A stretch of DNA of 64,000 bases, taken from contig CAWGLD010000004.1 of NCBI GenBank assembly GCA_963823335.1, positions 192,001-256,000 of the forward strand. Direction: 5' to 3'. The translations under genes and the position numbers were made by a program. The stretch is from an uncultured delta proteobacterium. Lineage in GTDB: Bacteria; Desulfobacterota; Desulfobacteria; Desulfobacterales; B30-G6. Positions 1 through 64,000 of the stretch are shown in pieces. Positions within the stretch are counted from its first letter, which is position 1. Every line of letters begins with the position of its first letter. The notes beneath the pieces are model-generated. The model searched no databases. It was not told the DNA's origin and worked only from the letters and a program-made list of their open reading frames with translations.

Positions 1-1629
1 CCTTTCAACCTGGCAGCCCTGCTGATATTCTTTTGTGCCATTATACACACGTTCCTGGCCAGTAAGTTCATGACTCTGTCACACAAATGGGAACACGAGC
101 ATCAGGACAAACTGAAGCAAGGGATCGCCGACATGGACTCGGTTCATTACGGGGCTGAGTTGTTTCACTTTCTGGGAGAAGTGGAAGTCATCTTCGGTAT
201 CTGGGCCCTGGCCCAGCTGGCAGCCATTATAGGCTTTTTCGACTGGAAAACGGCGGTCAATTACATCGCCTACGACGTCAATTTTGTTGAGGCCATGTTC
301 GTGGTAACGATCATGACCCTGGCTGCCACCCGCCCTATATTGAAGCTGTCCGAAACAATTATGCAGAAGATCGCGGGTCTTCTGGGGGGCAGCCTGACGG
401 CCTGGTGGTTTACCATCCTCAGTCTGGGTCCGATCCTGGGGTCGCTTATCACCGAACCGGCGGCCATGACCATCTCTGCACTGCTGCTGGGTCGCAAATT
501 TTTTCACCTGCAGCCCAGCACCGGATTCAAATACGCCACACTGGGTCTGCTTTTTGTCAACATTTCGGTGGGAGGCACCCTGACACACTTTGCCGCACCG
601 CCGGTGATGATGGTGGCTGCCCCCTGGCAGTGGGACACCCTGCATATGCTTACCCAATTCGGTTGGAAAGCAGTTCTCGGCATACTGCTGGCCAATGGGC
701 TGTACTTTCTCTTTTTTCGCAAGGAATTGACAGCAATGCAGCATGATTTTTCCGTCGAGGAACTCAAGCACCGCATCCAGACCGAGCTGATCAAACGCAA
801 AGATCTGAAGGCTCAGTTCGAAAAGATAGGACTGGAATCGTCGAAAATCCTCGCTTTCGAAGAAACGCTTCACCACAAAACAGAGGAAGTCCTGCAGCAC
901 ATTAAAGTACGCCTGGAAAAAGAGTGCATGCCGCACCTGTTGGGAAAAGGCATCGATGCAGACCTGGTCAAGGAGGCCTTCGACAAACGATTCAAGGAAA
1001 TCGAGCTCCAGAAATTGCGACAGCTTTTTCCTGGTGTACTTCCCGAAGATCAACGACCTTTGTTTGTCGACCCGGAATGGGACAACCGCGACGATCCGGT
1101 GCCCGCCTGGCTGATCGCTGCGCATGTGCTGTTCATGGCCTGGACCATCTTCAACGCCCATTACCCGGGACTGTTTATTCCGGGTCTGCTTTTTTTCCTG
1201 GGTTTTGCCCAGGTCACGGCACCGTTTCAGAATCGCATCGATCTCAAGCCGCCATTGCTGGTGGGTTTTTTCCTGGGCGGGCTGGTGGTACATGGAGGGG
1301 TGCAGGGCTGGTGGATCGAGCCGGTATTAAGCAGGCTAGGCGAAATTCCACTCATGCTGGGGGCCACGATCCTGACCGCCTTCAACGACAACGCTGCCAT
1401 TACGTTTCTCAGCACTTTGGTGCCAACCTTTACGGACAGTCTCAAATACGTAGTGGTTGCCGGTGCCGTAGCCGGCGGCGGGCTCACGGTCATTGCCAAT
1501 GCGCCAAACCCGGCCGGGCAATCACTGCTGAAGAAATATTTTGACGACGCCATCTCCCCGGTGGGGCTGCTCAAGGGCGCCCTTCTGCCGACAGTGGTTG
1601 CTTGGCTGTGTTTTGCGGTTTTTCGTTAA
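1..1629 (+). CDS. putative Na+/H+ antiporter (DUF1504-like), 5' end outside the window
   Basis: Frame is open from base 1 (PFNLAALLIFFCAIIHTFL...). Many TM segments and motifs LGEVEVIFGIW, ITEPAAMT, GGGLTVIANAPNPAG. Confidence 0.8.
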   Translation, partial: PFNLAALLIFFCAIIHTFLASKFMTLSHKWEHEHQDKLKQGIADMDSVHYGAELFHFLGEVEVIFGIWALAQLAAIIGFFDWKTAVNYIAYDVNFVEAMFVVTIMTLAATRPILKLSETIMQKIAGLLGGSLTAWWFTILSLGPILGSLITEPAAMTISALLLGRKFFHLQPSTGFKYATLGLLFVNISVGGTLTHFAAPPVMMVAAPWQWDTLHMLTQFGWKAVLGILLANGLYFLFFRKELTAMQHDFSVEELKHRIQTELIKRKDLKAQFEKIGLESSKILAFEETLHHKTEEVLQHIKVRLEKECMPHLLGKGIDADLVKEAFDKRFKEIELQKLRQLFPGVLPEDQRPLFVDPEWDNRDDPVPAWLIAAHVLFMAWTIFNAHYPGLFIPGLLFFLGFAQVTAPFQNRIDLKPPLLVGFFLGGLVVHGGVQGWWIEPVLSRLGEIPLMLGATILTAFNDNAAITFLSTLVPTFTDSLKYVVVAGAVAGGGLTVIANAPNPAGQSLLKKYFDDAISPVGLLKGALLPTVVAWLCFAVFR

Positions 1630-1741
1630 TCAGGGCCACCCACAAATGGTCTTTTCAGGCCCTGCCTGTGTTGGACGGCATGATTTAACCCTATAGTTGC
1701 ATAAACAACATGGCAAAAAATAGATAATTAGTTGTTGTTAT

Positions 1742-1758
1742 CGGAACTCTCAGTTCCG
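1742..1758. promoter_or_regulatory. CGGAA-N7-TTCCG palindrome, candidate enhancer-binding-protein site
   Basis: cggaactctcagttccg, about 190 bp upstream of a sigma54-like promoter. The same motif occurs twice at 3723-3782. Confidence 0.45.
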
Positions 1759-1828
1759 ATATAGCGTCGTAGAACACTTTTATCGAACGCGACATTGTCG
1801 CTCCATAATGAAAAACAAAAAATCCTAT

Positions 1829-1871
1829 CCTCACAGCAAGTAGCAGGAAACACACTCGCTGTTGCGGTTCA
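1829..1871 (-). mobile_element. degenerate end of the IS200/IS605-like palindromic element family
   Basis: Ends ...cactcgctgttgcggttca, shared with the copies at 4154, 10833 and 39982. Confidence 0.5.
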
Positions 1872-1943
1872 AATTTTAAGATGTTCTCGAGACAATCACC
1901 TGTAACTGGTTTATCCTGAAGACCGGTGTGGAAGAGCATTCCT

Positions 1944-1959
1944 TGGCATGCATTATGCA
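1944..1959 (+). promoter_or_regulatory. sigma54 -24/-12 promoter candidate
   Basis: TGGCATGCATTATGCA fits GG-N10-GC, upstream of the ORF at 2047. Confidence 0.55.
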
Positions 1960-2046
1960 GATCCAAACTGCCGGAGATGTCGTCCATATGTCCTGAATAT
2001 GAAATAAAACCTTCTAAACGGGTTTTGCCGAATCTGTCTGGATACC

Positions 2047-2778
2047 ATGAGAAAACATGAGAAACTGACCATGACTGCAACAAACCAGATCCGGCCACAC
2101 AACAGCCCATGCTCACTGAGACCTTTAGCGGGGCCTATCCTGATTTTGATCATGGTGCTCATTGTTGTACCTGGCGGACATGCATCCGACGATCGGTTTT
2201 CCATGCAGATACAGGACAAAACGCTCGCTGAGGTATTTCAAGACCTGACACGGATATCCGGGCGATCAATTTCATTCGACAAGGAATGGACAGATCAGCC
2301 GATTAACGTCCGCTTTGTCAATCTCACCCTGGAAATGGCGATAACCAAAATACTAACAAACCTCAACCATGTAGTCATTTTTGAACAGGACAACATCCAG
2401 GTCAAGATTTACGGTGTCGCTAGCCCTGAAAAGGATATTAACCGGGCTTCGGCAGTAAATCCGATTCCAAACAGAACCACGACGAATCGCAATGCCAGGC
2501 CCTTGGCAAGGCCCTTTCCGTTAAATACCGGGCAAAAAGATGAGATTGAGGAGGAAACAGAGTTCCAAGAAATCTCGGACCCGGATACCTCTGAAACTGA
2601 AGATGGGGAAGATACGGAAAACATGAACGAAGAAAAGCCGCCCGAGGAGCAGGAAGCAGAAGATACGGAAAACACGAACGAAGAAAAGATACCCGAAGAG
2701 CAGGAAGGAGCAGACGAAAACGAAACAACATCTCCGGAAAGTGACAAAGACACCGAAAGCAGTACTGCAAATGATTGA
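2047..2778 (+). CDS. exported protein with STN-like N-domain and acidic disordered tail
   Basis: Hydrophobic signal/TM segment, then a secretin/TonB short N-terminal-like segment (SMQIQDKTLAEVFQDLTRISG...), then an E/D-rich tail. True start uncertain. Confidence 0.6.
   Translation: MRKHEKLTMTATNQIRPHNSPCSLRPLAGPILILIMVLIVVPGGHASDDRFSMQIQDKTLAEVFQDLTRISGRSISFDKEWTDQPINVRFVNLTLEMAITKILTNLNHVVIFEQDNIQVKIYGVASPEKDINRASAVNPIPNRTTTNRNARPLARPFPLNTGQKDEIEEETEFQEISDPDTSETEDGEDTENMNEEKPPEEQEAEDTENTNEEKIPEEQEGADENETTSPESDKDTESSTAND
2608..2709 (+). repeat. two in-frame 51-bp tandem repeats
   Basis: EDTENMNEEKPPEEQEA / EDTENTNEEKIPEEQEG. Confidence 0.85.
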
Positions 2779-2821
2779 GCATGTGCGCGTTAAAAAACTT
2801 TCGAACGTGCCGGTGTCATCC

Positions 2822-3181
2822 CTATCCGGTGAGCTTTTCCCTGTTCTCCAGAGCAATTTTGCACTTGATACAGTGGCGGGCCACCGGGCGTGCCTCTAAT
2901 CGTTTGATCGAGATCCCGTTCCCGCATATTTCACAAATCCCGTACTCACCGTTTTCAATATTCCACAGTGACTGTCTAATCTTACGAATGAGGGTACTTT
3001 CACGACTCCGGATCCGAAGACGATATTCCCGCTGATACTCGGCATTGGCCTGATCGAGAAGATCTGCAGGAACTTCCTCATTTTTCCGCAATTCGACCAC
3101 AGTATCATCTGCCTGATGGAGCAGATCCTCGAGCCAGGATTCTAAAATATTTTGAAAATATAAACGTTTTTTTTCATCCAT
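2822..3181 (-). CDS. dksA: DksA/TraR C4-type zinc finger protein
   Basis: MDEKKRLYFQ..., coiled coil with ADLLDQA, CEIC...CIKC zinc finger, RLEARP. Confidence 0.85.
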   Translation of the reverse strand: MDEKKRLYFQNILESWLEDLLHQADDTVVELRKNEEVPADLLDQANAEYQREYRLRIRSRESTLIRKIRQSLWNIENGEYGICEICGNGISIKRLEARPVARHCIKCKIALENREKLTG

Positions 3182-3185
3182 CCCA

Positions 3186-3353
3186 TCACCTGTCTGCATT
3201 GTCATCAAAAAAACTCTCTCCCGGGTCCAAAGCATCCTCATTAGCAAGCAATTCCAGAGATACCGAATCTTCCCAGTCCTCATGCAGCACCAGATCATCA
3301 AATTCGGGATCAATTAAAAATTTTGATAGATATTCCATATCGCTATAACGCAT
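3186..3353 (-). CDS. small acidic protein (55 aa), below the ORF track cutoff
   Basis: MRYSDMEYLSKFLIDPEFDDLVLHEDWEDSVSLELLANEDALDPGESFFDDNADR. RBS AAGGGGG; fills the gap between the zinc-ribbon gene and dksA. Confidence 0.6.
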   Translation of the reverse strand: MRYSDMEYLSKFLIDPEFDDLVLHEDWEDSVSLELLANEDALDPGESFFDDNADR

Positions 3354-3362
3354 AATACCCCC

Positions 3363-3578
3363 TTACCATTCTTCATTCCTATGTTTTGACAATGAATCTC
3401 GCTTTCTATTGGCATAATGACGGTCTTCTGACGAATCCATATTCCTGCTCTTATGTTTTCTGCATGACGGACAACGCTTGGGTATGTCATATCCCCGGTC
3501 CTCATATTTTTTCTGTTCCAATACACTAAATTCAAATTCCTCTTCACACTGGATACATACCATCAGTAAATCTTCCAT
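3363..3578 (-). CDS. zinc-ribbon domain protein
   Basis: MEDLLMVCIQCEEEFEFSVLEQKKYEDRGYDIPKRCPSCR, a CxxC...PKRCxxC pattern. Confidence 0.8.
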   Translation of the reverse strand: MEDLLMVCIQCEEEFEFSVLEQKKYEDRGYDIPKRCPSCRKHKSRNMDSSEDRHYANRKRDSLSKHRNEEW

Positions 3579-3722
3579 CTGATTTCTTTCACCTTGATTC
3601 CATGTTTCGGAATAATCTGGCTTCATATTCATAGGCTGGATCCTTTTTGGGGGTTGTACGCTTACGCATTCCTTGACAATTTGATCAAAATAACAATGCC
3701 TTTAATGGCGGAAAACGTTTTC

Positions 3723-3782
3723 CGGAACCGTCAATTCCGCTTTTCACACGTCATTTACTTCGAATCGGAACCATCAATTCCG
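3723..3782. promoter_or_regulatory. tandem CGGAA-N7-TTCCG palindromes 43 bp apart
   Basis: cggaaccgtcaattccg (3723-3739) and cggaaccatcaattccg (3766-3782). Confidence 0.55.
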
Positions 3783-3806
3783 ATTCAAGGCAAATGAGTA
3801 CACTTT

Positions 3807-4055
3807 TCAATGTGCCTGCTTGATAACATCCTGAACATGGATATATGTGACCGTTCCCCATTGCTCAAGCACTCCGGTAACCATAATTTCCTTTCTCAAA
3901 TATGTGGCTATCATATCACTAACATCTTGATTTGATATAATATATTCCTTTTCATTCGCTGATGCGATCTTCAGCGAGGTAATGTTGCCCATTTCATCCC
4001 AATTGGATGGGATCAAAATGCCTTTCAATGAAATTTTTGGTTGTTCTGTGGTCAA
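3807..4055 (-). CDS. hypothetical protein (82 aa)
   Basis: TTG-start ORF directly downstream of a sigma54 promoter; plausible globular composition. Confidence 0.6.
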   Translation of the reverse strand: MTTEQPKISLKGILIPSNWDEMGNITSLKIASANEKEYIISNQDVSDMIATYLRKEIMVTGVLEQWGTVTYIHVQDVIKQAH

Positions 4056-4102
4056 TGTTCATGGCCTGTACTGGGTTTCGTTCAAACCTCATCAGCGGAT
4101 AT

Positions 4103-4118
4103 AGCAACTCTTATGCCA
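4103..4118 (-). promoter_or_regulatory. sigma54 -24/-12 promoter
   Basis: Minus strand reads TGGCATAAGAGTTGCT, close to the consensus TGGCAC-N5-TTGCW. Confidence 0.8.
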
Positions 4119-4153
4119 GAAATTCGATATAGGTCGTGCCACTGCAAGATGGG

Positions 4154-4228
4154 TTGAAGAACCTCGCAGCATGCGAAGCACTGCCGGACGGCAGAACCTA
4201 CGAGGAATGCGCTCGCTGTTGCGGTTCA
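4154..4228 (-). mobile_element. non-autonomous IS200/IS605-like palindromic element (75-nt form)
   Basis: ttgaagaacctcgcagcatgcgaagcactgcc...gaatgcgctcgctgttgcggttca. Near-identical copies at 10833 and 39982. Confidence 0.75.
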
Positions 4229-4258
4229 ATTGTGTTCCGTCGACAAAGACACCTAACT

Positions 4259-5656
4259 TTATTTGAATTCTTCTTTAGATATGTTGTAACGATTCATGAG
4301 TTTGTTCAATTGTCGCGGGCTGATACCGGCCATTTGAGCCGAAGCACTTATTTTACCCTGGTTTCGCATTAGAAGTTTGCGGAGGTAGCTTCGCTCGATA
4401 GTCTCGATCCCTCGCCGGCGTGTTTCCGCCAAGGGCTGAAATGTGGTATTAACCGGTGTATTGATTCCGGAATCATTCTCGAAAAGCTCACTGGGAAAAC
4501 TGTCTACCGTCAAAATCGATGACGTTTCTATAATGTAAGCTCTTTCAATTAAATTTTCCATTTCACGGATATTACCGGGCCAGGTGTATTGCTCAAAAGC
4601 CTCGATTACCCGCTGATCGATATCATGGATCTCCTTGGATTCAAATTTATTGAGCCGGCTCAGAATCGAATTGCAAATTTGAGGCAAATCCTCCAGCCGT
4701 TCCCTGAGAGGTGGTATCTGAATGGGAAACACATTGAGACGATAATACAGATCCTTTCTGAATTCTCCCGTATCACACATCTTCAACAGGTCGGAATTGG
4801 TAGCTGCTATCACACGCACATTGGCTGTTAGGATTTCTTCTCCGCCGACCCGCTGGAAGGTACCGTCTTGAAGAATCTGCAGAAGCTTGACCTGCGCCGG
4901 TGCCAAAATCGTTCCAATTTCATCCAGAAAGATCGTTCCGCCAGCGGCAATTTCAAATCGACCCAGTTTCTTTCTGACGGAACCGGTAAAAGCACCTTTC
5001 TCATGGCCGTATAACTCGCTTTCCAGAAGTGTTTCCGGTATTGCCCCGCAATGCACGCTGATAAAGGGATCATCCCTGCGGTTGCTGTGCTGGTGAATCA
5101 GTCTCGCCATCAGGGTTTTGCCGGTACCGGTTTCGCCCATCAATAACACCGTGCTTTTGGTGGGAGCCACCGAACGAATCTGATCGAATACCTTCTGCAT
5201 GTGCGAATTGTTTGTCCGCACAACATCCAGAGAATCAACACGCCAGAATTTGTCCCGAAGATAGTCAAGCTCCGATGCAATGATAATGGAGTCCCGTATA
5301 TTTTCCGATACAAGCTTGACTTCCGCTTCGTCCACCGGATAGGTCAAATAGTTTCGAGCGCCTGCCTTAACGACCATGACGGTTTGTCGCATATCCGTAG
5401 GGGACGTCAGTACAATGATTTCAATGGCAGGGCTCAACTCCCAGATGGGCAGCAAAGCGGTTTTTAAATGAGGGCCGCATAAATTCCCCAGCAGGATATC
5501 CTGGTCGATAAAAAGATATTCGTAACGCGCTGTTTTAAGAAAACGAAGCGCATTTTCCTTTGAGGAAGCACTGTCAACCCGGTAGTCTTTTGCAAAACAA
5601 CGGCCAATGCTTTGGATGGCATCCTGCTCCGTGGAGACAACCAGAACGGCTTTCAT
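4259..5656 (-). CDS. sigma54-dependent enhancer-binding response regulator (NtrC/Fis family)
   Basis: Receiver-like N-terminus, Walker A GETGTGKT, GAFTGS, FLDEIG, C-terminal HTH. Confidence 0.95.
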   Translation of the reverse strand: MKAVLVVSTEQDAIQSIGRCFAKDYRVDSASSKENALRFLKTARYEYLFIDQDILLGNLCGPHLKTALLPIWELSPAIEIIVLTSPTDMRQTVMVVKAGARNYLTYPVDEAEVKLVSENIRDSIIIASELDYLRDKFWRVDSLDVVRTNNSHMQKVFDQIRSVAPTKSTVLLMGETGTGKTLMARLIHQHSNRRDDPFISVHCGAIPETLLESELYGHEKGAFTGSVRKKLGRFEIAAGGTIFLDEIGTILAPAQVKLLQILQDGTFQRVGGEEILTANVRVIAATNSDLLKMCDTGEFRKDLYYRLNVFPIQIPPLRERLEDLPQICNSILSRLNKFESKEIHDIDQRVIEAFEQYTWPGNIREMENLIERAYIIETSSILTVDSFPSELFENDSGINTPVNTTFQPLAETRRRGIETIERSYLRKLLMRNQGKISASAQMAGISPRQLNKLMNRYNISKEEFK

Positions 5657-5736
5657 GCGCGCACCCTTTGGGTTTGTCTACGACGATTCGTCACAAGCAA
5701 TGTCACGCCATCGCCTTTTAGTGTCCTGCATTAAGT

Positions 5737-6999
5737 TTACAGGTACATTCTATTGAAAACATTCCAAAATTCGGGAAATGACTTCTCCACACAAGATTCG
5801 TCTCTGATGTAAATACCCGGAATTTTAAGTCCTGCGATTGCAAAACTCATGGCAATCCTGTGGTCTTTGTAGGTATCGATCTCGCCGCCATGGGACCAGC
5901 CCCCCTTTACGAGCAGATCCGTATCCGTCCATACCGCTTCTACACCCAGCTTGGACAACTCACTGATAACCGCATCAATACGATCACACTCTTTGGCCTT
6001 GAGATGCGCCACATTCTTTATAACCGTAGTCCCTTCGGCAAATGCGGCCACAACTGCGAGTGTCGGAACCATATCCGGCATATCCTGCATATCGACATCG
6101 ATTGCTGAAAGCGTCCCTCCGGTGACAGCGATACCGTCATCCTGCTTGTGAAGAACACAGCCCATTCTGCCAAGTGTATCGGCAAAACGAACATCCCCTT
6201 GCCGGGAGCTATCTCTGACCCCCATTACCTTGACAGTCGAACCGGTAACCGCGGCCGCGGCCCAGAAATAACCGGCCTGGGAACTGTCCGGCTCCACCGA
6301 ATACCGCCCGGATTTATAAATCTGACCACCTTCGACCATAAACCTGTCATAACCGTCGGATTCCGCCCTGACATTGAATTTGCCCATGACATCGATCGTC
6401 ATGTCTATGTATGGCTTTGAAACAGGTCCCTCGGTAATTTGTATTTCAAGCGTTTTTTCAGAGAAAGGCGCCACTAAAAGCAGCGCTGAAAGATACTGGC
6501 TGCTCATTTTACAGTTCAATTGAATGGTTCCGCCTTTTATACGAGACCCTTTAATTTCGATTGGAGGACACCCGTTGCCTTTAACGGAATAGGCCGGGAT
6601 TCCCATCTGATTCATACTATCCAGCAAGTCCTGGATTGGCCGTTGATGCATTCTTTCTGAACCAACAAGGGTATAGGCACCCTTCCCCAAGGAGACTATC
6701 GGCGTAAGCAAGCGCATGGAGGTACCGGAATTTCCCAGAAAAATCGGTTCTGTCAATGCCTGAAAAGTTCCTTTTGATCCATGTACTTCGATAACGTCTC
6801 CTGAATCGTCAATTTGTATTCCCAGCTTCATCAGCGTTTTCTGGGTCAACAGGGTGTCTTCACTTCTCAAGCAGTTATTCAGTACGCAGACCCCGTCAGA
6901 CAAAGCCGCGGCAATAAGCATCCTATGGGTATAGCTTTTTGACCCGGGAACGTTTATCTCAATATTATTTTTGATCTCTGCAGGTTTAACTTCAATCAT
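5737..6999 (-). CDS. aroA: 3-phosphoshikimate 1-carboxyvinyltransferase
   Basis: PGSKS, GNSGTSMR, SSQYLSALL, KECDRI, DHRIAMSF motifs. Confidence 0.97.
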   Translation of the reverse strand: MIEVKPAEIKNNIEINVPGSKSYTHRMLIAAALSDGVCVLNNCLRSEDTLLTQKTLMKLGIQIDDSGDVIEVHGSKGTFQALTEPIFLGNSGTSMRLLTPIVSLGKGAYTLVGSERMHQRPIQDLLDSMNQMGIPAYSVKGNGCPPIEIKGSRIKGGTIQLNCKMSSQYLSALLLVAPFSEKTLEIQITEGPVSKPYIDMTIDVMGKFNVRAESDGYDRFMVEGGQIYKSGRYSVEPDSSQAGYFWAAAAVTGSTVKVMGVRDSSRQGDVRFADTLGRMGCVLHKQDDGIAVTGGTLSAIDVDMQDMPDMVPTLAVVAAFAEGTTVIKNVAHLKAKECDRIDAVISELSKLGVEAVWTDTDLLVKGGWSHGGEIDTYKDHRIAMSFAIAGLKIPGIYIRDESCVEKSFPEFWNVFNRMYL

Positions 7000-7142
7000 T
7001 TCTTTTGTCTTTCTCCAACCCGTAGCTGACGCCCTTCAACACCGTTTAAAAGTGCTTATGCCGAAATTTTGGTTCCAAGTCCAGATATTTATCTTTGATG
7101 GTCATTATTTTTTCGGCATTTTCAATATCGGCCCCAGAAAAA

Positions 7143-7270
7143 TGAACCGTAACAGCGAGTGGATGCACAGGGATGTATGTGTCCCTGCCAGGACACGGAT
7201 CTGTTTCTACGCACCATAAAGTCGATGTCGTCAAAGAATTCGTGCCCGGGTGGAAAGTCCGTCTTTTCAA
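7143..7270 (+). mobile_element. divergent copy of the IS200/IS605-like element, opposite orientation
   Basis: Starts tgaa|ccgtaacagcgagtg and ends ttttcaa; the internal sequence differs from the other copies. Confidence 0.45.
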
Positions 7271-7707
7271 ATTTCAATGCTCGGATTGGGCAGGAACGAC
7301 TTGTGTGCGGTTGTCTGACATGAGGTCTTTCGTCCAAATAAAGTCAGATCTGTCGTTTTACCGGTTATAGCCAGATCAGCTCTTAATTTTTGCCGTAATT
7401 ACCTATAAAGGATCACTGAGCTTGTCAATAACATAAAGACCTCAACTTATGCAGGTGTTTTAAGATAGACCCGTCATGACAGGTGTTGATTGCATGCCTT
7501 CCCCTGACAAGCAGCTCAGACAAAAAGAATAATATTTTCTTGGAGCCTCACAAACCTGCATCTGGTAAGCATCTACGAATAGACATGCCTTTACATGGTC
7601 TAAAACTATGCACTATTTCGCGGCCTCCTCTTGACTTTGTTGAATACTTTTATTACACAAAGAGTACTTTCTATCCTTCAGCTCTGAACTCTTTATAAAT
7701 TTAAATC

Positions 7708-8574
7708 ATGCATAAATATTCATGGAAACCTTGGGTGTTGCTGGCACCAGCGATCAGTTCAGTATTTTTTTTACTGGTCATCCCTGTGTGTTTCATCGTT
7801 GTCTACAGTTTCTGGCTTCGATCTCCCACCGGAGCAGATATTGCAGCATTTCAGTTTGGCAATTACAGTAAGTTTTTTGCGGATTTGTTCTACCCAGCCA
7901 TTATGCTTCGAACCATACGCGTTTCCCTGGAAACCGTTGTGCTGTGCCTTGTCATGGGATATATTCCGGCATATTTCTTCTACAGAAGCACCACCCGATT
8001 CAAATCACTCCTTTTGCTGCTGATCATGCTGCCTTTCTGGATCAGCTTTATTATCCGGACAATGAGCTGGATCAATATCCTTGGTGACACCGGTCTTATC
8101 AATCACTACCTGATCAAATTCGGCGTATTGTCCGAACCTATCAGTATGCTTTACAATGAAGGATCGGTTTTGATGGGGCTGATTCAGTATCTCTTGCCAT
8201 TTATGATTTTGAATATTTATGTCAGTCTTGAAGGAATTGACAAGAGTCTTCTGGAAGCTGCTAGAAGCATGGGTTGTACCGAGTGGCAAGCTTTCAAGGA
8301 AGTAACCCTGCCCCTGAGTCTTCCCGGCGTCAGTGCGGGCTGTCTTTTGGTCTTCGTTCTGACCGCCGGCACGTATTTACCGCCTATGATTCTGGGCGGC
8401 CCAAGAAATGAAATGATTTCCAACCTGATTTTCAAGCGGGTGATCGGTACCCTAGACTGGCCCTTTGGATCCGCCATCAGCGTCATATTACTCGGGTTGT
8501 TATTGGTTATCGTTTGGACCTATAACCGGTATCTGGGAATCAACCAGGTATTCAAGAGTTTACAGGGAGAATAA
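7708..8574 (+). CDS. ABC transporter permease, PotB-like
   Basis: TM helices, LPFWISFIIR, EAA loop (LLEAARSMG). Confidence 0.9.
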   Translation: MHKYSWKPWVLLAPAISSVFFLLVIPVCFIVVYSFWLRSPTGADIAAFQFGNYSKFFADLFYPAIMLRTIRVSLETVVLCLVMGYIPAYFFYRSTTRFKSLLLLLIMLPFWISFIIRTMSWINILGDTGLINHYLIKFGVLSEPISMLYNEGSVLMGLIQYLLPFMILNIYVSLEGIDKSLLEAARSMGCTEWQAFKEVTLPLSLPGVSAGCLLVFVLTAGTYLPPMILGGPRNEMISNLIFKRVIGTLDWPFGSAISVILLGLLLVIVWTYNRYLGINQVFKSLQGE

Positions 8575-8578
8575 CGGC

Positions 8579-9370
8579 ATGCGAAAAATTTCCGGCTGGT
8601 CACTCATTCGCCTGTATACAATTTTGGTTTATGTATTTATGTTTGCTCCCATTGTGGTGGTGGTGGTGCTTTCTTTCAATCCTGAACAGTTCGGTTCCTT
8701 CCCCATGAAAGGCTTCAGTCTCAGGTGGTTCGTCAAACTGGCCCACAACCAGACCATATTGATTGCCTTTAAAAATTCCTTGATACTGGGTTCTTTTACG
8801 GCGGTGGTTTCAACGACATTCGGCATCTTGGCATCTCTGGCATTCGTACGGTATAATTTTCCGGGCAAAAACACCATCAACACCTTGCTGTTGGCGCCCA
8901 TCATGATACCCGAAGTCATCCTGGGCGTGGCGCTGCTGCTTTTTATACGATGGCTCCAGCAACCCAAGAGTTTCGCACTTCTGGTCATCGGCCATGTGGT
9001 ACTCACCCTGCCCTATGTGCTCCTGATTGTCCAAGCCAGATTAGGTGGTATCAAGAAAGAATACGAGGAAGCCGCGCAATCATTGGGAGCCAATCCGATT
9101 CAAGCATTCAAGGAGGTCACCCTTCCCTTGTTGATGCCGGCCATCTTAGCAGGGATGCTGTTTTCTTTCACCATCTCCTTTGACGACATTACCGCCACAC
9201 TATTCTGGGCTACCGCCCAGAACCAGACCGTTCCGGTCAAGATATTCGGCATGTTGCGCAATTCCATCAGCCCGGAAATCAATGCCCTGGGAACGGTCAT
9301 GATTGTATTAACCATTGCGACACCGCTGCTGGCAGGCTATCTGTCCAGAAAGCTTTCAAAAGGTTCTTAA
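8579..9370 (+). CDS. ABC transporter permease, PotC-like
   Basis: GFSLRWF, EEAAQSLGA, FTISFDD. Confidence 0.9.
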   Translation: MRKISGWSLIRLYTILVYVFMFAPIVVVVVLSFNPEQFGSFPMKGFSLRWFVKLAHNQTILIAFKNSLILGSFTAVVSTTFGILASLAFVRYNFPGKNTINTLLLAPIMIPEVILGVALLLFIRWLQQPKSFALLVIGHVVLTLPYVLLIVQARLGGIKKEYEEAAQSLGANPIQAFKEVTLPLLMPAILAGMLFSFTISFDDITATLFWATAQNQTVPVKIFGMLRNSISPEINALGTVMIVLTIATPLLAGYLSRKLSKGS

Positions 9371-9458
9371 TCTAATTTGACTTTTCCCGGCCTGCCCTGA
9401 CAAACCCGTTTTTCAACCGGCAGCGGGAAATGATCAAATTTCAAATGAAAGGAGACAC

Positions 9459-10622
9459 ATGATGAAAAATGACCAGGAAAAAAAATTAGACAATCTCTAC
9501 AAACGTTACCTGAACGGAGACATTCATCGAAGAGATTTTATCAGATATTTAGGCATGGCTGGTGTTGCGGCAGGTCTGGTAGGGGGACCGTTTACGCCTT
9601 TTATCCGGGATGCCTTCGCGGCCAATTCGATTCGTTTCGATGGCTGGGGCGGTGTTGTGTCCGAATCCTTCCGTGAACACGCCTTTAATCCTTTTGAAAA
9701 AGCCACAGGTGCCAAGGTAATCGATGGGGAATTCGGTGATATGGATACCTATCTGACACGGGTCAAGGCATCCTTTCCGCCGGGAGGAGAGTTTAACCTG
9801 GCGCATCTGAGTGGTGTTTTCGATTATGCCAGATATGTGGGTCTCGGATATGATCTGGTACTGGATGAGAGCAAAATCCCCAACCTGAAAAACGTCATGA
9901 CCGCCATGATGGAACCTTATCGGGCCGTTACCAACGGGAAATTATCCGCAGTTCCTTATGATTACGGCCAGACGGGTATTGCCTATAACACCAAACACAT
10001 TTCCAAGGACAAGGCTGAAAAACTGGGTGCTTCCCTGCTTTGGGACAAGGATCTCGACAAGAAACTGGGAAGCTGGGGTGATTGGCGCACCAATATCTGG
10101 TATGGCGCATTGCACACCGGTCAGAATCCGAACAAAATTACCGATCTGAATGCTGTGTGGGATGCATTGCAAAAACAGGTTCCCATGATCAAGAAATACT
10201 GGGGTTCAGGTGCGGAACTAATGAGTCTGCTGGCCAATGAGGAGATTTACGCCACCGTGGCATGGTCTGGCCGCGTGGCTGCGCTACAGGCCCAGGGGCA
10301 TCCCATTGGATTCCTTTCTCCCCACAACTGTTATTCATGGCAGGAATGTATTTTCGTCATCAAGGGCACAGATCTGGATCTGGCCCACAAACTCTTGAAC
10401 TACATGCTGGATCCCAAGGCGGCCATCGCCGTGGCTGTTGGTCAAAAATATCCTTCTAGCCTTGATCCAACCAAGGTTCCCATGCCGGATGAGGTCAAGA
10501 AACTGCCCGCCTTCGATCCTACCGGAAAACTAGACGGCTATCTCTTTGCCGATCCTGCCTACTGGAACGGTCACCAAGTGGAATTTGCCGAGAAATGGGA
10601 CCGCATCAAGGCCGGTGGTTAA
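9459..10622 (+). CDS. ABC substrate-binding protein, PotD/PotF-like, Tat-exported
   Basis: HRRDFI twin-arginine signal, RBS GAAAGGAG, VPYDYGQTGIAYN. Confidence 0.88.
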   Translation: MMKNDQEKKLDNLYKRYLNGDIHRRDFIRYLGMAGVAAGLVGGPFTPFIRDAFAANSIRFDGWGGVVSESFREHAFNPFEKATGAKVIDGEFGDMDTYLTRVKASFPPGGEFNLAHLSGVFDYARYVGLGYDLVLDESKIPNLKNVMTAMMEPYRAVTNGKLSAVPYDYGQTGIAYNTKHISKDKAEKLGASLLWDKDLDKKLGSWGDWRTNIWYGALHTGQNPNKITDLNAVWDALQKQVPMIKKYWGSGAELMSLLANEEIYATVAWSGRVAALQAQGHPIGFLSPHNCYSWQECIFVIKGTDLDLAHKLLNYMLDPKAAIAVAVGQKYPSSLDPTKVPMPDEVKKLPAFDPTGKLDGYLFADPAYWNGHQVEFAEKWDRIKAGG

Positions 10623-10714
10623 GACCTGAATCTTTTGGTGAGTATAGCTGAGTCTGCTATGCTTTTGATCGGCCCCTGCAAAACATGAAAAAGGGGTTTT
10701 GCGGCAAATTGCAG

Positions 10715-10810
10715 GAATGCTGAAATAATGGAATGATGGGTATTGGATATGCGGGAGACCTCCTACAATATCAATATCCCATCATTCCAGGGTTCTCTTA
10801 TTCCAGCACG
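10715..10810. repeat. inverted pair of degenerate 8-mer arrays (TGGAATRA / CATTCCA)
   Basis: ggaatgctgaaataatggaatgatgggtattg...caatatcccatcattccag...ttattccagca forms a long imperfect hairpin. Confidence 0.6.
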
Positions 10811-10832
10811 ATATTTTGTTGGATAAGGACAG

Positions 10833-10907
10833 TTGAAGAACCTCGCAGCATGCGAAGCACTGCCGAAGGGCAGAACCTACGGGGAATGCGCTCGCTTTTG
10901 CGGTTCA
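10833..10907 (-). mobile_element. non-autonomous IS200/IS605-like palindromic element (75-nt form)
   Basis: Near-identical to 4154-4228. Confidence 0.75.
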
Positions 10908-10947
10908 TTGCTCAATCCCCTGTTCGTATATGATGAGAGGAAATACC

Positions 10948-12060
10948 GTGGAGAAACAAGAAACTGTCCCTGCCGTTCATCTAAAAGGGGTCTATAAACG
11001 GTTCGGCAAAGTCGTAGCGGTTCAAAAGATGGATCTTGAATTTGAGGAAGGTACCCTGGTGACCCTCCTCGGACCTTCGGGCTGCGGGAAAACCACTATT
11101 TTGCGAATGATTGCCGGATTGGAATCGCCCACGGAAGGAGACATCTATATCAAGGGAAAGCGGGTCAACGACATCCCGATCCATAAACGCAACCTGGGTA
11201 TGATTTTTCAGAATTATGCCCTTTTCCCTCACAAGACGATTTTTGACAATGTCGCCTTCGGTTTAAAATATCGGGATGTTCCTAAAAATGAAGTGCCGGG
11301 AAAAGTCAAAAAAGCATTGGAAATGGTACGGCTCCCCGGTGTTGAAAACCGCATGCCATCGCAATTGTCCGGCGGTCAGCAGCAACGCATTGCCATGGCA
11401 CGCGCCATCGTGATCGAACCCGATGTCCTCTTAATGGACGAACCACTGTCGGCACTGGATGAAAATCTTCGCGAAGAAATGCGCCGGGAAATCGACAACC
11501 TTCAGCAGTTGCTGGGTGTAACGACTGTTTTTGTAACCCATGACCAGCGCGAAGCGTTGTCCATGTCCGATAAAATTCTGGTCATGAACAATGGGCTCAA
11601 ACAGCAGGAAGGGAGCCCTGAAGAGGTTTACAATTTTCCTGCAAACCATTTTGTGGCGGATTTTCTGGGGCACTCCAATTTTTTTAAGGGAGTTGTGTCA
11701 GACAATATCGGCGACAGGGTCCGTCTTCAGTTGCAGGACGGCAACACATTTGAGGTCATCCATCCGGGGTCCTGGAATAAAAATGACCCCGTCGAGCTGG
11801 TGGTAAGAGCGCAAAACTTCAAAGTTACCCAAAAAGATACGCCACCACCTGAAGCAAATATGAATTCTTTCAATGGCACCATCAAGGATCGCAGCTATAT
11901 GGGTGGCGAAGTCAGCTATTTCGTAGAGCTGGAAAACGGCACCCAGGTGCATGCCATCGGTATCGCAAAATTGAACCCCATTAGAAAGGGTGCCGCCATT
12001 TGTGTTCATGTGGCGCCCAGGCACTGTGGTTTGCTCAAGATCGATATCCCTACCCCATGA
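10948..12060 (+). CDS. ABC transporter ATP-binding protein, PotA-like
   Basis: GPSGCGKT, LSGGQQQR, LLMDEP, TOBE-like tail. GTG start inferred from the RBS GAGG. Confidence 0.92.
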   Translation: MEKQETVPAVHLKGVYKRFGKVVAVQKMDLEFEEGTLVTLLGPSGCGKTTILRMIAGLESPTEGDIYIKGKRVNDIPIHKRNLGMIFQNYALFPHKTIFDNVAFGLKYRDVPKNEVPGKVKKALEMVRLPGVENRMPSQLSGGQQQRIAMARAIVIEPDVLLMDEPLSALDENLREEMRREIDNLQQLLGVTTVFVTHDQREALSMSDKILVMNNGLKQQEGSPEEVYNFPANHFVADFLGHSNFFKGVVSDNIGDRVRLQLQDGNTFEVIHPGSWNKNDPVELVVRAQNFKVTQKDTPPPEANMNSFNGTIKDRSYMGGEVSYFVELENGTQVHAIGIAKLNPIRKGAAICVHVAPRHCGLLKIDIPTP

Positions 12061-12216
12061 TTTACCTGCTTCCGGGCCTCGATAAACCCTATTGTTGCAC
12101 AAACAACATGACAAAGTAAATATCCCGTTTTTTCCGAATTGGAACTCCCCGCCACAAGCAGCGGGGATTGTTCTGTCGTGCGGCAGTGCTTCGCAGCGAC
12201 CGTAAAGAATTCTGTC

Positions 12217-12318
12217 TATAGGGGTTGTCAGAAAAACGTTCCGATTGAGGACTTTTTTCTGCTACAACCCCTTATGCCGCCATCCTATTTTCGGAACATA
12301 ATTATGACAAGCGGTATA
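12217..12318. mobile_element. ~100-bp MITE with TATA ends and imperfect terminal inverted repeats (IS630-like)
   Basis: TATAGGGGTTGTCA...TGACAAGCGGTATA; second copy at 23975-24077. Confidence 0.65.
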
Positions 12319-12321
12319 ATT

Positions 12322-12450
12322 TTGATTGTTCTACAAACCGCGTGCTTGGCACGCGGTTCCGAACCTGAACTTACGGAGACGTGCCGTCTCCTTTGTTTTC
12401 CCCCATTTTGGGGGAAATCCAAGCCACCCGTTTCACGGGTGGTAGTTGAC
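12322..12450 (-). mobile_element. ~130-bp structured element beginning GTCAACTACC and ending TCAA
   Basis: Reverse complement aligns end to end with 21673-21802. Confidence 0.75.
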
Positions 12451-12561
12451 TCGCTCACTATTGCGGTTCATTTTCTCTGCCCTCCGCACACTTCACGCAG
12501 AGGACCCGTTTTAAATTTTAATAATTTGTGATATGTTTCGCGCTACCAAGGAGGCCTTTAC

Positions 12562-13599
12562 GTGGACCACAAAAAACTTACACAAGTGCTAAGAAACACC
12601 TATCCCTCCCATATAACGACCATTGATTCTCATACCGCCGGGGAACCAACGCGTTTGATCGTCGGCGGTACAGGCCCTGTGTCGGGTCACACCATGAAGG
12701 AAAAACGCTTGTATTTCATGGAAAACTACGACCATATCCGTCTACAGCTCACCCGGGAAACACGGGGGCATCGGGATATGTTTGCAGCATTTCTGACTGA
12801 ACCCGTAACCCAAGGGGCTCATTTCGGTCTGATCTATATGGACCCCCGACGATATCCATTCCTTTGCGGTCATGCAACCATGGGGGCGGTTATGACATTG
12901 ATCACGGCCGGTGCCATACCCCACACAGCCGATGTCATACCTGTTATTGTGGACACCCCGTCAGGTCCCATGGAGACCACGGCCTACCTGCGGGATGGCC
13001 ATGTTGAATCGGTTGGCATCAAGATGGTGCCCTCTTTTGTTTACAAGGATAACGAACAGCTCGAACTCGCTGAATACGGTATGGTCTCAGCCGCGACGGT
13101 CTGCGTGGGCGGATTTTTTGTCATGGTATCTGCAGATGAAATCGGGCTCGATTGGACCCCCGCCAACAGACCCCGTTTTATCGATCTGGGTATGAAGCTC
13201 ATCGAAGCAGCCAATCAACAATTGCTTGTCCGTCATCCCACGCGACCGGAAGTCAATACCGTCGATGTGACCGAGTTCTACTATCCTGCCGGGGATGCAC
13301 GAGGACATGGAAAAAGCATCGTGGTTTACGGTGAAGAACATATGGATCGTTCCCCTTGCGGTACCGGAACCGCCGCCAAAATGACCTTGATGCATCACCG
13401 CGGTCAATTAGGGCTCCACAAGCCATTCATCAACACCAGTCCCCTGGGAACAACCTTCGAGGGCCGACTTGTGGAAGCCGTCGCTGTGGGAAACATGCCC
13501 GCCGTGATTGCAGAAATCAAGGGTAGTGCCTTTGTCACCGGAATTCATGAATTCATCGTGGACCCAAAAGACCCCTTGCAGGAAGGATACCTATTATGA
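12562..13599 (+). CDS. proline racemase family protein (Cys/Cys active site)
   Basis: DSHTAGEPTR, LCGH, DRSPCGTG; RBS AAGGAGG with GTG start. Confidence 0.92.
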   Translation: MDHKKLTQVLRNTYPSHITTIDSHTAGEPTRLIVGGTGPVSGHTMKEKRLYFMENYDHIRLQLTRETRGHRDMFAAFLTEPVTQGAHFGLIYMDPRRYPFLCGHATMGAVMTLITAGAIPHTADVIPVIVDTPSGPMETTAYLRDGHVESVGIKMVPSFVYKDNEQLELAEYGMVSAATVCVGGFFVMVSADEIGLDWTPANRPRFIDLGMKLIEAANQQLLVRHPTRPEVNTVDVTEFYYPAGDARGHGKSIVVYGEEHMDRSPCGTGTAAKMTLMHHRGQLGLHKPFINTSPLGTTFEGRLVEAVAVGNMPAVIAEIKGSAFVTGIHEFIVDPKDPLQEGYLL

Positions 13600-15242
13600 A
13601 GCCTCAAACGATTTGTCCGGACATGGTGTTACTGAACGGAACAATCCATACCATGGACACCCAAACCCCCCAGGCCCGGGCCGTCGCTGTCAGGGCCGGG
13701 CAAATAATGGCGGTCGGCGGAAACAAAGAGATATCCGCCCTGGCAGATTCATCCACAAAGAGAATCGATCTCAAAGGAAGACTTGTTTTGCCGGGCATGA
13801 TGGATTCTCATTTCCATTTTTATGACTGGGCCATGGGGAGAAAACAGCTCGAGCTGTCCGGTGAGACTTCCCTGGAGCAATTGCTTGTTAAGGTTGCCGG
13901 ATCCGCCCGGGAGATTTCCGACGGAAGCTGGATTCTGGGCCAGGGCTGGAACGAATCAGACTGGTCTGAGCACAGCATGCCCGACAGGGCCCGTCTGGAT
14001 GCCGTCGCACCAAACCACCCCGTGGCGCTCTGGCGCTGCGATCTTCATCTTGTAGCCGTAAATTCCATGGCATTGAACCTGGCGGGCATCGGCAAAGACA
14101 CCCCAAATCCAGAGGATGGCATCATCGAAAAAGATGCATCAGGCGAACCCACGGGCATTCTGCGGGAACTGGCGCCCAATCTGATCAAGGCCGTCATCCC
14201 CGATCCTGGGAGCAGAGCAATCGTAGCAGCCATGCAGGACGGCATTTCTCACCTGCATTCACTGGGGTTGACAGGTATTCATGATGTCCGACTCATGGGA
14301 GGACTTGAAGGCGCGTCTGCCTTAAAGGCCTGGCAGCTGTTGAACGAGAGCCGTGATCTCACACTGCGGTGCTGGGTCAGTCTGCCCGGTGAACGACTGC
14401 AAGAAGCTGTCGCCTTGGGGTTGAGAACCGGCATGGGTGATGACCGTCTTCGCATCGGGCACCTCAAATACTTTGCAGACGGCGGCATGGGTGCACGAAC
14501 CGCCTGGATGATCGAACCCTACCTGGATGCCGGATATGGTATGCCCCTGTCATCCATAGACGAGCTCAAACGTGCGGTACAGACCGCAGAAAAGGCAGGA
14601 CTGGCCGTCATCATACACGCCATCGGTGACCGTACAAACCGTGAAATCATTACCCTGTTCGAAGAATTGGCAGCAACACGCAAAGACAATGATGCGGAAT
14701 CCTACGCCCCTCCGCTGCTGCCGCACCGGATCGAACATACCCAGATGATCCGCTCCGAGGACATCAGACGCCTGGCCAATCTCGGTGTAGCCGCATGCGT
14801 TCAACCTCACAACATGATTCTGGATATCAACATGATCCATGCGTCGGTAGGGTCTCTCGGACGGCACACCTACGCCTACAGGGAGATGATCGACGCCGGC
14901 GTTCCCATAATGTTCAGCTCCGATGCACCGGTATGCGATCCAAGCCCCCTGGTGGGGATTCATGCTGCCGTCACGCGTCAGCGCCGGGATGGCACCCCTC
15001 AAGGCGGGTGGTATCCGGATCAGCGAATCAGCGTGGAGCAGTCGGTCCGGGGCTACACAACAGTCCCAGCTAACTTTTACGGCCGCTCCCATGAATTGGG
15101 GTCGCTTACACCAGGAAAGAAGGCGGACATCATCGTCTTGAACCGGAATATTTTTGAAATCGATCCCATGGAAATTATCGAAACACAGGTGGACGTAACC
15201 CTTTTCGACGGCCGGGTCGTTTATGCGCGGGGAGCCCTATAA
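13596..15242 (+). CDS. amidohydrolase (YtcJ / Amidohydro_3-like)
   Basis: PGMMDSHFH, KYFADG, HAIGD, RIEH, SSDAPV; ATGA overlap with the upstream gene. Confidence 0.92.
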   Translation: MKPQTICPDMVLLNGTIHTMDTQTPQARAVAVRAGQIMAVGGNKEISALADSSTKRIDLKGRLVLPGMMDSHFHFYDWAMGRKQLELSGETSLEQLLVKVAGSAREISDGSWILGQGWNESDWSEHSMPDRARLDAVAPNHPVALWRCDLHLVAVNSMALNLAGIGKDTPNPEDGIIEKDASGEPTGILRELAPNLIKAVIPDPGSRAIVAAMQDGISHLHSLGLTGIHDVRLMGGLEGASALKAWQLLNESRDLTLRCWVSLPGERLQEAVALGLRTGMGDDRLRIGHLKYFADGGMGARTAWMIEPYLDAGYGMPLSSIDELKRAVQTAEKAGLAVIIHAIGDRTNREIITLFEELAATRKDNDAESYAPPLLPHRIEHTQMIRSEDIRRLANLGVAACVQPHNMILDINMIHASVGSLGRHTYAYREMIDAGVPIMFSSDAPVCDPSPLVGIHAAVTRQRRDGTPQGGWYPDQRISVEQSVRGYTTVPANFYGRSHELGSLTPGKKADIIVLNRNIFEIDPMEIIETQVDVTLFDGRVVYARGAL

Positions 15243-15260
15243 AAGAGACGATCAATACGG

Positions 15261-15779
15261 CTACGGTGTGCCGGGATGGTAATATCCGCCGGGAGGTGTG
15301 GTAACCCTATTTCTCGGATACGGACCGATTGCCCTTTGGGGAATGACATATACTTCACGATAGCGCTGCTTCTCCGATGCAGTCGCCTGTGCTTCCTGGG
15401 CCGCCTTCATGGCTTCTTGCGCTTTTTTTTGGGCGTCCCTCGACTGGCGCTCGGCTTTTTCGAGACGTATTTTCAATGCCTCGGTTTCCGCTGTTTCTTT
15501 TTTCTTCCGTTGCTGGGCGGTAAGCTCTTGCATCATTTGTCGATGCGCCTCGTCATGCTTTTTGTCAGCAATTTTGTCGTGGGGGATTTCACTTGCCACC
15601 TGGACGTCTGCAAAATGCTGCGGGGGACTGTCGCTGAAATGTCTGACACCCTGTTCGTCGGTCCAGGAATAGATCTCCGCCCTGGCTGATAAAACAAACA
15701 AAACAATCAACAAAGGTGTCAAGCTTAACAAGATCCGTGCCCCGGCCTGCGATCGGCTTTTTTTTTGTGGTTTGGACAT
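15261..15779 (-). CDS. DUF4124 domain exported protein
   Basis: Signal peptide followed by AEIYSWTDEQGVRHFSDSPP and a coiled coil. Confidence 0.85.
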   Translation of the reverse strand: MSKPQKKSRSQAGARILLSLTPLLIVLFVLSARAEIYSWTDEQGVRHFSDSPPQHFADVQVASEIPHDKIADKKHDEAHRQMMQELTAQQRKKKETAETEALKIRLEKAERQSRDAQKKAQEAMKAAQEAQATASEKQRYREVYVIPQRAIGPYPRNRVTTPPGGYYHPGTP

Positions 15780-15826
15780 CTGCAGATATCTTTTTTATAA
15801 AACCTATGTTGAGCGGTTCAAATGAA

Positions 15827-18295
15827 TCAGGTCATAAGAAATTCGGTGGTGTTGATCAGTCCTGAGACCGGAACAACGGGGTGGCCGTCATCATCGATTG
15901 TGACATGTCCCGGAAACTCAAATTCGGGATCCATGCTTTTATAATAATCTAGGGTGTAGGGCAGTAAGGCCAATCGCAGCTGTCCGTTGTCAGTCGAAAT
16001 TTTCGAGGTCAAACCAAAATCCACATCCCCCAGTTCCGTCAATATCACATAGCGTGGTATTTCCCTGCCGCTGCCGTCCCTCCGGATTCGGGTAGCAATG
16101 TCGATTACATCCTGCAGATCCACAGGATGTTTGGTGCTCCACGCTTTCTGGAGGGGCCATCCTGCTACATAGATATGGTGAAATTCGATGCCGATATGTC
16201 TCAAACCAAAGGCCAGGCTGTGAATTTTGTCCGCGGTATCATTGACGGTCGCCAGCAACGGTGTGTTGCTGTAGACTGTGATACCCTTATTTTTCAAGAC
16301 TCTCACCAGTTTTTCGTGGATCGGTTTGATTTCGTTTGAATGCAGGAACTGGGTCTCGATTTCCAACCGCATTGGGTCTGCCACCGTCAACCGATTGAGG
16401 GAACCCAGAATATCGATCACACCCCGGGTGTATATTTCCGGGTGGTAGTTCAATTTGAGACTGCGCAACCTCACGGCGTTCACGTGATGAATTTCGCCAA
16501 TCCGGCCGACAAGGCCTTCGATTTGATACAGGTTTTCCATGGCATCCTGCCTGGAGGAAAAGACCACATCCGTGATCTTGTCGTCTTTGCGGATATAGTC
16601 GAGCTCCTGATCACCCGCTGTTGCATCCATCTCCACACGGGTTTCGTGTACTCTCAAAAGCTTTTTCGACGGTGTAGAAACTATGGCACAGCCAATTCTC
16701 TGATCTTTCAGGGCTATGGTCTGCAGCTCTTTCAAAGCGTCGTGGTCGGTGGCTGCGGTTTTGACGGGGCCCGCTTTCCGGGAACCTATAAACAACCTTT
16801 CATCGCCGATCTGAGCCATAAACCGGGCATCCAGGGTACCCTCGCTGTTTACGCGAACATTGTCAAACTTGTCCATTCGCTCAGCAAACGCCTTGAAGTA
16901 TTCCGGCGTGTAAGGTGTTCTGATCCAGATGAAGTGATCATCTGCCGCATCCTTTTCCACGGCCCACCCGCTGGAATGCCAGTCGATTTTCCCGATGGGT
17001 GTGGCCGTACAGATTCTGGGGATGACGCGATCCGAGAGATGAGCCCGGAGATATCTTGACACCTCCAATCCCTTTGAAATGGGGCTCCAGTAAACACTGT
17101 TGCCGTGAATCGGGCTGCAGGGAATATATATGTAGTGGAGTTCCGCGCCGGCCCCTCTTAACAGGCTGAAGAGTCTTGTGAGTTCCGGTCCTTTATCATT
17201 ACAGCCTTCCAGGAAAGGTGTCTGTATGTAAACCGCGATACCGCTTTTTACCAATTCGGAAATGAGATCCAGGCTGTCCAGGGAGATTTCGTCCGGATGG
17301 ATAAAATGGGTTGCAACCTCCAGCCGTTTCCCGGTCAGCTGCAATTCCAGATTTATCATCTTGAGATAGTTGAGCCAGAAAGCATCGTTGTCATAAAAAA
17401 GGTGCGGGTAATAGGATATAGAACGTGTAGCAAGGCGCAGGGTCTGAACATGCGGAACGTCCTTTAATCCATCGATGGCACTCATCATGTTTTCCTTGTT
17501 CAGAAACGGGTCACCACCGGTTATGACGATTTCCTTGACAGCGGATGATTGACCAATATGTTCGACCGCCTTTTTGACATCTGCCTGGGTCGGGTTCATC
17601 TGGTTTCGCGATTCTTTGTGTTTTCGAAAACAAAAACGGCAGTAGACCGGACAACTCATGTTCAGCAAAAAGATTACCCGGTTCTGATACATCTGTTCGA
17701 GCAATCCCTGATGGAACTGACCGATCCAGGTGTTGGTCTGCCCCACCGGGTCCAGTTCTTCCACAAAGGGGGCGTATTGATACGTGACGTTTTTGGATAT
17801 CCTCATCTGGCGCAGGGTATGCATCGAGAGGCGAACCGGATACGTGTCCATTACTTTCTGCAGCGCATCACGCTGGTTGCCAGGTACGGATTCATTGGCC
17901 AGCTTTTCATACCGGCTGACATCCCGGATGGAAATAAACCGGTTGCCCGGAAGGATCTTTTCGAGCATGGCCAGTACCAGAAGATTGGGCAGCATCACCT
18001 TGTTGACGAGCATGGGAACAGGGTCACTGCTGGTGGATCGGGTCAGTTTTTCGGTAATCTCGGCAAAAAAACCCTTTGGGTCATTCTGGTACCCGGCGAC
18101 CTGCAACAGTCTTTTGAATTTTGTTTCACCGTCGCCGTCACCCACGATATCGTGGAAGGTCTTTCCCAAAAGATACAGCCCGCTGAAATGGGCCAGGAAA
18201 TCCGTCACGCCGGTTACAAGCTCTGAAAGTGAGACTCGGCATATTTCCTGAGAGTTGACAAATTCCATGCGATAGATGGTTTCTTCCGTACCCAT
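15827..18295 (-). CDS. double-length KamA (lysine 2,3-aminomutase) family radical SAM protein
   Basis: CPVYCRFC, ITGGDP, THFIHPDEI, QTPFLEGCND; a second degenerate repeat (TQFLHSNEI, NTPLLATVND) lacks the Cys triad. Confidence 0.8.
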   Translation of the reverse strand: MGTEETIYRMEFVNSQEICRVSLSELVTGVTDFLAHFSGLYLLGKTFHDIVGDGDGETKFKRLLQVAGYQNDPKGFFAEITEKLTRSTSSDPVPMLVNKVMLPNLLVLAMLEKILPGNRFISIRDVSRYEKLANESVPGNQRDALQKVMDTYPVRLSMHTLRQMRISKNVTYQYAPFVEELDPVGQTNTWIGQFHQGLLEQMYQNRVIFLLNMSCPVYCRFCFRKHKESRNQMNPTQADVKKAVEHIGQSSAVKEIVITGGDPFLNKENMMSAIDGLKDVPHVQTLRLATRSISYYPHLFYDNDAFWLNYLKMINLELQLTGKRLEVATHFIHPDEISLDSLDLISELVKSGIAVYIQTPFLEGCNDKGPELTRLFSLLRGAGAELHYIYIPCSPIHGNSVYWSPISKGLEVSRYLRAHLSDRVIPRICTATPIGKIDWHSSGWAVEKDAADDHFIWIRTPYTPEYFKAFAERMDKFDNVRVNSEGTLDARFMAQIGDERLFIGSRKAGPVKTAATDHDALKELQTIALKDQRIGCAIVSTPSKKLLRVHETRVEMDATAGDQELDYIRKDDKITDVVFSSRQDAMENLYQIEGLVGRIGEIHHVNAVRLRSLKLNYHPEIYTRGVIDILGSLNRLTVADPMRLEIETQFLHSNEIKPIHEKLVRVLKNKGITVYSNTPLLATVNDTADKIHSLAFGLRHIGIEFHHIYVAGWPLQKAWSTKHPVDLQDVIDIATRIRRDGSGREIPRYVILTELGDVDFGLTSKISTDNGQLRLALLPYTLDYYKSMDPEFEFPGHVTIDDDGHPVVPVSGLINTTEFLMT

Positions 18296-18387
18296 ATTCT
18301 TCTCCTTCAAACAAATATTTTCAGGAATTATAACACAGTCAGCAACTGTGTCAATTTTTAGCCTGAAAAGCGCATTTAAGATAGCTT

Positions 18388-19239
18388 CTAATTGGGAGAG
18401 GCTCTTAATGGTTTATGCCAGACATTCATGCTTTCAATACGGCCTGAGATATTGGTATTGTTTAGGAGTGTCCCGCCAAAAGTATACCCCTTCCTCGCAA
18501 AAAGCATATTCATACCTGGAGAAAGCGCCCTGGCGATGCTAAAAGCGGTTCTGATGCCCTGTTCCGCCATATCCTGTTCCATGTTTTCCAGAAGACACCC
18601 TGCAAAACCCTGCCTACGGTATTCAGGCAGGGTTGCAAAATCCGTCATCTCCACCCCCTTGTGATCGGGATCGATTTCAGACGCGGCAATGGCATTGATC
18701 TGCCGGCGGTTCTCTATGCAAAAATATCTGGCCTGCTTTTTTTTCATAACGGTGGTCAGATAACCTTCATCGAATATAGGGAAAGGGTATGTCTTGAAGA
18801 CCGATTTAAATACCCGGCTCATTTTGACACCGTCTTCCGGTCTGCAGATACGGGTGTCCAGAAATTGCGTGCCCTTTTTTTTGGATGGGCGTTGTTGCTT
18901 TTTTTTGGCCAGAGATAGGATATCCTTGATCTGCTGCTGATGTGCTGTCTGTCTGCGACGTGAAGAGAAATATTTACACATAAAAACAGCATGTTCCCGG
19001 GTATTGAAGTATTGCGGTATAACAGCCTCCTGAACATAACCTTGTTTTTCATACGCCGGTTTGCTCCCCCATGGAACCTTGGCCAGGATTTTTTCATAGT
19101 GGTTGTCGTGGGCCAGTCGATCTAAGGCAGGCAGGATACGAAATGCATCCCGGTCATGATGTTTCATGAGGTAGACACGCCGGTTGTGGTGGCCGTGCTG
19201 GACAATCGATCGGCCGATTTTTTCGATAGTATCTGTCAT
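18388..19239 (-). CDS. ablB: putative beta-lysine N-acetyltransferase (GNAT)
   Basis: VFKTYPFPIFD, EMTDFATLPEYRRQG, ARALSPGMN, NNTNISGRIESMNVW; adjacent to a KamA-family gene. Confidence 0.85.
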   Translation of the reverse strand: MTDTIEKIGRSIVQHGHHNRRVYLMKHHDRDAFRILPALDRLAHDNHYEKILAKVPWGSKPAYEKQGYVQEAVIPQYFNTREHAVFMCKYFSSRRRQTAHQQQIKDILSLAKKKQQRPSKKKGTQFLDTRICRPEDGVKMSRVFKSVFKTYPFPIFDEGYLTTVMKKKQARYFCIENRRQINAIAASEIDPDHKGVEMTDFATLPEYRRQGFAGCLLENMEQDMAEQGIRTAFSIARALSPGMNMLFARKGYTFGGTLLNNTNISGRIESMNVWHKPLRASPN

Positions 19240-19325
19240 GTGCAGCAATCTCCTGTTCATTAGAGACATTACGAACCCAAGGTCCAGGCACCTGTTACTA
19301 TGGGTTCAATAAACGTTGAATGGCC

Positions 19326-19814
19326 CTACTTTTCCAGGGCCGTAAAACCGGATCGGGCCACCTCTAAAACCCTTCTATCACCGACATCCAGCAAAAATGC
19401 ATCTATCATTTGCCATGTCCCGGCAATCTGGGCAACGCACACGTCGTTATCTTGCCGGTCGAGAATGTCAAAGACGTGTGTGTCTTTGAGATGTTCGAGG
19501 AAAGTGTCATCGGCCAGTAATTTCACGATTGCCACCTCTCTCCAGAAGCTCCGATCGATGTCCAATTCCCGGGCTGAAATCACTTCGGTCATCTTTTCAA
19601 TCTGCTTGACCACCTGGCGCATATTGTGATCACTGTCCTCCCGCAGGGTCAGTGTCATGCGGCTGATGCCCGTCTGAGGGGTGGTACAGGCCGTGATGGT
19701 TTCAACATTATACATTTTTCGGCGGATGAGCATGGATATCTTGTTCAGAGCCCCCGAGCGGTTCAGCATAAAAATCAGGATGGCACGCCGTTTGGCCGGT
19801 ACTTCGGTTGTCAT
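19326..19814 (-). CDS. ilvN: acetolactate synthase small (regulatory) subunit
   Basis: ACT domain, RRKMYNVETIT, EVARSG; follows ilvB. Confidence 0.88.
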   Translation of the reverse strand: MTTEVPAKRRAILIFMLNRSGALNKISMLIRRKMYNVETITACTTPQTGISRMTLTLREDSDHNMRQVVKQIEKMTEVISARELDIDRSFWREVAIVKLLADDTFLEHLKDTHVFDILDRQDNDVCVAQIAGTWQMIDAFLLDVGDRRVLEVARSGFTALEK

Positions 19815-19828
19815 TGAAATCCTCCCAT

Positions 19829-21547
19829 CTAAGAAACGATCATGTCCTGAATCCCGCCACCTGCCGGTACCATGGGCAGAACAATTTCACTGGGATCGCA
19901 CAAAAATTCCACCATGTAGGCGCCTTTGTAATCGGCGGCTGTCTCGAGTGCTTCGAATATCTTATCCGGTTCCGATACCCTCTGATAGGGTATGCCATAA
20001 GCCTTGGCAATGCCCCCGAAATCAGGGTTTTTCATGGGTGTCCCGGCATAACGGCCATCGTAAAACATGGTTTGCCACTGCCGTACCATGCCCAGGTAAC
20101 CGTTGTTCATCAGCAGGATCTTGACATCGATGCCATGCTCCATAACAGCGCCCAGCTCCTGAATGTTCATCTGGAATCCACCGTCACCGCTGACAGACCA
20201 CACCCGCTCATCCGGGCGGGCCAACTTGACACCCAGGGCCATGGGTAATGCGCATCCCATGGTGCCGGCTCCACCGGATGTAAACCAGCTGTTCGGGGTC
20301 TGGAAATTGTAAAACCGCGCCAATATCATCTGGTGCTGACCGACATCCGAAACAATGATATCTTTACCCAGGGTCACCTGGGACAGTTTCGAAACGATGC
20401 TCTTCATTAACAACTGGCCTTCTTTACCGATAGCAGCGTCGATCTCTTTCTGCATGTCCGCTGCAATTTCAGATCGATAGCCATCGATCTGCTCGAACCA
20501 GGGCCGCCGAGGCATTGTCACAATTGCGTGTTCTCTGGCCAGCAGCTTCAGCGTCTCACCAATATCGGCATTGATCGACAGCGTTGTCTTCACATTTTTG
20601 TCGATTTCAGAGGGATCTATTTCGACGTGGATTACGCGGGCATCTACGGCAAACAGATCGAGGTTGCCGGTAACCCTGTCGTCAAAACGCATGCCGAAAG
20701 AGATAATGAGATCGGCGTTCAGCAACGCACGGTTAGCCTCTACCGTGCCGTGCATGCCGACCATACCCAGACTCAGGGAATGGTCCACCGGGATCGCCGA
20801 AAGTCCGTGCAGGGTAAATGCCACCGGGATACAGGCTTTTTCAGCAAACTGTCTAAGCCACGCCCCCGCATTGGTGGTGACAACACCGTGCCCGCAAAGG
20901 ATAATCGGTCTTTCGCTTTGATTGACCATGTTTACTGCCGTTTGGATCTTGGCTTTTTCGGGCGTCGGCGAATAAATAAAACCCGGAAGCTTCGGCTCAT
21001 AGGTCCGGGGATCAAAATGATACGCTGCATCTGTTTCCCGGGCCTGGATATCCTTGGGAATGTCCACAACCACTGGTCCGCCACGACCGGTCTGGGCCAC
21101 ATACATTGCCTCGTGGATGGTTTCTTCGATTTCATTCACGGACAAGGGCATGTAAGTCTGCTTGGTCAGCGGCATCATCACACCCACCACGTCACTTTCC
21201 TGGAAAGCGTCGGAAGCGATCACCCCGGTGGCAACCTGGCCTGTAATCGCCAGCAGGGGCACGGAATCCATGCCGGCGTCGGCAATCCCGGTCACAAGAT
21301 TCATGGCCCCGGGACCCGATGTTGCCATGCACACGCCGGTACGGGGGTGGGAGGTGCCTATGGATGCACGTGAAATACCCTGGGCCATGAAAGCCGCGCC
21401 CTGTTCATGACGCGACATGATGAACGTGAAACATTTCTGCTTCTCCATTTCGTCAAATATGGGCATGATGGCACCACCGGTATAACCGAAAATATATTTG
21501 ACACCCTTGTCTCTCAGGGCCTTGAGCACCAGTTCCGAACCTTTCAT
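19829..21547 (-). CDS. ilvB: acetolactate synthase large subunit
   Basis: RHEQGA, TSGPGAMN, RFDDRVTG, GDGGFQMN, LGMVRQWQ. Confidence 0.97.
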   Translation of the reverse strand: MKGSELVLKALRDKGVKYIFGYTGGAIMPIFDEMEKQKCFTFIMSRHEQGAAFMAQGISRASIGTSHPRTGVCMATSGPGAMNLVTGIADAGMDSVPLLAITGQVATGVIASDAFQESDVVGVMMPLTKQTYMPLSVNEIEETIHEAMYVAQTGRGGPVVVDIPKDIQARETDAAYHFDPRTYEPKLPGFIYSPTPEKAKIQTAVNMVNQSERPIILCGHGVVTTNAGAWLRQFAEKACIPVAFTLHGLSAIPVDHSLSLGMVGMHGTVEANRALLNADLIISFGMRFDDRVTGNLDLFAVDARVIHVEIDPSEIDKNVKTTLSINADIGETLKLLAREHAIVTMPRRPWFEQIDGYRSEIAADMQKEIDAAIGKEGQLLMKSIVSKLSQVTLGKDIIVSDVGQHQMILARFYNFQTPNSWFTSGGAGTMGCALPMALGVKLARPDERVWSVSGDGGFQMNIQELGAVMEHGIDVKILLMNNGYLGMVRQWQTMFYDGRYAGTPMKNPDFGGIAKAYGIPYQRVSEPDKIFEALETAADYKGAYMVEFLCDPSEIVLPMVPAGGGIQDMIVS

Positions 21548-21672
21548 GATCTGTCGTATCCTCCCTTAAAAGGTACCCGACCCTGTTGGCAGGGGCCAGG
21601 TCTGATAATTCGATCCATCAGGGTTGACTTACTCCTTTTTGGTTACCATTTTATGCATGTTCAAACAACACA

Positions 21673-21802
21673 GTCAACTACCACCCGTGAAACGGGTGGC
21701 TTGCCTTTCCCCCAAAATGGGGGAAAGACAAAGGAAACGGCATGTATCAGTAAGTTCAGGTTCGGAACCGCGTGACGAGCACGCGGTTTGTAGAACAATC
21801 AA
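21673..21802 (+). mobile_element. ~130-bp structured element beginning GTCAACTACC and ending TCAA
   Basis: Hairpins ccacccgt-gaa-acgggtgg, ttccccc-aaaat-gggggaa, aaccgcgtg-acgag-cacgcggtt; second copy at 12322-12450. Confidence 0.75.
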
Positions 21803-21825
21803 CCTTAATACCGAAAAGAGTCAGC

Positions 21826-23238
21826 ATGGGAAAAACACTGTTCGAAAAAATCTGGAACAAACACAGGGTAAAGGAACTGCCGGATGGGTCGACCTTGATG
21901 TATATCGACCGTCATCTCGTCCACGAGGTTACCAGCCCCCAGGCCTTTGAGGGCATGCGACTTACAGGCCGCAGTGCCCGCTCGCCGCATCTGGCCTTTG
22001 CCACCATGGATCACAACGTTGCCACAACCGAGGATCGTTTCAACATTGAAGACCCGGTGTCCAGAAACCAGGTAGAGGCGCTCAGAAAAAACTGCGCTGA
22101 TTTTGGAATCAAACTTTTTGATATCGGTGATGACCACCAAGGCATCGTACATGTTATCGGACCTGAGATGGGAATCACACTTCCGGGATTCACCATCGTC
22201 TGCGGCGACTCCCACACATCAACTCACGGTGCCTTCGGCGCACTGGCCTTTGGTATCGGAACCTCTGAAGTTGAGCATGTCCTGGTAACACAGACACTGG
22301 TGCAACGCAAGCCCGGTACATTTAAAGTCGAGTTCAGCGGCCGTCTTGCACCGCATGTGTTTTCAAAAGACATGGTGCTGAAAATGATCGGCACCATTGG
22401 TACCGCCGGCGGATCCGGCTCTGTGATGGAATTCTGCGGTGAGGCGGTAAGCGCACTTTCCATGGAAGCACGCATGACCATGTGCAACATGAGCATCGAG
22501 GCCGGTGCCCGCGCCGGCATGATTGCCCCGGATGATACCACCTTCGCCTATATCACCAGCGGGGAACGCCCCTATGCACCCCGGGGAGAGAAGCTTGATC
22601 GCGCCCTGGCTTACTGGCGCACCCTCCCCAGTGATGCAGATGCAGTCTTCGACCGATCCCTTACCATCGATGTCGCCCGTATTGTACCTCAGGTTACCTG
22701 GGGAACCAACCCGGGAATGGTCATCGACATCGATCAACCCGTGCCTGAACCGGGTTATGCAGAGGGTTACAGCCGATCGGATGTAGAAAATGCTTTGGAC
22801 TATATGGGTCTGAAACCAGGCCTCAAAATGACCGAAGTTCCTGTGGACGTTGTCTTTATCGGCAGTTGCACCAACTCGCGTATTGAAGACCTGAGACAGG
22901 CTGCAAGCATACTGAATGGCCGGAAAAAAGCCGAGCATGTCGAACTGCTGGTGGTGCCCGGCTCACACCAGGTCCGCCTCCAGGCGGAGGCCGAAGGGCT
23001 GGACAAGATTTTTAAATCCGCCGGTGCCCAGTGGCGCCATGCAGGGTGCAGCATGTGCCTGGCCATGAACCCTGATCAACTAAAACCCCGACAGCGTGCA
23101 GCCTCCACATCAAACCGGAATTTCGAGGGTCGCCAGGGAAAAGACGGCCGTACACATCTGGTCAGCCCGGAAATGGCCGCCGCTGCAGCCGTAGCCGGCA
23201 GATTTGTTGATATCCGCCAATGGAAGGAATCATCATGA
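21826..23238 (+). CDS. leuC: 3-isopropylmalate dehydratase large subunit
   Basis: [48 protein letters not shown]. Confidence 0.98.
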
Positions 23239-23870
23239 AACCATTCACTACCCACACCGGCATTGTGGCCACACTCAACCGGGCCAATGTCGATACCGAT
23301 GCCATCATCCCCAAACAATTTCTAAAGTCCATCAAACGCACGGGTTATGGACCAAATGCTTTTTTCGACTGGCGCTATACCTCCGCCGGTGAATCCAACC
23401 CGGAATTTGAACTCAACCAGGAGCGTTTCAAAGGACGTTCCATCCTGGTGACCCGCAACAACTTTGGATGTGGCTCCAGCCGTGAGCATGCAGTCTGGGC
23501 GCTGGTCCAAGACGGCTATCGGGCGATCATCGCCCCGGTGAAAAAAATTGGAGAAAAAACGATACCGGCCTTTGCCGACATCTTTCGAATCAACGCCGCC
23601 AAGAACGGATTGCTGGTCATCGAATTGTCGGAGGATCAGGTGGATGAAATTTTTGGGCTTGTCGAGACGCACAGCGGCTTGAAAGCCACGCTAGATCTGA
23701 TGCAACAGCAATTTGTATTGCAGGCGGATCCAGCGCAAAAATTCAAATTTAAAATCGAACCCGGCACCAAAGAGCAGTTACTCAAAGGCATGGATGATAT
23801 TGCGCAGACACTGCAGTATGAAACCGACATCGCCCGATTTGAAGAAAGTCACGATCCCCTGGGGCCGTAA
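23235..23870 (+). CDS. leuD: 3-isopropylmalate dehydratase small subunit
   Basis: [25 protein letters not shown]. Confidence 0.97.
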
Positions 23871-23872
23871 AA

Positions 23873-24345
23873 CGAATGAACGTCGAACATCCAACGTCCA
23901 ACATCGAATGATGAATATGAACTTAGCCTCCACCCGCAGAGCGGGTGGCTCAAGATACCCCTCGAAGGAGGCTATATAGAGGTTGTCAGAAAAACGTTCC
24001 GATTGAGGACCTTTTTTCTGCTACAACCCCTTATGCAGCTATCCTATTTTCAGAACATTATTATGACAAGCGGTATAATATCCAATGTCGAATATCGATT
24101 ACATGAATTTCGAAGTAATAGTTCCCAGCTTACAGAACAAAGGAAGATAGAGCGCAGCGATACAATACTTCATTATTCTACATTCCTTGTTCGACATTCG
24201 ATATTTTCCTTTTTTAATTTTCATCGGAGTTGATCCTTTTATGCTGTGGCGCCAGGATCCCAGAAAGCCTGGATGCTACTGTCCGCTGATTCCTGTCAGC
24301 CACCCTCCAACCCTTGTATCACCCTTGCACCCTTGAACCCTCAAT
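23873..24345. repeat. compound repeat region between leuD and ilvD (7-mer and 8-mer arrays with inserted elements)
   Basis: gaacgtcgaacatccaacgtccaacatcgaat...; ttgttcgacattcgatatt; ccttgcacccttgaaccct; small palindrome agcctcc...ggaggct at about 23924-23973. Confidence 0.7.
23975..24077. mobile_element. ~100-bp MITE with TATA ends (IS630-like)
   Basis: TATAGAGGTTGTCA...TGACAAGCGGTATA; copy of 12217-12318. Confidence 0.65.
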
Positions 24346-26025
24346 TTACTCGTCGGTAACACATCCATCCGAAGCGGATTTCACATTCTTGATATATTTG
24401 TACAGCGTGCCCCGGTTCACCTTGTAGGGCGGTGCAGTCCATGCCTTGCGTCGGGTCGTGAGCTCTTTCTCGCTCAGATCAACGCTGATACTGTTACGGG
24501 CCGCATCGATTCTGATTTTGTCCCCATTGCACACCAACGCGACAGGGCCGCCCACCTGGGCTTCGGGTGTAATGTGACCAACGATAAATCCGTGTGATCC
24601 GCCGGAGAAGCGGCCGTCGGTCAGCAGGGCCACATGGTTTCCAAGACCGGCCCCCATGATGGCCGACGTGGGGGTCAGCATTTCCGGCATGCCCGGTCCG
24701 CCCTTAGGTCCTTCGTAGCGAATGATGATCACATCACCTTTTTTTATCTGGTTTTTCTGCAACGCCGCCAGCATCTGTTCTTCTGAATCAAAAACATTGG
24801 CCGGCCCGGTGAATGTGACACCTTCCTTACCGGTGATCTTGCCTACGGCGCCTTCCGGTGCCAGATTCCCCCTTAAAATCTGAATGTGCCCTCTTTTGTG
24901 AATCGGCCGCTCCAAGGTGCTGATGACCTTCTGCTCTTTGACCAGCCCCGCAGCGTCCTCCAGGTTTTCGGCCAGGGTTTTGCAAGTAACCGTCAGGCAG
25001 TCCCCGTGCAACATTCCTTTCCCAAGCAGATATTTCATCAGGGCGGGAATACCGCCCACATCGTCCAGATCTTCCTGCATATAACTGCCACTGGGTTTCA
25101 TATCAGCCAGCAACGGCACACGGTCACTGACGCGCTGGAAGTCGTCAATGCCCAAGTCAACCGACACGGCTCGCGCCATGGCAATCAAATGCAGTACAGC
25201 ATTGGTCGATCCCCCCAGGGCGGAGATGACGACCATGGCGTTTTCAAAAGCTTGACGGGTCATTATATCCCTGGGTTTGATATCTTTTTCCAGCAATCGC
25301 CGGATGGCCGTCCCAGCCTGGGCACACTCATCGATTTTATGCCGTGATTCAGCTGGACGACTGGCGCTGTAGGGCAGCGACATCCCCATGGCCTCAATCG
25401 CGGATGCCATGGTGTTGGCGGTGTACATACCCCCGCAGGCACCGGCACCCGGGCAGCTGTTCTTTACGATTGATTGGCGCTGTTGCTCGTCGATGGCGCC
25501 GCTGATAAACTGGCCATAACTTTGAAAAGCGGAAACGATGTCCACTTTTTGGTTTTCAAACAGTCCGGTCCTGATGGTGCCGCCATAGACCATCAACGCC
25601 GGTCTGTTCACCCGGCCCATGGCGATCAGACAACCCGGCATGTTCTTGTCACAACCCGGAAGGGCAATGTTGGCATCATACCACTGGGCATGCATGACCG
25701 TTTCAATGGAGTCGGCAATCAGGTCCCGCGACTGTAATGAGTAACTCATGCCCTCGGTCCCCATGGATATGCCGTCACTGACCCCGATGGTATTGAACCG
25801 CAGCCCCACTAGATCGGCCGCTTCTACACTTTCCTTGACTTTTGCGGACAGCTCATTGAGATGCATATTGCAAGGATTGCCTTCGTACCATACACTGCTG
25901 ATCCCAACCTGTGCTTTGGTCATGTCGGCATCGGTCAATCCAACGCCGTACAGCATGGCCTGAGACGCACCCTGTGACTTGGGTTCCGTAATACGTGAAC
26001 TGTATTTGTTCAATTTGTTAACCAT
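24346..26025 (-). CDS. ilvD: dihydroxy-acid dehydratase
   Basis: [40 protein letters not shown]. Confidence 0.97.
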
Positions 26026-26046
26026 TTGATACTATCCTTTATTTTG

Positions 26047-26153
26047 ATAGTTCTCAGCTTATGGAACAAAAGAAGATAGAGCGCAGCGATACAACACGTC
26101 AATATTCTACATTCCTTGTTCGATATTCATTATTCTCTTTTATTTTCACCGGA
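26047..26153 (+). repeat. ~105-bp direct repeat, partner at about 24118-24227, bracketing ilvD
   Basis: Shared atagttcYcagctta..gaacaaaRgaagatagagcgcagcgatacaa...tattctacattccttgttcga. Confidence 0.8.
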
Positions 26154-26301
26154 TCGGTAAATCAGAATAAGCTGGGTTTCCCTCAAACCCTGGACTCCTT
26201 GAATCCTTGAACCCTTTATTTTTTTGGTTCTTCTCCAATTTAGTTGGAGGAAAGGGCTCCAAAATTCGGGTCAAGAGAAATACAGCTCGGGCTATATCTT
26301 A

Positions 26302-26335
26302 TCGAAATCGCTATCGGGATCGGGATCGGGATCGA
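26302..26335 (+). repeat. TCGGGA hexamer array, 3' arm of the inverted repeat around the four-helix-bundle gene
   Basis: TCGAAA TCGCTA TCGGGA TCGGGA TCGGGA TCGA. Confidence 0.9.
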
Positions 26336-26336
26336 A

Positions 26337-26452
26337 TTGAAGAGTACCCTGCAGCAAGCTGCAGGGAATCTTCGCGGTAAGGATTTTATCTATTTGATTC
26401 GCTCGCTAACCCCGCAGCAAGCTACGGGGAATGCGCTCGCTATTGCCGTTCA
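26337..26452 (-). mobile_element. IS200/IS605-like palindromic element inserted in the 3' end of the four-helix-bundle gene
   Basis: Hairpins ccctgcagc-aa-gctgcaggg and ccccgcagc-aa-gctacgggg. Removing it restores the reading frame ...YGYTE-FDPDPDPDSDFDKI*. Confidence 0.8.
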
Positions 26453-26835
26453 GTATAGCCGTATTCCCCGAACCCTTCCTTTACGCTATAACCCCTGCCG
26501 CCCAATCGACTAAGCATTGCAGCAATGCGGTCCAATTCACCTTTGCGCTGCCGGCTTTCTACTTTATCCAAACCTTTTCCGACTACCAAGACATCTTGGA
26601 TTGCGGCACACTCCAATGCCGACCCACGCGCTATTTCGAAATATCGCCGCCGATCAGCCTTCGCTGTCTTACCGTTGCCTTCTGCAATATTAAGCGCAAT
26701 CGACTGGCTGGCTCGAAGCCACTGGTCTCTTGCTGAACGATGGACGCCTCTCAGCCTGGCACACTTTTCATAAACCCATGCGACATAGCCGATTGAAAGG
26801 CGGTAAACGTCTAATTTTTCATGACCTAATACCAT
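26440..26835 (-). CDS. four helix bundle protein (23S rRNA intervening-sequence family)
   Basis: MVLGHEKLDVY, DQWLRASQSIALNIAEGNG, YFEIARGSALEC. Confidence 0.92.
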   Translation of the reverse strand: MVLGHEKLDVYRLSIGYVAWVYEKCARLRGVHRSARDQWLRASQSIALNIAEGNGKTAKADRRRYFEIARGSALECAAIQDVLVVGKGLDKVESRQRKGELDRIAAMLSRLGGRGYSVKEGFGEYGYTERQ

Positions 26836-26836
26836 C

Positions 26837-26870
26837 TCGATCCCGATCCCGATAGCGATCCCGATTTCGA
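26837..26870 (-). repeat. TCGGGA hexamer array, 5' arm immediately before the start codon
   Basis: Minus strand reads TCGAAA TCGGGA TCGCTA TCGGGA TCGGGA TCGA, then G ATG. Confidence 0.9.
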
Positions 26871-26931
26871 CAAGGCTTCCACCAACAGCATTTCTACAAC
26901 AAATCGGGAGAAAAGCCATTTTTTTCAACTC

Positions 26932-27970
26932 TTATTGTTTTTCAAAGTCCTCAAAACGTTCCTCCGTCAGGGGGTGTGTGGACAAATAATTGATCCATTT
27001 TTCAGATGCCCTATCTGAAGCACCTGGCTTCCGGTTTTCGATCCTGCGCATTAACGAAGCAAAGCGAACCGGTAATATTCCATTGCTGCGCATGGCAGTC
27101 AAGGCATATGTGTCCGCCTCACTTTCGAATTTCCTGGAATATGCCAGTTCCGTCAACAGAACCGGCAAACCAAGAAACAGTTCCGATGACCCGGACACAT
27201 CCCCTGTCATGGCCAATAGAACAAATCCCAGAAGTGAGTCCTGGATCAATGTTCGCATACCATGCCGGTGGACAATATGCCCTGTTTCATGGAGCAGGAC
27301 GGCCGAGAGTTCATCGTCATGTTCGGCGATCTGAATCATTTCATCTGTAAACACGATGACGCCGCTGGGCAGGGCAAATGCATTGGGACCAGATTTCCCC
27401 ACCTTTTCTGAACACGATCTCCAACCCATGACCTGAGTGTGCCTCCAGCAGTGGCTGAAAGTGTTCCACCAGTCTCTTGCGGCTTATTTGATCCAGTTCC
27501 GTCGATTGAAAAATAGATCGATCCAGGATATCAAGTGTCTGATTGCTGGCAAAACGCAGCATGGAAGAAGGGAGTCTGTAGGCAATCGTTTTGGCAACCC
27601 AGGGAATCCCGTGGGACATACCAGCCCAGAGGATAAAAAGCAGCATAGCCAGGGCAAGCAGTACATAGCGCCAGTGACTCTCCAGTTTGTATAGAACCTC
27701 ACGCCACGTCGCTTTTGCAAATCGGGTCTCTATCCGGTCGACAGTCTCATTGTCGGCGGTCTCGAACTTTTCACCCCGGGGAAAAAGAAGATAACGCTGT
27801 GTATTGGCCAGTCTTGGAGATATCTCAATGTCAAAAAGCGGCCGGGTCAAAATCAGAACACCATCGCCTACCCGTTCGATGCGAAGGGCGCCGTTATCGT
27901 AAACGATGCACACAACATCTTCTGCGGCCGATGTTTTCCCATTATACCATTTGCCCTCGATAGAAATCAT
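26932..27970 (-). pseudogene. M48 family metallopeptidase with a one-base frameshift near 27391
   Basis: Frame 1 ends ...FRKGGEI; frame 2 continues GPNAFALPSG...HETGH...STHP. One extra T in GAAATC-T-GGTCCC. Confidence 0.8.
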
Positions 27971-29331
27971 AGACCAAAATCCATATCAAAAAAATCACCC
28001 ACCTCTTCACCAATGGCACTCACCTGCCGTTCCTCGTCGTCAATAAAACCCGCGAGGTCTCCGGAAGCCAGCAAGGCCATATGCTGAAATTTGTATTGAA
28101 CGGTTCTGACCTTTGCAAAGGGAAAGAACAGTCCCAGCGTAACCGCGACACCCAGGGAGTTGGTCAACACGAGCCTCATGTATTCGCCTGTTTTCAACCC
28201 GGCCTCAAACCGGTGATGGGACAGGCTGCTGGTGTTGAATAATAGATTGGTGGTTTTCACTGAAAAGTAAGCCAACAGGTAAAGGTAAAAAACCAGAAAT
28301 ACCAGGGCGGAAACAGGCGGCAGGAAAAAGGCGCCTAGTGTTATGAGGACAATGCCCATAAGAATCGGAACGAGGGCACCAAAATAGATTCGATAATATT
28401 CCCGTGCCGTTGCAGTATAGACAAAAGCGGTTCTACCATAAACGGTGTTTTCGACAATAAATTTCTTCTGACGAAAATAGACATAAGGAAAAAGAGCACC
28501 CAGGGTCAGGGTTGCTGCCAGCGGCCACAGAATGTATGCCTTTGCGGCGCCCATGATACTTCCCTTGAAACCGAATCGAACATTTCGAAAGGCACTGTTG
28601 CGCGAATTAAACACAAGCGACCGGACGATCAACCAGGGAAGAATCAGAATAAAAGCCAGACTCATGATACCGGAAACAAGCGGAAGCAAAGCAGACAACA
28701 CCGAGTAAAGAATAAAAAAGCCGACAACGATAAGGCGGCCTTTGAGAATCTTTACAGGATCGGCAAGATATTCAAAGCTGCTCCCAGAAAGCGTCGTATT
28801 CCCATAAAAATACCGTTTGCGTCTCACCTTGGCCCAGGCCGAGTAGATGCCGAGGGTGATGACCGACAATATAATGTTCACAAGCCAGATTTTAAAGTAT
28901 TCCGACCCCTTACCGCTGAATTCAAAGGGCACTCTGGAAAGCGCATCGCCACCCTGTTCAGATACCTGGTGGGCATCCCCCTCTTCCCCTGGAAGTGTCT
29001 GGTCTTTCATGGTCACATTTTCAGGGGGTTCAACGTCTTTCTCTGCACTTCCCCCAGCAGGAGGTATGGGCGGCACTTCTGTGGAACCGGGTTCTTTTTT
29101 GCTTCTGGTCAAGGTGACTTCCATCCCTATCTGTCTCAGGGCAGTTTCAAACTTTTTAGCGGAAATATCATCCGTGTTCTTTTTCAACGCTATTCCGCTG
29201 CTCTTGAGTATTTTCACGGCCTTTTCTTCACTGATTGAAAAAACCGCCATCAGTTTCGATTTTACGTCATCGATATTAAAACCCGGCCTAATTTTTCCAC
29301 GATAAACAACATCATAGCGTGCAGGTGTCAT
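27967..29331 (-). CDS. yjgN: YjgN / DUF898 membrane protein with N-terminal extension
   Basis: FEFSGKGSEYFKIWLVN, TLGIYSAWAKVR; usual pairing with an M48 peptidase. Confidence 0.88.
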   Translation of the reverse strand: MTPARYDVVYRGKIRPGFNIDDVKSKLMAVFSISEEKAVKILKSSGIALKKNTDDISAKKFETALRQIGMEVTLTRSKKEPGSTEVPPIPPAGGSAEKDVEPPENVTMKDQTLPGEEGDAHQVSEQGGDALSRVPFEFSGKGSEYFKIWLVNIILSVITLGIYSAWAKVRRKRYFYGNTTLSGSSFEYLADPVKILKGRLIVVGFFILYSVLSALLPLVSGIMSLAFILILPWLIVRSLVFNSRNSAFRNVRFGFKGSIMGAAKAYILWPLAATLTLGALFPYVYFRQKKFIVENTVYGRTAFVYTATAREYYRIYFGALVPILMGIVLITLGAFFLPPVSALVFLVFYLYLLAYFSVKTTNLLFNTSSLSHHRFEAGLKTGEYMRLVLTNSLGVAVTLGLFFPFAKVRTVQYKFQHMALLASGDLAGFIDDEERQVSAIGEEVGDFFDMDFGL

Positions 29332-29518
29332 GCCCCCTCCTCTCAGTATTCTGAACAAGATTGAACGGGTGAGATATCCTATGGATTGATCTATACCCCT
29401 TAACAGGGTCTCAGAACATAATCCAACATAATAAGCGCGTCGAAACTAAAAATATCACCCAAATATACATGACAGGAAAAACATGAACATCTCATCAAAG
29501 ACAGCCAACACGTGGTAG

Positions 29519-29611
29519 ATAGCTAAAGCCATAAGCTGTAAACTCTAAGCTGCTTACCGGCTATAGCTGATTGCCGACTCTTGCTGATTGCCGACAATTA
29601 ACTGATAGCTT
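29519..29611. repeat. degenerate 7-mer (AGCT-core) arrays
   Basis: agctaaagccataagctgtaaactctaagctg...ctatagctgattgccgac...ctgatagct. Similar tracts at about 36477, 38480 and 56697. Confidence 0.55.
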
Positions 29612-29619
29612 TAACCCAG
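29605..29619 (+). promoter_or_regulatory. degenerate regulon box (11/15 match) upstream of peptide 1
   Basis: ATAGCTTTAACCCAG, then 24 nt, then TTGATA at 29644. Confidence 0.55.
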
Positions 29620-29717
29620 TATAAAACCCCGATTCTGCTCTTATTGATATATGTTGGCCGATGCATATATTGTTTCTAAGCAAAAGATAATCATAACCAA
29701 CAAAAGGAGATACGGCC

Positions 29718-29855
29718 ATGACGAATACAACTGATTATGTCGAAAATGAAAAAGAAAGAGAAGAAGGACATGTCGACACCCGCAGCAAAAACTTTGAATG
29801 CGAAGACAAAGACCCCAACTTAGGGTGTGACCCGGGAATCGATGTTGCAGGATAA
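29718..29855 (+). CDS. 45-aa acidic C-x8-C peptide, copy 1 (not in the ORF track)
   Basis: MTNTTDYVENEKEREEGHVDTRSKNFECEDKDPNLGCDPGIDVAG; RBS AAGGAG; paralog at 36671. Confidence 0.88.
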   Translation: MTNTTDYVENEKEREEGHVDTRSKNFECEDKDPNLGCDPGIDVAG

Positions 29856-29900
29856 CCCAATCAACCCCATTGCCAAACCACCATTAATTCTGATTTAAGA

Positions 29901-29930
29901 CAAGGCAGGCCGCCATCCGGTCCTGCCTTG
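29901..29930 (+). terminator. hairpin after peptide 1
   Basis: caaggcagg...cctgccttg; weak U-tract. Confidence 0.55.
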
Positions 29931-30001
29931 CTAATTTCAATTTTTGATCAGCTTTTACTATTCAGGGCTCACCACGTTGAAAACCTAAACAGGAGGTCCT
30001 A

Positions 30002-30673
30002 ATGAAAAAAGTTAGTTTTTTTAAATGGAAAAGATCATCCGTGGTGGCAGTACTCAGTGCAATCTGCATCTTTTTTTTTACAACGGGCTGTTCTTTTTTC
30101 GGTATCCGAAACACCGAAGAAGCCGGCTATGCGGTTATCGATAAACGTGACCAGATCGAGATCCGGGAGTACGATGCGCTTGTGGCCGTTGAGACATTTG
30201 TGAACACCGGCTATGGGGAAGCCGGCACTATCGCTTTTAAGAAACTCTTTGCCTACATATCCGGTGAGAATATTTCAAAGACAAAGATTGCCATGACGGC
30301 ACCGGTTATCTCAAAAGAAGGGGATGCGCCGACAGGAGATAAAATTCCCATGACGAGCCCCGTTCTTGGGCAACGGCAAGCCAAGGGCTGGAGATATAGC
30401 TTCTTGCTCCCGGCAGGCTACACACTTGAGAATGCACCGTTTCCGTCTAATCCTGAAGTCAAACTCGCGGTGATACCGAGAAAAAAAGTCGCGGTGATAC
30501 GCTACTCGGGATCCTGGAAAGAGCAAACAATGCGCGAGAAATCCGAAAAACTCGTCGAATGGATCCAGGCCAATGGCCTCGAGCGCCTTTCAAGCCCTCG
30601 TTCCGCGCGATATGATCCCCCTTGGACGCTTCCGTTTTTACGTCGTAACGAGATCATGATCGACGTCAATTAG
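30002..30673 (+). CDS. SOUL heme-binding lipoprotein
   Basis: Lipobox-like TTGC, AFKKLFAYISGEN, KIAMTAPV, YDPPWTLPFLRRNEI. Confidence 0.92.
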   Translation: MKKVSFFKWKRSSVVAVLSAICIFFFTTGCSFFGIRNTEEAGYAVIDKRDQIEIREYDALVAVETFVNTGYGEAGTIAFKKLFAYISGENISKTKIAMTAPVISKEGDAPTGDKIPMTSPVLGQRQAKGWRYSFLLPAGYTLENAPFPSNPEVKLAVIPRKKVAVIRYSGSWKEQTMREKSEKLVEWIQANGLERLSSPRSARYDPPWTLPFLRRNEIMIDVN

Positions 30674-30818
30674 CTGCTTGACCAAGAGGTCATTAAATAC
30701 CAATACCATGGCTGCCAAAGCGAACTGCAATGGTTAGCATATTCCCAGGGGCGGGTCGACTATCCCAGTTAACCGGGCTGAGCGGGTTCTTCGGTACACA
30801 TTATCCAACGGGGTGATT

Positions 30819-31943
30819 ATGGGCAAGCCAGTAAAAGGGTTTATGATCGCAACGTTTCTCATTGTTGCACTGGTCTTTATTGAATCACAGTCATTGGCAG
30901 CAGAATTGTCGGTGCGCTTGGAGAACCCCCCACCCGGAGGGAACGTTCAGTTTGTATTGTTCGATTCGGCCAATACCTTCGGTGACCTTCGGGATCCGGT
31001 GAAGGTTGTGAAACTACCACTTGACGGACGTGAACGCTACCGTGTCACAGATGTCCCCCCCGGTGAGTACGCTCTCTTGGTTTACTTCGATGAAAACAAC
31101 AATGATCGACTGGACAGGAACTTCATCGGTATCCCGAAAGAACCACTGGGCTTTGCAAACCGTTACCAACCCAAAGGCCCGCCGAGCTATCAGCGTGCGG
31201 CCTTTATTTTACGTAAAGGGGAGTCACGTACCATCGACGTAGAGCTCCGCCGCCCCCTGGGAAAGCGTGGCCGCCTGGGTGTTGGCTTGGGTGTTATCGC
31301 TCAAACGAGTCCCTATCGCGATGTCACCGGCGGCGTTTATCGTGCTATCCCGGCGGTTGTCTACACGGGTGAGCGCTTGCAAATTTATGGGCCCAGAATC
31401 CAGATCGGTCTTGCCGGCAATGAAAATCTGCGTCTTGCCGCAACGGGCCGCTATCGATTTGGAACCTACGAGGAAAATGAGAGTGATTTTCTCAGGGGTA
31501 TGGGCGACAGAAAAGACACGTTCATGGCTGGTCTGGCCCTTAATGTCGAACTTCCTGGTGGAGTGAATCTTTCAACCGGGTACGCGCATGACACCCTGGG
31601 CAAGATTGGCGGGGGAGAAGGCAATATCAAAATTGACAAGTCATTCCAAATGGGTGTTTTCAGGTTCTCACCACAAATCGGGCTAAACTGGCTCAGTTCG
31701 AAGGTTGCCAACAACGATTTCGGTGTGCCAACCCGCAAGGCCACCCCAGACCGCCCTGCCTATGAACTCGATTCAATAGTCAATGTGGAGAGTGGCGTCG
31801 GGATGTTCATCGAGGTTACCCGTGACTGGCTGGTCATCTTGAACACAAGTATAGAATTTTTCGACAAAGATGTCATCGACAGCCCTATTGTCAGCGAAGA
31901 ATATATTGTCAAGGGATTGGCTGTCATTAATTATGTGTTTTGA
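30819..31943 (+). CDS. DUF2141 + MipA/OmpV outer-membrane protein fusion
   Basis: DENNNDRLDRNFIGIPKEPLGF (DUF2141-like), then a beta-barrel ending in YVF. Confidence 0.82.
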   Translation: MGKPVKGFMIATFLIVALVFIESQSLAAELSVRLENPPPGGNVQFVLFDSANTFGDLRDPVKVVKLPLDGRERYRVTDVPPGEYALLVYFDENNNDRLDRNFIGIPKEPLGFANRYQPKGPPSYQRAAFILRKGESRTIDVELRRPLGKRGRLGVGLGVIAQTSPYRDVTGGVYRAIPAVVYTGERLQIYGPRIQIGLAGNENLRLAATGRYRFGTYEENESDFLRGMGDRKDTFMAGLALNVELPGGVNLSTGYAHDTLGKIGGGEGNIKIDKSFQMGVFRFSPQIGLNWLSSKVANNDFGVPTRKATPDRPAYELDSIVNVESGVGMFIEVTRDWLVILNTSIEFFDKDVIDSPIVSEEYIVKGLAVINYVF

Positions 31944-32131
31944 TAAAAAGATAACCACTCCTTTTCTTTCTCGATATCAGTATTATAGTCTGAATGTATT
32001 GGTTACCAGCTGTAAAAAAAATGTTCTGCATAATCTCTTGGTAAAAAAGGATCCCATGGGGACATTGTTTTGACAATCACTGAAAACATGGTGATCATCT
32101 GATCATACAGGTCACTCGAAAGGAGGTTCAA

Positions 32132-32506
32132 ATGGAGCTCAAAGAATACTTTGAAAACACGGAAGGCAAAGGCGTCATGGCCACGGCAGACAGCAACGGC
32201 AAGGTGGATACGGCCATATACGCCCGGCCGCATGTCATGGATGATGGAACCATTGCCATGATCATGCGTGATCGACTCACCCATCATAATCTTGAATCCA
32301 ATTCACATGCCTGCTACATGTTTATAGAAAAAGGCCCCGGCTACAAAGGCAAGCGCCTCTTCTTGACCAAAGTGCGCGAGGAGCAGGATTCCGAATTGCT
32401 GCAGTCCCTGCGACGGCGGCAATATATCGACAAAAAGGATGCGTCTAAGTTTCTGGTATTTTTCCAGGTCGACAAAGAGCTGCCCTTGGTGGGCACCGGG
32501 AAGTAG
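32132..32506 (+). CDS. pyridoxamine 5'-phosphate oxidase family (split-barrel flavin-binding) protein
   Basis: VMATADSNGKVDTAIYARP, HHNLESN; RBS AAGGAGG. Confidence 0.8.
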   Translation: MELKEYFENTEGKGVMATADSNGKVDTAIYARPHVMDDGTIAMIMRDRLTHHNLESNSHACYMFIEKGPGYKGKRLFLTKVREEQDSELLQSLRRRQYIDKKDASKFLVFFQVDKELPLVGTGK

Positions 32507-32744
32507 ATATCCGGTTCCAGAGGGCCCGGCACTGATTCAACCCTGTAAAGGTTAATGTTACCCACATTCATCGTGTGATAAATTCTAAATCCGAGGGCCC
32601 TACCCCTGCGGGCGGGATCTTCATTTGGATCCGTCAGGCGAGGTTTGGGGGTCGTTTCGGCAAGTCATGGGAAACGCACTTGCTATTACAGTTTTGGTTA
32701 CCTACAATAGGACTTCGTCCTGAACCCATACGGATAGCGTTTCT

Positions 32745-33197
32745 ATGAAAGCAAATGAGCAGTTTCGAAAAAGAGTGGCAGAATTGTTCCGTACGCAAAA
32801 CCTGGCAACCTTGTCCACCCAGCATGCAGGGCAACCCTATGCCAGCCTGGTGGCATTCGTTGCCAGCGATGACTTGGATCGGATTTACTTCGCAACGCCA
32901 ACGACCACACGTAAATATGCAAATTTGGTCGCTGACAGTCGCGTGGCCATGCTAATCAACAGCAGTATGAACCAGACATCTGATTTTCATCGGGCTATTT
33001 CGGTGACAGCGGTGGGCAAGGCAAAAGATGTCACCGGAAAAGATAAAAAACGCATCCTGGAGCGGTACCTGGCCAAACACCCCCATCTGGAAGATTTTGT
33101 GCATTCGCCAACGTGTGCCATGGTACAGGTTTCGATTACCAGCTATTACATGGTGAAAAATTTCCAGAATGTAACGGAGCTGCACCTAAACTCATGA
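32745..33197 (+). CDS. pyridoxamine 5'-phosphate oxidase family protein
   Basis: LATLST..GQPYASLVAF, TRKYANL, YLAKHPHL. Confidence 0.85.
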   Translation: MKANEQFRKRVAELFRTQNLATLSTQHAGQPYASLVAFVASDDLDRIYFATPTTTRKYANLVADSRVAMLINSSMNQTSDFHRAISVTAVGKAKDVTGKDKKRILERYLAKHPHLEDFVHSPTCAMVQVSITSYYMVKNFQNVTELHLNS

Positions 33198-35389
33198 ACT
33201 GGATTCTAACCACCGAAGAGATCCATCCCGGCAATCGACATAGCGTCGGCGGCAAAGGATACGCCCTGTCTCTTCTGACCAAGGGGGGCTTCAAGATTCC
33301 CAGAACGATCTGCATCACCACCGATGCCTATCATGAGTATGTAAATGGGTCCGGCCTGCGTGAGCGCATCCTAATGGAACTCCATCGAAAAGATTTCAAG
33401 GAAATGCGATGGGAAGAAATCTGGGACTGCGCAACCCGCATTCGCAACTTATTCCTGACCAAACCGCTATCTACAGACCTGGTGCAGAATATTCGCGAGC
33501 ATATCGAAAAACGATTCCAGGACAGAACGGTGGCCATTCGGTCTTCGGCGCCCGAAGAAGACGACGCCCGGTCATCGTTTGCCGGGCTGCATGAATCCTT
33601 TATCAACATATCCGGTGCAGACTCGATCCTGAAACACATCCGTATGGTATGGGCCTCGCTGTGGTCGGATGCAGCTTTGCTGTATCGCCAGGAAATCGGC
33701 TTGGACGTTGAAAAGAGTTCCATGGCGGTGGTGGTACAGGAAACCGTCGCCGGTGAAAGGTCTGGCGTCGTCTTTACCCGAAACCCCAATGACGAGAACC
33801 AGGGAATTATTGAATCGATTCACGGGTTAAACCAAGGTCTTGTGGACGGCACGATTGAACCGGATCGCTGGATAATCGATCGACATAGCAACAAGATTGT
33901 TTCGCACACCTCCCCGGAACGAAAAAACTGGATCGTGCCAAACTCTAAAGGTACCCAAATGGCGGCTCTTCCGGCAGAGAAATCGGCCCAACCGCCCCTG
34001 ATCTCACAAGAGGTCGATGTCGTATTTCAAACGGCCCTTAAAGCAGAACAATTTTTTAAAATACCGCAGGATGTGGAATGGACCTATGACAAGGACGCGC
34101 TGATCCTGCTCCAATCCCGCCCCATTACGACCCTGAGCTCAGATAAATCAGATAAACCAGAAGACAATCGCGGCTGGTATCTGAGCCTGCACCGCAGCTT
34201 TGATAACCTAAAAGACCTGCGACGAAAAATTGAAAAAGAACTGATTCCAGGTATGATCGCTGAAGCTGAAAGCCTGAACGCAAAAAACCTCATAAAGATG
34301 TCGAATCGTATCTTGGCGGATGAGATCAGAAAACGTCTGGAAATCAACCACAAGTGGGTCAACATTTACTGGGCCGATTTTATTCCGTATGCCCATGGTG
34401 TAAGGTTGTTCGGACAGGTTTACAATGATGCTGTACGCCCTGATGATCCTTACGAATTCATGGATCTGCTTACCCATACCCAAATGGCCAGCATCGAGCG
34501 AAACAAGATGCTGATGGATCTGGCAGCCATCATCCGCAGGGATGAGCAATTGGCAGAGATGTTAAAGCAGGGCAATTACGACAGCCTCGATGTCAAATTT
34601 AATGTGTTGATCGATGAATTTATCGAAAAATTTGGCGACCTCTCCTGTGCGGTCACCGGTGGTAAAAATTGCGTTCTGGGAACCGGGCCACTATACCGAC
34701 TGCTGCTCGAAATGGCCAAATACCCAGCCCAGACAGGCAGCCACAGAAAAAAGAACGCAATCAAGCGATCGATTCAGAAATACTCCGATCACTTTGAAGA
34801 AGATCAGAAGGCCTGGGCCATGGAACTGCTTGATCTGGCCAGAAACAGCTATCAGTTGCGTGATGATGATAATATCTATCTTGGCCGCATCGAAGCACAA
34901 TTGCTGGCAGCCGTCCAGGAAGCAAAAAAACGCCTTGAAAACCTGGCCGGTGATCCATCCGCCAACGTGTTGCAACAGGTTATAGAAGAAGTTGATTTCG
35001 GAACCGAATCTCAGTCAACTTCCCTCGCAGAGAAGACCGAAATTGGCAGGCTTCAAGCCCGCCAACTGACCGGCCAGCCCGCCGGCCCGGGCATTTCAAA
35101 AGGCAAAGCCCGGGTGATCCGGCATCATTCCGACCTGGCAAATTTTAAACATGGCGAGGTCTTGGTGTGCGATGCCGTCGACCCCAATATTACCTTTGTT
35201 GTACCCTTGGCCACGGCCGTTGTCGAAAGAAGGGGCGGCATGTTGATTCATGGCGCCATTATCGCACGCGAATATGGCTTGCCATGTATTACCGGTGTAC
35301 CGGACGCAACCAGGTTGATCCAGACCGGTGACAACATCACCGTGGATGGATATTTGGGAATTGTAACCATCGGTGATGCCAGCTTGTAA
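33194..35389 (+). CDS. PEP-synthase/PPDK-like enzyme (ATP-grasp + central helical + phospho-His swivel domain)
   Basis: VGGKG, AIRSSAPEED..SFAGLHES, QDVEW, LQSRPIT, GGMLIHGAIIAREYGLP; ATGA overlap with the upstream gene. Confidence 0.85.
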   Translation: MNWILTTEEIHPGNRHSVGGKGYALSLLTKGGFKIPRTICITTDAYHEYVNGSGLRERILMELHRKDFKEMRWEEIWDCATRIRNLFLTKPLSTDLVQNIREHIEKRFQDRTVAIRSSAPEEDDARSSFAGLHESFINISGADSILKHIRMVWASLWSDAALLYRQEIGLDVEKSSMAVVVQETVAGERSGVVFTRNPNDENQGIIESIHGLNQGLVDGTIEPDRWIIDRHSNKIVSHTSPERKNWIVPNSKGTQMAALPAEKSAQPPLISQEVDVVFQTALKAEQFFKIPQDVEWTYDKDALILLQSRPITTLSSDKSDKPEDNRGWYLSLHRSFDNLKDLRRKIEKELIPGMIAEAESLNAKNLIKMSNRILADEIRKRLEINHKWVNIYWADFIPYAHGVRLFGQVYNDAVRPDDPYEFMDLLTHTQMASIERNKMLMDLAAIIRRDEQLAEMLKQGNYDSLDVKFNVLIDEFIEKFGDLSCAVTGGKNCVLGTGPLYRLLLEMAKYPAQTGSHRKKNAIKRSIQKYSDHFEEDQKAWAMELLDLARNSYQLRDDDNIYLGRIEAQLLAAVQEAKKRLENLAGDPSANVLQQVIEEVDFGTESQSTSLAEKTEIGRLQARQLTGQPAGPGISKGKARVIRHHSDLANFKHGEVLVCDAVDPNITFVVPLATAVVERRGGMLIHGAIIAREYGLPCITGVPDATRLIQTGDNITVDGYLGIVTIGDASL

Positions 35390-35473
35390 CAATCGGAAGG
35401 TTCATATGACAATCAGCATGAGTGAAAACGAATCATCAACCCAAAAAAACGCGAGATGGTGAGGGCTTTCAAG

Positions 35474-36424
35474 ATGGATGAAAATTTTAGAATAGGCATC
35501 AGCAGTTGTTTACTCGGAAATATGGTACGTTGGAATGCAGGCCATAAACGCGATCGCTTCCTGACAGATACCCTGGGTCGATTCGTAGAATATATTCCCG
35601 TATGCCCCGAAGTGGAAGCCGGGTTCGGTATTCCCAGGGAGTCGATGCGTCTGGTGGGCGACCCTGACAAACCGCGTCTGATAACCTTCAAAAGCAAGAC
35701 GGACGGAACCCATCAAATGACTCACTGGGCGACAGCGCGCGTCCAGGAACTCGAAAAGGAGGATTTGTGCGGCTTCATTTTCAAGAGCGATTCCCCCAGC
35801 AGCGGTATGATACGGGTAAAGGTCTACAACGACAAAGGCATGCCCGAAAAGAAAGGGGTGGGCATGTTTGCCCGGGCTTACATGGATCATTTCCCCCTCA
35901 TACCGGTGGAGGACGACGGCCGGCTGCACGACCCCGCCATCCGTGAAAATTTTATCGAGCGAATCTTTACCCTGAAACGCTGGCGGGACTTCACTGCCAA
36001 ATCACCCAAGATGGCAACCCTGATTGATTTTCATACTCGCAACAAACTTTTGTTTCTGGCACACAGCCAAAAACACTACCGTCTGATGGGAAAATTGGTG
36101 GCAGAGGGCAAGAAACTGCCCATAAAAGAGCTTCTTGACCGGTATGTGCGTCTTATGATGGAGGCATTGGCGCTCAAAACCACGACAAAGAAAAATATCA
36201 ATGTCCTGCAGCACTTGATGGGATATTTCAAAAAAGAACTGAGTGGGGATGAAAAACAGGAACTGCTCGAAATATTTGATCAATATCGTCGGGAACTGGT
36301 ACCCTTGATCGTACCCATCACCCTCGTCAATCATTATGTGCGCAAATATGACCAGCCCTATCTGAAGCATCAAACCTATCTTAACCCCCACCCGCTTGAG
36401 CTCAAACTGCGCACGCATGTGTAA
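35474..36424 (+). CDS. DUF523-DUF1722 fusion (TudS/RudS-like thiouridine desulfidase; YbgA-like)
   Basis: GISSCLLG, VCPEVEAG, KSDSPSSG, NVLQHLMGYFK, YLNPHP. Confidence 0.85.
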   Translation: MDENFRIGISSCLLGNMVRWNAGHKRDRFLTDTLGRFVEYIPVCPEVEAGFGIPRESMRLVGDPDKPRLITFKSKTDGTHQMTHWATARVQELEKEDLCGFIFKSDSPSSGMIRVKVYNDKGMPEKKGVGMFARAYMDHFPLIPVEDDGRLHDPAIRENFIERIFTLKRWRDFTAKSPKMATLIDFHTRNKLLFLAHSQKHYRLMGKLVAEGKKLPIKELLDRYVRLMMEALALKTTTKKNINVLQHLMGYFKKELSGDEKQELLEIFDQYRRELVPLIVPITLVNHYVRKYDQPYLKHQTYLNPHPLELKLRTHV

Positions 36425-36428
36425 GGGA

Positions 36429-36553
36429 AGGGTCCGAGGGTGAAAGGGTTTGAGGGTTCGAGGGTATGAGGGTGCCATAAGCCGTAAGCTGTAAAAGAGC
36501 AAAAGCCTGCAAACGATAGCTTTTTCCTTGAACCCTTGGATCCTGGAATCCTT
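36429..36553. repeat. inverted 8-mer arrays enclosing 7-mer arrays
   Basis: AGGGTCCG AGGGTGAA AGGGTTTG AGGGTTCG AGGGTATG AGGGTGCC ... ccttgaacccttggatcctggaatcctt. Confidence 0.8.
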
Positions 36554-36558
36554 AAACG

Positions 36559-36573
36559 ATAGTTTTTACCTAT
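36559..36573 (+). promoter_or_regulatory. regulon box upstream of peptide 2 and the SDR-photolyase genes
   Basis: ATAGTTTTTACCTAT, then 24 nt, then TTGATT at 36598. Confidence 0.75.
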
Positions 36574-36670
36574 TATATACCCCCCATTTCTCCCTTGTTG
36601 ATTTATTCTTGCCCATGCATAACTTATGTACAAGCAAGGGTTGAACAAAACAAACAAGGGAGGTACTACC

Positions 36671-36808
36671 ATGACAAATAAAAATGATTATGTTGAAAGC
36701 GAAGAAGAAAGAGAAGAAGGACATGTGGACACCCGTGAGAAAAATTTTGACTGCGAAAAAAAGGACCCCAAGCTGGGATGTGACCCGGGAATCGATGTGG
36801 CAGGATAA
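36671..36808 (+). CDS. 45-aa acidic C-x8-C peptide, copy 2
   Basis: MTNKNDYVESEEEREEGHVDTREKNFDCEKKDPKLGCDPGIDVAG; RBS AGGGAGG; 37/45 identical to copy 1. Confidence 0.88.
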   Translation: MTNKNDYVESEEEREEGHVDTREKNFDCEKKDPKLGCDPGIDVAG

Positions 36809-36854
36809 CCAGACAGCACGTACCCGCCAAACCCAGATAGGTATGATTTGAATC

Positions 36855-36890
36855 AAGGCAGAGCCGGAAACGGCTCTGCCTTTTTTATTT
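36855..36890 (+). terminator. rho-independent terminator
   Basis: aaggcagagccg-gaaa-cggctctgcctt followed by ttttattt. Confidence 0.85.
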
Positions 36891-36942
36891 GATCCCTATG
36901 TAAAGACCTAACAAATTACAAAAACTTAAAGGAAGTCCTGCA

Positions 36943-38487
36943 ATGAACACTGATCTTATCCTCGTGACCGGTGCCACCGGGTATGTAGGCGGGCGGTTGA
37001 TTCCTGCCTTGATAAAGGACGGTTATGGGGTACGTGCCATGGCTCGAAACCTGAATAAAATCGGATGCCGGCCCTGGGCCGGGGACTCCCGGGTGGAACT
37101 GGTTCAAGGCGATGTCCTGGATCTGAAATCGCTCAAGAAAGCAGCTTCCGGGTGCAGGGCGGCCTATTATCTGGTGCATTCCATGATCGCCCAGAAGGAT
37201 AAGTTCGCCGAGGCCGATCGCCGTGCGGCCAAAAATATGGTTGCAGCCGCATCTGACGCAGGCCTGAAAAGAATCATCTACCTTGGGGGGCTGGCGGAAA
37301 GCAAGGCAGGAATCTTGAGCAAGCATCTGAGGTCACGCATCGAAGTGGCCGAGATCCTGCAGGCCGGGCCGGTTCCCACCACCGATTTGAGGACCCCCAT
37401 GATCTTGGGTTCCGGAAGCGCTTCTTTTGAAATTCTGCGCTACCTGGTCGAACGTCTGCCCGTCATGACCACGCCCCGCTGGGTGCGCTCAATGAATCAA
37501 CCCATCGCCATTCGCAATGTCATCACCTATCTTGTGGGCTGTCTCAAACATCAGGAAACCATTGGCCAAACCTATGACATCGGTGGGCCTGATATTCTCA
37601 CCTACCGAGATCTGCTGGATATCTATGCCGAGGAAGCACGACTACCCAAACGATGGATCATACCCGTACCCGTTCTAACGCCCACACTGAGTGCCTTGTG
37701 GATTCACCTGATCAGCCCGGTACCCAAGGACATTGCCTTGCCTTTGACCGAAGGGCTGACCAGTGATGCCGTCTGTACTGAAAATCGAATTCAATCCATC
37801 ATACCCCAGCCCTTGTTGAGCTGCAGGGAAGCCATACGAATGGCTCTCGATCGTATTAAACAGGAACAGGTGCAAACCTGCTGGATGGATGCAGGCAGTT
37901 TGCTGGCACCTGAGTGGGCCCATTGCGGAGATGCTGAATGGGCCGGGGGCACGATCATGCAATGTGGCTATCGGGCCCTTTTGCAAGCACGCCCACAGGA
38001 CGTTTGGAACCCCGTGTCACGTATCGGAGGCAACACAGGCTGGTATTTTGGCAACTTTCTCTGGCGCTTGCGTGGGATCATGGACCGGTTGGCGGGGGGC
38101 GTGGGCTTGCGGCGCGGGCGTCGTCATCCCGTTGAGCTCGGTGTCGGCGACGCGTTGGACTTCTGGCGGGTACTGCTCGTAGATCCGCCTGAACGATTGC
38201 TTCTTTTAGCTGAGATGAAAATGCCCGGTGAAGCACTGCTTGAAATCCAGATCACAGAAAGCAAGAAAGGTCGAACCGAGCTCCGTTTGCTGTCCCGGTT
38301 TCTGCCCAAGGGTCTCTTGGGCATCCTCTATTGGTACGGGCTTTATCCCTTTCATCAATGGATTTTCTCGGGTATGCTCCAAGGCATTGCCAAAGCAATT
38401 CAAAAACCGGTTCTGCACGGCCCCGAAAGATTTACCCCCAAGATTACAAAGACATGTGCATTGCCATCAAAAAACATTGAGCGATAA
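36943..38487 (+). CDS. SDR family oxidoreductase with DUF2867 (YbjT-like)
   Basis: VTGATGYVGG, YYLVHSM, GSGSASFE, GDALDFWRV, AEMKMPG. Confidence 0.9.
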   Translation: MNTDLILVTGATGYVGGRLIPALIKDGYGVRAMARNLNKIGCRPWAGDSRVELVQGDVLDLKSLKKAASGCRAAYYLVHSMIAQKDKFAEADRRAAKNMVAAASDAGLKRIIYLGGLAESKAGILSKHLRSRIEVAEILQAGPVPTTDLRTPMILGSGSASFEILRYLVERLPVMTTPRWVRSMNQPIAIRNVITYLVGCLKHQETIGQTYDIGGPDILTYRDLLDIYAEEARLPKRWIIPVPVLTPTLSALWIHLISPVPKDIALPLTEGLTSDAVCTENRIQSIIPQPLLSCREAIRMALDRIKQEQVQTCWMDAGSLLAPEWAHCGDAEWAGGTIMQCGYRALLQARPQDVWNPVSRIGGNTGWYFGNFLWRLRGIMDRLAGGVGLRRGRRHPVELGVGDALDFWRVLLVDPPERLLLLAEMKMPGEALLEIQITESKKGRTELRLLSRFLPKGLLGILYWYGLYPFHQWIFSGMLQGIAKAIQKPVLHGPERFTPKITKTCALPSKNIER

Positions 38488-38582
38488 GCGATAGGCTGTA
38501 ATCTGTAAGCCGCCTACCGCTTATTGCTTATCGCTTGCAGCTTAAAGCTTAAAGCAAGAAACAAGGTGAAACATTGAATATC

Positions 38583-39959
38583 ATGCCCATTCAACCCGCT
38601 CGCATCCAGCCATTGAATAAGCACAGCATCAAAAAGGGGCGCTATGTGCTCTACTGGATGCAGCAAGCCCAGCGGGCCGAATACAACCATGCCCTGGAAT
38701 ATGCCATTCAACAGGCCAACACAATCGAACAAGGCGTACTGGTGGGCTTTGGTCTGATGGACGATTACCCGGAAGCCAACCTGCGTCATGTCACCTTTAT
38801 GCTGGAAGGACTGCGAGAAACTCAGGCCACCCTGGCCAACCAGGGGATCAAAATGGTTATCCAACACGGTTCTCCAGTGGATGTGGCTTTGTCCCTTGGG
38901 AAAAATGCCTCGTTGATCGTCTGCGATCGTGGTTACCTCAAGCATCAAAAAGCCTGGCGCACTCGTGTGGCCCTCTCGGCAGACTGCCCGGTTGTGCAGG
39001 TGGAAAGTGATGTGGTGGTACCCATAGAGATTGTCTCCAACAAAGCCGAGTATGCGGCGCGCACGATTCGCCCCAGGATACACCGGCACCTGGATGATTA
39101 TCTTGTGCCGTTACCGACCAGCAGGGTGAAAAAAAATTCACTCGGCTTAAACATCGACAGTCTGGATCTAAAGGACATTGGCACCCTTATAAAGCGTCTT
39201 TCTTTGGACCAGCAAATTGCGCCGGCAACTCAGTTTTTCAAAGGCGGCCCATCCCAGGCAATGGCAAGGTTTGAACATTTTATTCAAAAGCAGTTTCATC
39301 GCTATGTGGAAAACCGCAACCAACCCCAGACCGATGATATTTCCCACATGAGTCCCTATCTGCATTTTGGGCAGATTTCACCCCTCTACCTAGCGTTGAG
39401 AGTCAAAGCAGACAAGGGCCGTCATTGGGAGGCCCAAGAAGCCTATCTGGAAGAGTTGATCGTTCGCCGTGAGATGGCCATGAACTTTACCCATTACAAC
39501 CCCAGCTATCATTCGTTTGCCTGCCTGCCACCATGGGCCCGGAATTCATTGCAACAACACCAGCAAGACCCCCGCGAGAGCATATATACCCGCAGGCAAC
39601 TGGAAAATGCCAGAACCCACGATGCTTATTGGAACGCAGCCATGCAAGAGATGAGGATCACCGGCTTTATGCACAACTACATGCGGATGTACTGGGGGAA
39701 AAAGATACTGGAGTGGTCCAGAACGCCTATGCATGCCTTTCGAACAACCCTGGCCATCAACAATAAATATTTTATCGATGGCCGGGACCCAAACTCTTAT
39801 GCCGGGGTCGCCTGGATCTTCGGTATGCATGACCGCGCCTGGTTCGAGCGGCCGATATTTGGTAAAGTCCGCTACATGGCGGCATCCGGCCTGGAGCGAA
39901 AGTGCGACATCCAGGGATATGTGGACAAAGTTGATGCAGTCGTAAAAAGTCTGAATTAG
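38583..39959 (+). CDS. phr: deoxyribodipyrimidine photolyase, class II
   Basis: YWMQQAQRAEYNHAL, SPYLHFGQIS, GFMHNYMRMYWGKKILEW, DGRDPNSY. Confidence 0.95.
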   Translation: MPIQPARIQPLNKHSIKKGRYVLYWMQQAQRAEYNHALEYAIQQANTIEQGVLVGFGLMDDYPEANLRHVTFMLEGLRETQATLANQGIKMVIQHGSPVDVALSLGKNASLIVCDRGYLKHQKAWRTRVALSADCPVVQVESDVVVPIEIVSNKAEYAARTIRPRIHRHLDDYLVPLPTSRVKKNSLGLNIDSLDLKDIGTLIKRLSLDQQIAPATQFFKGGPSQAMARFEHFIQKQFHRYVENRNQPQTDDISHMSPYLHFGQISPLYLALRVKADKGRHWEAQEAYLEELIVRREMAMNFTHYNPSYHSFACLPPWARNSLQQHQQDPRESIYTRRQLENARTHDAYWNAAMQEMRITGFMHNYMRMYWGKKILEWSRTPMHAFRTTLAINNKYFIDGRDPNSYAGVAWIFGMHDRAWFERPIFGKVRYMAASGLERKCDIQGYVDKVDAVVKSLN

Positions 39960-39981
39960 GCGGTTTCGTTAAAAGTTCAAA

Positions 39982-40056
39982 TTGAAGAACCTCGCAGCAT
40001 GCGCAGCACTGCCGAACGGCAGAACCTAAGGGGAATGCGCTCGCTGTTGCGGTTCA
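39982..40056 (-). mobile_element. non-autonomous IS200/IS605-like palindromic element (75-nt form)
   Basis: Near-identical to 4154-4228. Confidence 0.75.
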
Positions 40057-40104
40057 AGGCGTGCAAAAACAAAGCCCTGTGACGTTTTTTGGTAACAGAG
40101 TAGG

Positions 40105-41850
40105 TCAGCTTTTCCGGGTCAGGTAACCGACGATGTCGCTGGCAATCCTGGCTGTCGATTGAACGATACTGCGGGCCATGCTGGCGTCTATTATCTGGCC
40201 ACGTGTCATGGCGCCGACAGCATATATGGCATTGGACGGGGTAATTGTATTGTCGGGTCCCATTTTTATGATCTTGTGTGATCCTGGATCGATCCATACG
40301 CTGCCTGTTTCATGAACCTGTGTCGTTGGTTTCGATCCTGCAGCAGTCTTCGAGTTCGAATATTCTTTTTTGACCACATGTCGGATCTCGGTTGTCTGAA
40401 CGGTTCCGGACAGACGTAAATTCCTTGCCAAAGCCGAAGGGTCGCTTTCCAATGATTTTTTCTGCCCGCGTGCATCGACGACATAGCGGTAGACATCTTT
40501 CTTTTCAATGCCCTGCATGTCTCTGTAGATCAATTCATAAGCCGCCGGGTTTTCATTTTTTATCAGGCGATACTCCTTGCCAAGCTTGACGACCTCGACT
40601 ATACCGGTCTTCATCAGGGCCAGCAGCTTTTCAGCGTTAACCGATGGCTGGACTGCGGCGTGGGTGAAAAAAACAGAACTGTATTTTCCATCAAACCGCT
40701 TTCTTTCTTCAAAGGTCAGGTTCACGTACACGTCCCTTACCAAATCAAAGGTCTGGTGCAACACGGTCTGCCAGATGAGTTCCTTGTCGGGGCCATCCCC
40801 GTTTATGGCTTCATCCAAATATCTTCGCAAAAGATCTGAAGGTTTGTCGCTTGGGTTGACGATCTCCTCCCAATTAATCTTATGACCATAAGCATCTTCC
40901 AGATCCGAATTCAAAAGGTTAAAGATGACATCCAAGGTCAAATTTTCACCATTTTCAGATAGCAGCCGAACAATTTCTTCACGATGCATAAACTTATTTT
41001 CACGTTTTCCCATCTTGCCTCTGACTTTCGGCAACAAGCCCCGTCTGGAGTAAAGGACAAACGTTCTTGGATTTTCCGGAGGTTTGTAGGCCAGTTCACC
41101 GGTTCGAGAACGGACGAATTCACCCTCCGAAGTGAGCGTCAGAACGGTCTCGATGGCACTGAGGCTGGTACCAATAATGGCCACTCTTTCACCCTTGGGA
41201 ATGCTACCCAACAACTTTTTAGCAGGCCAGGGAGATGTAAAATAGCCATCCCTATCATTTTTTTCATTCCAATGGCCGGTGGCAAGCAAAACACGGTCAG
41301 CATCTCTTGAAAAAACCGTTTCCGAATCGAGATCGTTGATGCTCAGCTGGATCGTGTCTCCGTTCTGTCGCAGATCAACCACTTCGGACCGTGGATATAG
41401 GCGTATCTCCAGACCAATTTCGCGGCCTGAACGAACGGCATTCTGAAATCTATCCTTTAAATACTCTCCCATGATTGCTCGAGGATAATGACGGCAGCCC
41501 CCCTTCTCGTCGTCCGTCATTGAACACCATTCACGAAACCAATTAAAACGTTCTTTAAGTTGATTAAAATTGTCAGATACCCAATCCTGAAAGTCCCGGG
41601 GGTTACCGTCTATAATGCCCATTTCAGATGCACACATGTTGGTGATATGAAAGGGACACGCAAAGCGGTCACTGTGGGGAAAGCCGGGTCCGAAAATATC
41701 CCCCTTATGAAACACCTGGACGGTCATCAGGGAAAAGTCCAGCAGATTGTTAGCGGCTTTCGTCTTCAGCATGGCTATCAGCTGCGTCAGCATGGCCGTA
41801 GCGGCCAATCCGCCGCCGATTATAGCAAAATTAAAGCGCTTGGTTTCCAA
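40105..41850 (-). CDS. FAD/NAD(P)-binding protein (YdhS-like)
   Basis: AIIGGG, YPRAIMGEYL, LLATGH, IIGTSLSAIE, SRRGLLP. Confidence 0.8.
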   Translation of the reverse strand: METKRFNFAIIGGGLAATAMLTQLIAMLKTKAANNLLDFSLMTVQVFHKGDIFGPGFPHSDRFACPFHITNMCASEMGIIDGNPRDFQDWVSDNFNQLKERFNWFREWCSMTDDEKGGCRHYPRAIMGEYLKDRFQNAVRSGREIGLEIRLYPRSEVVDLRQNGDTIQLSINDLDSETVFSRDADRVLLATGHWNEKNDRDGYFTSPWPAKKLLGSIPKGERVAIIGTSLSAIETVLTLTSEGEFVRSRTGELAYKPPENPRTFVLYSRRGLLPKVRGKMGKRENKFMHREEIVRLLSENGENLTLDVIFNLLNSDLEDAYGHKINWEEIVNPSDKPSDLLRRYLDEAINGDGPDKELIWQTVLHQTFDLVRDVYVNLTFEERKRFDGKYSSVFFTHAAVQPSVNAEKLLALMKTGIVEVVKLGKEYRLIKNENPAAYELIYRDMQGIEKKDVYRYVVDARGQKKSLESDPSALARNLRLSGTVQTTEIRHVVKKEYSNSKTAAGSKPTTQVHETGSVWIDPGSHKIIKMGPDNTITPSNAIYAVGAMTRGQIIDASMARSIVQSTARIASDIVGYLTRKS

Positions 41851-42053
41851 TTCTCTTGATTCTCATCTGTTTGTGTGTGGTTTGTCCTATCATTCCGCTT
41901 GTCTTTTTCTGATATTGATTTATGACGATTCATGCTCAATATATATAGTTAATAAATGTGTCCCGAGTCAAACACGCGACGCCAACACCAATCGGAATGC
42001 TGTTATGACAATAACGACAGCTTTCATACCCGTTATGGTATAGAGGTGAATTT

Positions 42054-42593
42054 ATGCGAAAAGCCACACTTATCTCAATAGTTCTTGTTTATAGCATGAT
42101 TGTGGGGTGTCAGACAACGAAGCCGATTCACACGGTTGAATCGGTAGACCTGAAACGTTTCATGGGCGACTGGTATGTGATCGCCAGCATACCGACATTT
42201 ATCGAGAAAGATGCTTACAATGCACTTGAGTCCTACCGCCTCGATCCTGACGGCACCATTGCCACGACTTTCCGGTTCAACAAGGGCGGTCTGGACGGTC
42301 CATTGAAAGAATACAAGCCCCGGGGATTTGTGAAGGACACTGGTTCCAACGCTGTGTGGGGCATGCAGTTTATCTGGCCCATCAAGGCAGAGTACCGGAT
42401 CATTTACCTGACAGAGGATTACACCCAAACGGTCATTGGGCGTTCGAAAAGAGATTATGTATGGATTATGGCGCGCCAGCCAGCCATTCCAGATGATGAC
42501 TACCGGCGCATCTTGGATTTTATATTGGAGCAAGGATATCTGCTGGAGAATCTGAAAAGAGTTAGACATGCTGCCAATGAAGATGCCCCATAA
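42054..42593 (+). CDS. blc: bacterial lipocalin (Blc-like lipoprotein)
   Basis: Lipobox IVGC, VDLKRFMGDWYVIA, YVWIMAR. Confidence 0.9.
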   Translation: MRKATLISIVLVYSMIVGCQTTKPIHTVESVDLKRFMGDWYVIASIPTFIEKDAYNALESYRLDPDGTIATTFRFNKGGLDGPLKEYKPRGFVKDTGSNAVWGMQFIWPIKAEYRIIYLTEDYTQTVIGRSKRDYVWIMARQPAIPDDDYRRILDFILEQGYLLENLKRVRHAANEDAP

Positions 42594-42635
42594 AATCACG
42601 GTGTGATTCTATGGGGGCATTCATTTGGGCACCGC

Positions 42636-42872
42636 TTACATGCCACCGACAGCCGGGGCGAAACCGACGCGGTCTCCATCCGACAAAACCGAATCCAGCG
42701 CAACCACACGGCTGTTGACAAATACAATCTTTATGTCTTCATCCGCAATACCGGCTTCACGGGCCAGATCAGCAACGGTCTTTCCTTCCGTCAGTGTGTA
42801 GGCAGTGCTATCACGAAAATCGCAAGTCCCGGGTTCAACCAACGTTGCAAAGCATTTCAAGTCTATTTTCAT
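42636..42872 (-). CDS. MoaD/ThiS family ubiquitin-like protein
   Basis: IVFVN, LSDGDRVGFAPAVGGM. Confidence 0.85.
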   Translation of the reverse strand: MKIDLKCFATLVEPGTCDFRDSTAYTLTEGKTVADLAREAGIADEDIKIVFVNSRVVALDSVLSDGDRVGFAPAVGGM

Positions 42873-43029
42873 AATCAACTCCTTGATTGGTGGGTTAATT
42901 TATATCACTCTACAAAGATAACGCTATGTTGCCACTTATCAATAGGTATATAACAATGGGTATTTAGGGGTATAAAAACATTGTTTAATGACAGGTTGGA
43001 CAGAATACCAACCCGTTCGTATCTGCATA

Positions 43030-43962
43030 TCAGGGAACCACCCATAGAGCGCCGTCGGACAGGTTGTTGATCATGTAGCGGGAAACACTGCCCATGAAAA
43101 AAGACCTGTCGATACCGCGACGGCCGACAACCAGAGTATGGTAATCTCCTTTTTCAGCAAAATCCATGACCGCCTTTCCGATGCGTCTTCGGCCCTCAAT
43201 GGTTTCAAATCGCACCCGTTCCGCCGTAATGCCGGCCTGCTTAAACTTTTCCAACGCACGGGTGTAAAACTGGTCGATACAGGCTTTGTCGCCACGAACG
43301 ATGATGTCTTCCAACTCAGTATCAGGTGGATCCTCCATTTCGATCTCGCAGGTGTTACGGTTATTGCCGGCGACGTGCAGAAGGGTCATCGGTGTTTCTG
43401 AATTACCGCTCATCATAAAACTGACATGATCGACCACGCGCAAGGAAGCCTCGGAACCGTCTACCGCCACCAGCAACTCGCCGGCACCCGCCTCGCCATC
43501 CACCAACCAGACCGGGATCACCTGGGATTGCTCCAGAATGTTGGCCGTGACACTGCCGGAGTAAAGCCTGGCAATACCAGACAAGCCCCGTCGCCCAACC
43601 ACGATGGCATCGTATCGCCCCTGCTGTGCAAACTCAATGATATCCTTGGCAAACCCGAGTTTTCGTGCACGGGTCACCCCTTCGATGCGATTGGAGGCGA
43701 TACCCCTGTCGACCATGTCGTTCTGGTAGTCATCCAGCAGAGACTGGGCCAAGCGGGCATTCCTGTTTGAAATCGTTTCCATTTTTTTTCTGGCCAAAAC
43801 GCTGGTCCGCGCCTCCTCTTTCAGAAAAAGGGATACCATCGGCTGAACATGAAGTAAAACGAAATGCAAATCCGGTATCATGGCGGATATCTGGACGGCG
43901 TAGTCCAGTGCCAGTTTTGAGGGACGGGTATTATCGACAGCCAACAATATTTTCCTATTCAT
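43030..43962 (-). CDS. universal stress protein, tandem USP domains
   Basis: ILLAVD...VVGRRG...GSV occurs twice. Confidence 0.92.
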   Translation of the reverse strand: MNRKILLAVDNTRPSKLALDYAVQISAMIPDLHFVLLHVQPMVSLFLKEEARTSVLARKKMETISNRNARLAQSLLDDYQNDMVDRGIASNRIEGVTRARKLGFAKDIIEFAQQGRYDAIVVGRRGLSGIARLYSGSVTANILEQSQVIPVWLVDGEAGAGELLVAVDGSEASLRVVDHVSFMMSGNSETPMTLLHVAGNNRNTCEIEMEDPPDTELEDIIVRGDKACIDQFYTRALEKFKQAGITAERVRFETIEGRRRIGKAVMDFAEKGDYHTLVVGRRGIDRSFFMGSVSRYMINNLSDGALWVVP

Positions 43963-44195
43963 CCGTCTTCTCCTTTCCTCGCAAGTATTCTTTAGTTTCA
44001 GTCAACTCCTTTACAAGCAGGTGGTTGTTCACGTTGTTCCGGTAGGCCATGATGATCAGTTTGACGGACACCAGGAAGACGCCCGCCTCCAAAAAAAGAT
44101 CGTGCGTAAATCCCTGGGTGAACAGGGCCAGGAACAAACAAAACAAATGTTGTCAGGATAACCATCAAAGATCCCGCATCAAAATACTTGTACAT
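43955..44195 (-). pseudogene. small membrane protein with a frameshift near 44135
   Basis: MYKYFDAGSLMVILTTFVLF continues in another frame as LALFTQGFTHDLFLEAGVFLVSVKLII...; the shift lies in a TTTG-repetitive tract. Confidence 0.6.
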
Positions 44196-44225
44196 GTTGC
44201 CTCTCCTTTCTAAACGTGGTCACAT

Positions 44226-45191
44226 CTACAGTTCAATATTGGACACCTGTTTCCTCACAATACCGATCGCCTCTTGGCGCCCGAGCTTTCGAATCAGGGA
44301 ATACAAACGACCACAATCATCCAATGACAATTTTCCGACCAGCTGAATACAGGCCTTCTCATCGCGAAGATGCGGCAAGCTCTCTGAATCTTCGCGTTCA
44401 CCTTTGGCGATCAGTTTGTTATATATTAATGCACGCGCAGCCAGAAGCATTTCCCGATCCGGCCACTTCAACTCAGGATGAAATACATACAACAGGGTCA
44501 ATTGATCACCCGGACCGTATAGACGGCCCCGCATATCTAAGCGCTTTAAAGATGCATCGGCCAGAAAAACTGTCTGCAAGCGTTCGGGTTCGGTCAATTG
44601 CCGCAGCAACAGACCGCGCAAAGGGTAATGCATCAGCCCGGCTTCGATGAATACGGAAGCGCTATCATTCACCAACTCTATCAACGCTTGTGCCCGGAGA
44701 GTGTCCCGCAGTCGGAAACGGGCAGCATCCTGTCTTGCAAAATGCCTTACAGCCGTTATCATCGCCTCAAACGACCCCGACATCGAGACGTGATAAAAAT
44801 TCAGTAGTGAACCGGTGGCATTGTGTTCCGCCGTATATACGAGATGCTGGACCGAGTTCCGAGCAATATCCCCAGGCCGAAACCCATCGGCAAAAAGATC
44901 GTGAATGCCTGATAGCGCTTCCAAATAAGGCTCCACCTGGTGGATGGTCTTATTCTGAGCGGACATCTTCTGCAGCAAATGGCACATCCTCCGACTGAAC
45001 ACCGGATATTCCAAATCTTGCTGCATCAGATAACCATCGATACTGATGCCACCCGTAAGCATCTGGGTAAAATTCTGATCGGGCGGCTCTTCCAGAAGAA
45101 TCCTATCACAAGACCCCATCCAGTCCATCAAGACGGGAACCATCTCCGGTCGATGTATGCTCAGCCCTAATATGATCCTGTTTGAAGGCAT
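44226..45191 (-). CDS. hypothetical protein
   Basis: Long ORF in an operon; TGATG overlap with the upstream small ORF. Confidence 0.7.
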   Translation of the reverse strand: MPSNRIILGLSIHRPEMVPVLMDWMGSCDRILLEEPPDQNFTQMLTGGISIDGYLMQQDLEYPVFSRRMCHLLQKMSAQNKTIHQVEPYLEALSGIHDLFADGFRPGDIARNSVQHLVYTAEHNATGSLLNFYHVSMSGSFEAMITAVRHFARQDAARFRLRDTLRAQALIELVNDSASVFIEAGLMHYPLRGLLLRQLTEPERLQTVFLADASLKRLDMRGRLYGPGDQLTLLYVFHPELKWPDREMLLAARALIYNKLIAKGEREDSESLPHLRDEKACIQLVGKLSLDDCGRLYSLIRKLGRQEAIGIVRKQVSNIEL

Positions 45192-45370
45192 CAAGAGTCT
45201 TTTATCTCGATATTCCCTGAGTAGCGCTCAACCACATCCTTTTCAACACACTCATCAATTACCTCGTTTTCAGAAGGCGCACCATCTGCTACCATGGGGC
45301 AATAGTGATCGGTTCCTTGCGGACCCTTGACCTTGGTATATTCTTTTTGGGATTCGGTTTTCATTTTCAT
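45191..45370 (-). CDS. 59-aa two-Cys small protein (not in the ORF track)
   Basis: MKMKTESQKEYTKVKGPQGTDHYCPMVADGAPSENEVIDECVEKDVVERYSGNIEIKDS; RBS GAGGTG; stop overlaps the next start. Confidence 0.7.
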   Translation of the reverse strand: MKMKTESQKEYTKVKGPQGTDHYCPMVADGAPSENEVIDECVEKDVVERYSGNIEIKDS

Positions 45371-45461
45371 TCACCTCACTTATTGGTTCTTAACTTCGTT
45401 AAACCGATAATTCCTTAGGAGTCTAAATTTGCACAAGCTCAGGATTTATCAGCACAGAACA

Positions 45462-46676
45462 TCAGCCGGATTGTTTTCTACCCCAGACCGCATACAGCGG
45501 ATCCGAATAAACAAATTCAGGAAAGTATTTGTCATCATGCGGCCGTGGCAGACCCCGCATGGAATAGGTATGCAAGCCTTCGAACGCCTCGGTTTGCATG
45601 AAGTACTCCAGTACCAGCCCCATGCGTTCGAACTCGTGCAGCTCCGTCCACAGTCGTATGGCCTTGGTGGGAAACCAGCGGTTGGAAAATGTGACCACCA
45701 GACAGCCACCCGGTTTCAGGACCCGGGCCACCTCGTCAAAAACCGTCAAGGGATCGATGAGGTACTCCACCGAAACCGTGCAGAGGACAGCGTCAAAAAC
45801 ATTGGCGTCATAAGGTAGCCGTGGATTGGCGTTTAAATCCTGAACAATCGATTCGGTCAATTGGCGGTTGCGGTTCAGCTCGCTTTGATTGAGTCCCAGC
45901 CCCACCAGACGTTTCAAGCGATGGCGCCTGGGGATGTGAGACTGCCAGCTGCCCATGAGATCGAGCACCTGCATGTCATCGCCCAAAAAACGGTTGTAGG
46001 TGTTTTTCACCATGGACAAGGCCGTGTCGTCCAGGTGCTGCGTAAAACGCGGTTTGCGGTAAAAAAGAGCATCATTTGTTGAATCTTGGCGCTCAAATGC
46101 GACGTCATTCAGGTAATCGGAGGCCTGATCAAGCCATCGTGCCTGCATCCCGGGACCGTCGGTGAGCCGCTCCATCCAGTCGATACTGGTACCGCCACGC
46201 TCGATCTGCTTGGGTTCGATTTTCCCGATAATGGTCGAAAGATGCAGATCCTTATCGGCCAAGGGATGGTTGAAATCGACGGAAAGGTTGCCGTTGTTGA
46301 TCCCGACACATCGAAACGGGGTTATGTTGTTCCTGAAAACCCCACGGACGTCAGTTAAGAGCCCTTTGGGATAAAAGCGCCCCATCCGGGGGTTTGCCTG
46401 ATGAATTCCCACCCGGTCCGCATTAAACTGTCTGCGCTTAATCTTCATCAATTGGCGTGTTTCAAAGGCCGGGACTGCCTGTCCGCTGTCGAAACTCAGC
46501 AGGATGTCATCTCCCCCTTGCCTGCCCATGAGACGCTCGCCCAGACCTGCTGGAAGTATATCCCGCCACATGTTGGCCTGGTTGGCTTGAAAACAGTCTG
46601 TATGGGTTACATTACCACTTTTCCACTTGAGCTGAAAAAGCAGATCGACTTTGCTGTCTGTATCGATTCGTTTCAT
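45462..46676 (-). CDS. class I SAM methyltransferase with SlyD/FKBP-like N-terminal region
   Basis: VDFNHPLA in the N-half; FYRKPRFTQHLD, VLDLMGSWQSH, TFSNRWFPTKA in the C-half; RBS GGAGG. Confidence 0.8.
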   Translation of the reverse strand: MKRIDTDSKVDLLFQLKWKSGNVTHTDCFQANQANMWRDILPAGLGERLMGRQGGDDILLSFDSGQAVPAFETRQLMKIKRRQFNADRVGIHQANPRMGRFYPKGLLTDVRGVFRNNITPFRCVGINNGNLSVDFNHPLADKDLHLSTIIGKIEPKQIERGGTSIDWMERLTDGPGMQARWLDQASDYLNDVAFERQDSTNDALFYRKPRFTQHLDDTALSMVKNTYNRFLGDDMQVLDLMGSWQSHIPRRHRLKRLVGLGLNQSELNRNRQLTESIVQDLNANPRLPYDANVFDAVLCTVSVEYLIDPLTVFDEVARVLKPGGCLVVTFSNRWFPTKAIRLWTELHEFERMGLVLEYFMQTEAFEGLHTYSMRGLPRPHDDKYFPEFVYSDPLYAVWGRKQSG

Positions 46677-46788
46677 TTTGGTTCCTCCATGATGATAGCG
46701 CTTCATGATCGGGACGTCCTGTTTCTCACTCGTCAAAATATATAAACGAAACATCACAATTCAATAGGGGAAGGATAAGGTTAAGTTG

Positions 46789-46803
46789 ATAGGTAAAAAC
46801 TAT
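46789..46803 (-). promoter_or_regulatory. regulon box upstream of the methyltransferase operon
   Basis: Minus strand ATAGTTTTTACCTAT (identical to 36559-36573), then 24 nt, then TTGAAT. Confidence 0.75.
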
Positions 46804-46887
46804 TAACAATGGCAGCCACAAGCATAAAACATTTAGGAGTATATTGCTTAATGCTTAGGTTATAGTTCTTGAAAAAAATCATCCCTG

Positions 46888-47790
46888 TTAGCTCAGGGAC
46901 ATCAGATACGAGCGTAGATTTGTTTGCTTGTTGGTGAGACCAAACTTGGTACGCAGATTTTTGCGGTGAAAATTGACGGTTGCCTCGGAAACGATCAGAA
47001 TATCGGCAATTTCTTTGCTGGTTTTGCCATCCTTGACAAGGGTTGCCACCTGCATTTCCTGGGGCGTCAGGAGAATATTGGCGTTGGTCAGATTCTGCAT
47101 CAGGGGTGTAATGATATCCTGCAGGTGAGCGTCTATAATTTCTACCAGGATCTTGTCCTTGGCTTTTAAAGGCACATTTTTCAGTTTTTCCACGTAGGGC
47201 AGAACCAAGCCCTTGATGTTGGTCAAAAAGCGCTTTTCAAGTTCGCGTCTGTCCTCTTCCCGCTGCTTCAAAAGAACTTTCAGGGCCACATTGGCTTCTT
47301 CCAGCCCCTGCTTTTGATCATGGAGTTTCTCTTGACTCTCCAAAAGCGCCTGCTCGGTGAGTTTCAAGGCTGTAATTTCTTCATGACTGACCACGACCCG
47401 CACTGGATCCGTATCCGGAATACGGATCACCCGCATGTAAAACCAGTGCTGGCTTCCGGGCTGATGGCAGGGGTAATCGTATAAAAACTCATCCAGTTGC
47501 TTGTCGATAACAGCCCGAATGCCCGTAGCCACCTTACAGGCATCCTGGCTGTCATTCCCGCTGGTGATGTCACAGGTAGAAAGATAATTAACGCCATGGA
47601 AGTTATGACCGGGAGGCAAGCCCCCCTGGGTGGCGTGATTCTGCCAGGCACGGTTGGTCGCCCGAATAACGCCGTCGTGGTCCAGAATGGCGATGTGCGC
47701 GGACAAAGCATCAAAAGCGAAGCGGGCCAGAGATTCCGAGAAATGAAGGGTTTCAGGATTTGGGGTGGTATCGGTGGGGTGAATCGTCAT
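46888..47790 (-). CDS. PAS-domain LuxR-family transcriptional regulator
   Basis: PAS (HIAILDHDGVIRATNRAW...NYL..C...YPCH...WF), coiled coil, HTH LTPQEMQVA...KEIA...TVNFHRKNLRTK. Confidence 0.9.
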   Translation of the reverse strand: MTIHPTDTTPNPETLHFSESLARFAFDALSAHIAILDHDGVIRATNRAWQNHATQGGLPPGHNFHGVNYLSTCDITSGNDSQDACKVATGIRAVIDKQLDEFLYDYPCHQPGSQHWFYMRVIRIPDTDPVRVVVSHEEITALKLTEQALLESQEKLHDQKQGLEEANVALKVLLKQREEDRRELEKRFLTNIKGLVLPYVEKLKNVPLKAKDKILVEIIDAHLQDIITPLMQNLTNANILLTPQEMQVATLVKDGKTSKEIADILIVSEATVNFHRKNLRTKFGLTNKQTNLRSYLMSLS

Positions 47791-48072
47791 GGGTTTGTTC
47801 CTCTTGAGATCGGTTGTTGGCAATAAATTGAACAATACACCAATTGGCCTATTGTTTCAATCAATGGATCGTTTGCAACCATTCACGCGGCTATCTTGGA
47901 TACCCATCCGTTTTCATCTGCATCGGCTCTGTAAAGATCCGTGTATCTGGCAGCTACAACCCGGTTGACAGGTCATCATTCCTCGGGTAAGAATTAATGT
48001 AATCATTCTTCTTATAGCGTTCTATAATATACTCTTCCCATAAATTTAGCGAGTCAAATGGAGGAAACCCGG

Positions 48073-49317
48073 ATGCGCATTGCCATTATCGGTGCAGGCA
48101 TCTCCGGCCTGGTCACCGCCTATCTGCTGAGTGAATCGCATGAGATCGTTGTGTACGAAGCGAATGACTTCATTGGCGGGCACACCCACACCATTGATGT
48201 GCCCCTGAAAGATCGTACCTATGCCGTGGATACGGGGTTTATCGTGTTTAACGAAAACACCTATCCGAATTTTATCAACTTGATGGAACGGTTGGGCGTT
48301 GCGTGGCAGCCTTCCAGCATGAGCTTCAGTGTGCAATGTGAAAAGACCGGTCTCTATTTTTGCCCCAGTAGCTTAAACAGCATGTTTGCCCAGCGCAGGA
48401 ATCTGTTTCGACCGGCTTTTTATCGCATGCTCACCGATGCCTTGCGCTTCAGACGGGAAGCATTAGAATTGATGGAGACCGACGACTATAGCATAACCTT
48501 GGCGGAATACCTGGACACAAAGAACTATGGCCCATATTTTATAGACAATTTTATCATCCCCATGGGGGAAGCCATTTGGTCGGCGGATCCGGTGCAATTC
48601 AGGGAGTTTCCGGCACGCTATCTGGTTGAATTCTTTAACAACCATGGTGTCCTGAATATTCACAATCAACCTCAATGGCTGGTGATCAAAGGCGGCTCCA
48701 GACAATATATCGAGCCCCTCACCCGCCCCTTCCACAAAGATATCCGGCTCAGTATGCCGGTATCCTCCGTTCAACGCTTCGAAGACCGGGTGGAAATTAC
48801 GGCCCAAGGAGAAACTGAATCCTTCGATCAGGTGGTCCTGGCTGCTCACAGTGATCAGGCCCTGCGGATGCTGGCGGATCCCACCGATCTGGAACATGAT
48901 ATCTTGGGCGTCATCCCCTATCAAGAAAATGTGGCCGTACTCCACACCGATGTCACTCTCATGCCTAAGAAAAAAATCGCCTGGGCCAGTTGGAATTATC
49001 ATGTGCCCAAAGCAGAAACGGGACGTGTTGCCCTGACCTATGATATGAACCGTCTGCAGTCCCTGGATGCGCCAGAGGAGTTCTGTGTCACCCTTAATAT
49101 GTCCGAGGCAATCCACCCCCAGAAAATAATCGAATCCCTTGTGTACCACCACCCGGTATACGATCCCAAGAGCCTGAACGCCCGTCGCAGTCAAGATGAC
49201 GTGAACGGACAAAACCGAACCTATTACTGTGGGGCCTATTGGGGCTATGGATTTCATGAGGATGGCGTTAACAGCGCCCTGGCAGTATGCAAACACTTTG
49301 GAAAACATCTGTCATGA
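48073..49317 (+). CDS. FAD-dependent oxidoreductase (UfaD/RSP1091-like desaturase)
   Basis: IIGAGISGL, GGHTHT, VDTGFIVFN..TYPNF, CGAYWGYGFHEDG. Confidence 0.88.
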   Translation: MRIAIIGAGISGLVTAYLLSESHEIVVYEANDFIGGHTHTIDVPLKDRTYAVDTGFIVFNENTYPNFINLMERLGVAWQPSSMSFSVQCEKTGLYFCPSSLNSMFAQRRNLFRPAFYRMLTDALRFRREALELMETDDYSITLAEYLDTKNYGPYFIDNFIIPMGEAIWSADPVQFREFPARYLVEFFNNHGVLNIHNQPQWLVIKGGSRQYIEPLTRPFHKDIRLSMPVSSVQRFEDRVEITAQGETESFDQVVLAAHSDQALRMLADPTDLEHDILGVIPYQENVAVLHTDVTLMPKKKIAWASWNYHVPKAETGRVALTYDMNRLQSLDAPEEFCVTLNMSEAIHPQKIIESLVYHHPVYDPKSLNARRSQDDVNGQNRTYYCGAYWGYGFHEDGVNSALAVCKHFGKHLS

Positions 49318-50075
49318 TCAAGAGCTGTATATACGAAGGCACGGTCCGCCACCGGCGATTCCGGCCCCGGCCGAACAAATTCCAGTATCGGCTGTTTTTC
49401 ATGTATCTGGATCTGGATGAACTGCCGACCGTATTCGATATGCACCCATTGTGGTCAAACCAGCAGGTCAATCTGGCCTATTTGCGTCGCAGAGACCATT
49501 TCGGAGATCCCAAAATACCCATCAAACAGTCGGTTCAGGACCTGGTTGAAGAACGTCTGGGCCAGCGCCCCGGGGGACCCATACGAATGCTGACCCATTT
49601 GCGCTATTTCGGCCACTGTTTTAATCCGGCCAGTTTCTATTATTGCTACAACCAGGAAGATACTGATGTGGAAACCATTGTATTGGAAATCCACAATACG
49701 CCCTGGGGAGAGCACTTTTGCTACGTAATGGGCAGAGAGGAGAACCTGCATCCATTCAAGGACTGGCGTCGGCATACCGGCGAGAAAGTCTTTCACGTCT
49801 CACCCTTTATTGACATGGATATCCGCTATGATTGGCGTTTTCGATTGCCGGGCGACACCCTCAGTGTTCATATCATCGATTATCAGAAAGACAGTAAACT
49901 GTTCGATGCCACCCTGATGCTGCAGCGTCGCAGCCTCGATCGTCGGGCATTGACGCGCCTACTGCTCATCTATCCAGCCATGACCGTCAAAGTAGTCACC
50001 CTGATCTATTGGCAGGCCTTACGTTTGGTCCTGAAAAAGACCCCTTTTTTTACCCATCCGAAAAAAAAGGGATGA
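49314..50075 (+). CDS. DUF1365 protein (UfaO/RSP1090-like)
   Basis: YEGTVRHRRF, FNPASFYYC, EIHNTPWGE, FHVSPF, IYWQAL. Confidence 0.9.
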   Translation: MIKSCIYEGTVRHRRFRPRPNKFQYRLFFMYLDLDELPTVFDMHPLWSNQQVNLAYLRRRDHFGDPKIPIKQSVQDLVEERLGQRPGGPIRMLTHLRYFGHCFNPASFYYCYNQEDTDVETIVLEIHNTPWGEHFCYVMGREENLHPFKDWRRHTGEKVFHVSPFIDMDIRYDWRFRLPGDTLSVHIIDYQKDSKLFDATLMLQRRSLDRRALTRLLLIYPAMTVKVVTLIYWQALRLVLKKTPFFTHPKKKG

Positions 50076-50095
50076 ATTTTTGAAAGGATTGTCAC

Positions 50096-51379
50096 ATGAC
50101 TGACTTCATCATACCGGCAGAAGCGCCGCATCTTGATGAACTCAAGGCAGGCAAATTGGAGCGGCTCGCGCGCCAGACAGTTTTATCAGTGCTCGAGAAA
50201 CTGAAATTCGGCCGAATTCGAATTATTGAAGATCTCGGCCAGCTTACGTTTGGCAAAGATGGACCCGCATCGTTGCAGGCCAGTCTTCACATTCATCACC
50301 AGCGGTTTTACAGCCGCATTCTCTTCAACGGCAGCATCGGAGCGGCAGAGGCCTATATGGAAGGACTCTGGTCGGCGGATGATCTGACCACGCTCATGCG
50401 GATCATGGCCCTTAACCAGCCTGTTTTTGCCGAGATGGAAAAAGGCCCGGCACGTCTGACAGCTCCGCTTTACAAGCTGTATCATTTGGCCAGGAAAAAT
50501 ACCAAGGTGGGCAGTCGGAAAAACATCCTCGCCCATTACGATCTTGGCAACAATTTCTATGCGTTGTTTCTCGACAAGACCATGGCCTATTCCTGCGGCA
50601 TATTCGAAAATGAACATAGCACCCTTGAAGAAGCCTCTGTTGCCAAACACGATCGGATCTGCAAGAAACTCCAGTTGAAGCCCGGCGATCGGATTTTAGA
50701 AATCGGTACCGGCTGGGGCGGGTTTGCAGTGCATGCCGCTCGAAATTACGGTGTGCACGTCACCACCACCACCATATCCGACGAACAATACCGGTTTTCC
50801 CGGGCCCGCTTCCAAAAAGAAGGCCTCCAAGACCAGATCTCTATATTGAAAAAAGACTATCGGGATCTTACGGGTAAATATGACCAGCTGGTTTCCATCG
50901 AAATGATCGAGGCCGTGGGACATCAATATTTCGACACCTTTTTTAAGACCTGCAGCCAGTTGCTTCGTGATAACGGCATGATGCTGCTGCAGGCCATTAC
51001 GATCCAGGATCAGGAATTCAAACGTTACACCCGCTCGGTTGATTTCATCAAACGCTATATCTTCCCTGGCGGTTGTGTGACCTCCGTGGCGGCCATGACG
51101 GCCAGCATCACCCGTGTCACCGATATGAGACTTTTTCATCTCGAAGATATTACACCCCATTATTCACGAACCCTGAGGAAATGGCGTCAACGCTTTTTCA
51201 ACAACATCGACCAGGTACGCGCCATGAAATTTCCGGAAACCTTCATCCGTATGTGGGAATACTATCTGTGTTATTGCGAGGGGGCATTTGCCGAGCGGTA
51301 CATCGGTGATGTCCAGATGCTGTTGACCAAACCATTCTGCCGCCGGGAGTCACTGCTCCCCGATTTAGGCGAAAATTAA
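50096..51379 (+). CDS. cfa: cyclopropane-fatty-acyl-phospholipid synthase family methyltransferase (UfaM-like)
   Basis: NILAHYDLGN, YSCG, LEIGTGWGG, SIEMIEAVG, YIFPGG. Confidence 0.92.
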   Translation: MTDFIIPAEAPHLDELKAGKLERLARQTVLSVLEKLKFGRIRIIEDLGQLTFGKDGPASLQASLHIHHQRFYSRILFNGSIGAAEAYMEGLWSADDLTTLMRIMALNQPVFAEMEKGPARLTAPLYKLYHLARKNTKVGSRKNILAHYDLGNNFYALFLDKTMAYSCGIFENEHSTLEEASVAKHDRICKKLQLKPGDRILEIGTGWGGFAVHAARNYGVHVTTTTISDEQYRFSRARFQKEGLQDQISILKKDYRDLTGKYDQLVSIEMIEAVGHQYFDTFFKTCSQLLRDNGMMLLQAITIQDQEFKRYTRSVDFIKRYIFPGGCVTSVAAMTASITRVTDMRLFHLEDITPHYSRTLRKWRQRFFNNIDQVRAMKFPETFIRMWEYYLCYCEGAFAERYIGDVQMLLTKPFCRRESLLPDLGEN

Positions 51380-51412
51380 CTGAAATCTGGATATTCGAGC
51401 TGTCCATTGAAA

Positions 51413-51445
51413 GGCGGCGTTTCAGATTGTATTGAAACGCCGCCC
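51413..51445. terminator. hairpin between convergent cfa and katG
   Basis: ggcggcgtttca...tgaaacgccgcc. Confidence 0.6.
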
Positions 51446-51562
51446 TCGTATGTTGCTATTGGTTTCCTTCGTTCATATCATCCGCCAATTTGTGGCGGTT
51501 ACCGATTCCTGACCTTTTTATTTGCAGCTCAGAATACGCTTAAGAAGCCCTCGACGTTTATA

Positions 51563-52697
<1,135 letters not shown>

Positions 52698-52755
52698 TTA
52701 GTTTTGTTTTTCTTTGGAAGCACCTTTATGACAAATTCCTTTGACTTCAACCTGT

Positions 52756-52834
52756 GTCATTTCCGCATAGCCAATGGATTGAACCGACTCGGGCATCCAG
52801 TATTTTTCTGGATGCCCGCTTTCGCCGGAATGAC
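52756..52834. repeat. REP-like palindromic element
   Basis: gtcatttccg...cgggcatccag-tattttt-ctggatgcccg...cggaatgac. Confidence 0.6.
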
Positions 52835-52930
52835 AGCCTTAAGCTATTTAATTCCCGAATTAAGAATAGGACCCGGAAGCAAGCAATTTATCGGAGTTAG
52901 CCCCTAAAATCTTTTTCCATTTGAAAATAT

Positions 52931-54316
52931 TCAGCCTGTCTTATTTTTTATCAGCGGTTTCAACATGTACAGCAAATCACTCTCCCGCGACGGGTATGGA
53001 GACATGATGCTCTGCCGGTAGAGGGTTTCAGCAGGTATCCGGTTCAACATGGCCAGACGGATGGTATTGACGATACCCGATGCATTGTCGGATAGGATGT
53101 GTGCACCAAGAAACTCGCCGTTAGAACCGACAAGGAGTTTAAATGCCGCGTTGGACATGCCAACTCGGCGATACGTTGGCCAAGTGAGGTTTTGTCCAAA
53201 ACTTTTTATATAAGGGATGGCCTCACGCTTCAAGGCGTCTTCGGTATATCCTACCATGGCATACTGGGGATAGGTAAACAAAATGGCTGGGACCGCTGAA
53301 TAATCCATTTCAAGCCTGGGAGCGTTGTCGAGCTCGCCCAGAATCGTGCTGACGGCAATCATGGCTTCATAATCGGCCACGCGCGCGAGTTGAATCGTTG
53401 CCGCACAGTCACCAATGGCATAAATATGCGGTTGGGTTGTTTGCATACGGGCATTCACGATAATACCTCTGCGTGAGTAATCTATGCCTGCCCGGTCAAG
53501 ATCCAAATCATCAATGTCGGCTGCACGACCAGCACCGTTTACGACAACGTCGGTGGAGAAGGATGCTCCATCTTCGGTCGTCACGCGAATCCCACCTGCA
53601 TTTCTTTCGATGGCCGTAATTTGCACACCGTTGTGAACGGCGATTCCTTCGGCTTGCGAAGCGTTAACGAGCAGGGAAACCATTTCGGAATCAAATGGCC
53701 CCAACGGCCTCGAAGTGGCTTCCAGAATAGTGGTCTGCCGGGAATGGCTATCTCCCAAGCGGGCCACAAAATGGGCAAATTCAAAAGAGATGAATCCACC
53801 GCCTATAAAAACAAAGCGATCGGGAAGTGACGAAAGTTCCAAGAACTGATCGCTGGTGATCACGTGTTCGATGCCCTCGATAGGGAGAGACATGGAGCGG
53901 GCACCGCTGGCTATTACGAAAAACCGTGCTGATATTTTACGGGTGCCAATGCCCAGCGTTTGTTCATCCAAGAAATGAGCTGCGCCGGAAATAAATTCGA
54001 TACCGGCTTTTTCAAAGCCGCCTAAGGTATTGCGCGGTACTGTATTCGTAAATTCGTTCTTCTCCCTCAAGAAATCAGCCCAGGAGAAATGTGGGCCGGA
54101 CAAGATGCCTTTTCCTGCTAGATGATGTGATTTGGCGATGATCTCTGCACCCTCGTAAAACCACTTCTTTGCTTGACATCCTGCAAGGGCACAGGTTCCA
54201 CCGGGTTTGTCGCTCTTTTCTATGACGGCCACATTCAGCCCTCTGGCGTTCAAATCATAAGCAGCTGTTTGCCCCGCTGTGCCGGTGCCAATGACTACAA
54301 CATCGTATTTAGCCAT
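52931..54316 (-). CDS. pyridine nucleotide-disulfide oxidoreductase (glutathione reductase/LPD-like)
   Basis: IGTGTAG, GGTCALAGC redox pair, IGGGFISFE, YAIGD. Confidence 0.88.
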   Translation of the reverse strand: MAKYDVVVIGTGTAGQTAAYDLNARGLNVAVIEKSDKPGGTCALAGCQAKKWFYEGAEIIAKSHHLAGKGILSGPHFSWADFLREKNEFTNTVPRNTLGGFEKAGIEFISGAAHFLDEQTLGIGTRKISARFFVIASGARSMSLPIEGIEHVITSDQFLELSSLPDRFVFIGGGFISFEFAHFVARLGDSHSRQTTILEATSRPLGPFDSEMVSLLVNASQAEGIAVHNGVQITAIERNAGGIRVTTEDGASFSTDVVVNGAGRAADIDDLDLDRAGIDYSRRGIIVNARMQTTQPHIYAIGDCAATIQLARVADYEAMIAVSTILGELDNAPRLEMDYSAVPAILFTYPQYAMVGYTEDALKREAIPYIKSFGQNLTWPTYRRVGMSNAAFKLLVGSNGEFLGAHILSDNASGIVNTIRLAMLNRIPAETLYRQSIMSPYPSRESDLLYMLKPLIKNKTG

Positions 54317-54376
54317 AAGAATCTCCGTTGGTTTAAAGTCTGGTGTTTTATTCTCAACGCCTGCTGAAATCCATTT

Positions 54377-55606
54377 CTAACGAATTGCATCCTTGTATAC
54401 CGATAATGTGCGTTCAAACACACGTGTCCATGTATAACGGGAAGTAATCTTCTCGGCTTGAGGATCGTTAAAATCAGGATTGCTTTTTGCAGCAGCCATC
54501 ATATTGAGAATGCTTTTGGATAATTCGTGTTCCAAATAAGTTTCGTCTTTTTTATACGGCTTATCAATGGTTTCTAATATTGGCAACTGAATCAGATCGA
54601 TGGTTTCTTTTTTTGCTCGTCCAAAAATCTCACCAAAACCGGACAGGCGGGTGGTGATTATTCGGCATCCCGAAGCCAGACCCTCAAAGAGCACGAGAGG
54701 AAGGCCTTCAAAAAATGAAGGCAGCACCTGCACATGCGCCTTTTGCATAAGCTCAGCCAGCCTGTGATGGCTTACATATCCATGATTGGTAACTTTAGGG
54801 CCCAGTTTTTCAGCCAGTTTAATGCAGTGATTGTATTCCGGACCACTGCCGCTTCCCGCCATGTGGAGATGCCAGTCGTAATGTTTAATTTTCATGAGAG
54901 ATTTCAACAGCCATATGACACCTTTGCTCCGATTATATTTTCCGGCATAGAGAATCTGAATGGTCCCGGCCAGGGATTTTGGGGCACGGGTAAACATCGT
55001 TTCATCATATCCGCCACCGATAACCGTTATTTTATTGGGCGGGACGCCATACAGATGGCTGATATCTTTTTTTTGATCGTTTGTCAGTGCAATGATCTTG
55101 TCCAGTCTCGCGCAATAGCGTTTTATAAAACGTCTTATATGAGGACAATTATTATACTGTCTCAGATCCGTGCCGTGGCAGGTTGCCACGACGGGTAAAA
55201 TCGGAAATAGTTTCCTTACTAATGCCGAGAGTAAAAAAAGGTGATTGGTGTGAATAATATCGGGGGAAAATCGGGTGAAACCCTTTTGCAGTTCATCGTT
55301 GAACGCAGCTTTATAGGCAGTCAAACGGTTGCCTTTCAGTTCCTTGAATAATGAACTTTTATAAGGCATCACATCCGACATGCCCGGAACAGAAAAATTG
55401 AGAAGATCTGAATTAAAATATACATAAGAACCCTCGGTTTGATGAATATCACTTGAGGGAAAGTTTCTGCCAGCAGGGACACCGGCAACCCAGTAGTTTG
55501 ATAAACCGTGTTTTTTAGATTCTCTGATAATCGACTCAAAATAGATGCCACTACCGGTCATTTCCGGTCTCTGGCCGATAACATGCAGTATTTTTAAATG
55601 TGCCAT
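54377..55606 (-). CDS. glycosyltransferase family 4
   Basis: TGSGIY, CHGTDL, LPSFFEGLPLVLFEGLASG. Confidence 0.9.
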   Translation of the reverse strand: MAHLKILHVIGQRPEMTGSGIYFESIIRESKKHGLSNYWVAGVPAGRNFPSSDIHQTEGSYVYFNSDLLNFSVPGMSDVMPYKSSLFKELKGNRLTAYKAAFNDELQKGFTRFSPDIIHTNHLFLLSALVRKLFPILPVVATCHGTDLRQYNNCPHIRRFIKRYCARLDKIIALTNDQKKDISHLYGVPPNKITVIGGGYDETMFTRAPKSLAGTIQILYAGKYNRSKGVIWLLKSLMKIKHYDWHLHMAGSGSGPEYNHCIKLAEKLGPKVTNHGYVSHHRLAELMQKAHVQVLPSFFEGLPLVLFEGLASGCRIITTRLSGFGEIFGRAKKETIDLIQLPILETIDKPYKKDETYLEHELSKSILNMMAAAKSNPDFNDPQAEKITSRYTWTRVFERTLSVYKDAIR

Positions 55607-55637
55607 ATGGGTTTATCCGTGGGGCTCCATTTTCCAT

Positions 55638-56444
55638 TCACTTCCCTTGATACTGACGATAAGCCAACTGCCATGTTTTAGATTGTTTGGTTGTTCGTGT
55701 CGGCCATTGTACCCCAAAATGACCGCACAGTCTGCAAAAAGCCGACATTTGATCCGATAGGGTGTCGGATTCATCTGGAATTTCTTTCCTGCCAAGACCA
55801 TAGTGAAAGATCCTATCGATACCACCGGCAATGGCGCACATGTAATATCCTGAAGGTGTCAGGCCAATACCACACTCTTCTATAATGCGGCAGCCGCAGG
55901 TGTAGTCTGAAAATCGGTTATAGACGGTATCAACAGGTGCCACATTAAACGGTTTAAAAAGATTCACACGGGAAGACTTCAGCGTGCTTTTAAGTATAAT
56001 TGCATCCGGCATCTTTTTGAGAACCCGATGAACGTGGTTTCCAAAAAAATTCGTGCCCAGTACCAGCCGCACGGAAGGATTATACTGCGATTGATATTCA
56101 ACCAATAGGTCGATGATGTCAAAAATACCACTGTGAAGCGTTGGTTCTCCGCCCAGAATTCGGATGCGTTTCCATTTAATTTTTCTCTCAATGCTCTGTT
56201 GTATGAAAGCCGCGATGTCTGCAACAGGCATTTCTATGTTAATTGGGCTCTGAGCGCATGAGCGATTGCAGTTTATGCATTTCAAGTTGCATTTGTAAGT
56301 TATGTCCATCTCCGCATACGTAAGGCTGGGGTGATACTGTCTTCCAAAATGGCAAGAAATAAATGATTGTGCACGCAAAAACTGGTAGGTATCGTAAACC
56401 AATCTTTTTAACGTAACGTTTCGATGGCGAAAAGGTGTTTTCAC
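55638..56444 (-). CDS. small radical SAM protein
   Basis: CNLKCINC, GGEPTLH, extra C-terminal cysteines. Confidence 0.85.
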   Translation of the reverse strand: MKTPFRHRNVTLKRLVYDTYQFLRAQSFISCHFGRQYHPSLTYAEMDITYKCNLKCINCNRSCAQSPINIEMPVADIAAFIQQSIERKIKWKRIRILGGEPTLHSGIFDIIDLLVEYQSQYNPSVRLVLGTNFFGNHVHRVLKKMPDAIILKSTLKSSRVNLFKPFNVAPVDTVYNRFSDYTCGCRIIEECGIGLTPSGYYMCAIAGGIDRIFHYGLGRKEIPDESDTLSDQMSAFCRLCGHFGVQWPTRTTKQSKTWQLAYRQYQGK

Positions 56445-56696
56445 GGATTATATTACCTGGTTTTTACAATTTTCTAAGACCATTTTCTACCGCCAACCCT
56501 CTTGGTTTCATCCCCAATCCGGCAGGCGCAGGCAATGAATAGAACGGTCCAGCCACGAATTCGATGCGAAGTTTCTTCTTAGCATCATGGCCAGCACAGT
56601 CAAGAACGTTGCAACGGCCTTAGCCCGAATATTTCATGAAACTTGACGAAGAATTGTTTAGTTTGTTTTAAATATCAGAAAATGATCAGGATATCT

Positions 56697-56762
56697 GAGC
56701 TATAAGCGGTATGCCCATAAGCTACTGGATGCTTACAGCTTACAGCTCTTTACGCTTAGTGC
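56697..56762. repeat. inverted degenerate 7-mer arrays
   Basis: gagctataagcggtatgcccataagct...gcttacagcttacagctc. Confidence 0.55.
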
Positions 56763-57097
56763 TAAGTAAAGTTGAGTATCATGCTGTCTTGGGGCACATA
56801 CGCCCGATGAGGCAGATCCGTCTGCCTTGCAACATAACTGGGCACGGCAATACCGGACGCAAACTGCACATAGTTCACAAATGTTCTGCCGTCGATGCGC
56901 ACTTTCATGCCCTCGACCGGTGACTTCAGTGGAACAATGGCATTGGCATTTTTGTAGCACTCCCGGGCTTCTGTCAGGCCTAACTGAGCTGCCTTTTCAG
57001 CAATACTGACTTCAAGGTAATGTCGCGAAACATCATCAATGTTGTCTGCATGGTCCGCAGTGATTTTTTCTATGATATGCGTCAGATGATTTCTCAT
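56762..57097 (-). CDS. hypothetical protein (111 aa)
   Basis: RBS GAGGTG, ATG start, plausible composition. Confidence 0.7.
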   Translation of the reverse strand: MRNHLTHIIEKITADHADNIDDVSRHYLEVSIAEKAAQLGLTEARECYKNANAIVPLKSPVEGMKVRIDGRTFVNYVQFASGIAVPSYVARQTDLPHRAYVPQDSMILNFT

Positions 57098-57123
57098 TTT
57101 TTCACCTCTTTATTGGTTTGTAA

Positions 57124-57265
57124 TTGAAGACCCTCGCAGCAAGCTACGAGGAATGTTCTGCCGTGCGACAGTGCTTCGCATCGACCGTAAGGAATTCTAT
57201 CTAATTCTGATTCGCTCGCTAACCCCGCGGTAAGCCACAGGGAATGCGCTCGCTGTTTCGGTTCA
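57124..57265 (-). mobile_element. long-form IS200/IS605-like palindromic element
   Basis: ttgaagaccctcgcagcaagctacgagg...ccccgcggtaagccacaggg aatgcgctcgctgtttcggttca. Confidence 0.75.
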
Positions 57266-57382
57266 GCTTATCTTCATCATCCATCGAACCGCGTAGGCCA
57301 GCAAAAGAACAGCGGCCAAGCCACCACACCAGAGAGCGATAAACCACACCCACTCCTGGACTGTTTTAATACGCGTCTTCAT
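57263..57382 (-). CDS. DUF2474-like small membrane subunit of cytochrome bd (39 aa)
   Basis: MKTRIKTVQEWVWFIALWCGGLAAVLLLAYAVRWMMKIS overlaps the cydB stop. Confidence 0.7.
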   Translation of the reverse strand: MKTRIKTVQEWVWFIALWCGGLAAVLLLAYAVRWMMKIS

Positions 57383-58219
57383 GGGATGTTTTCCCTCTAA
57401 AGATGTAATAGCAGTATCCCGTATATGTCAGTATCACCGGCAGCATGATAACGGTCCCGATCAGCAACAACGACTGGGATTCGGGTGCCGCAGCCGCCTG
57501 CCGGAACGTGACCTCGTAAGGCACGATCCAGGGCCACAAACTGATGCCCAAGCCGATATAGTTCATCAGGAAAAGCCCCTGAGCCAGAAAAAACGGCCGG
57601 AGTTCTCTTTGGGTATGCAAATCACGCCAGAGGTACAGAGCACCGGCTGCGGAGAGAAGCGGCATGGGAGACAGCAGTAACACATTCGGCCAGCTAAACC
57701 ACAGGTTTTTGATATCTTCATTGACAAAGGGCATACTCAGGCTCACCAGCCCCATAAACCCCGCCACAATGATGAGAACATAGGCCGCACACTTACGGGC
57801 CCATTCCTGTGTGTTACCGTCAGTTTTCATAATCAGCCAGGTCGAGCCTAGCAAAGCATATCCGAAAACCAGCGCCAGGCCGGTCATCACGCTGAAGGCA
57901 CTCAACCAGTCCAAGGGCTTGCCGGCAAAACTGCGGTCTACCACCACTATCCCCTGGACAAATCCGCCCAGAATTACGCCCTGCATGAAGGTTGCCCCCA
58001 GGCTACCAAAGTGGAAAGCATAATCCCAGATTCTGCGTGATTTACCTGCGGCTTTAAAGCGGAATTCGAACGCCACGTCTCCGATGGGGCTAAGGGAAAC
58101 AAGATGCCGAGCCCCAGATCGAAACCGTCTAGAATGACATACAAGAAAATTGCCGTAACAATCAGTCCGTACCAGATGAGGGGCAAATCCAGAAAGCTTG
58201 CAAAACTAAACATGTTCAT
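57366..58219 (-). pseudogene. cydB: cytochrome bd oxidase subunit II with internal deletion and frameshift
   Basis: YVILDGFDLGLGIL...APSET jumps out of frame to VAFEFRFKA; the conserved WDGNETW segment is missing. Confidence 0.88.
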
Positions 58220-58695
58220 TTCCTCCGGTTGGCGTACCCAGATTCGTCACCAGCGGAGGCGCCTTTATGCCGTGATCCCCGTATGCGTTGTCAGCAGAAT
58301 CGGGCCCCTTGCCGATGAGTCGGATAATGTAATAGCTTCCAGCACCGAAAACGAAAACGTAGGTAATAACAAAGGCCAGTAGTGACAAGGCGATGTTGGG
58401 TCCCACGACGGGAGATACCGTATCGGACGTGCGCAGGACCTCATACACGATGTATGGTTGCCTGCCAATCTCCGTGACAAACCATCCGGTGAGTACCGAA
58501 GGTGACCGCAAAGATTTTCACCCACATACGGTAGATGTCCTGATAAACGTCCTTACCGGTTTTCAGATAACGCCACTCCACCACGGCCAGCCAGCTTGCC
58601 AGGCCAATGGTAAAGGATGGAAAAATTATATGAAACGTGATTGTAAACGCAAACTGTATTCGCGCCAGAACAACCGGGTCTAAAAAATCTGTCAT
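58206..58695 (-). pseudogene. cydA: cytochrome bd oxidase subunit I with large internal deletion
   Basis: LARIQFAFTITFHIIFP...KIFAVTFG jumps out of frame to VLTGWFVTEIGRQP; only about 490 bp remain. Confidence 0.9.
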
Positions 58696-58859
58696 GGTTC
58701 AGTACTCCTTTGCCGGCCGACAATGTGAAACCAACCACTTCGTGTCCGTCCTATATCCAAAAAGTCCCGCACAAGCCATGAAGAAGACACACCGGCGGAT
58801 ACCCATGCGAATCAGACAGTTGGACAGCCGTCGACGCTCTGCTATTTCCAGGGTCGGGT

Positions 58860-59654
58860 TTATACGTCCCCCTTTTTTTTGGGAAACCAAGGGAAAAAAG
58901 TATTGGTTCGTGCAATGTAATCTTTATATTTTGGCCGCGTATGAACAATGGCCTTTTCCATCAAGGTCACACCGGTCATTTTCAATAGAACGGTGGTAAT
59001 GATAATGGGGCTGATGACGGTCCATAGACTGGACGGGGTCGCCAGGGCAATTAAAAATATGCCCCACCAGATAAGACTCTCCCCAAAATAATTGGGGTGC
59101 CTGGAATAGGCCCACAAACCCTGATCCATGACACGACCCTTGTTGGCGCCGTCAGCCTTGAAGCGGGCCAGCTGCCAGTCGCCCACTGCTTCAAAGAAGA
59201 AACCGGCCGCCCACACGCTTGCGCCCAAACAATCAATCCATGTCAGCTGGGGTGGCTGGGGTGACATCTGACCCCACTGCAATGCCAGGGCAATAGCCCA
59301 TAAAAAGATTGCCTGCAAAACGAAAACTTTGAAGAGACTGATCAGCCAGAAGGAATCCCCGCTTTCTTCACGCCAGCGGCCGTAGCGTGGATCTTCTCCG
59401 TGCCCCCAATTACGCCAACTCAAGTGCAGACTGAGACGCAGCCCCCATAAGGTTACCAGAAGGGTTATCAGAATCATGCGCCCCTGAAATCCTTCGGCGG
59501 TAAAAAAAGTCAACCAGGCTATCAGCACAAAGCCCAGTCCCCATAAGGAATCCACAATGGTGACATTCTTGGTAACCAGGCTGATTATCCAGCCCAGAAG
59601 CATCATGCCCAGCACGGCTATAAAATTGCTGGTTAAAATTGATGTGATGTCCAT
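58860..59654 (-). CDS. DUF1295 membrane protein (steroid 5-alpha-reductase-like)
   Basis: IVDSLWG, GEDPRY, GLWAYSRHPNYFGE. Confidence 0.92.
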   Translation of the reverse strand: MDITSILTSNFIAVLGMMLLGWIISLVTKNVTIVDSLWGLGFVLIAWLTFFTAEGFQGRMILITLLVTLWGLRLSLHLSWRNWGHGEDPRYGRWREESGDSFWLISLFKVFVLQAIFLWAIALALQWGQMSPQPPQLTWIDCLGASVWAAGFFFEAVGDWQLARFKADGANKGRVMDQGLWAYSRHPNYFGESLIWWGIFLIALATPSSLWTVISPIIITTVLLKMTGVTLMEKAIVHTRPKYKDYIARTNTFFPWFPKKKGDV

Positions 59655-59735
59655 AATCGTTCTCCTTGGAACACTATTATGTCAATCGTATGTCAATCGC
59701 TATATCCACAACATCCCCGCAAGTTGACACCACTG

Positions 59736-61139
59736 TCAACTCACTTTGCTTGTTCTGGCCAGCGGATTTTCAAATGCTTCGCCGGCACGCTTTTTTTCGA
59801 TGGCCAACCTGATTTTCTCATGCACCTGATCACTGATGGGGTAGGCCAGAGCAACGACGAGCCCCAAGAGGTTGAAAAGGGCGGGAATGAAAGCGTACAG
59901 CATACGCAATACAAACTGAACCTTCTGGGTCTGTTCGACATTGGGCGTGTATCCCGCCATCCCCAGAACCGCAAGACCGACACCGATGCCGACGGCCGCG
60001 GCCAGTTTCTTTGAAATCGACCACCACCCGATGTACTGCCCCTCTCGCCGCTCGCCCGTCAAGAGTTCATCGTAGTCGATGACGTCCGCCTGTATTGCAG
60101 AAGGAAGCGCCAGTGTCGCCCCGAAACCGATACCGGAAAGAAACACCAGTATGCCATATAACCAGGTATCGCCCGGACCCAGAAAAAAAACACCCATGAA
60201 AGCTCCCGAGTTGATGCCCATAGAGACCAGCCAGGCTGCCTTCTTTCCGGTTCGACGGCTGATGTATATCCAAAACGGCAGAAACAGGATGCCGCTCATA
60301 AAGTAAAGTAACAGGAAAAAGTCGGCCATGTCAGACTGGAGTACGTACTCTACGTAAAAAAGAATCAACGTTGCCGGCAGGTTGTTGCCGATAGCGCTGA
60401 TGGTGTACGCAGCCAGCAGAATCACAAACGGACGGTTTCGAGCGACTTGCCGGATACCTGAAAACAGGCCCAGCGGCGATCCACCGGACTGGGGGTGGCG
60501 CTCTTTGATGGATATTACACACCACCAGGCCGTTCCTATCAACAACGGAGCGTACAGGACGGATATCCAGAAAAACTTGGCTCGCTCACCCGCTGCATTG
60601 TCAGGGAGTCCGAACAACCACTGCACCAGGGCAGGAGCACTGGCCGCCGCCAGGGTTCCGGCAATCAAAAATCCGTCGCGCATCCCGAAAAGGGAGGTGC
60701 GTTCGTGATAGTCGAAGGTAATTTCAGGACCCAAAGACTCATAGGGAACCGTAACGATGGTCCAGAAAAAGAAAAGGGCGTAGATGAATACACCAAACCA
60801 CACGGTCTCAGCAGGGGGTGATGCTTGTGGCGGATTGAAAAGCAAAAACATTGTTAAAGCTACAAAAAAAGCCCCAACAGCGATATAGGGCCGCCGTCGA
60901 CCAAAACGGGTTCGGGTAAGATCGGACAGGTAACCGATAACCGGATCGGTCACCGCATCAAAAATTCGCACGCTGAAAAGTATATAGCCCAGCAAGACGA
61001 CATTGATTCCGACAACATCGGTATAAAATTTGGGGATGTAGACATACACGGGAATGCCGATAACAGCCAGAGCATAGGCAGGTGCGGCATAGGCGACCTT
61101 CTTCCAAAAAGGAACCTTGAATGAATGGTCATGATTCAT
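59736..61139 (-). CDS. MFS transporter (GPH / MFS_2 family)
   Basis: RIFDAVTDPVIGYLSD, FGRRRPY, ADVIDYDE...RREG. Confidence 0.92.
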   Translation of the reverse strand: MNHDHSFKVPFWKKVAYAAPAYALAVIGIPVYVYIPKFYTDVVGINVVLLGYILFSVRIFDAVTDPVIGYLSDLTRTRFGRRRPYIAVGAFFVALTMFLLFNPPQASPPAETVWFGVFIYALFFFWTIVTVPYESLGPEITFDYHERTSLFGMRDGFLIAGTLAAASAPALVQWLFGLPDNAAGERAKFFWISVLYAPLLIGTAWWCVISIKERHPQSGGSPLGLFSGIRQVARNRPFVILLAAYTISAIGNNLPATLILFYVEYVLQSDMADFFLLLYFMSGILFLPFWIYISRRTGKKAAWLVSMGINSGAFMGVFFLGPGDTWLYGILVFLSGIGFGATLALPSAIQADVIDYDELLTGERREGQYIGWWSISKKLAAAVGIGVGLAVLGMAGYTPNVEQTQKVQFVLRMLYAFIPALFNLLGLVVALAYPISDQVHEKIRLAIEKKRAGEAFENPLARTSKVS

Positions 61140-61708
61140 GGTGACCCCAACAGCTGCCGTTTAAATGAATTGTTCATGGGTTTCTCCCCCAGCCACATGG
61201 CATAGAGAGCAGCTGCAAAGTCAGCACCTTGGATGACACCCAGAGACTCCCCATTCAATGCCAGTTCGGTCCCTTTGCCGGGCACATAGCTGAGTGCATA
61301 CCGGTCGCCTGGTTGAACATCCCGGTAAAGTGCGTTTTGTCTGTCTAGGCGCGGTTTCAACCTTTCGAATTCTTCAGGGCCGACATTTTGAGCCATCATT
61401 TTATAGGATGCAGAACCAAAATCCTCAGCCTTGATGGCGTGGAAATATTCGATCTCCAATCGTTTGGGCGTATCGTTCAGGACACTTTCAGAAGGTGCTC
61501 CTTCCAGCATGTACAATGCACCGACATAAGCTTTGATAACACGCATGAAGCGAAAAAGACCCGCACCCCGGATCTGAAGTGTTGTCCCGTCGATGGCGAC
61601 GCTATCTTTGAAATACACGCCTTGAATCTCAACACCGACAGCACTCGTTCCTGAAAGAAATAGGAACATGGCCAGTAAAACTATTATCCATGTATATGTT
61701 GTTTTCAC
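61136..61708 (-). CDS. chalcone isomerase-like (fatty-acid-binding fold) protein
   Basis: Signal peptide, LQIRGAGL, YVGALY, MWLGEKP. Confidence 0.85.
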   Translation of the reverse strand: MKTTYTWIIVLLAMFLFLSGTSAVGVEIQGVYFKDSVAIDGTTLQIRGAGLFRFMRVIKAYVGALYMLEGAPSESVLNDTPKRLEIEYFHAIKAEDFGSASYKMMAQNVGPEEFERLKPRLDRQNALYRDVQPGDRYALSYVPGKGTELALNGESLGVIQGADFAAALYAMWLGEKPMNNSFKRQLLGSP

Positions 61709-61808
61709 AGATATTTCCTTTCAAATTTCGGGTCTGAACCGAATCTTTTTCCTACAATATTTAGCATTCTGTAACCAAATGCAACATGAGATGAATAGGG
61801 GGTTAACA

Positions 61809-61823
61809 ATAGGTAATACCTAT
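61809..61823 (-). promoter_or_regulatory. regulon box, near-perfect palindrome, in the divergent CHI/DUF2177 spacer
   Basis: ATAGGTAATACCTAT; on the minus strand, 24 nt later comes TTGCAT. Confidence 0.75.
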
Positions 61824-62112
61824 TATAAAAAGACGAACTGAAACAACACGTAATTCCGCTGCTGGAGAACCGTCCCTTGCTTTTTCTGGCGGCATTATCC
61901 TATTATTACCTGAACTGAGCGATTTTTCCCGAAGAGATGTGCCAAGATCTTGAGGGAGGAGGGTACGCAAAAAATGTAAGCATACCCGTGGATCTGTCGA
62001 GGCTTTTTGCGAACCCTTGATTCGCAAGAGATTGGTGCAGATCGAGATAAAAATTGCTCAGTTCGGGTATTATTAAGGTCAATTAATTTTCTTCGTCCAT
62101 TGTGAGGTAAAA

Positions 62113-62520
62113 ATGAATTTTTTATTTTATATAAAGCTTTATCTGCTGACAGTTCCGATCTTCTTCCTGTTGGACATCATCTGGCTGGGAGTTGTTGCCA
62201 AGGGTTTTTACCGTAAACATCTGGGATTTATATTGAGCCCGGAGGTGAACTGGGCGGCGGCAGTTACCTTTTACTTTATCTACATTGCCGGCATACTGTT
62301 TTTTGCAGTAGCCCCGGCTATCGAGCGGGCATCCCTGCTAAGGGCTCTTGTCTGGGGAAGCCTCTATGGCTTTTTTACCTACGCAACCTATGATCTGACC
62401 AACATGGCCTTGATCAAAGGCTGGCCCATGAAAATTGTGGTGGTAGACATCTTGTGGGGTATGATTTTATGCTCCGTGGTAGCGATGTCGAGTTTTGGCG
62501 TTGCCAGATGGCTCATTTAA
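62113..62520 (+). CDS. DUF2177 membrane protein
   Basis: LDIIWLG, YATYDLTNMA, DILWG. Confidence 0.9.
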   Translation: MNFLFYIKLYLLTVPIFFLLDIIWLGVVAKGFYRKHLGFILSPEVNWAAAVTFYFIYIAGILFFAVAPAIERASLLRALVWGSLYGFFTYATYDLTNMALIKGWPMKIVVVDILWGMILCSVVAMSSFGVARWLI

Positions 62521-62616
62521 CCCAAGCCGGTAGCTGAACATTAATCGTGAAACGATACCTATTAACTCGCTGTGAGGGCACATAATAGGGCTGAAACATA
62601 TTACGGGAAAGTTACC

Positions 62617-63078
62617 ATGAAAAAATCTACGACAATCTATATTCTAACACTGGTGCTGGCGCTGTGTGGCAACGGTTGTTCTGCATCGAAAATAAGCCAA
62701 AGTGACAGCGAAAATCAACGACTGGCTGACTGCCCGACCCGGCCGAATTGTGTTTCTTCGGAAGCACAGGATGCCAAACACGCGATCGCACCCTTGAAAC
62801 TGACGGGTGACCCAAAAACAACCTGGGAAGCGGTCGTCAAGGTCGTCGATCAGCTGCCACGTAGTACGATCGTTGAAGCCACCCATCGCTATTTACACGT
62901 GGAGTGTAAAAGTCGCATTTTCAGGTTCATCGATGATCTGGAACTTCTATTAGACCCCGTAACCGGGGTTGTCGCCATCCGATCCGCTGCACGGGTCGGA
63001 AGATCGGATTTGGGTGTCAATCGTCGCAGAGTCGAGACCTTGCGCAAAAAACTTAAAGAAGATGGACTCATCGAATGA
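62617..63078 (+). CDS. DUF1499 lipoprotein
   Basis: CPTRPNCVSS, FRFIDDLE, RSAARVGRSDLGVNRRR. Confidence 0.9.
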   Translation: MKKSTTIYILTLVLALCGNGCSASKISQSDSENQRLADCPTRPNCVSSEAQDAKHAIAPLKLTGDPKTTWEAVVKVVDQLPRSTIVEATHRYLHVECKSRIFRFIDDLELLLDPVTGVVAIRSAARVGRSDLGVNRRRVETLRKKLKEDGLIE

Positions 63079-63213
63079 GTCTGCGAAACCATGAAATACG
63101 ATGCTCCCGAATTTTATTAGAAGCCATCTCAAAAATAGGATATTGGTTCAAAGTCACGGCGGGATTAAGTTAAATTTTTAGATTAATATTATCCTATAAG
63201 AGGCAAACAGTAT

Positions 63214-64000
63214 ATGGATATCTGGTTTTTTATCATGGAACTGGTAATGCTGCTGGGCAGCGCCTTTCTCCTGGGCGCCCTGGCCCAGCGCTTGGGACAG
63301 AGTCCCATACTGGGGTATCTTCTGGCAGGCACCCTTGTCGGTCCCCTGCTCTTTAACACCGCAACGGTCAGCCAGGCTTCCGAACTGGGGGTCGCCCTGC
63401 TGCTGTTTTCCATCGGCCTGGAGTTCAGTTTCAAACAATTAATGAAAATGGGGCGCATGGCATTCGGCGGGGGTACGCTACAGGTAGTGGCAACCATGCT
63501 GGTGGTGACCCTGGTCATGTTTTCCCTGGTGGGTCTGCCCCGTGCTCTCACCTTGGGGGCCATTCTGGCGTTGAGTTCCACCACCATTGTGCTTCGGATA
63601 CTGGTGGACCGAATGGAAATCGATTCGGTCAAAGGCCGGACATGCCTGGCCATTCTTCTGCTCCAGGATATAGCCATCGTGCCCCTGGTGCTGATGGTCA
63701 GCTTCTTTACACCTGCTGCGGCGGAAATGAATCTGGGTCTGCACATCCTCAAGGTGATCCTGTCGGTCTTCGGGCTGGCGGGCGCTTTCTATCTGCTGCT
63801 GTATCATCTGGCCCCCAGATTGCTGAGTGAGGCCAGACTTTTTGCTAATCGGGAATTAACCGTTCTGCTGAGTATTGCGGTGGGTTTGGGCGCTGCCTGG
63901 ACAGCCCACAAGCTGCATATTTCACCGGCTCTGGGCGCCTTTGTGGCCGGCATGCTTCTGGGAGAATCCCCCTTTGCCACTCAGATCCGGGCCGACATCG
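63214..64000 (+). CDS. cation:proton antiporter CPA2 (KefC/YbaL-like), runs off the window
   Basis: MDIWFFIMELVMLL..., SPILGYLLAG, ELGVALLLFSIGLE, LSSTTIV, ILLLQD. Confidence 0.88.
   Translation, partial: MDIWFFIMELVMLLGSAFLLGALAQRLGQSPILGYLLAGTLVGPLLFNTATVSQASELGVALLLFSIGLEFSFKQLMKMGRMAFGGGTLQVVATMLVVTLVMFSLVGLPRALTLGAILALSSTTIVLRILVDRMEIDSVKGRTCLAILLLQDIAIVPLVLMVSFFTPAAAEMNLGLHILKVILSVFGLAGAFYLLLYHLAPRLLSEARLFANRELTVLLSIAVGLGAAWTAHKLHISPALGAFVAGMLLGESPFATQIRADI

Follow-up and report, generated by a model that had tools for sequence, protein, structure and literature searches.

The unit inserted between an M48 peptidase gene and ilvD in this sediment bacterium is very probably a transposase-less element of 692 bp whose ends are of the ISL3 type and whose AT-rich target site is duplicated over 8 bp. 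The element carries a conserved, repeat-armed gene around the genome as cargo, and the hexamer repeats that enclose this gene are a property of the gene family and not the ends of the mobile unit. A PF05635 gene with its arms as the cargo of ISL3 ends is new, while non-autonomous ISL3 derivatives and ORF-bearing rRNA intervening sequences are both known. Coordinates refer to the window, the whole 64,000-nucleotide stretch of DNA that was analysed, which belongs to a genome of 4.37 Mb and 94% completeness (Table 1).

Table 1. Features of the element, its cargo and the adjoining host genes, in window coordinates
Feature	Position	Strand	Basis or remark
ilvD, host gene downstream of the element, same strand as the cassette gene	24346-26025	minus	TIGR00110 above cut-off
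8-bp target site duplication, downstream copy	26218-26225	plus	comparison of the ends of the copies
Non-autonomous ISL3-type element (mobile insertion cassette), whole, 692 bp	26226-26917	minus	five genome copies with different flanks; empty-site contig
Right terminal inverted repeat	26226-26246	plus	15-18/21 identical to the ends of complete ISL3 elements L230, L254 and L285
3' hexamer arm	26302-26335	plus	encodes an (Asp-x)n tail in insert-free copies
112-bp two-palindrome repeat, REP/PATE-like family, later insertion	26337-26448	.	missing from the copy on C7 and from the copies in relatives
PF05635/TIGR02436 four-helix-bundle gene, 131 aa	26440-26835	minus	acidic (Asp-x)n tail truncated by the insert
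5' hexamer arm	26837-26870	minus	one base before the ATG; ribosome-binding region within the arm
Left terminal inverted repeat (GG... end)	26897-26917	minus	15-19/21 identical to the ends of complete ISL3 elements L230, L254 and L285
8-bp target site duplication, upstream copy	26918-26925	plus	comparison of the ends of the copies
M48 peptidase, host gene upstream of the element, same strand	26932-27970	minus	PF23368 and PF01435

Results

The 692-bp element and its insertion site

The element is present at five sites in the genome, in copies that are 98.5–100% identical and have different flanks. When the five copies are aligned, identity passes beyond the hexamer arms and stops sharply at imperfect inverted GG ends, and each copy is flanked by an 8-bp AT-rich duplication of its own target site (four found by script, that of the copy on contig C7 by inspection). 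No transposase gene lies inside. The ends and the duplication, which lie beyond the arms by 47 bp on one side and 76 bp on the other, were overlooked in the original prediction, which had proposed that the gene plus its arms may be a mobile unit. The mobility stands, but the arms are not its boundary, as the insertion is bounded by the ISL3-type ends and the 8-bp duplication.

Empty sites between the two host genes, which the original prediction had pointed to as a check, do occur. In three relatives (G004, G006 and G007) the gap between ilvD and the M48 gene measures only 90–150 bp and holds other small repeats in place of the cassette, and the locus is thus not stably syntenic across relatives. 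One contig of run X15 jumps from 26219 to 26919, a distance that is essentially the element plus one target copy. In one contig of RNA run X16, position 26918 is linked back to 26229 across 7 intervening letters. Circular intermediates with abutted ends are typical of ISL3, and the joint is a weak hint of an end-to-end circle that fits a tandem copy equally well. The contigs of the RNA runs X15 and X16 hold small shares only and are silent on expression and RNA ends; those of X16 cover the element but not the M48 flank. The gap in two of the relatives (L210 in G007, L200 in G006) holds remnants resembling ISL3 ends together with palindromic repeats, and in view of these remnants the site looks like an insertion hotspot.

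The surroundings are repeat-rich. A 98-nt repeat, 87% identical between its copies, flanks ilvD on both sides (24118-24215 and 26047-26144) and has further near-identical copies in this genome and in G005; the copy at 24118-24215 lies near 7-mer arrays like those that flank another PF05635 gene (L018). Gene-less 8-mer tandem arrays of a second cassette family (see below) are found at 26190-26217, 24320-24341 and 36445-36553, one of which adjoins the right end of the 692-bp element. A search of positions 20000-33000 against Rfam returned a single chance match (E 0.44). The M48 gene is split over two frames here, with one base absent at 27391 in the contigs of three runs, and the frame break may for this reason be an assembly error or private to the strain.

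ISL3 relatives and a putative helper

Scanning metagenomes for the end pattern gave 122 stretches, 80 of which were retrieved with their flanks, and among these were complete elements of 1267–1347 bp. Two of them, L230 and L254, code for an ISL3 transposase (Pfam DDE_Tnp_ISL3, E near 1e-69), and a third, L285, for a frameshifted one; 8-bp duplications flank L254 and L285 and not L230. The ends of the three match those of the window element at 15–19 of 21 positions. Candidates for a helper are limited to these metagenome contigs. An ISL3 transposase was found neither in this genome, at 94% completeness, nor in five genomes rich in such ends, whose assemblies are incomplete, and mobilisation in trans by an ISL3 transposase is therefore only inferred. 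No matching ends are seen at ISL3 loci in genomes of the same family, and among 28 order-level loci with the end pattern there is no element above 490 bp bounded by a target duplication. IS1595 and IS1 were rejected: the genome has two IS1595 copies, one with different ends and the other with none detected, and no IS1.

The same ISL3-type ends carry a second cassette family with a different PF05635 gene, 8-mer arms and deleted derivatives. Members lie in G000 at C2:127685-128173 and C1:412354-412912 and at about ten more positions, with internally deleted versions of 194–436 bp. Of 69 ends of this type for which 500 nt or more of inward sequence is available, 23 have a PF05635 match within 650 nt inward. 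A further ISL3-type end (L291) is followed about 220–650 nt inward by an ORF that, from its sequence motif, is presumably PIN/VapC-like.

The vehicle thus joins a known kind, the ISL3-derived non-autonomous elements, as a new member. With ISL3-family MITEs and mobile insertion cassettes it shares inverted GG ends like those of complete ISL3 elements, the 8-bp AT-rich duplication, many copies, internally deleted derivatives and the lack of an internal transposase. Unlike ISL3-family MITEs, it has as its cargo an Avd-like gene with repeat arms of its own, two different PF05635 clades have been captured by the same ends, and no helper was found in this assembly.

The cargo: arms, insert and protein

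The arms have precisely the sequences and spacing that the original prediction gave them, the 5' array ending one base ahead of the ATG. They span 38 nt with 87% complementarity, the longest uninterrupted helix being 22 bp with zero G:U pairs, and their predicted duplex energy is −61.7 kcal/mol; the fold of the region has a z of −4.56 against 20 shuffles. Ten hexamer arrays exist in the 4.37-Mb genome, all of them forming the five inverted pairs around copies of the cassette gene, and none in three shuffled genomes.

The 112-bp palindromic repeat removes the acidic tail of the protein. As had been claimed, deleting it makes the 3' arm coding (reading ...FDPDPDPDSDFDKI*), and this insert-free state occurs naturally in the element copy on C7, in which an arm is one hexamer longer. 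Because neither the C7 copy nor the copies in relatives contain the repeat, it is a later insertion, which entered ahead of the 3' arm, and the insert-bearing version then spread to four sites. The genome holds 14 near-full-length matches to the repeat family and 90 matches overall; we take its ends to resemble those of non-autonomous IS200/IS605 derivatives.

Profile searches place the product of the cassette gene in PF05635 (E 1.3e-18) and TIGR02436 (E 3.4e-17), with scores well above the curated cut-offs (67.6 versus 33.8 bits and 62.6 versus 24 bits), in agreement with the family first assigned to it. Outside rRNA, this genome alone has 20 PF05635 matches. The family is large, has solved structures and no known function, and was named after its members in rRNA inserts. 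The model of the protein has four helices (pLDDT 86.7); the core is net basic, the tail, in copies that keep it, is acidic, and the protein has no catalytic domain. Its structure matches 2GSC (TM 0.78, E 3.7e-5), 2RLD and, less closely, Avd of the diversity-generating retroelements (4DWL; TM 0.68, E 0.09, 8% identity), which supports the Avd-like fold that had been proposed, if at a weaker level than the match to 2GSC. A homopentameric state is assumed here from 2GSC. The cassette protein has the four-helix bundle and the net basic core in common with Avd, Xcc0516 (2GSC) and BT_0352 (2RLD), and unlike these three it has an arm-encoded acidic (Asp-x)n tail. Unlike the diversity-generating retroelements, the locus has no reverse transcriptase and no template or variable repeat near the gene, the neighbours being ilvD and the M48 gene. 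PMC10053308 describes PF05635 as resembling Avd.

Arms across the gene family

The homologues compared were the best 80 of 516 homologous stretches in GTDB genomes, at 57–98% identity and from more than 10 named bacterial groups. For the 76 loci of this hexamer clade with both flanks, out of the best 80 of 516, there is a 5' array in 63, a 3' array in 70 and an inverted pair of arms in 60, set against 200 control windows with no forward array and 4 reverse ones. The layout recurs in other PF05635 clades with units of 6–9 nt: an inverted pair scoring at least 30 was found in 31 of 39 rows (29 phylum-sample loci and 10 rows from this genome, two of the rows being one gene; in one row a transposon end contributes to the score) versus 0 of 78 controls. 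Inverted short-period arrays are thus carried by homologues generally, a point that the original prediction had proposed as a check. One exception in G000 (L011/L017, C4:64095-64838) has two tandem PF05635 genes without inverted arms. Another locus (L022, C5 about 498200-498490) has inverted 10-mer-like arms that enclose only a palindromic insert and no PF05635 match, so other small gene families may have the arm layout as well. Viral contigs gave one match to the arm pattern, which is apparently fortuitous and lies within a coding region.

Purifying selection acts on the gene (pN 0.155 versus pS 0.79 in 55 ungapped homologues). In 55 of 70 loci the 3' arm is translated as (Asp-x)n, another 13 stop ahead of the arm and 2 use a different frame; the shared frame may be explained by shared descent. 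The arms could in principle be functionless by-products, with slippage building the repeats, template switching keeping them complementary and selection acting only on the protein and its acidic tail. The free variation in unit number, as in the extra hexamer of C7, the prevalence of coding 3' arms and the lack of a G:U bias (see below) are all in keeping with such an origin. It is nonetheless very improbable, as the non-coding 5' arm is kept in 63 of 76 loci while synonymous sites are near saturation, and the layout is the same in clades with different units and non-coding 3' arms.

Whether the repeat unit follows the protein depends on the distance considered. Within the hexamer clade unit type tracks the protein (Mantel r 0.70), while across distant clades it does not (r 0.06, p 0.19). 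In the other clades a locus's own arms pair better with each other than with the arm of the nearest protein relative (31 versus 7 of 38); in the hexamer clade they do not (37 versus 27 of 71, p 0.26). With own arms best matched and tracking absent across clades, the repeat unit appears from these comparisons to be replaced more quickly than the protein, with the two sides changing in step. Such coordinated turnover speaks more for selection on pairing, or for a copying process, than for strict recognition of a sequence.

These results bear on the idea that the gene plus its arms is a self-contained mobile or processed unit whose protein recognises its own repeat sequence, which we now consider unlikely. 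The idea accords with the constancy with which the gene is accompanied by arms, with the tracking inside the hexamer clade, and with copies that are free-standing, with neither ISL3 nor attC ends (L026 and L027). The preprint on Avd (10.1101/2023.10.23.563531) describes a relative that binds stem-loops beside the template RNA, a further point in its favour. At the window locus, however, the boundaries of the insertion are the ISL3 ends, and no back-junction at the arms is found among the joints listed. The protein has no catalytic domain, and a motif scan of the best 80 of 516 loci found no credible reverse transcriptase, with one doubtful match. The specific claim that the protein binds its own repeat is weakened by the lack of arm–protein tracking across clades, though such tracking is present inside the hexamer clade.

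Vehicles of the module vary. A strict attC-type hairpin follows the ORF in 5 of 77 homologues versus 0 of 77 reverse-strand controls, 4 of the 5 have a matching 5' core site, and about eight further homologues have an attC-like appearance by eye. Close homologues packaged in attC-type integron cassettes have the hexamer arms inside (L068:2933-2994, L070:2924-2982, L073:2933-2994, L074 and L103), and, counted per genome, 2 of the 5 genomes with such copies have integron integrases above cut-off. An attC-type hairpin end and a matching core site at the start are what this minority of close homologues has in common with integron gene cassettes; unlike these, the window element has no attC-like site. 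None of the collected loci matches 23S rRNA, and the single 23S match of this genome is elsewhere and not at the window locus. Going by the literature, the 23S rRNA intervening sequence is another vehicle of the PF05635 module (PMC4990558). On the evidence of sequence comparison, the four-helix-bundle gene with its inverted short-repeat arms is evidently an older module that is spread over more than 10 bacterial groups and keeps its arms whatever the vehicle, be it ISL3 ends, an attC cassette or a free-standing copy.

An apparent exchange between the arms

In one relative (G007) a single host locus is found on two contigs (L024 and L049) with the same host site and transposon frame. In 60-column blocks the flanks and the frame are mostly 97–100% identical, while the interior, arm to arm, is only 65–83% identical. 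From the alignment it looks like a diverged homologue took the place of the ORF, the breakpoints on either side falling in the arms. The case stands alone, the genome has 7% contamination and a chimera is possible; no donor of the ORF was found among 301 genomes.

Discussion

The combined observations are best described as three nested layers: an ISL3-ended element, an older gene-plus-arms cargo and a later 112-bp repeat. In the explanation that is proposed, which as a whole we hold to be probable, the cassette would be transcribed from host promoters, and the 3' arm, once transcribed, would fold back so as to cover the start codon and the 5' arm. Translation would thereby stop and an RNase III-type stem would form, making the gene a passenger of low output that closes itself. 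Its protein, probably pentameric and basic apart from an acidic tail, would bind RNA stems as Avd does, by their shape and not by the repeat sequence, and the arms might additionally serve as boundaries where the ORF gets replaced or deleted.

The RNA fold-back role of the arms, drawn by analogy with Coxiella's intervening sequence (IVS), is the less secure part and has something just under an even chance of being correct. In the predicted fold of the full transcript the start region is unpaired with a probability of only 0.07–0.08, compared with 0.34–0.44 in the first 250 nt, and a start that is more open early and paired later fits a shut-off of translation by fold-back. According to PMC4990558, in the Coxiella IVS the S23p start is preceded by heptamer repeats, located where RNase III cleaves a 28-bp stem, and this cleavage takes away the ribosome-binding site. 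The cargo resembles the intervening sequence described there in its Pfam family, in a terminal stem that loops out the ORF (predicted here) and in short tandem repeats directly upstream of the start codon. Unlike that sequence, the window cassette is located outside rRNA and has a hexamer and not a heptamer, and the purifying selection on its gene is a further difference. The likeness to an rRNA intervening sequence is therefore one of layout, and the defining rRNA location is lacking.

The main rival of the RNA role is a role at the DNA level, in which the arms act as a single-strand hairpin or as recombination boundaries for exchange, deletion and capture of the ORF by other vehicles, and RNA folding is incidental. 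attC cassettes likewise fold as single-stranded DNA, and the duplicate locus in G007, with its diverged interior inside a near-identical frame, is what exchange between arms would leave. Arm-to-arm joints in the sequencing runs also bear on the question: splicing was rejected as their explanation, since the joints have foreign letters between them and occur in a DNA run as well, and they are gene-less arm pairs at other loci, whose presence in DNA runs is in keeping with a DNA-level role. An excess of G:U pairs on the sense strand, a bias toward the transcript, was not found, with counts of 37 versus 44 and 33 versus 29 in the strict alignment and of 71 versus 102 (against a sense excess) and 71 versus 49 in the tolerant one. 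Duplex energy favours the sense strand slightly (34 versus 20 of 58). Neither G:U asymmetry nor sense-versus-antisense duplex energy was discriminating. Weighing against the DNA-level role is the swap itself, as a single case from a contaminated genome with no donor. In the other clades the upstream neighbour is, moreover, co-oriented with the gene in 26 of 27 callable loci versus 49 of 76 in the background (p 0.0009), which together with the Coxiella precedent favours RNA; in the hexamer clade co-orientation (33 of 44) does not differ from the background (p 0.31). These neighbour strands come from a crude longest-ORF rule that left about a third of the loci uncallable. A function of the arms in DNA with RNA folding as a side effect is thus rather unlikely, though a boundary role in DNA and a fold-back role in RNA are compatible.

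Beyond this locus, short tandem arrays have been reported as unexplained features of other genomes. GGGAATC heptamer arrays in Xanthomonas form convergent pairs, with 70 cases in Xcc (PMC4692102), and TAACTGA heptamer arrays are among the unexplained short tandem repeats of the Beggiatoaceae (PMC4679880). What these have in common with the arms described here, going by those two articles, are short tandem arrays that often form convergent pairs or end one base ahead of a start codon. The main texts of both contain neither 'helix bundle' nor 'intervening', and the PF05635 family is not named in them. No description of a family-wide gene-plus-arms layout was found among the main texts searched in open-access PMC and bioRxiv. 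A broader view can be put forward tentatively, as a possibility with the balance against it. The PF05635 gene and its inverted arms would be an undescribed, widespread class of selfish cassette, in which an Avd-like pentamer acts on the fold-back RNA, or the single-stranded DNA, of the cassette itself and favours capture or exchange from arm to arm. States of one and the same element would then include the intervening sequences of 23S rRNA, the copies borne by attC cassettes and by ISL3 ends and the 6–9-nt arrays that lack an explanation in many bacteria, with Avd of diversity-generating retroelements as a domesticated relative.

What this locus adds is a module that travels on ISL3 ends and has close relatives inside attC cassettes, with an ORF that may be exchangeable between the arms. 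The copies of the element also supply natural variants with and without the acidic tail (the C7 form and the window form, respectively). If the arms are the constant partner of the gene, they could be used directly as the substrate in binding and RNase III assays on a family whose structures are solved, and would be a candidate source of both the rRNA intervening sequences and the unexplained heptamer repeats.

Follow-up and report, generated by a model that had tools for sequence, protein, structure and literature searches.

CP12 is a redox-switched, conditionally disordered regulator of GAPDH and PRK in oxygenic phototrophs, with two hallmarks, namely, an AWD-VEEL core motif and a C-terminal Cys pair that forms a redox loop. 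Light or singlet-oxygen regulons with overlapping gene content are known for LitR and CarH. Sulfate reducers in tidal and estuarine sediments are exposed to daily pulses of light and oxygen, and to our knowledge their protective responses to both are poorly mapped. Pos19 of Rhodobacter sphaeroides, a small RNA with a coding region, belongs to the RpoE/ChrR singlet-oxygen regulon (PMC5036791). Small DUF1127 proteins such as CcaF1, together with the CcsR RNAs, are described as belonging to a photo-oxidative stress response (PMC8034643).

The window, i.e., the whole 64,000-nt stretch of DNA analysed here, contains two copies of a gene for a microprotein that resembles CP12 in being small, acidic and poorly structured, in having a Cys pair eight residues apart, and in being plausibly tied to a light or redox condition. 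However, it is about half the size of CP12, has a single Cys pair and comes from non-photosynthetic anaerobes. Since none of 57 family members matches a CP12 profile at E ≤ 10, we rejected membership in that family and use the comparison as an analogy only; the AWD-VEEL core is missing from both translations and from the family consensus, just as the original prediction had claimed. The likeness to Pos19 lies in a short stand-alone transcript with an ORF of 45-50 codons, its own stress-regulon promoter and a terminator, and in a peptide whose role is likewise unassigned (PMC5036791). In contrast to Pos19, which was found in R. sphaeroides strains only and acts as an RNA, the microprotein is conserved across an order with selection acting on the protein, and its promoter is of an activator plus sigma-70 type instead of TGATCC-N15-GCGTA (PMC5036791). 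The CcaF1 system also has a small-protein gene with conserved RNA hairpins 3' in the same transcript (PMC8034643), but the taxa differ and the microprotein has no DUF1127 profile match, on which ground DUF1127 membership was rejected.

In gene content the locus overlaps with the Sigma-E/ChrR (ECF11) regulons, with which it has in common a photolyase, a ufaD/ufaO/ufaM-like trio (amine oxidase, DUF1365 and CFA synthase), and lipocalin, DUF1295 and chalcone-isomerase-like genes (PMC6852236, PMC7380195). We nevertheless rejected an ECF11 regulon, since the ChrR cupin PF12973 was not found in genome G000 (93.9% complete) and the promoters have the form box + TTGnnn-16/17-TAnnnT rather than TGATCC-N15-GCGTA; a MerR match beside a B12-binding match was not found in G000 either. 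Unlike both Sigma-E/ChrR and LitR/CarH, control here appears to lie in a palindromic box placed 22 nt ahead of the -35 element of a sigma-70-type promoter, with a PAS-LuxR gene alongside. The HTH of this candidate regulator is closest to those of RhlR, SdiA and LasR, activators with palindromic, lux-box-like operators. The box resembles such operators in being a palindrome of some 19 bp whose spacing to the promoter is constant, but its centre is located further upstream, near -67 by count; the PAS-LuxR protein differs from these activators in having a PAS_4 sensor instead of an autoinducer-binding domain. Neither the PAS-LuxR/box circuit nor the microprotein had a match in the literature searched.

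The microprotein family and its two copies in the window

The suggested check of family range returned 341 homologs, every one of them 'hypothetical' or without a name, and 118 clusters among 1.84 billion representative proteins match the family. It was found only in one Desulfobacterales-type order, where it occurs in 54 of 201 genomes; it was absent from the other orders of the phylum (0 of 387 genomes), and in a phylum sample the matches fell in 5 of 401 genomes, all of this order. We found no match for the family in Pfam, NCBIfam or PDB, and when the 57 alignment members were run against Pfam with hmmscan (E ≤ 10), the sole match was that of one member to a phage family (E 0.025). Judged by sequence, these acidic microproteins, each about 45 aa long, form a family that has not been annotated before and was seen only in the Desulfobacterales-type order. 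The genes often occur in 2-6 copies per genome (up to 6 matches), with tandem arrays of 2-3 copies, and no fused forms were found. Conservation extends from residue 7 through the last residue, the first six or so being variable. Little or no variation is seen at 22 of the 45 positions, some of which hold Gly, Asn, Phe, Leu, Ile and Val, residues that are not of the ligand type. The invariant elements are G-H-x-D-x-R, with its His, C-x8-C and, at the C-terminus, G-I-D-V-[AQP]-G; of 121 members, 119 have exactly two Cys with this spacing of 8, and 120 have the final V-[AQP]-G.

Copies A and B in the window (Table 1) had been predicted to be 37/45 identical with many synonymous changes. This was confirmed, since their translations differ at 8 of 45 residues, and the EREEGHVDTR stretch, the C-x8-C and the LGCDPGIDVAG tail, described as invariant, are present in both. 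A search for repeats picks up the two copies as a direct repeat of 163 nt with 82% identity. Since 22 of the 135 coding bases differ, with pS 0.44 against pN 0.10, the likeness of the copies exceeds chance; the suggested dN/dS test yields dN 0.106 and dS 0.665, i.e., a ratio of about 0.16 and hence purifying selection at the protein level. Across the family, pS is 0.79 and pN 0.195, and at the invariant Gly, Arg, Leu and Val positions all synonymous codons are in use (34 genes). By these measures copies A and B are real, paralogous protein-coding genes.

Table 1. Coordinates of the microprotein units, the candidate regulator and associated genes in the window
Feature	Position	Strand	Remarks
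Microprotein gene copy A	29718..29855	+	45 aa, pI 4.2
Microprotein gene copy B	36671..36808	+	45 aa, pI 4.4
Box A, degenerate palindrome copy	29603..29621	+	PWM match 21.5 bits at 29600; -35 TTG 22 nt after
Sigma-70-type promoter, copy A, TTGATA-16 nt-TATATT	29644..29671	+	Best promoter-like match in 29300-38700, 10/12 positions
Hairpin after copy A	29902..29929	+	Without T-run; not called terminator; fold computed
SOUL haem-binding-like gene and DUF2141+MipA gene, downstream of copy A	30002..31943	+	Pfam
PPDK_N/PEP-utilizer (PEP-synthase-like) enzyme	33113-35389		Pfam
Box B	36557..36575	+	Genome's best PWM match, 26.9 bits; 22-nt spacing to -35
Promoter, copy B, TTGATT-16 nt-TAACTT	36598..36625	+	Register common to 21 other box promoters
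Intrinsic terminator, copy B	36855..36882	+	12-bp stem and T-run; top terminator-like site
NmrA+DUF2867 gene and class II photolyase gene, downstream of copy B	36943..39959	+	Pfam, NCBIfam
MT431, FKBP-like N-terminal part and SAM-methyltransferase domain	45462..46757	-	
Box before MT431	46787..46805	-	26.0 bits; -35 TTGAAT at 46764-46759, 22 nt after box
PAS-LuxR regulator (PAS_4 + GerE HTH), candidate box-binding activator	46888..47835	-	Pfam
Box before chalcone-isomerase-like/MFS_2/DUF1295 operon	61807..61825	-	22.4 bits; TTGCAT 22 nt after; Pfam

Promoter units, predicted regulon and candidate regulator

Each peptide gene is a short, separate unit, consisting of a box, a 22-nt spacer, a sigma-70-type promoter, a strong RBS, the ORF and a hairpin. 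Aligning 29560-29960 with 36513-36913 introduces gaps only at columns 35 and 144, leaving about 108 ungapped columns before the ATG, so that the described gapless upstream DNA, box included, is borne out; a GGAG-type ribosome-binding site ahead of each copy agrees with the strong RBS claimed. Upstream similarity at 29528, 36474 and 38488 was considered as a part of the unit and rejected, because it represents the genome's word-array hairpin repeats. The box is a 19-bp palindrome, TGATAG-N7-CTATCA, and its spacer to the -35 TTG of a sigma-70-type promoter is exactly 22 nt at 22 of 24 sites; all eight non-peptide sites have their TTG at this very distance. The AAGGCAG...CTGCCTT hairpin noted earlier does follow both genes, but as a terminator it holds only behind copy B, that of copy A having no T-run and being probably a leaky terminator. 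An RNA-library contig (29735-30222) runs from copy A into the SOUL gene, and in all 4 of the 4 metatranscriptome runs compared both genes are covered by contigs with at least 90% likeness, which is not proof of transcription. Taken together, the purifying selection, the 341 homologs, the fixed box-promoter geometry and the RNA-library contigs support the original prediction that the microprotein is conserved and probably expressed at a high level, has a promoter and a terminator of its own, and stands at the head of stress genes.

The genome's five best intergenic PWM matches belong to the two peptides, MT431, the chalcone-isomerase-like/MFS/DUF1295 operon and a membrane sORF, which constitute the predicted small regulon of this one box-promoter. 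The position of the MT431 box is kept in three other loci (L031, L039 and L040); the true start of MT431 is probably the ATG at about 46706, and its orthologs align only from residue 17-28 on. Box-promoters of relatives also precede an amine-oxidase/DUF1365/CFA-synthase operon and a fasciclin-SOUL block, and in the same-genus genome G198 a box-promoter stands before a fasciclin-type lipoprotein gene and SOUL, not before a peptide gene. The regulon is located in an island of photolyase and furan-fatty-acid-type genes, a set that elsewhere in bacteria is induced by light or singlet-oxygen stress. Light or singlet-oxygen stress is our guess for the inducing signal, read off these neighbouring genes.

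PAS-LuxR, which is encoded beside a box, is the likely activator of the box promoters. As in LuxR regulons, a palindromic operator keeps a constant spacing to the promoter and has the regulator gene next to it: PAS-LuxR adjoins the box-MT431 promoter here and in two other loci (L031 and L039), and of the 44 genomes that have both PAS-LuxR and MT431, 21 have them no more than about 1 kb apart, as read from coordinates. In 10 genomes, at most 10 kb separates the peptide gene from PAS-LuxR or MT431. PAS-LuxR was found in 17 of 19 genomes with a box-bearing peptide gene, the groups being set post hoc and the genomes, being related, not independent, and the five genomes with box-less peptide genes (G037, G054, G156, G160 and G196) are all without it. 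Peptide and full-length PAS-LuxR occur together in 33 genomes, while 129 have neither; counted against the role as activator are the 21 of 54 peptide genomes that lack the full-length regulator and the 18 genomes that have the regulator without the peptide.

Proposed function and alternatives

The product is most likely, we infer, a free-standing stress microprotein of a His/Cys2 thiol or metal type, produced in large amounts, and we put the probability of the joint explanation, a box/PAS-LuxR-regulated, unmodified, thiol-based stress microprotein, at about one half. PAS-LuxR would activate the box promoters, and the leaky hairpin would let the copy A promoter feed the downstream stress genes. 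The peptide would act unmodified and stoichiometrically as a thiol-based stress protein, its reactive centre would be His18, Cys28 and Cys37, in the form of a metal-thiolate site and/or a C28-C37 disulfide loop, and the chain would fold only on binding a metal or a partner. This unmodified, stoichiometric role with its His18/Cys28/Cys37 centre is the most tentative part of the account. The predicted redox or metal binding is consistent with the conserved Cys pair and the invariant His, and the tandem arrays and high copy numbers may speak for a stoichiometric role. The AlphaFold2 model (mean pLDDT 67.7, pTM 0.25, just two short helices) was counted in favour of a fold that depends on a metal or partner, but its low confidence means that it argues neither for nor against a fold. 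Counted against the joint explanation are the presence of only two Cys and one His, and the fact that C-x8-C is no classic metal knuckle.

A sharper form of the same explanation, which we regard as possible though doubtful, is a CP12-like conditional inhibitor: once oxidised, with its C28-C37 loop closed, the peptide would dock on some conserved enzyme or complex of sulfate reducers that is sensitive to oxygen and keep it silent until conditions improve. The near-invariant non-ligand residues would fit a binding interface, and the invariant C-x8-C and the acidic, poorly structured chain would suit such an inhibitor. Some genomes that encode the peptide have no PAS-LuxR or MT431, so that a partner would have to be a protein of wide occurrence; however, no conserved neighbour emerged among the loci compared, the peptide is no CP12 homolog, and a regulator needs no high copy number. 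Somewhat less likely still is the fuller proposal that non-photosynthetic sulfate reducers have a non-homologous counterpart of CP12. Light or oxygen stress would lead, through an undescribed PAS-LuxR/box circuit, to mass production of a Cys-loop microprotein with conditional disorder, and the oxidised form of this microprotein would clamp onto a core enzyme of anaerobic energy metabolism that is sensitive to oxygen and switch it off reversibly.

We consider it improbable that the roughly 260-nt transcript, or the 3' end of it, doubles as a regulatory RNA, as described for Pos19 (PMC5036791). The terminator stem is sequence-conserved in 20 of 29 terminal copies (by reading the alignment), such hairpins are rare in this genome, and 10 of 37 copies carry a second 5' arm after the stop codon, which pairs 11/11 with the terminator 3' arm in 6 of 6 units computed and covaries with it. 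Yet no RNA-level constraint was seen within the ORF (34 genes), no Rfam match was found, the transcript folds are ordinary (z about -1.4), and the extra arm is missing behind both window copies. The conserved stem and the additional arm in relatives hint at an RNA-level role that the thiol-based explanation does not account for.

Equally improbable is a feedback modulator, i.e., an acidic protein induced by PAS-LuxR that binds and damps it. A parallel exists in TraM acting on TraR, the peptide is acidic and is the strongest box-controlled gene, and its gene is physically linked to that of PAS-LuxR in four genomes (G028, G107, G095 and G075). Against this, the box-less peptide gene is still conserved in genomes without full-length PAS-LuxR, and three-copy arrays are unexpected for a feedback inhibitor.

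The original prediction had also entertained the precursor of a modified peptide. In this reading, which fared worst, a ribosomal product would be turned into a modified peptide or a peptide-derived cofactor by a maturase encoded elsewhere (e.g., the PEP-synthase-like enzyme, a radical SAM protein or MT431): despite the small size, the tandem multi-copy genes, the invariant C-terminal Gly, the nearby PPDK_N/PEP-utilizer enzyme, and MT431, which is present in 41 of 54 peptide genomes and directly upstream of the peptide in G074 and G085, it is unlikely because 15 of 20 loci have no neighbour in common with the window (tblastn of 27 window proteins against 20-kb loci) and no modifying enzyme recurs (tblastn, 20 loci; Pfam, 126 ORFs around 15 loci). 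The PEP-synthase-like gene adjoins the peptide only in the two closest relatives, MT431 is missing from 13 of the 54 peptide genomes and occurs without the peptide in 38 others, and the expected split between a variable core and a conserved leader is not seen, since the whole length is conserved.

The microprotein, in our favoured reading a thiol-based stress protein, belongs to a strongly conserved, multi-copy family that is named in no database. The precisely spaced operator-promoter design makes the whole regulon predictable from sequence, and the candidate regulator appears to do what ChrR or LitR systems do elsewhere among bacteria. As the cultured strain Desulforapulum autotrophicum HRM2 carries a member, HRM2_00300, both microprotein and regulon are directly testable. 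If the microprotein is a thiol-switch inhibitor or a metal buffer, it would represent a new small-protein mechanism in the stress biology of anaerobes.

Range and sequence of the peptide family

The two genes of the predicted duplication, copy A and copy B, are 45-codon ORFs whose translations differ at 8 positions, and a repeat finder recovered the pair as a direct repeat of 163 nt with 82% identity. As originally predicted, their upstream flanks are alike, over ~108 ungapped alignment columns, and the downstream hairpin region aligns again. The extra similarity further upstream (at 29528, 36474 and 38488 in the repeat finder) is separate from the peptide unit and is due to tandem arrays of degenerate 7-8-nt 'words' lying upstream of both boxes (the palindromes in the next section), which form hairpin arms. 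The copies differ at 22 of 135 bases, and the proposed dN/dS check gave a dN of 0.106 and a dS of 0.665; among 17 members of 45 aa, pS was 0.79 (synonymous sites are saturated) and pN 0.195.

Using a word-indexed search, we found 341 proteins matching at E≤0.01; the 120 of them listed have 44-79 aa, are 73-91% identical and are called 'hypothetical' or nameless, the organism names among the matches listed being Desulfobacterales, Desulfobacter and Olavius Delta-1 symbionts. HRM2_00300 of Desulforapulum autotrophicum HRM2 is also a member. A profile search covering 1.84 billion representative proteins yielded just 118 clusters, and all except one are short. Whole-genome searches, run as the proposed check of family range, placed the peptide in 54 of 201 genomes of the Desulfobacterales-type order, representing 36 of its 125 genera. 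In a phylum sample, five of 401 genomes matched, all (including that of the window, G000) among the order's 14, and none of the 387 genomes of other orders did; nor was the peptide found in plasmid and phage collections. G000 has two copies; other genomes show as many as six matches, frequently arranged in tandem and 50-80 nt apart. Since copy A is, among the matches listed, 91% identical to proteins of other organisms but 82% identical to copy B, the duplication is old by this comparison.

Sixteen positions are invariant and six nearly so in a 57-sequence alignment. Exactly two Cys residues, spaced by eight, occur in 119 of 121 members, 120 of which end in V-[AQP]-G, with pI values of 4.05-4.77. 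There were no family matches in Pfam, NCBIfam, PDB sequences or the ESM Atlas, and Rfam found nothing in the whole window. Longer forms were confined to 11 proteins of 84-134 aa and one of 268 aa with a C-terminal match, and we read them as over-extended ORF calls, the last possibly excepted. This metagenomic protein (P0225) has an apparent membrane helix and a coiled coil with the peptide-like module at its end; it is a genuine fusion or else an artefact of gene calling.

Box, promoter and terminator of the peptide genes

The palindrome TGATAG-N7-CTATCA is common to the upstream regions of family members. Scanning the whole G000 genome with a weight matrix of 20 peptide sites, we obtained the five highest-scoring intergenic matches before copy B (26.9 bits), between a PAS-LuxR gene and MT431, an FKBP-like plus methyltransferase gene (26.0 bits), before a 48-aa membrane sORF on contig 5 (25.2 bits), before a chalcone-isomerase-like operon (22.4 bits) and before copy A (21.5 bits). 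Weaker matches (≤19.4 bits, below ~20) were mostly intragenic or beside genes unrelated to the regulon and were rejected as noise. Relatives likewise carry the box upstream of MT431 (L031, L039 and L040), before an amine-oxidase operon (L031) and before a fasciclin-SOUL block (L023). At 22 of 24 sites a TTG starts exactly 22 nt after the box, with a TAnnnT hexamer 16-17 nt further on, and the 22-nt spacing holds at all eight non-peptide sites. This rigid box-promoter spacing points to a putative activator that contacts RNA polymerase. No other site in the region matches the sigma-70 pattern as well as the promoter of copy A, TTGATA-16-TATATT, and the promoter pattern TTGAT...ATGCATA has no match in the window.

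Three loci also have sORFs for small hydrophobic products whose tails are basic and contain Cys. One has its own box-promoter in G000, two directly follow a peptide gene elsewhere, and none of the three has a family match; they may represent another microprotein class in the box regulon.

The terminator of copy B, with 12 pairs and a T-run, is the best terminator-like site in the region, and the hairpin 3' of copy A has no T-run. GGCAG...CTGCC hairpins are rare in G000, and of 29 terminal copies in the family, 20 have a 3' arm that finishes in CTGCC followed by T's. In 10 of 37 copies (L024, L025, L027, L028, L031, L033, L034, L037, L020 and L021) the 5' arm is present a second time, 5-20 nt beyond the stop codon. 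This extra arm is missing behind both window copies; it pairs 11/11 with the 3' arm in all six units computed and covaries in L025 and L033. It may be left over from a duplication or may offer an alternative pairing.

Candidate activator and surrounding genes

The PAS-LuxR protein has PAS_4 and GerE domains, and its HTH is closest to those of RhlR, SdiA and LasR. Identity as a LOV-type photoreceptor was dropped, the translation being without the Cys motif of that type. Across the 201 genomes, in which related genomes are not independent, the peptide and a full-length PAS-LuxR occur together in 33, the peptide only in 21, the regulator only in 18 and neither in 129; MT431 is present in 79 genomes, including 41 of the 54 with the peptide, and class II photolyase in 64, including 34 of the 54. 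When peptide genes were grouped by the box, a division made post hoc, the regulator was present in 17 of 19 genomes with box-bearing genes, the two exceptions being ≤87% complete, and all five genomes with box-less genes were without it. Several MT431 orthologs have a single in-frame TGA (G112, G088, G130, G166, G052, G120 and others), and the protein gives a weak match to a family model of methyltransferase selenoproteins; some genomes may encode MT431 as a selenoprotein.

Genes that other bacteria switch on in response to light or singlet oxygen are densely packed in the window. Those assigned by Pfam/NCBIfam are SOUL, DUF2141+MipA, two PNPOx-like, a PEP-synthase-like enzyme, YbgA (DUF1722), NmrA+DUF2867, class II photolyase, an FAD/NAD(P)-binding protein, lipocalin, Usp, amine oxidase/DUF1365/CFA synthase, chalcone-isomerase-like/MFS_2/DUF1295 and DUF2177/DUF1499. 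UfaO is presumably linked to DUF1365. The amine-oxidase/DUF1365/CFA trio is similar to the furan fatty acid synthesis genes ufaD/ufaO/ufaM, as described in PMC7380195. In PMC6852236, the core sigma-E/ChrR regulon includes furan-fatty-acid genes, and a title cited there makes the Rhodobacter sphaeroides photolyase gene phrA sigma-E-dependent. In G000, neither a ChrR cupin nor a MerR match beside a B12-binding match was found.

Other features of the island were recorded. Two neighbouring ORFs, whose matches to the KatG model are confined to its C-terminal part (473-724) and its N-terminal part (4-101), respectively, look like a putative katG (catalase-peroxidase) remnant with its middle missing. 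A shared ~24-nt motif with TGACAAT, 63-76 nt before the PNPOx-like, YbgA and lipocalin gene starts, may be another promoter or operator, distinct from the box. A 34-nt repeat family and a four-helix-bundle gene of the 23S rRNA intervening-sequence type are also present. Matches to the SOUL gene of same-genus G198 fall in three successive reading frames, which indicates frameshifts or assembly errors.

Coordinates of the peptide genes and other features in the window and in related loci
Feature	Sequence	Coordinates	Strand	Remark
Peptide gene, copy A	window	29718-29855
Peptide gene, copy B	window	36671-36808
Word array	window	29528-29600		upstream of box A
Word array	window	36428-36553		directly upstream of box B; arms, e.g. 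36428-36455 against 36526-36553
Word array	window	38480-38560		after NmrA gene
Span of metatranscriptome contig	window	29735-30222
MT431	window	45462-46757	-
PAS-LuxR	window	46888-47835	-
KatG-matching ORFs	window	51563-52673	-
TGACAAT motif	window	32056-32079, 35392-35415, 41991-42014
34-nt repeat	window	26419-26452, 32662-32695, 40023-40056		intergenic
Four-helix-bundle gene	window	26440-26928	-
Hydrophobic sORF	L043	3203-3349		G000 contig 5
Hydrophobic sORF	L037	10019-10102	-
Hydrophobic sORF	L038	9863-9955	-
SOUL gene	L023	1629-2293		G198

Function of the peptide and alternative readings

Comparison across genomes shows a conserved, translated microprotein belonging to a predicted box-controlled stress regulon. 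PAS-LuxR would activate the peptide genes, light and/or oxidants would be the trigger, and the weak hairpin of copy A may permit read-through. The high copy number and the strong ribosome-binding sites suggest that the peptide acts stoichiometrically. AlphaFold2 gave a low-confidence model (mean pLDDT 67.7, pTM 0.25) that shows two short helices and a single bridge inside the Cys loop; this weak model, the invariant His (H18) and Cys pair (C28 and C37), the flanking Gly and the acidic chain suggest a thiol or metal centre whose chain is ordered upon binding. We give a probability of about 0.5 to the overall reading of a stoichiometric thiol/metal stress microprotein in a regulon induced through PAS-LuxR. 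A sharper form of it, a partner inhibitor resembling the redox-switch protein CP12, is unlikely; CP12, Pos19 and small DUF1127 proteins are the closest known things, as analogies and not as relatives.

That the peptide, which occurs both with and without PAS-LuxR, is a feedback modulator of this regulator seems very improbable. A dual-function RNA has a similarly slim chance: the predicted transcripts, the terminator excepted, do not fold better than shuffled sequences (z -1.40 and -1.35), and invariant residues use every synonymous codon (Gly four, Arg six, Leu five and Val four in 34 genes of the window and relatives), which argues that the target of selection is the predicted protein and not the RNA. 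Both genes are covered by contigs (≥90% likeness) of four estuary metatranscriptome libraries, and one of 489 nt overlaps both peptide A and the SOUL gene; RNA libraries can contain DNA and these contigs are no proof of transcription, and contig depth and uncovered parts were given no weight as measures of expression.

Least probable is the precursor of a modified peptide, which had been offered at the outset. In the proposed synteny check of 20 loci of 20 kb, the window order was kept only in the two closest relatives; at three further loci the peptide lies next to MT431, PAS-LuxR, PNPOx or photolyase, and 15 share nothing with the window. No recurring enzyme was found among the 126 ORFs of these 15 loci, and a dedicated maturase is disfavoured because of these varying neighbourhoods. 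Leader-peptide attenuation was rejected on two grounds: the peptide is conserved at the amino-acid level, and most loci lack an operon downstream in the same orientation.

Full-text paper searches with the C-terminal motif, the locus tag HRM2_00300 and broader terms returned nothing on the peptide. Stress-regulon microproteins as such are already known; what is added here is a newly defined operator-promoter, together with a candidate regulator.

Follow-up and report, generated by a model that had tools for sequence, protein, structure and literature searches.

Desulfobacterales encounter oxygen and light at sediment surfaces. LitR/CarH proteins are B12-dependent repressors, and the photoactive cysteine of LOV domains lies in the motif GxNCRFLQ. 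The RpoE-ChrR regulon of Rhodobacter, Shewanella and Vibrio includes, in the available parts of the two sources, photolyase, cfa, a RSP_1090/1091-type pair and ybgA/DUF1722 (PMC7074977, PMC4336711). Among the PAS-LuxR proteins, VqmA of V. cholerae is an activator modulated by disulfides that depend on oxygen (available sections of PMC7387800), and the PimM-type regulators of Streptomyces use a 16-bp operator, CTVGGGAWWTCCCBAG, in the -35 region (available sections of PMC9774167).

We describe here a gene island in a window of 64,000 nt, the whole stretch of DNA that was analysed. We suggest that a 15-bp box in its promoters is probably where the PAS-LuxR protein encoded next to them binds, a protein that would activate stress-gene promoters, with oxidation driven by oxygen or light as the predicted signal.

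The island overlaps the RpoE-ChrR regulon in gene content; its photolyase gene is behind the box, and cfa with DUF1365, a core ChrR-regulon target, is in the island without a box. However, its promoters consist of TTG-16-TAnnnT with an upstream palindrome instead of TGATCC/CGTAAT, and a one-component activator is predicted to take the regulatory role, with no ChrR found. The cupin of ChrR, PF12973, has no match in this genome (93.87% complete), and a Cupin_7 search across the order gave weak generic cupin matches only (best E 2e-11), which are uninformative on ChrR. The strict RpoE-type pattern TGATCC-16-CGTAWY matches once genome-wide; of three loose matches in the window, none coincides with a boxed promoter. 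MerR-B12 fusions were not found either: four B12-binding matches are corrinoid proteins without HTH, and three MerR matches have no B12 domain. A sequence-only reading had reported neither ChrR nor LitR/CarH in the window; neither was found in the 94%-complete genome. The location of the regulator gene with photolyase-type genes is shared with LitR/CarH and with the MerR-like blue-light regulator VCA0056 of V. cholerae (available part of PMC5241685).

In its layout, a one-component PAS + LuxR HTH protein, the regulator resembles VqmA and the LOV-LuxR protein EL222, which are its top Foldseek matches. It differs from them in sequence (13-14% identity), in the long coiled coil between the domains and in the targets. 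At the place of the LOV motif the regulator reads GVNYLSTC, with Y69 present in 149/150 relatives. With PimM it shares the domain order and a palindromic operator near the -35; the 15-bp site described here, however, ends 24 nt upstream of the -35, has another sequence (RTAGKT-n3-ACCTAY) and precedes stress genes, whereas the Streptomyces sites belong to antibiotic clusters. A literature search, with subscription journals and regulon databases outside its scope, found in print no control of a photolyase/lipid-protection module in Desulfobacterales.

Promoter element and target genes

The box is the upstream end of a fixed 67-bp promoter, with the order palindrome RTAGKT-n3-ACCTAY, 24 nt, TTG (-35), 16 nt, TAnnnT (-10). 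The promoters and genes of the island are the following (matrix scores in bits):

29605..29671, +: promoter 1; box 29605-29619, -35 TTGATA 29644-29649, -10 TATATT 29666-29671; 48.6 bits; followed by the 45-aa gene, then SOUL and MipA genes
29718..29855, +: 45-aa two-cysteine protein, copy 1; matches no Pfam or NCBIfam family
30002..36424, +: SOUL haem-binding, DUF2141-MipA, two PNPOx-like, PPDK-like and DUF523/DUF1722 genes (Pfam)
36559..36625, +: promoter 2; box 36559-36573, -35 TTGATT 36598-36603, -10 TAACTT 36620-36625; 67.5 bits
36671..36808, +: 45-aa two-cysteine protein, copy 2; terminator-like hairpin downstream, 36855-36882
36943..39959, +: NAD-binding/DUF2867 protein and class II-type CPD photolyase (TIGR00591, E 2e-153, below its cut-off)
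41876..41942, +: promoter 3; box 41876-41890, -35 TTGATT, -10 CAATAT; 29.5 bits; upstream of lipocalin 42054-42593
42915..42981, -: promoter 4; decayed box 42967-42981, -35 TTGATA 42937-42942, -10 TATCTT 42915-42920; 10.1 bits; followed by a MoaD/ThiS-like gene
46737..46803, -: promoter 5; box 46789-46803, -35 TTGAAT 46759-46764, -10 TATATT 46737-46742; 60.8 bits; followed by genes for a methyltransferase, a 57-aa two-Cys protein (45191-45364), a 322-aa protein of unknown function and Usp
46888..47790, -: PAS-LuxR regulator, 300 aa; PAS, long coiled-coil helix, LuxR HTH
48058..51379, +: amine oxidase-DUF1365-cfa operon, divergent from the regulator; without the element in this genome
61757..61823, -: promoter 6; perfect palindromic box 61809-61823, -35 TTGCAT 61779-61784, -10 AAATAT 61757-61762; 54.9 bits; followed by chalcone-isomerase-like, MFS and DUF1295 genes (58860-61708)

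Four copies of the box had been noticed before and are found as reported: ATAGTTTTTACCTAT has exact copies at 36559-36573 (+) and at 46789-46803 (-), ATAGGTATTACCTAT lies at 61809-61823 (-) and a degenerate copy, ATAGCTTTAACCCAG, at 29605 (+). In all four an ACC starts 6-8 nt past the box and a TTG exactly 24 nt past it. The spacing of the TTG had been read correctly; its identity is corrected here: it serves as the -35 in a promoter of sigma-70 type whose spacer is 16 nt. The promoters at 29605 and 36559 belong to two copies of a single unit made up of promoter, 45-aa gene and terminator, and are therefore not independent sites.

The exact 15-mer is present nowhere else in the 4.37-Mb genome, and the perfect palindrome ATAGGT-n3-ACCTAT has a single genome-wide occurrence, at 61809. 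Allowing up to three mismatches, there are 6 box matches against 0.95 expected, a number reached in 0/100 shuffles. For scoring we built a 71-column matrix from 41 sites in related genomes, with this genome excluded (46 seeds were collected and 5 removed as reverse-strand or off-pattern). The top score in the reversed genome is 5.4 bits. The 4.4-Mb genome has six strong sites, five inside the window, with the weak moaD site extra; the lipocalin site (41876) and one off-window site (G000:C5:13062, 38.0 bits) are newly added. Seven sites in the genome exceed 10 bits, and six of them are in the island. A LexA/SOS operator was also considered for the box and rejected on this genome-wide count and distribution.

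The spacing is a property of the element itself: in box-only matches picked regardless of TTG, a TTG follows at exactly +24 in 29/42 (next-best offset n=3), and in 26 of these 29 a 16-nt spacer leads to nAnnnT. The box is thus wholly upstream of the -35 at a fixed distance, the arrangement of upstream-site (class I-type) activators. Motif search in relatives, proposed by the sequence-only reading, gave 51 non-training sites with the same consensus. Together these data support the element as a regulon motif, and it is very likely that the box is an activator site.

The genes at 30002..36424 are presumably co-transcribed from promoter 1, as they lie on the same strand. The lipocalin site is stronger in orthologous loci (55.7, 51.3 and 46.4 bits). 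The weak match before moaD/thiS, seen earlier as well, draws its support mainly from orthologues at 35.6, 33.8, 20.7 and 15.9 bits. The amine oxidase-DUF1365-cfa operon, named earlier as a target, has no box here, and a box is found before it in few relatives only. A TTGACA-type promoter match of the operon's own lies at 47965-47994. Genes repeatedly found behind the box in relatives are those for photolyase, lipocalin, SOUL, fasciclin, DUF1722 and DUF1295. The most constant predicted direct targets are the 45-aa gene and the methyltransferase gene behind the regulator.

Co-occurrence of the element and the regulator

The element is found at most 600 nt behind the regulator in 48/54 orthologous loci (8 of them training sites), with 6/54 having no adjacent box, versus 0/24 paralogue or distant-relative loci (315 kb, best score -1.5). 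Elsewhere in the phylum it stands behind orthologues of 41-49% identity, at 50.0 and 11.2 bits, in 2/6 genomes new to the search. Order-wide, a strict pattern matches in 35/79 regulator-positive versus 10/172 regulator-negative genomes; the pattern misses 44/79 regulator-positive genomes, and its reversed control matches in 8/251.

The 45-aa gene gives a second comparison. Above 10 bits, the element precedes it at 27/32 loci of regulator-positive genomes versus 4/28 loci of regulator-negative ones, a comparison whose Fisher p-values are overstated because the genomes are related. Of 60 regulator-positive genomes that have the gene, 32 were scored; 24 of the 32 loci were chosen for failure of the strict pattern, and 19/24 pass 10 bits, while 5/32 loci remain below the threshold. 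Of 28 regulator-negative genomes that have the gene, 24 were scored, two more are known to bear boxes, and G108 and G145 were left out. In regulator-negative G025, G039, G062 and one G194 locus the box is lost and the TTG-16-TAnnnT core is still in register. Contrasts within the families f45 and f37 go in the same direction. In G223 there are also sites 0.4-3.2 Mb away from the regulator, and in this genome (G000) on a different contig, so linkage alone is insufficient to explain them. Both comparisons bear out the earlier proposal that the PAS-LuxR protein is the likely reader of the box and a likely activator.

Boxes are also present in genomes without a detected regulator (G076, G092, G099, G140, G186, G245), and per genome the box precedes the 45-aa gene in 5/26 regulator-negative genomes examined. 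In 4/5 of these box-bearing genomes the usual neighbour gene of the regulator is missing too, and in G140 it lies 650 nt from a contig end; assembly gaps would fit as the reason for the missing regulator. A similar box that keeps the 24-nt gap is found before housekeeping genes in regulator-negative G041, G047 and G055; thus another factor can use the 24-nt geometry. Autoregulation was rejected as a general feature, the box being upstream of the regulator in 2/32 loci only and absent there in this genome.

The PAS-LuxR protein

The regulator has an N-terminal PAS domain (PF08448, E 2e-6, about residues 19-138) and a C-terminal LuxR HTH (PF00196, E 2e-15), and so belongs to the PAS-LuxR one-component proteins in the broad sense. 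In the structure models (pLDDT 85 and 94) a coiled coil, residues 140-205, separates the two domains. Among 150 distant representatives, C73 is conserved in 146/150, C108 in 148/150, H109 in 144/150 and H136 in 148/149. The PAS subfamily comprises 8353 clusters at E<=1e-10 and is part of long multidomain proteins that number in the thousands.

Among PDB sequences nothing matches the PAS part significantly, and a profile search gave one marginal match. The best structural match (Z 11.7, rmsd 3.3, 125 aligned, 13% identity) is level with many unrelated PAS domains; fold searches returned generic PAS domains and no cofactor assignment, and a search of the ESM Atlas generic PAS clusters only. No PAS cluster with the Cys/His motif of the regulator was found in the available part of Xing et al. 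2023 (PMC10468136). This PAS domain represents a large structurally unsolved subfamily and, with its invariant residues C73, C108-H109 and H136, is a predicted thiol/metal redox sensor.

Proposed mechanism and alternatives

The element tracks the regulator gene across relatives, hence the PAS-LuxR protein likely switches on the stress genes. That the neighbouring PAS-LuxR protein is the reader of the box we hold with good confidence. It would bind as a dimer, with its two LuxR HTH domains reading the two half-sites, the centre of the box being near -66 from the predicted start. Pairs of C every ~11-12 bp between the box and the -35 may provide additional contacts on the same face. The activator would compensate for the short 16-nt spacer and the imperfect -35 of a weak housekeeping-type promoter, and Cys73, Cys108, His109 and His136 of the PAS domain may form a thiol or metal switch. 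For oxidation by oxygen or light as the signal the odds are roughly even; the gene content suggests induction by light or singlet oxygen.

If true, this is another regulatory solution for a module that is under RpoE-ChrR or LitR/MerR elsewhere. A single purified protein together with a single reporter would suffice to test the regulator, predicted operator, promoter geometry and target list. The regulon would serve as a readout for a large PAS subfamily with invariant Cys/His and no close solved relative, and the unnamed 45-aa protein family gains a tie to function. A bolder proposal, which we put forward tentatively, is that Desulfobacterales drive the photolyase/oxidative-damage module by a one-component activator with a PAS domain of a new class, a Cys-Cys-His-His thiol/metal sensor for oxygen or photo-oxidation, which by convergence would fill the place of ChrR, the zinc anti-sigma factor. 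The 45-aa two-cysteine protein heading most boxed transcripts might then be a redox partner or feedback element, and the regulon might reveal the signal of thousands of PAS proteins of the same subfamily.

It is possible, if somewhat doubtful, that the PAS-LuxR protein reads the box in response to a bound metabolite, metal or product of lipids, much as its autoinducer is bound by VqmA, and governs a general envelope/stationary-phase regulon. Many of the targets have no specific link to light (methyltransferase, Usp, MFS, MoaD-like), the regulon does not include the DUF1365-cfa operon, the same PAS subfamily is spread over thousands of long multidomain proteins, and a ligand receptor, VqmA, is the top Foldseek match. 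However, the recurrence of photolyase, lipocalin, SOUL, fasciclin, DUF1722 and DUF1295 behind the box speaks against this reading, the invariant Cys/His suit redox or metal chemistry, and VqmA is itself tuned by oxygen-dependent disulfides, according to the available sections of PMC7387800.

It is unlikely that another regulator, such as a coiled-coil LuxR paralogue, reads the box and the PAS-LuxR gene merely travels on the same island. This genome does encode three paralogues (44% identity over the C-terminal half), at least six genomes carry boxes without a detected regulator, and in genomes without the regulator a variant of the box stands before housekeeping genes. Yet paralogues are present in nearly all relatives (40/41 genomes) and the box is mostly lost without the orthologue; their recognition helix differs, none of the 24 paralogue or distant loci has a nearby box, and the remote sites also track the PAS-LuxR protein.

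A PerR/Fur-family operator for peroxide stress is very improbable. The candidate D. vulgaris PerR site AATAGGAATCGTTCCTGTT has the same outer ATAGG/CCT letters (PMC545781, available part), and the genome has three Fur-family genes. But the gap between TAGG and CCT is 7 nt in the 19-bp Desulfovibrio palindrome given there versus 5 nt in all sites here, the box is at a single fixed place wholly upstream of the -35 and does not cover the core promoter, and Fur-family genes are present in 4/4 tested box-less genomes.

That the 67-bp element is an activator-independent alternative-sigma promoter, with the box an upstream element and not a protein-binding palindrome, we find hardly credible: its 16-nt spacer (24 matches in the genome-wide survey) does differ from the modest peak at 17 nt (44 matches) and one ECF-type sigma is encoded, but its hexamers are TTG.../TAnnnT, not the RpoE2 TGATCC/CGTAAT given in the available part of PMC4336711, and the box, a palindrome, has been lost independently of the core.

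To return to the genes predicted to be activated by the PAS-LuxR protein, the 45-aa two-cysteine family is present in 88/251 genomes and photolyase homologues are present in 107/251, exceeding the count of the regulator, which weighs against the main reading. In seven metatranscriptome runs 8-10% of words matched; the contigs, analysed for 4/7 runs, gave neither start sites nor levels, as they all belonged to relatives.

Architecture of the box and its promoter

The 15-bp box proposed in the sequence-only reading is confirmed in three exact copies and one degenerate copy, with TTG 24 nt downstream in each. The exact 15-mer occurs in the 4.37-Mb source genome only at 36559 and 46789, and six matches with up to three mismatches are found against 0.95 expected, a number reached by 0 of 100 shuffles. 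In loci of relatives the box forms the front of a longer unit. The matrix for this unit was trained on 41 sites of relatives (46 seeds minus 5 reverse-strand or off-pattern ones), none from the source genome. Its consensus, repeated by 51 sites outside the training set, comprises the palindrome (T)RATAGKT-n3-ACCTATYA, C pairs at 23-25 and 34-36, TTG at 40-42, 16 nt and TAnnnT; we call this 67-bp promoter the element.

Since TTG was a selection criterion for the matrix, its spacing was tested separately on box-only hits. TTG stands at exactly +24 in 29 of 42 hits (loci L095-L172), against 3 hits for the runner-up offset; nAnnnT follows at a spacer of 16 in 26 of these 29. The promoter scan makes its calls at the same places, TTGATA-16-TATATT and TTGAAT-16-TATATT. 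Hence, the TTG is the -35 of a sigma-70-type promoter, and under standard numbering the box centre would lie near -66. Genome-wide, such promoters have a modest spacer peak at 17 nt (44 hits vs 24 at 16).

The regulon in the source genome

The whole-genome matrix scan yields six sites above 20 bits, and its reversed control peaks at 5.4 bits.

Matrix sites above 20 bits
36559, 67.5 bits
46803, 60.8 bits
61823, 54.9 bits
29605, 48.6 bits
C5:13062 (another contig, outside the window), 38.0 bits
41876, 29.5 bits

Genes and elements discussed
29718-29855 and 36671-36808, copies of a 45-aa gene
39981-40057, ~80-nt element between the photolyase and FAD/NAD genes
45191-45364, two-cysteine gene (57 aa) following the methyltransferase
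45462-46676, methyltransferase
46888-47790 (-), PAS-LuxR regulator

The site of the MoaD/ThiS-like gene (moaD) scores 10.1 bits, and two further genome positions 9.6 and 8.4 bits; orthologous sites in relatives reach 15.9-35.6 bits for moaD and 46.4-55.7 bits for lipocalin. At 29605 and 36559 the promoter, 45-aa gene and terminator are a single duplicated unit. In the source genome and relatives the boxed genes are the 45-aa gene and those for DUF2867-epimerase, photolyase, SOUL, fasciclin, lipocalin, MoaD-like, methyltransferase, chalcone-isomerase-like/MFS/DUF1295 and PNPOx-like proteins. Of 32 related loci, only 2 have a good box within 500 nt upstream of the regulator. DUF1365 and cfa, previously counted as members, are to be removed here, as no box precedes the amine oxidase-DUF1365-cfa operon in the source genome; in some lineages it may belong to the regulon, because full elements adjoin or face it at L256:3820 and L144:7623. 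The C5 site precedes short genes, one of them for a 100-aa protein with homologues in boxed regions of relatives too.

The acidic 45-aa protein, of an unnamed family, has two invariant Cys eight residues apart in 120/120 homologues. Its gene reaches 11 copies per genome, and a copy is found at a distance of 66-117 nt from each of 21 strict-pattern boxes. The 57-aa protein has no Pfam family.

The regulator as probable reader of the box

We suggest that the box is very probably bound by the PAS-LuxR regulator, and with still greater confidence that it is an activation site. In orthologous loci the regulator is followed within 600 nt by the element in 48 of 54 cases (8 being training sites), and in none of the 24 paralogue or distant-relative loci. 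The interpretation proposed earlier is partly supported, failing for the unboxed DUF1365-cfa operon, and is extended. Across 251 genomes of the order the strict pattern is found in 35 of the 79 that have the regulator and in 10 of the 172 that lack it; the reversed control matches in 8. The 45-aa gene, common to 88 of the 251, served as a shared-target test with zero training sites: the element precedes it at >10 bits at 27/32 loci of regulator-positive genomes vs 4/28 of regulator-negative ones. In three genomes (G025, G039, G062) and at one G194 locus the core promoter is kept in register and the box alone is lost, as expected of an activator site whose protein is gone. Sites also occur remote from the regulator, 0.4-3.2 Mb away in G223 and on C5 in the source genome, and for orthologues in other orders the element scores >10 bits behind the gene in 2 of 6.

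Some observations count against this reading, and kinship among genomes inflates the p-values of the comparisons. The element is missing at 5 of the 32 regulator-positive 45-aa gene loci and 6 of the 54 orthologous loci. Six genomes (G076, G092, G099, G140, G186, G245) carry boxes with no detectable regulator orthologue. Assembly gaps are a possible cause, because the regulator's usual neighbour gene is also missing in 4 of 5 tested genomes of this kind and lies close to a contig end in G140.

At L244:3691, L245:69, L246:3657 and L248:3637 a variant box (GTAGGATATTCCTAC type) has the 24-nt gap to TTG and a poor -10. It precedes housekeeping genes, which we take to be malate dehydrogenase-like, mreB-like and UDP-sugar epimerase-like, in mostly regulator-negative genomes, and is likely read by a second factor. 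A Fur-family reader of the box is very unlikely: tested genomes that have lost the box still carry Fur-family genes, and the Desulfovibrio PerR site differs in spacing (PMC545781).

The regulator protein and proposed mechanism

The 300-aa regulator consists of PAS, a 65-residue helix and LuxR HTH. C73, Y106, C108, H109, W116 and H136 are nearly invariant (71 aligned sequences; 150 distant representatives), and H32 is retained in 126/149; this conservation points to a putative metal/thiol site in the PAS domain, whose subfamily comprises 8353 clusters at E<=1e-10. A PDB sequence search with the PAS part gives no significant match, and a fold search generic PAS matches only. The LOV cysteine motif is absent. 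VqmA and EL222 match the full-length model at 13-14% identity. VqmA is tuned by oxygen-dependent disulfides (PMC7387800), thus offering a thiol-switch precedent within the PAS-LuxR layout.

A regulator dimer would most likely bind the palindrome near -66, and the phased C pairs may provide further contacts.

It would recruit housekeeping polymerase to the weak promoter with its 16-nt spacer when the PAS thiols or their metal react to oxygen or photo-oxidation, a signal to which we give roughly even chances.

In this picture the architecture, the sites with their targets and the co-occurrence with the regulator are established; binding, activation and signal are proposed.

Comparison with known systems

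The system probably fills the role that the RpoE-ChrR regulon (PMC7074977, PMC4336711) and the MerR-like blue-light regulator (PMC5241685) have elsewhere, but by the membership tests it belongs to neither. The earlier observation that RpoE-ChrR and LitR/CarH regulators are absent extends to the source genome, where neither ChrR cupin nor MerR-B12 fusion is found. The regulator qualifies as PAS-LuxR in the broad sense; its box is unlike the PimM operator (PMC9774167). We found no paper on the regulator, box or regulon in the openly accessible literature searched.

Neighbouring features

The methyltransferase behind the regulator gene is its most constant neighbour and shows weak FKBP-like similarity at its N terminus (E 5e-5). 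With a hairpin fold of -30.7 kcal/mol and 162 genomic blastn hits, the ~80-nt element shows the deepest metatranscriptome contig coverage, with many unrelated flanks; it is likely a REP- or MITE-type repeat. The oxygen-defence genes look decayed: at 51563-52673 and 57366-58511 lie a katG-like gene split into two short parts of 147 and 255 aa and, ahead of cydB, a 101-aa cydA-like remnant. At 15827-19269 a long radical-SAM gene adjoins a GNAT acetyltransferase, a pair resembling the lysine aminomutase/beta-lysine acetyltransferase osmolyte pair.
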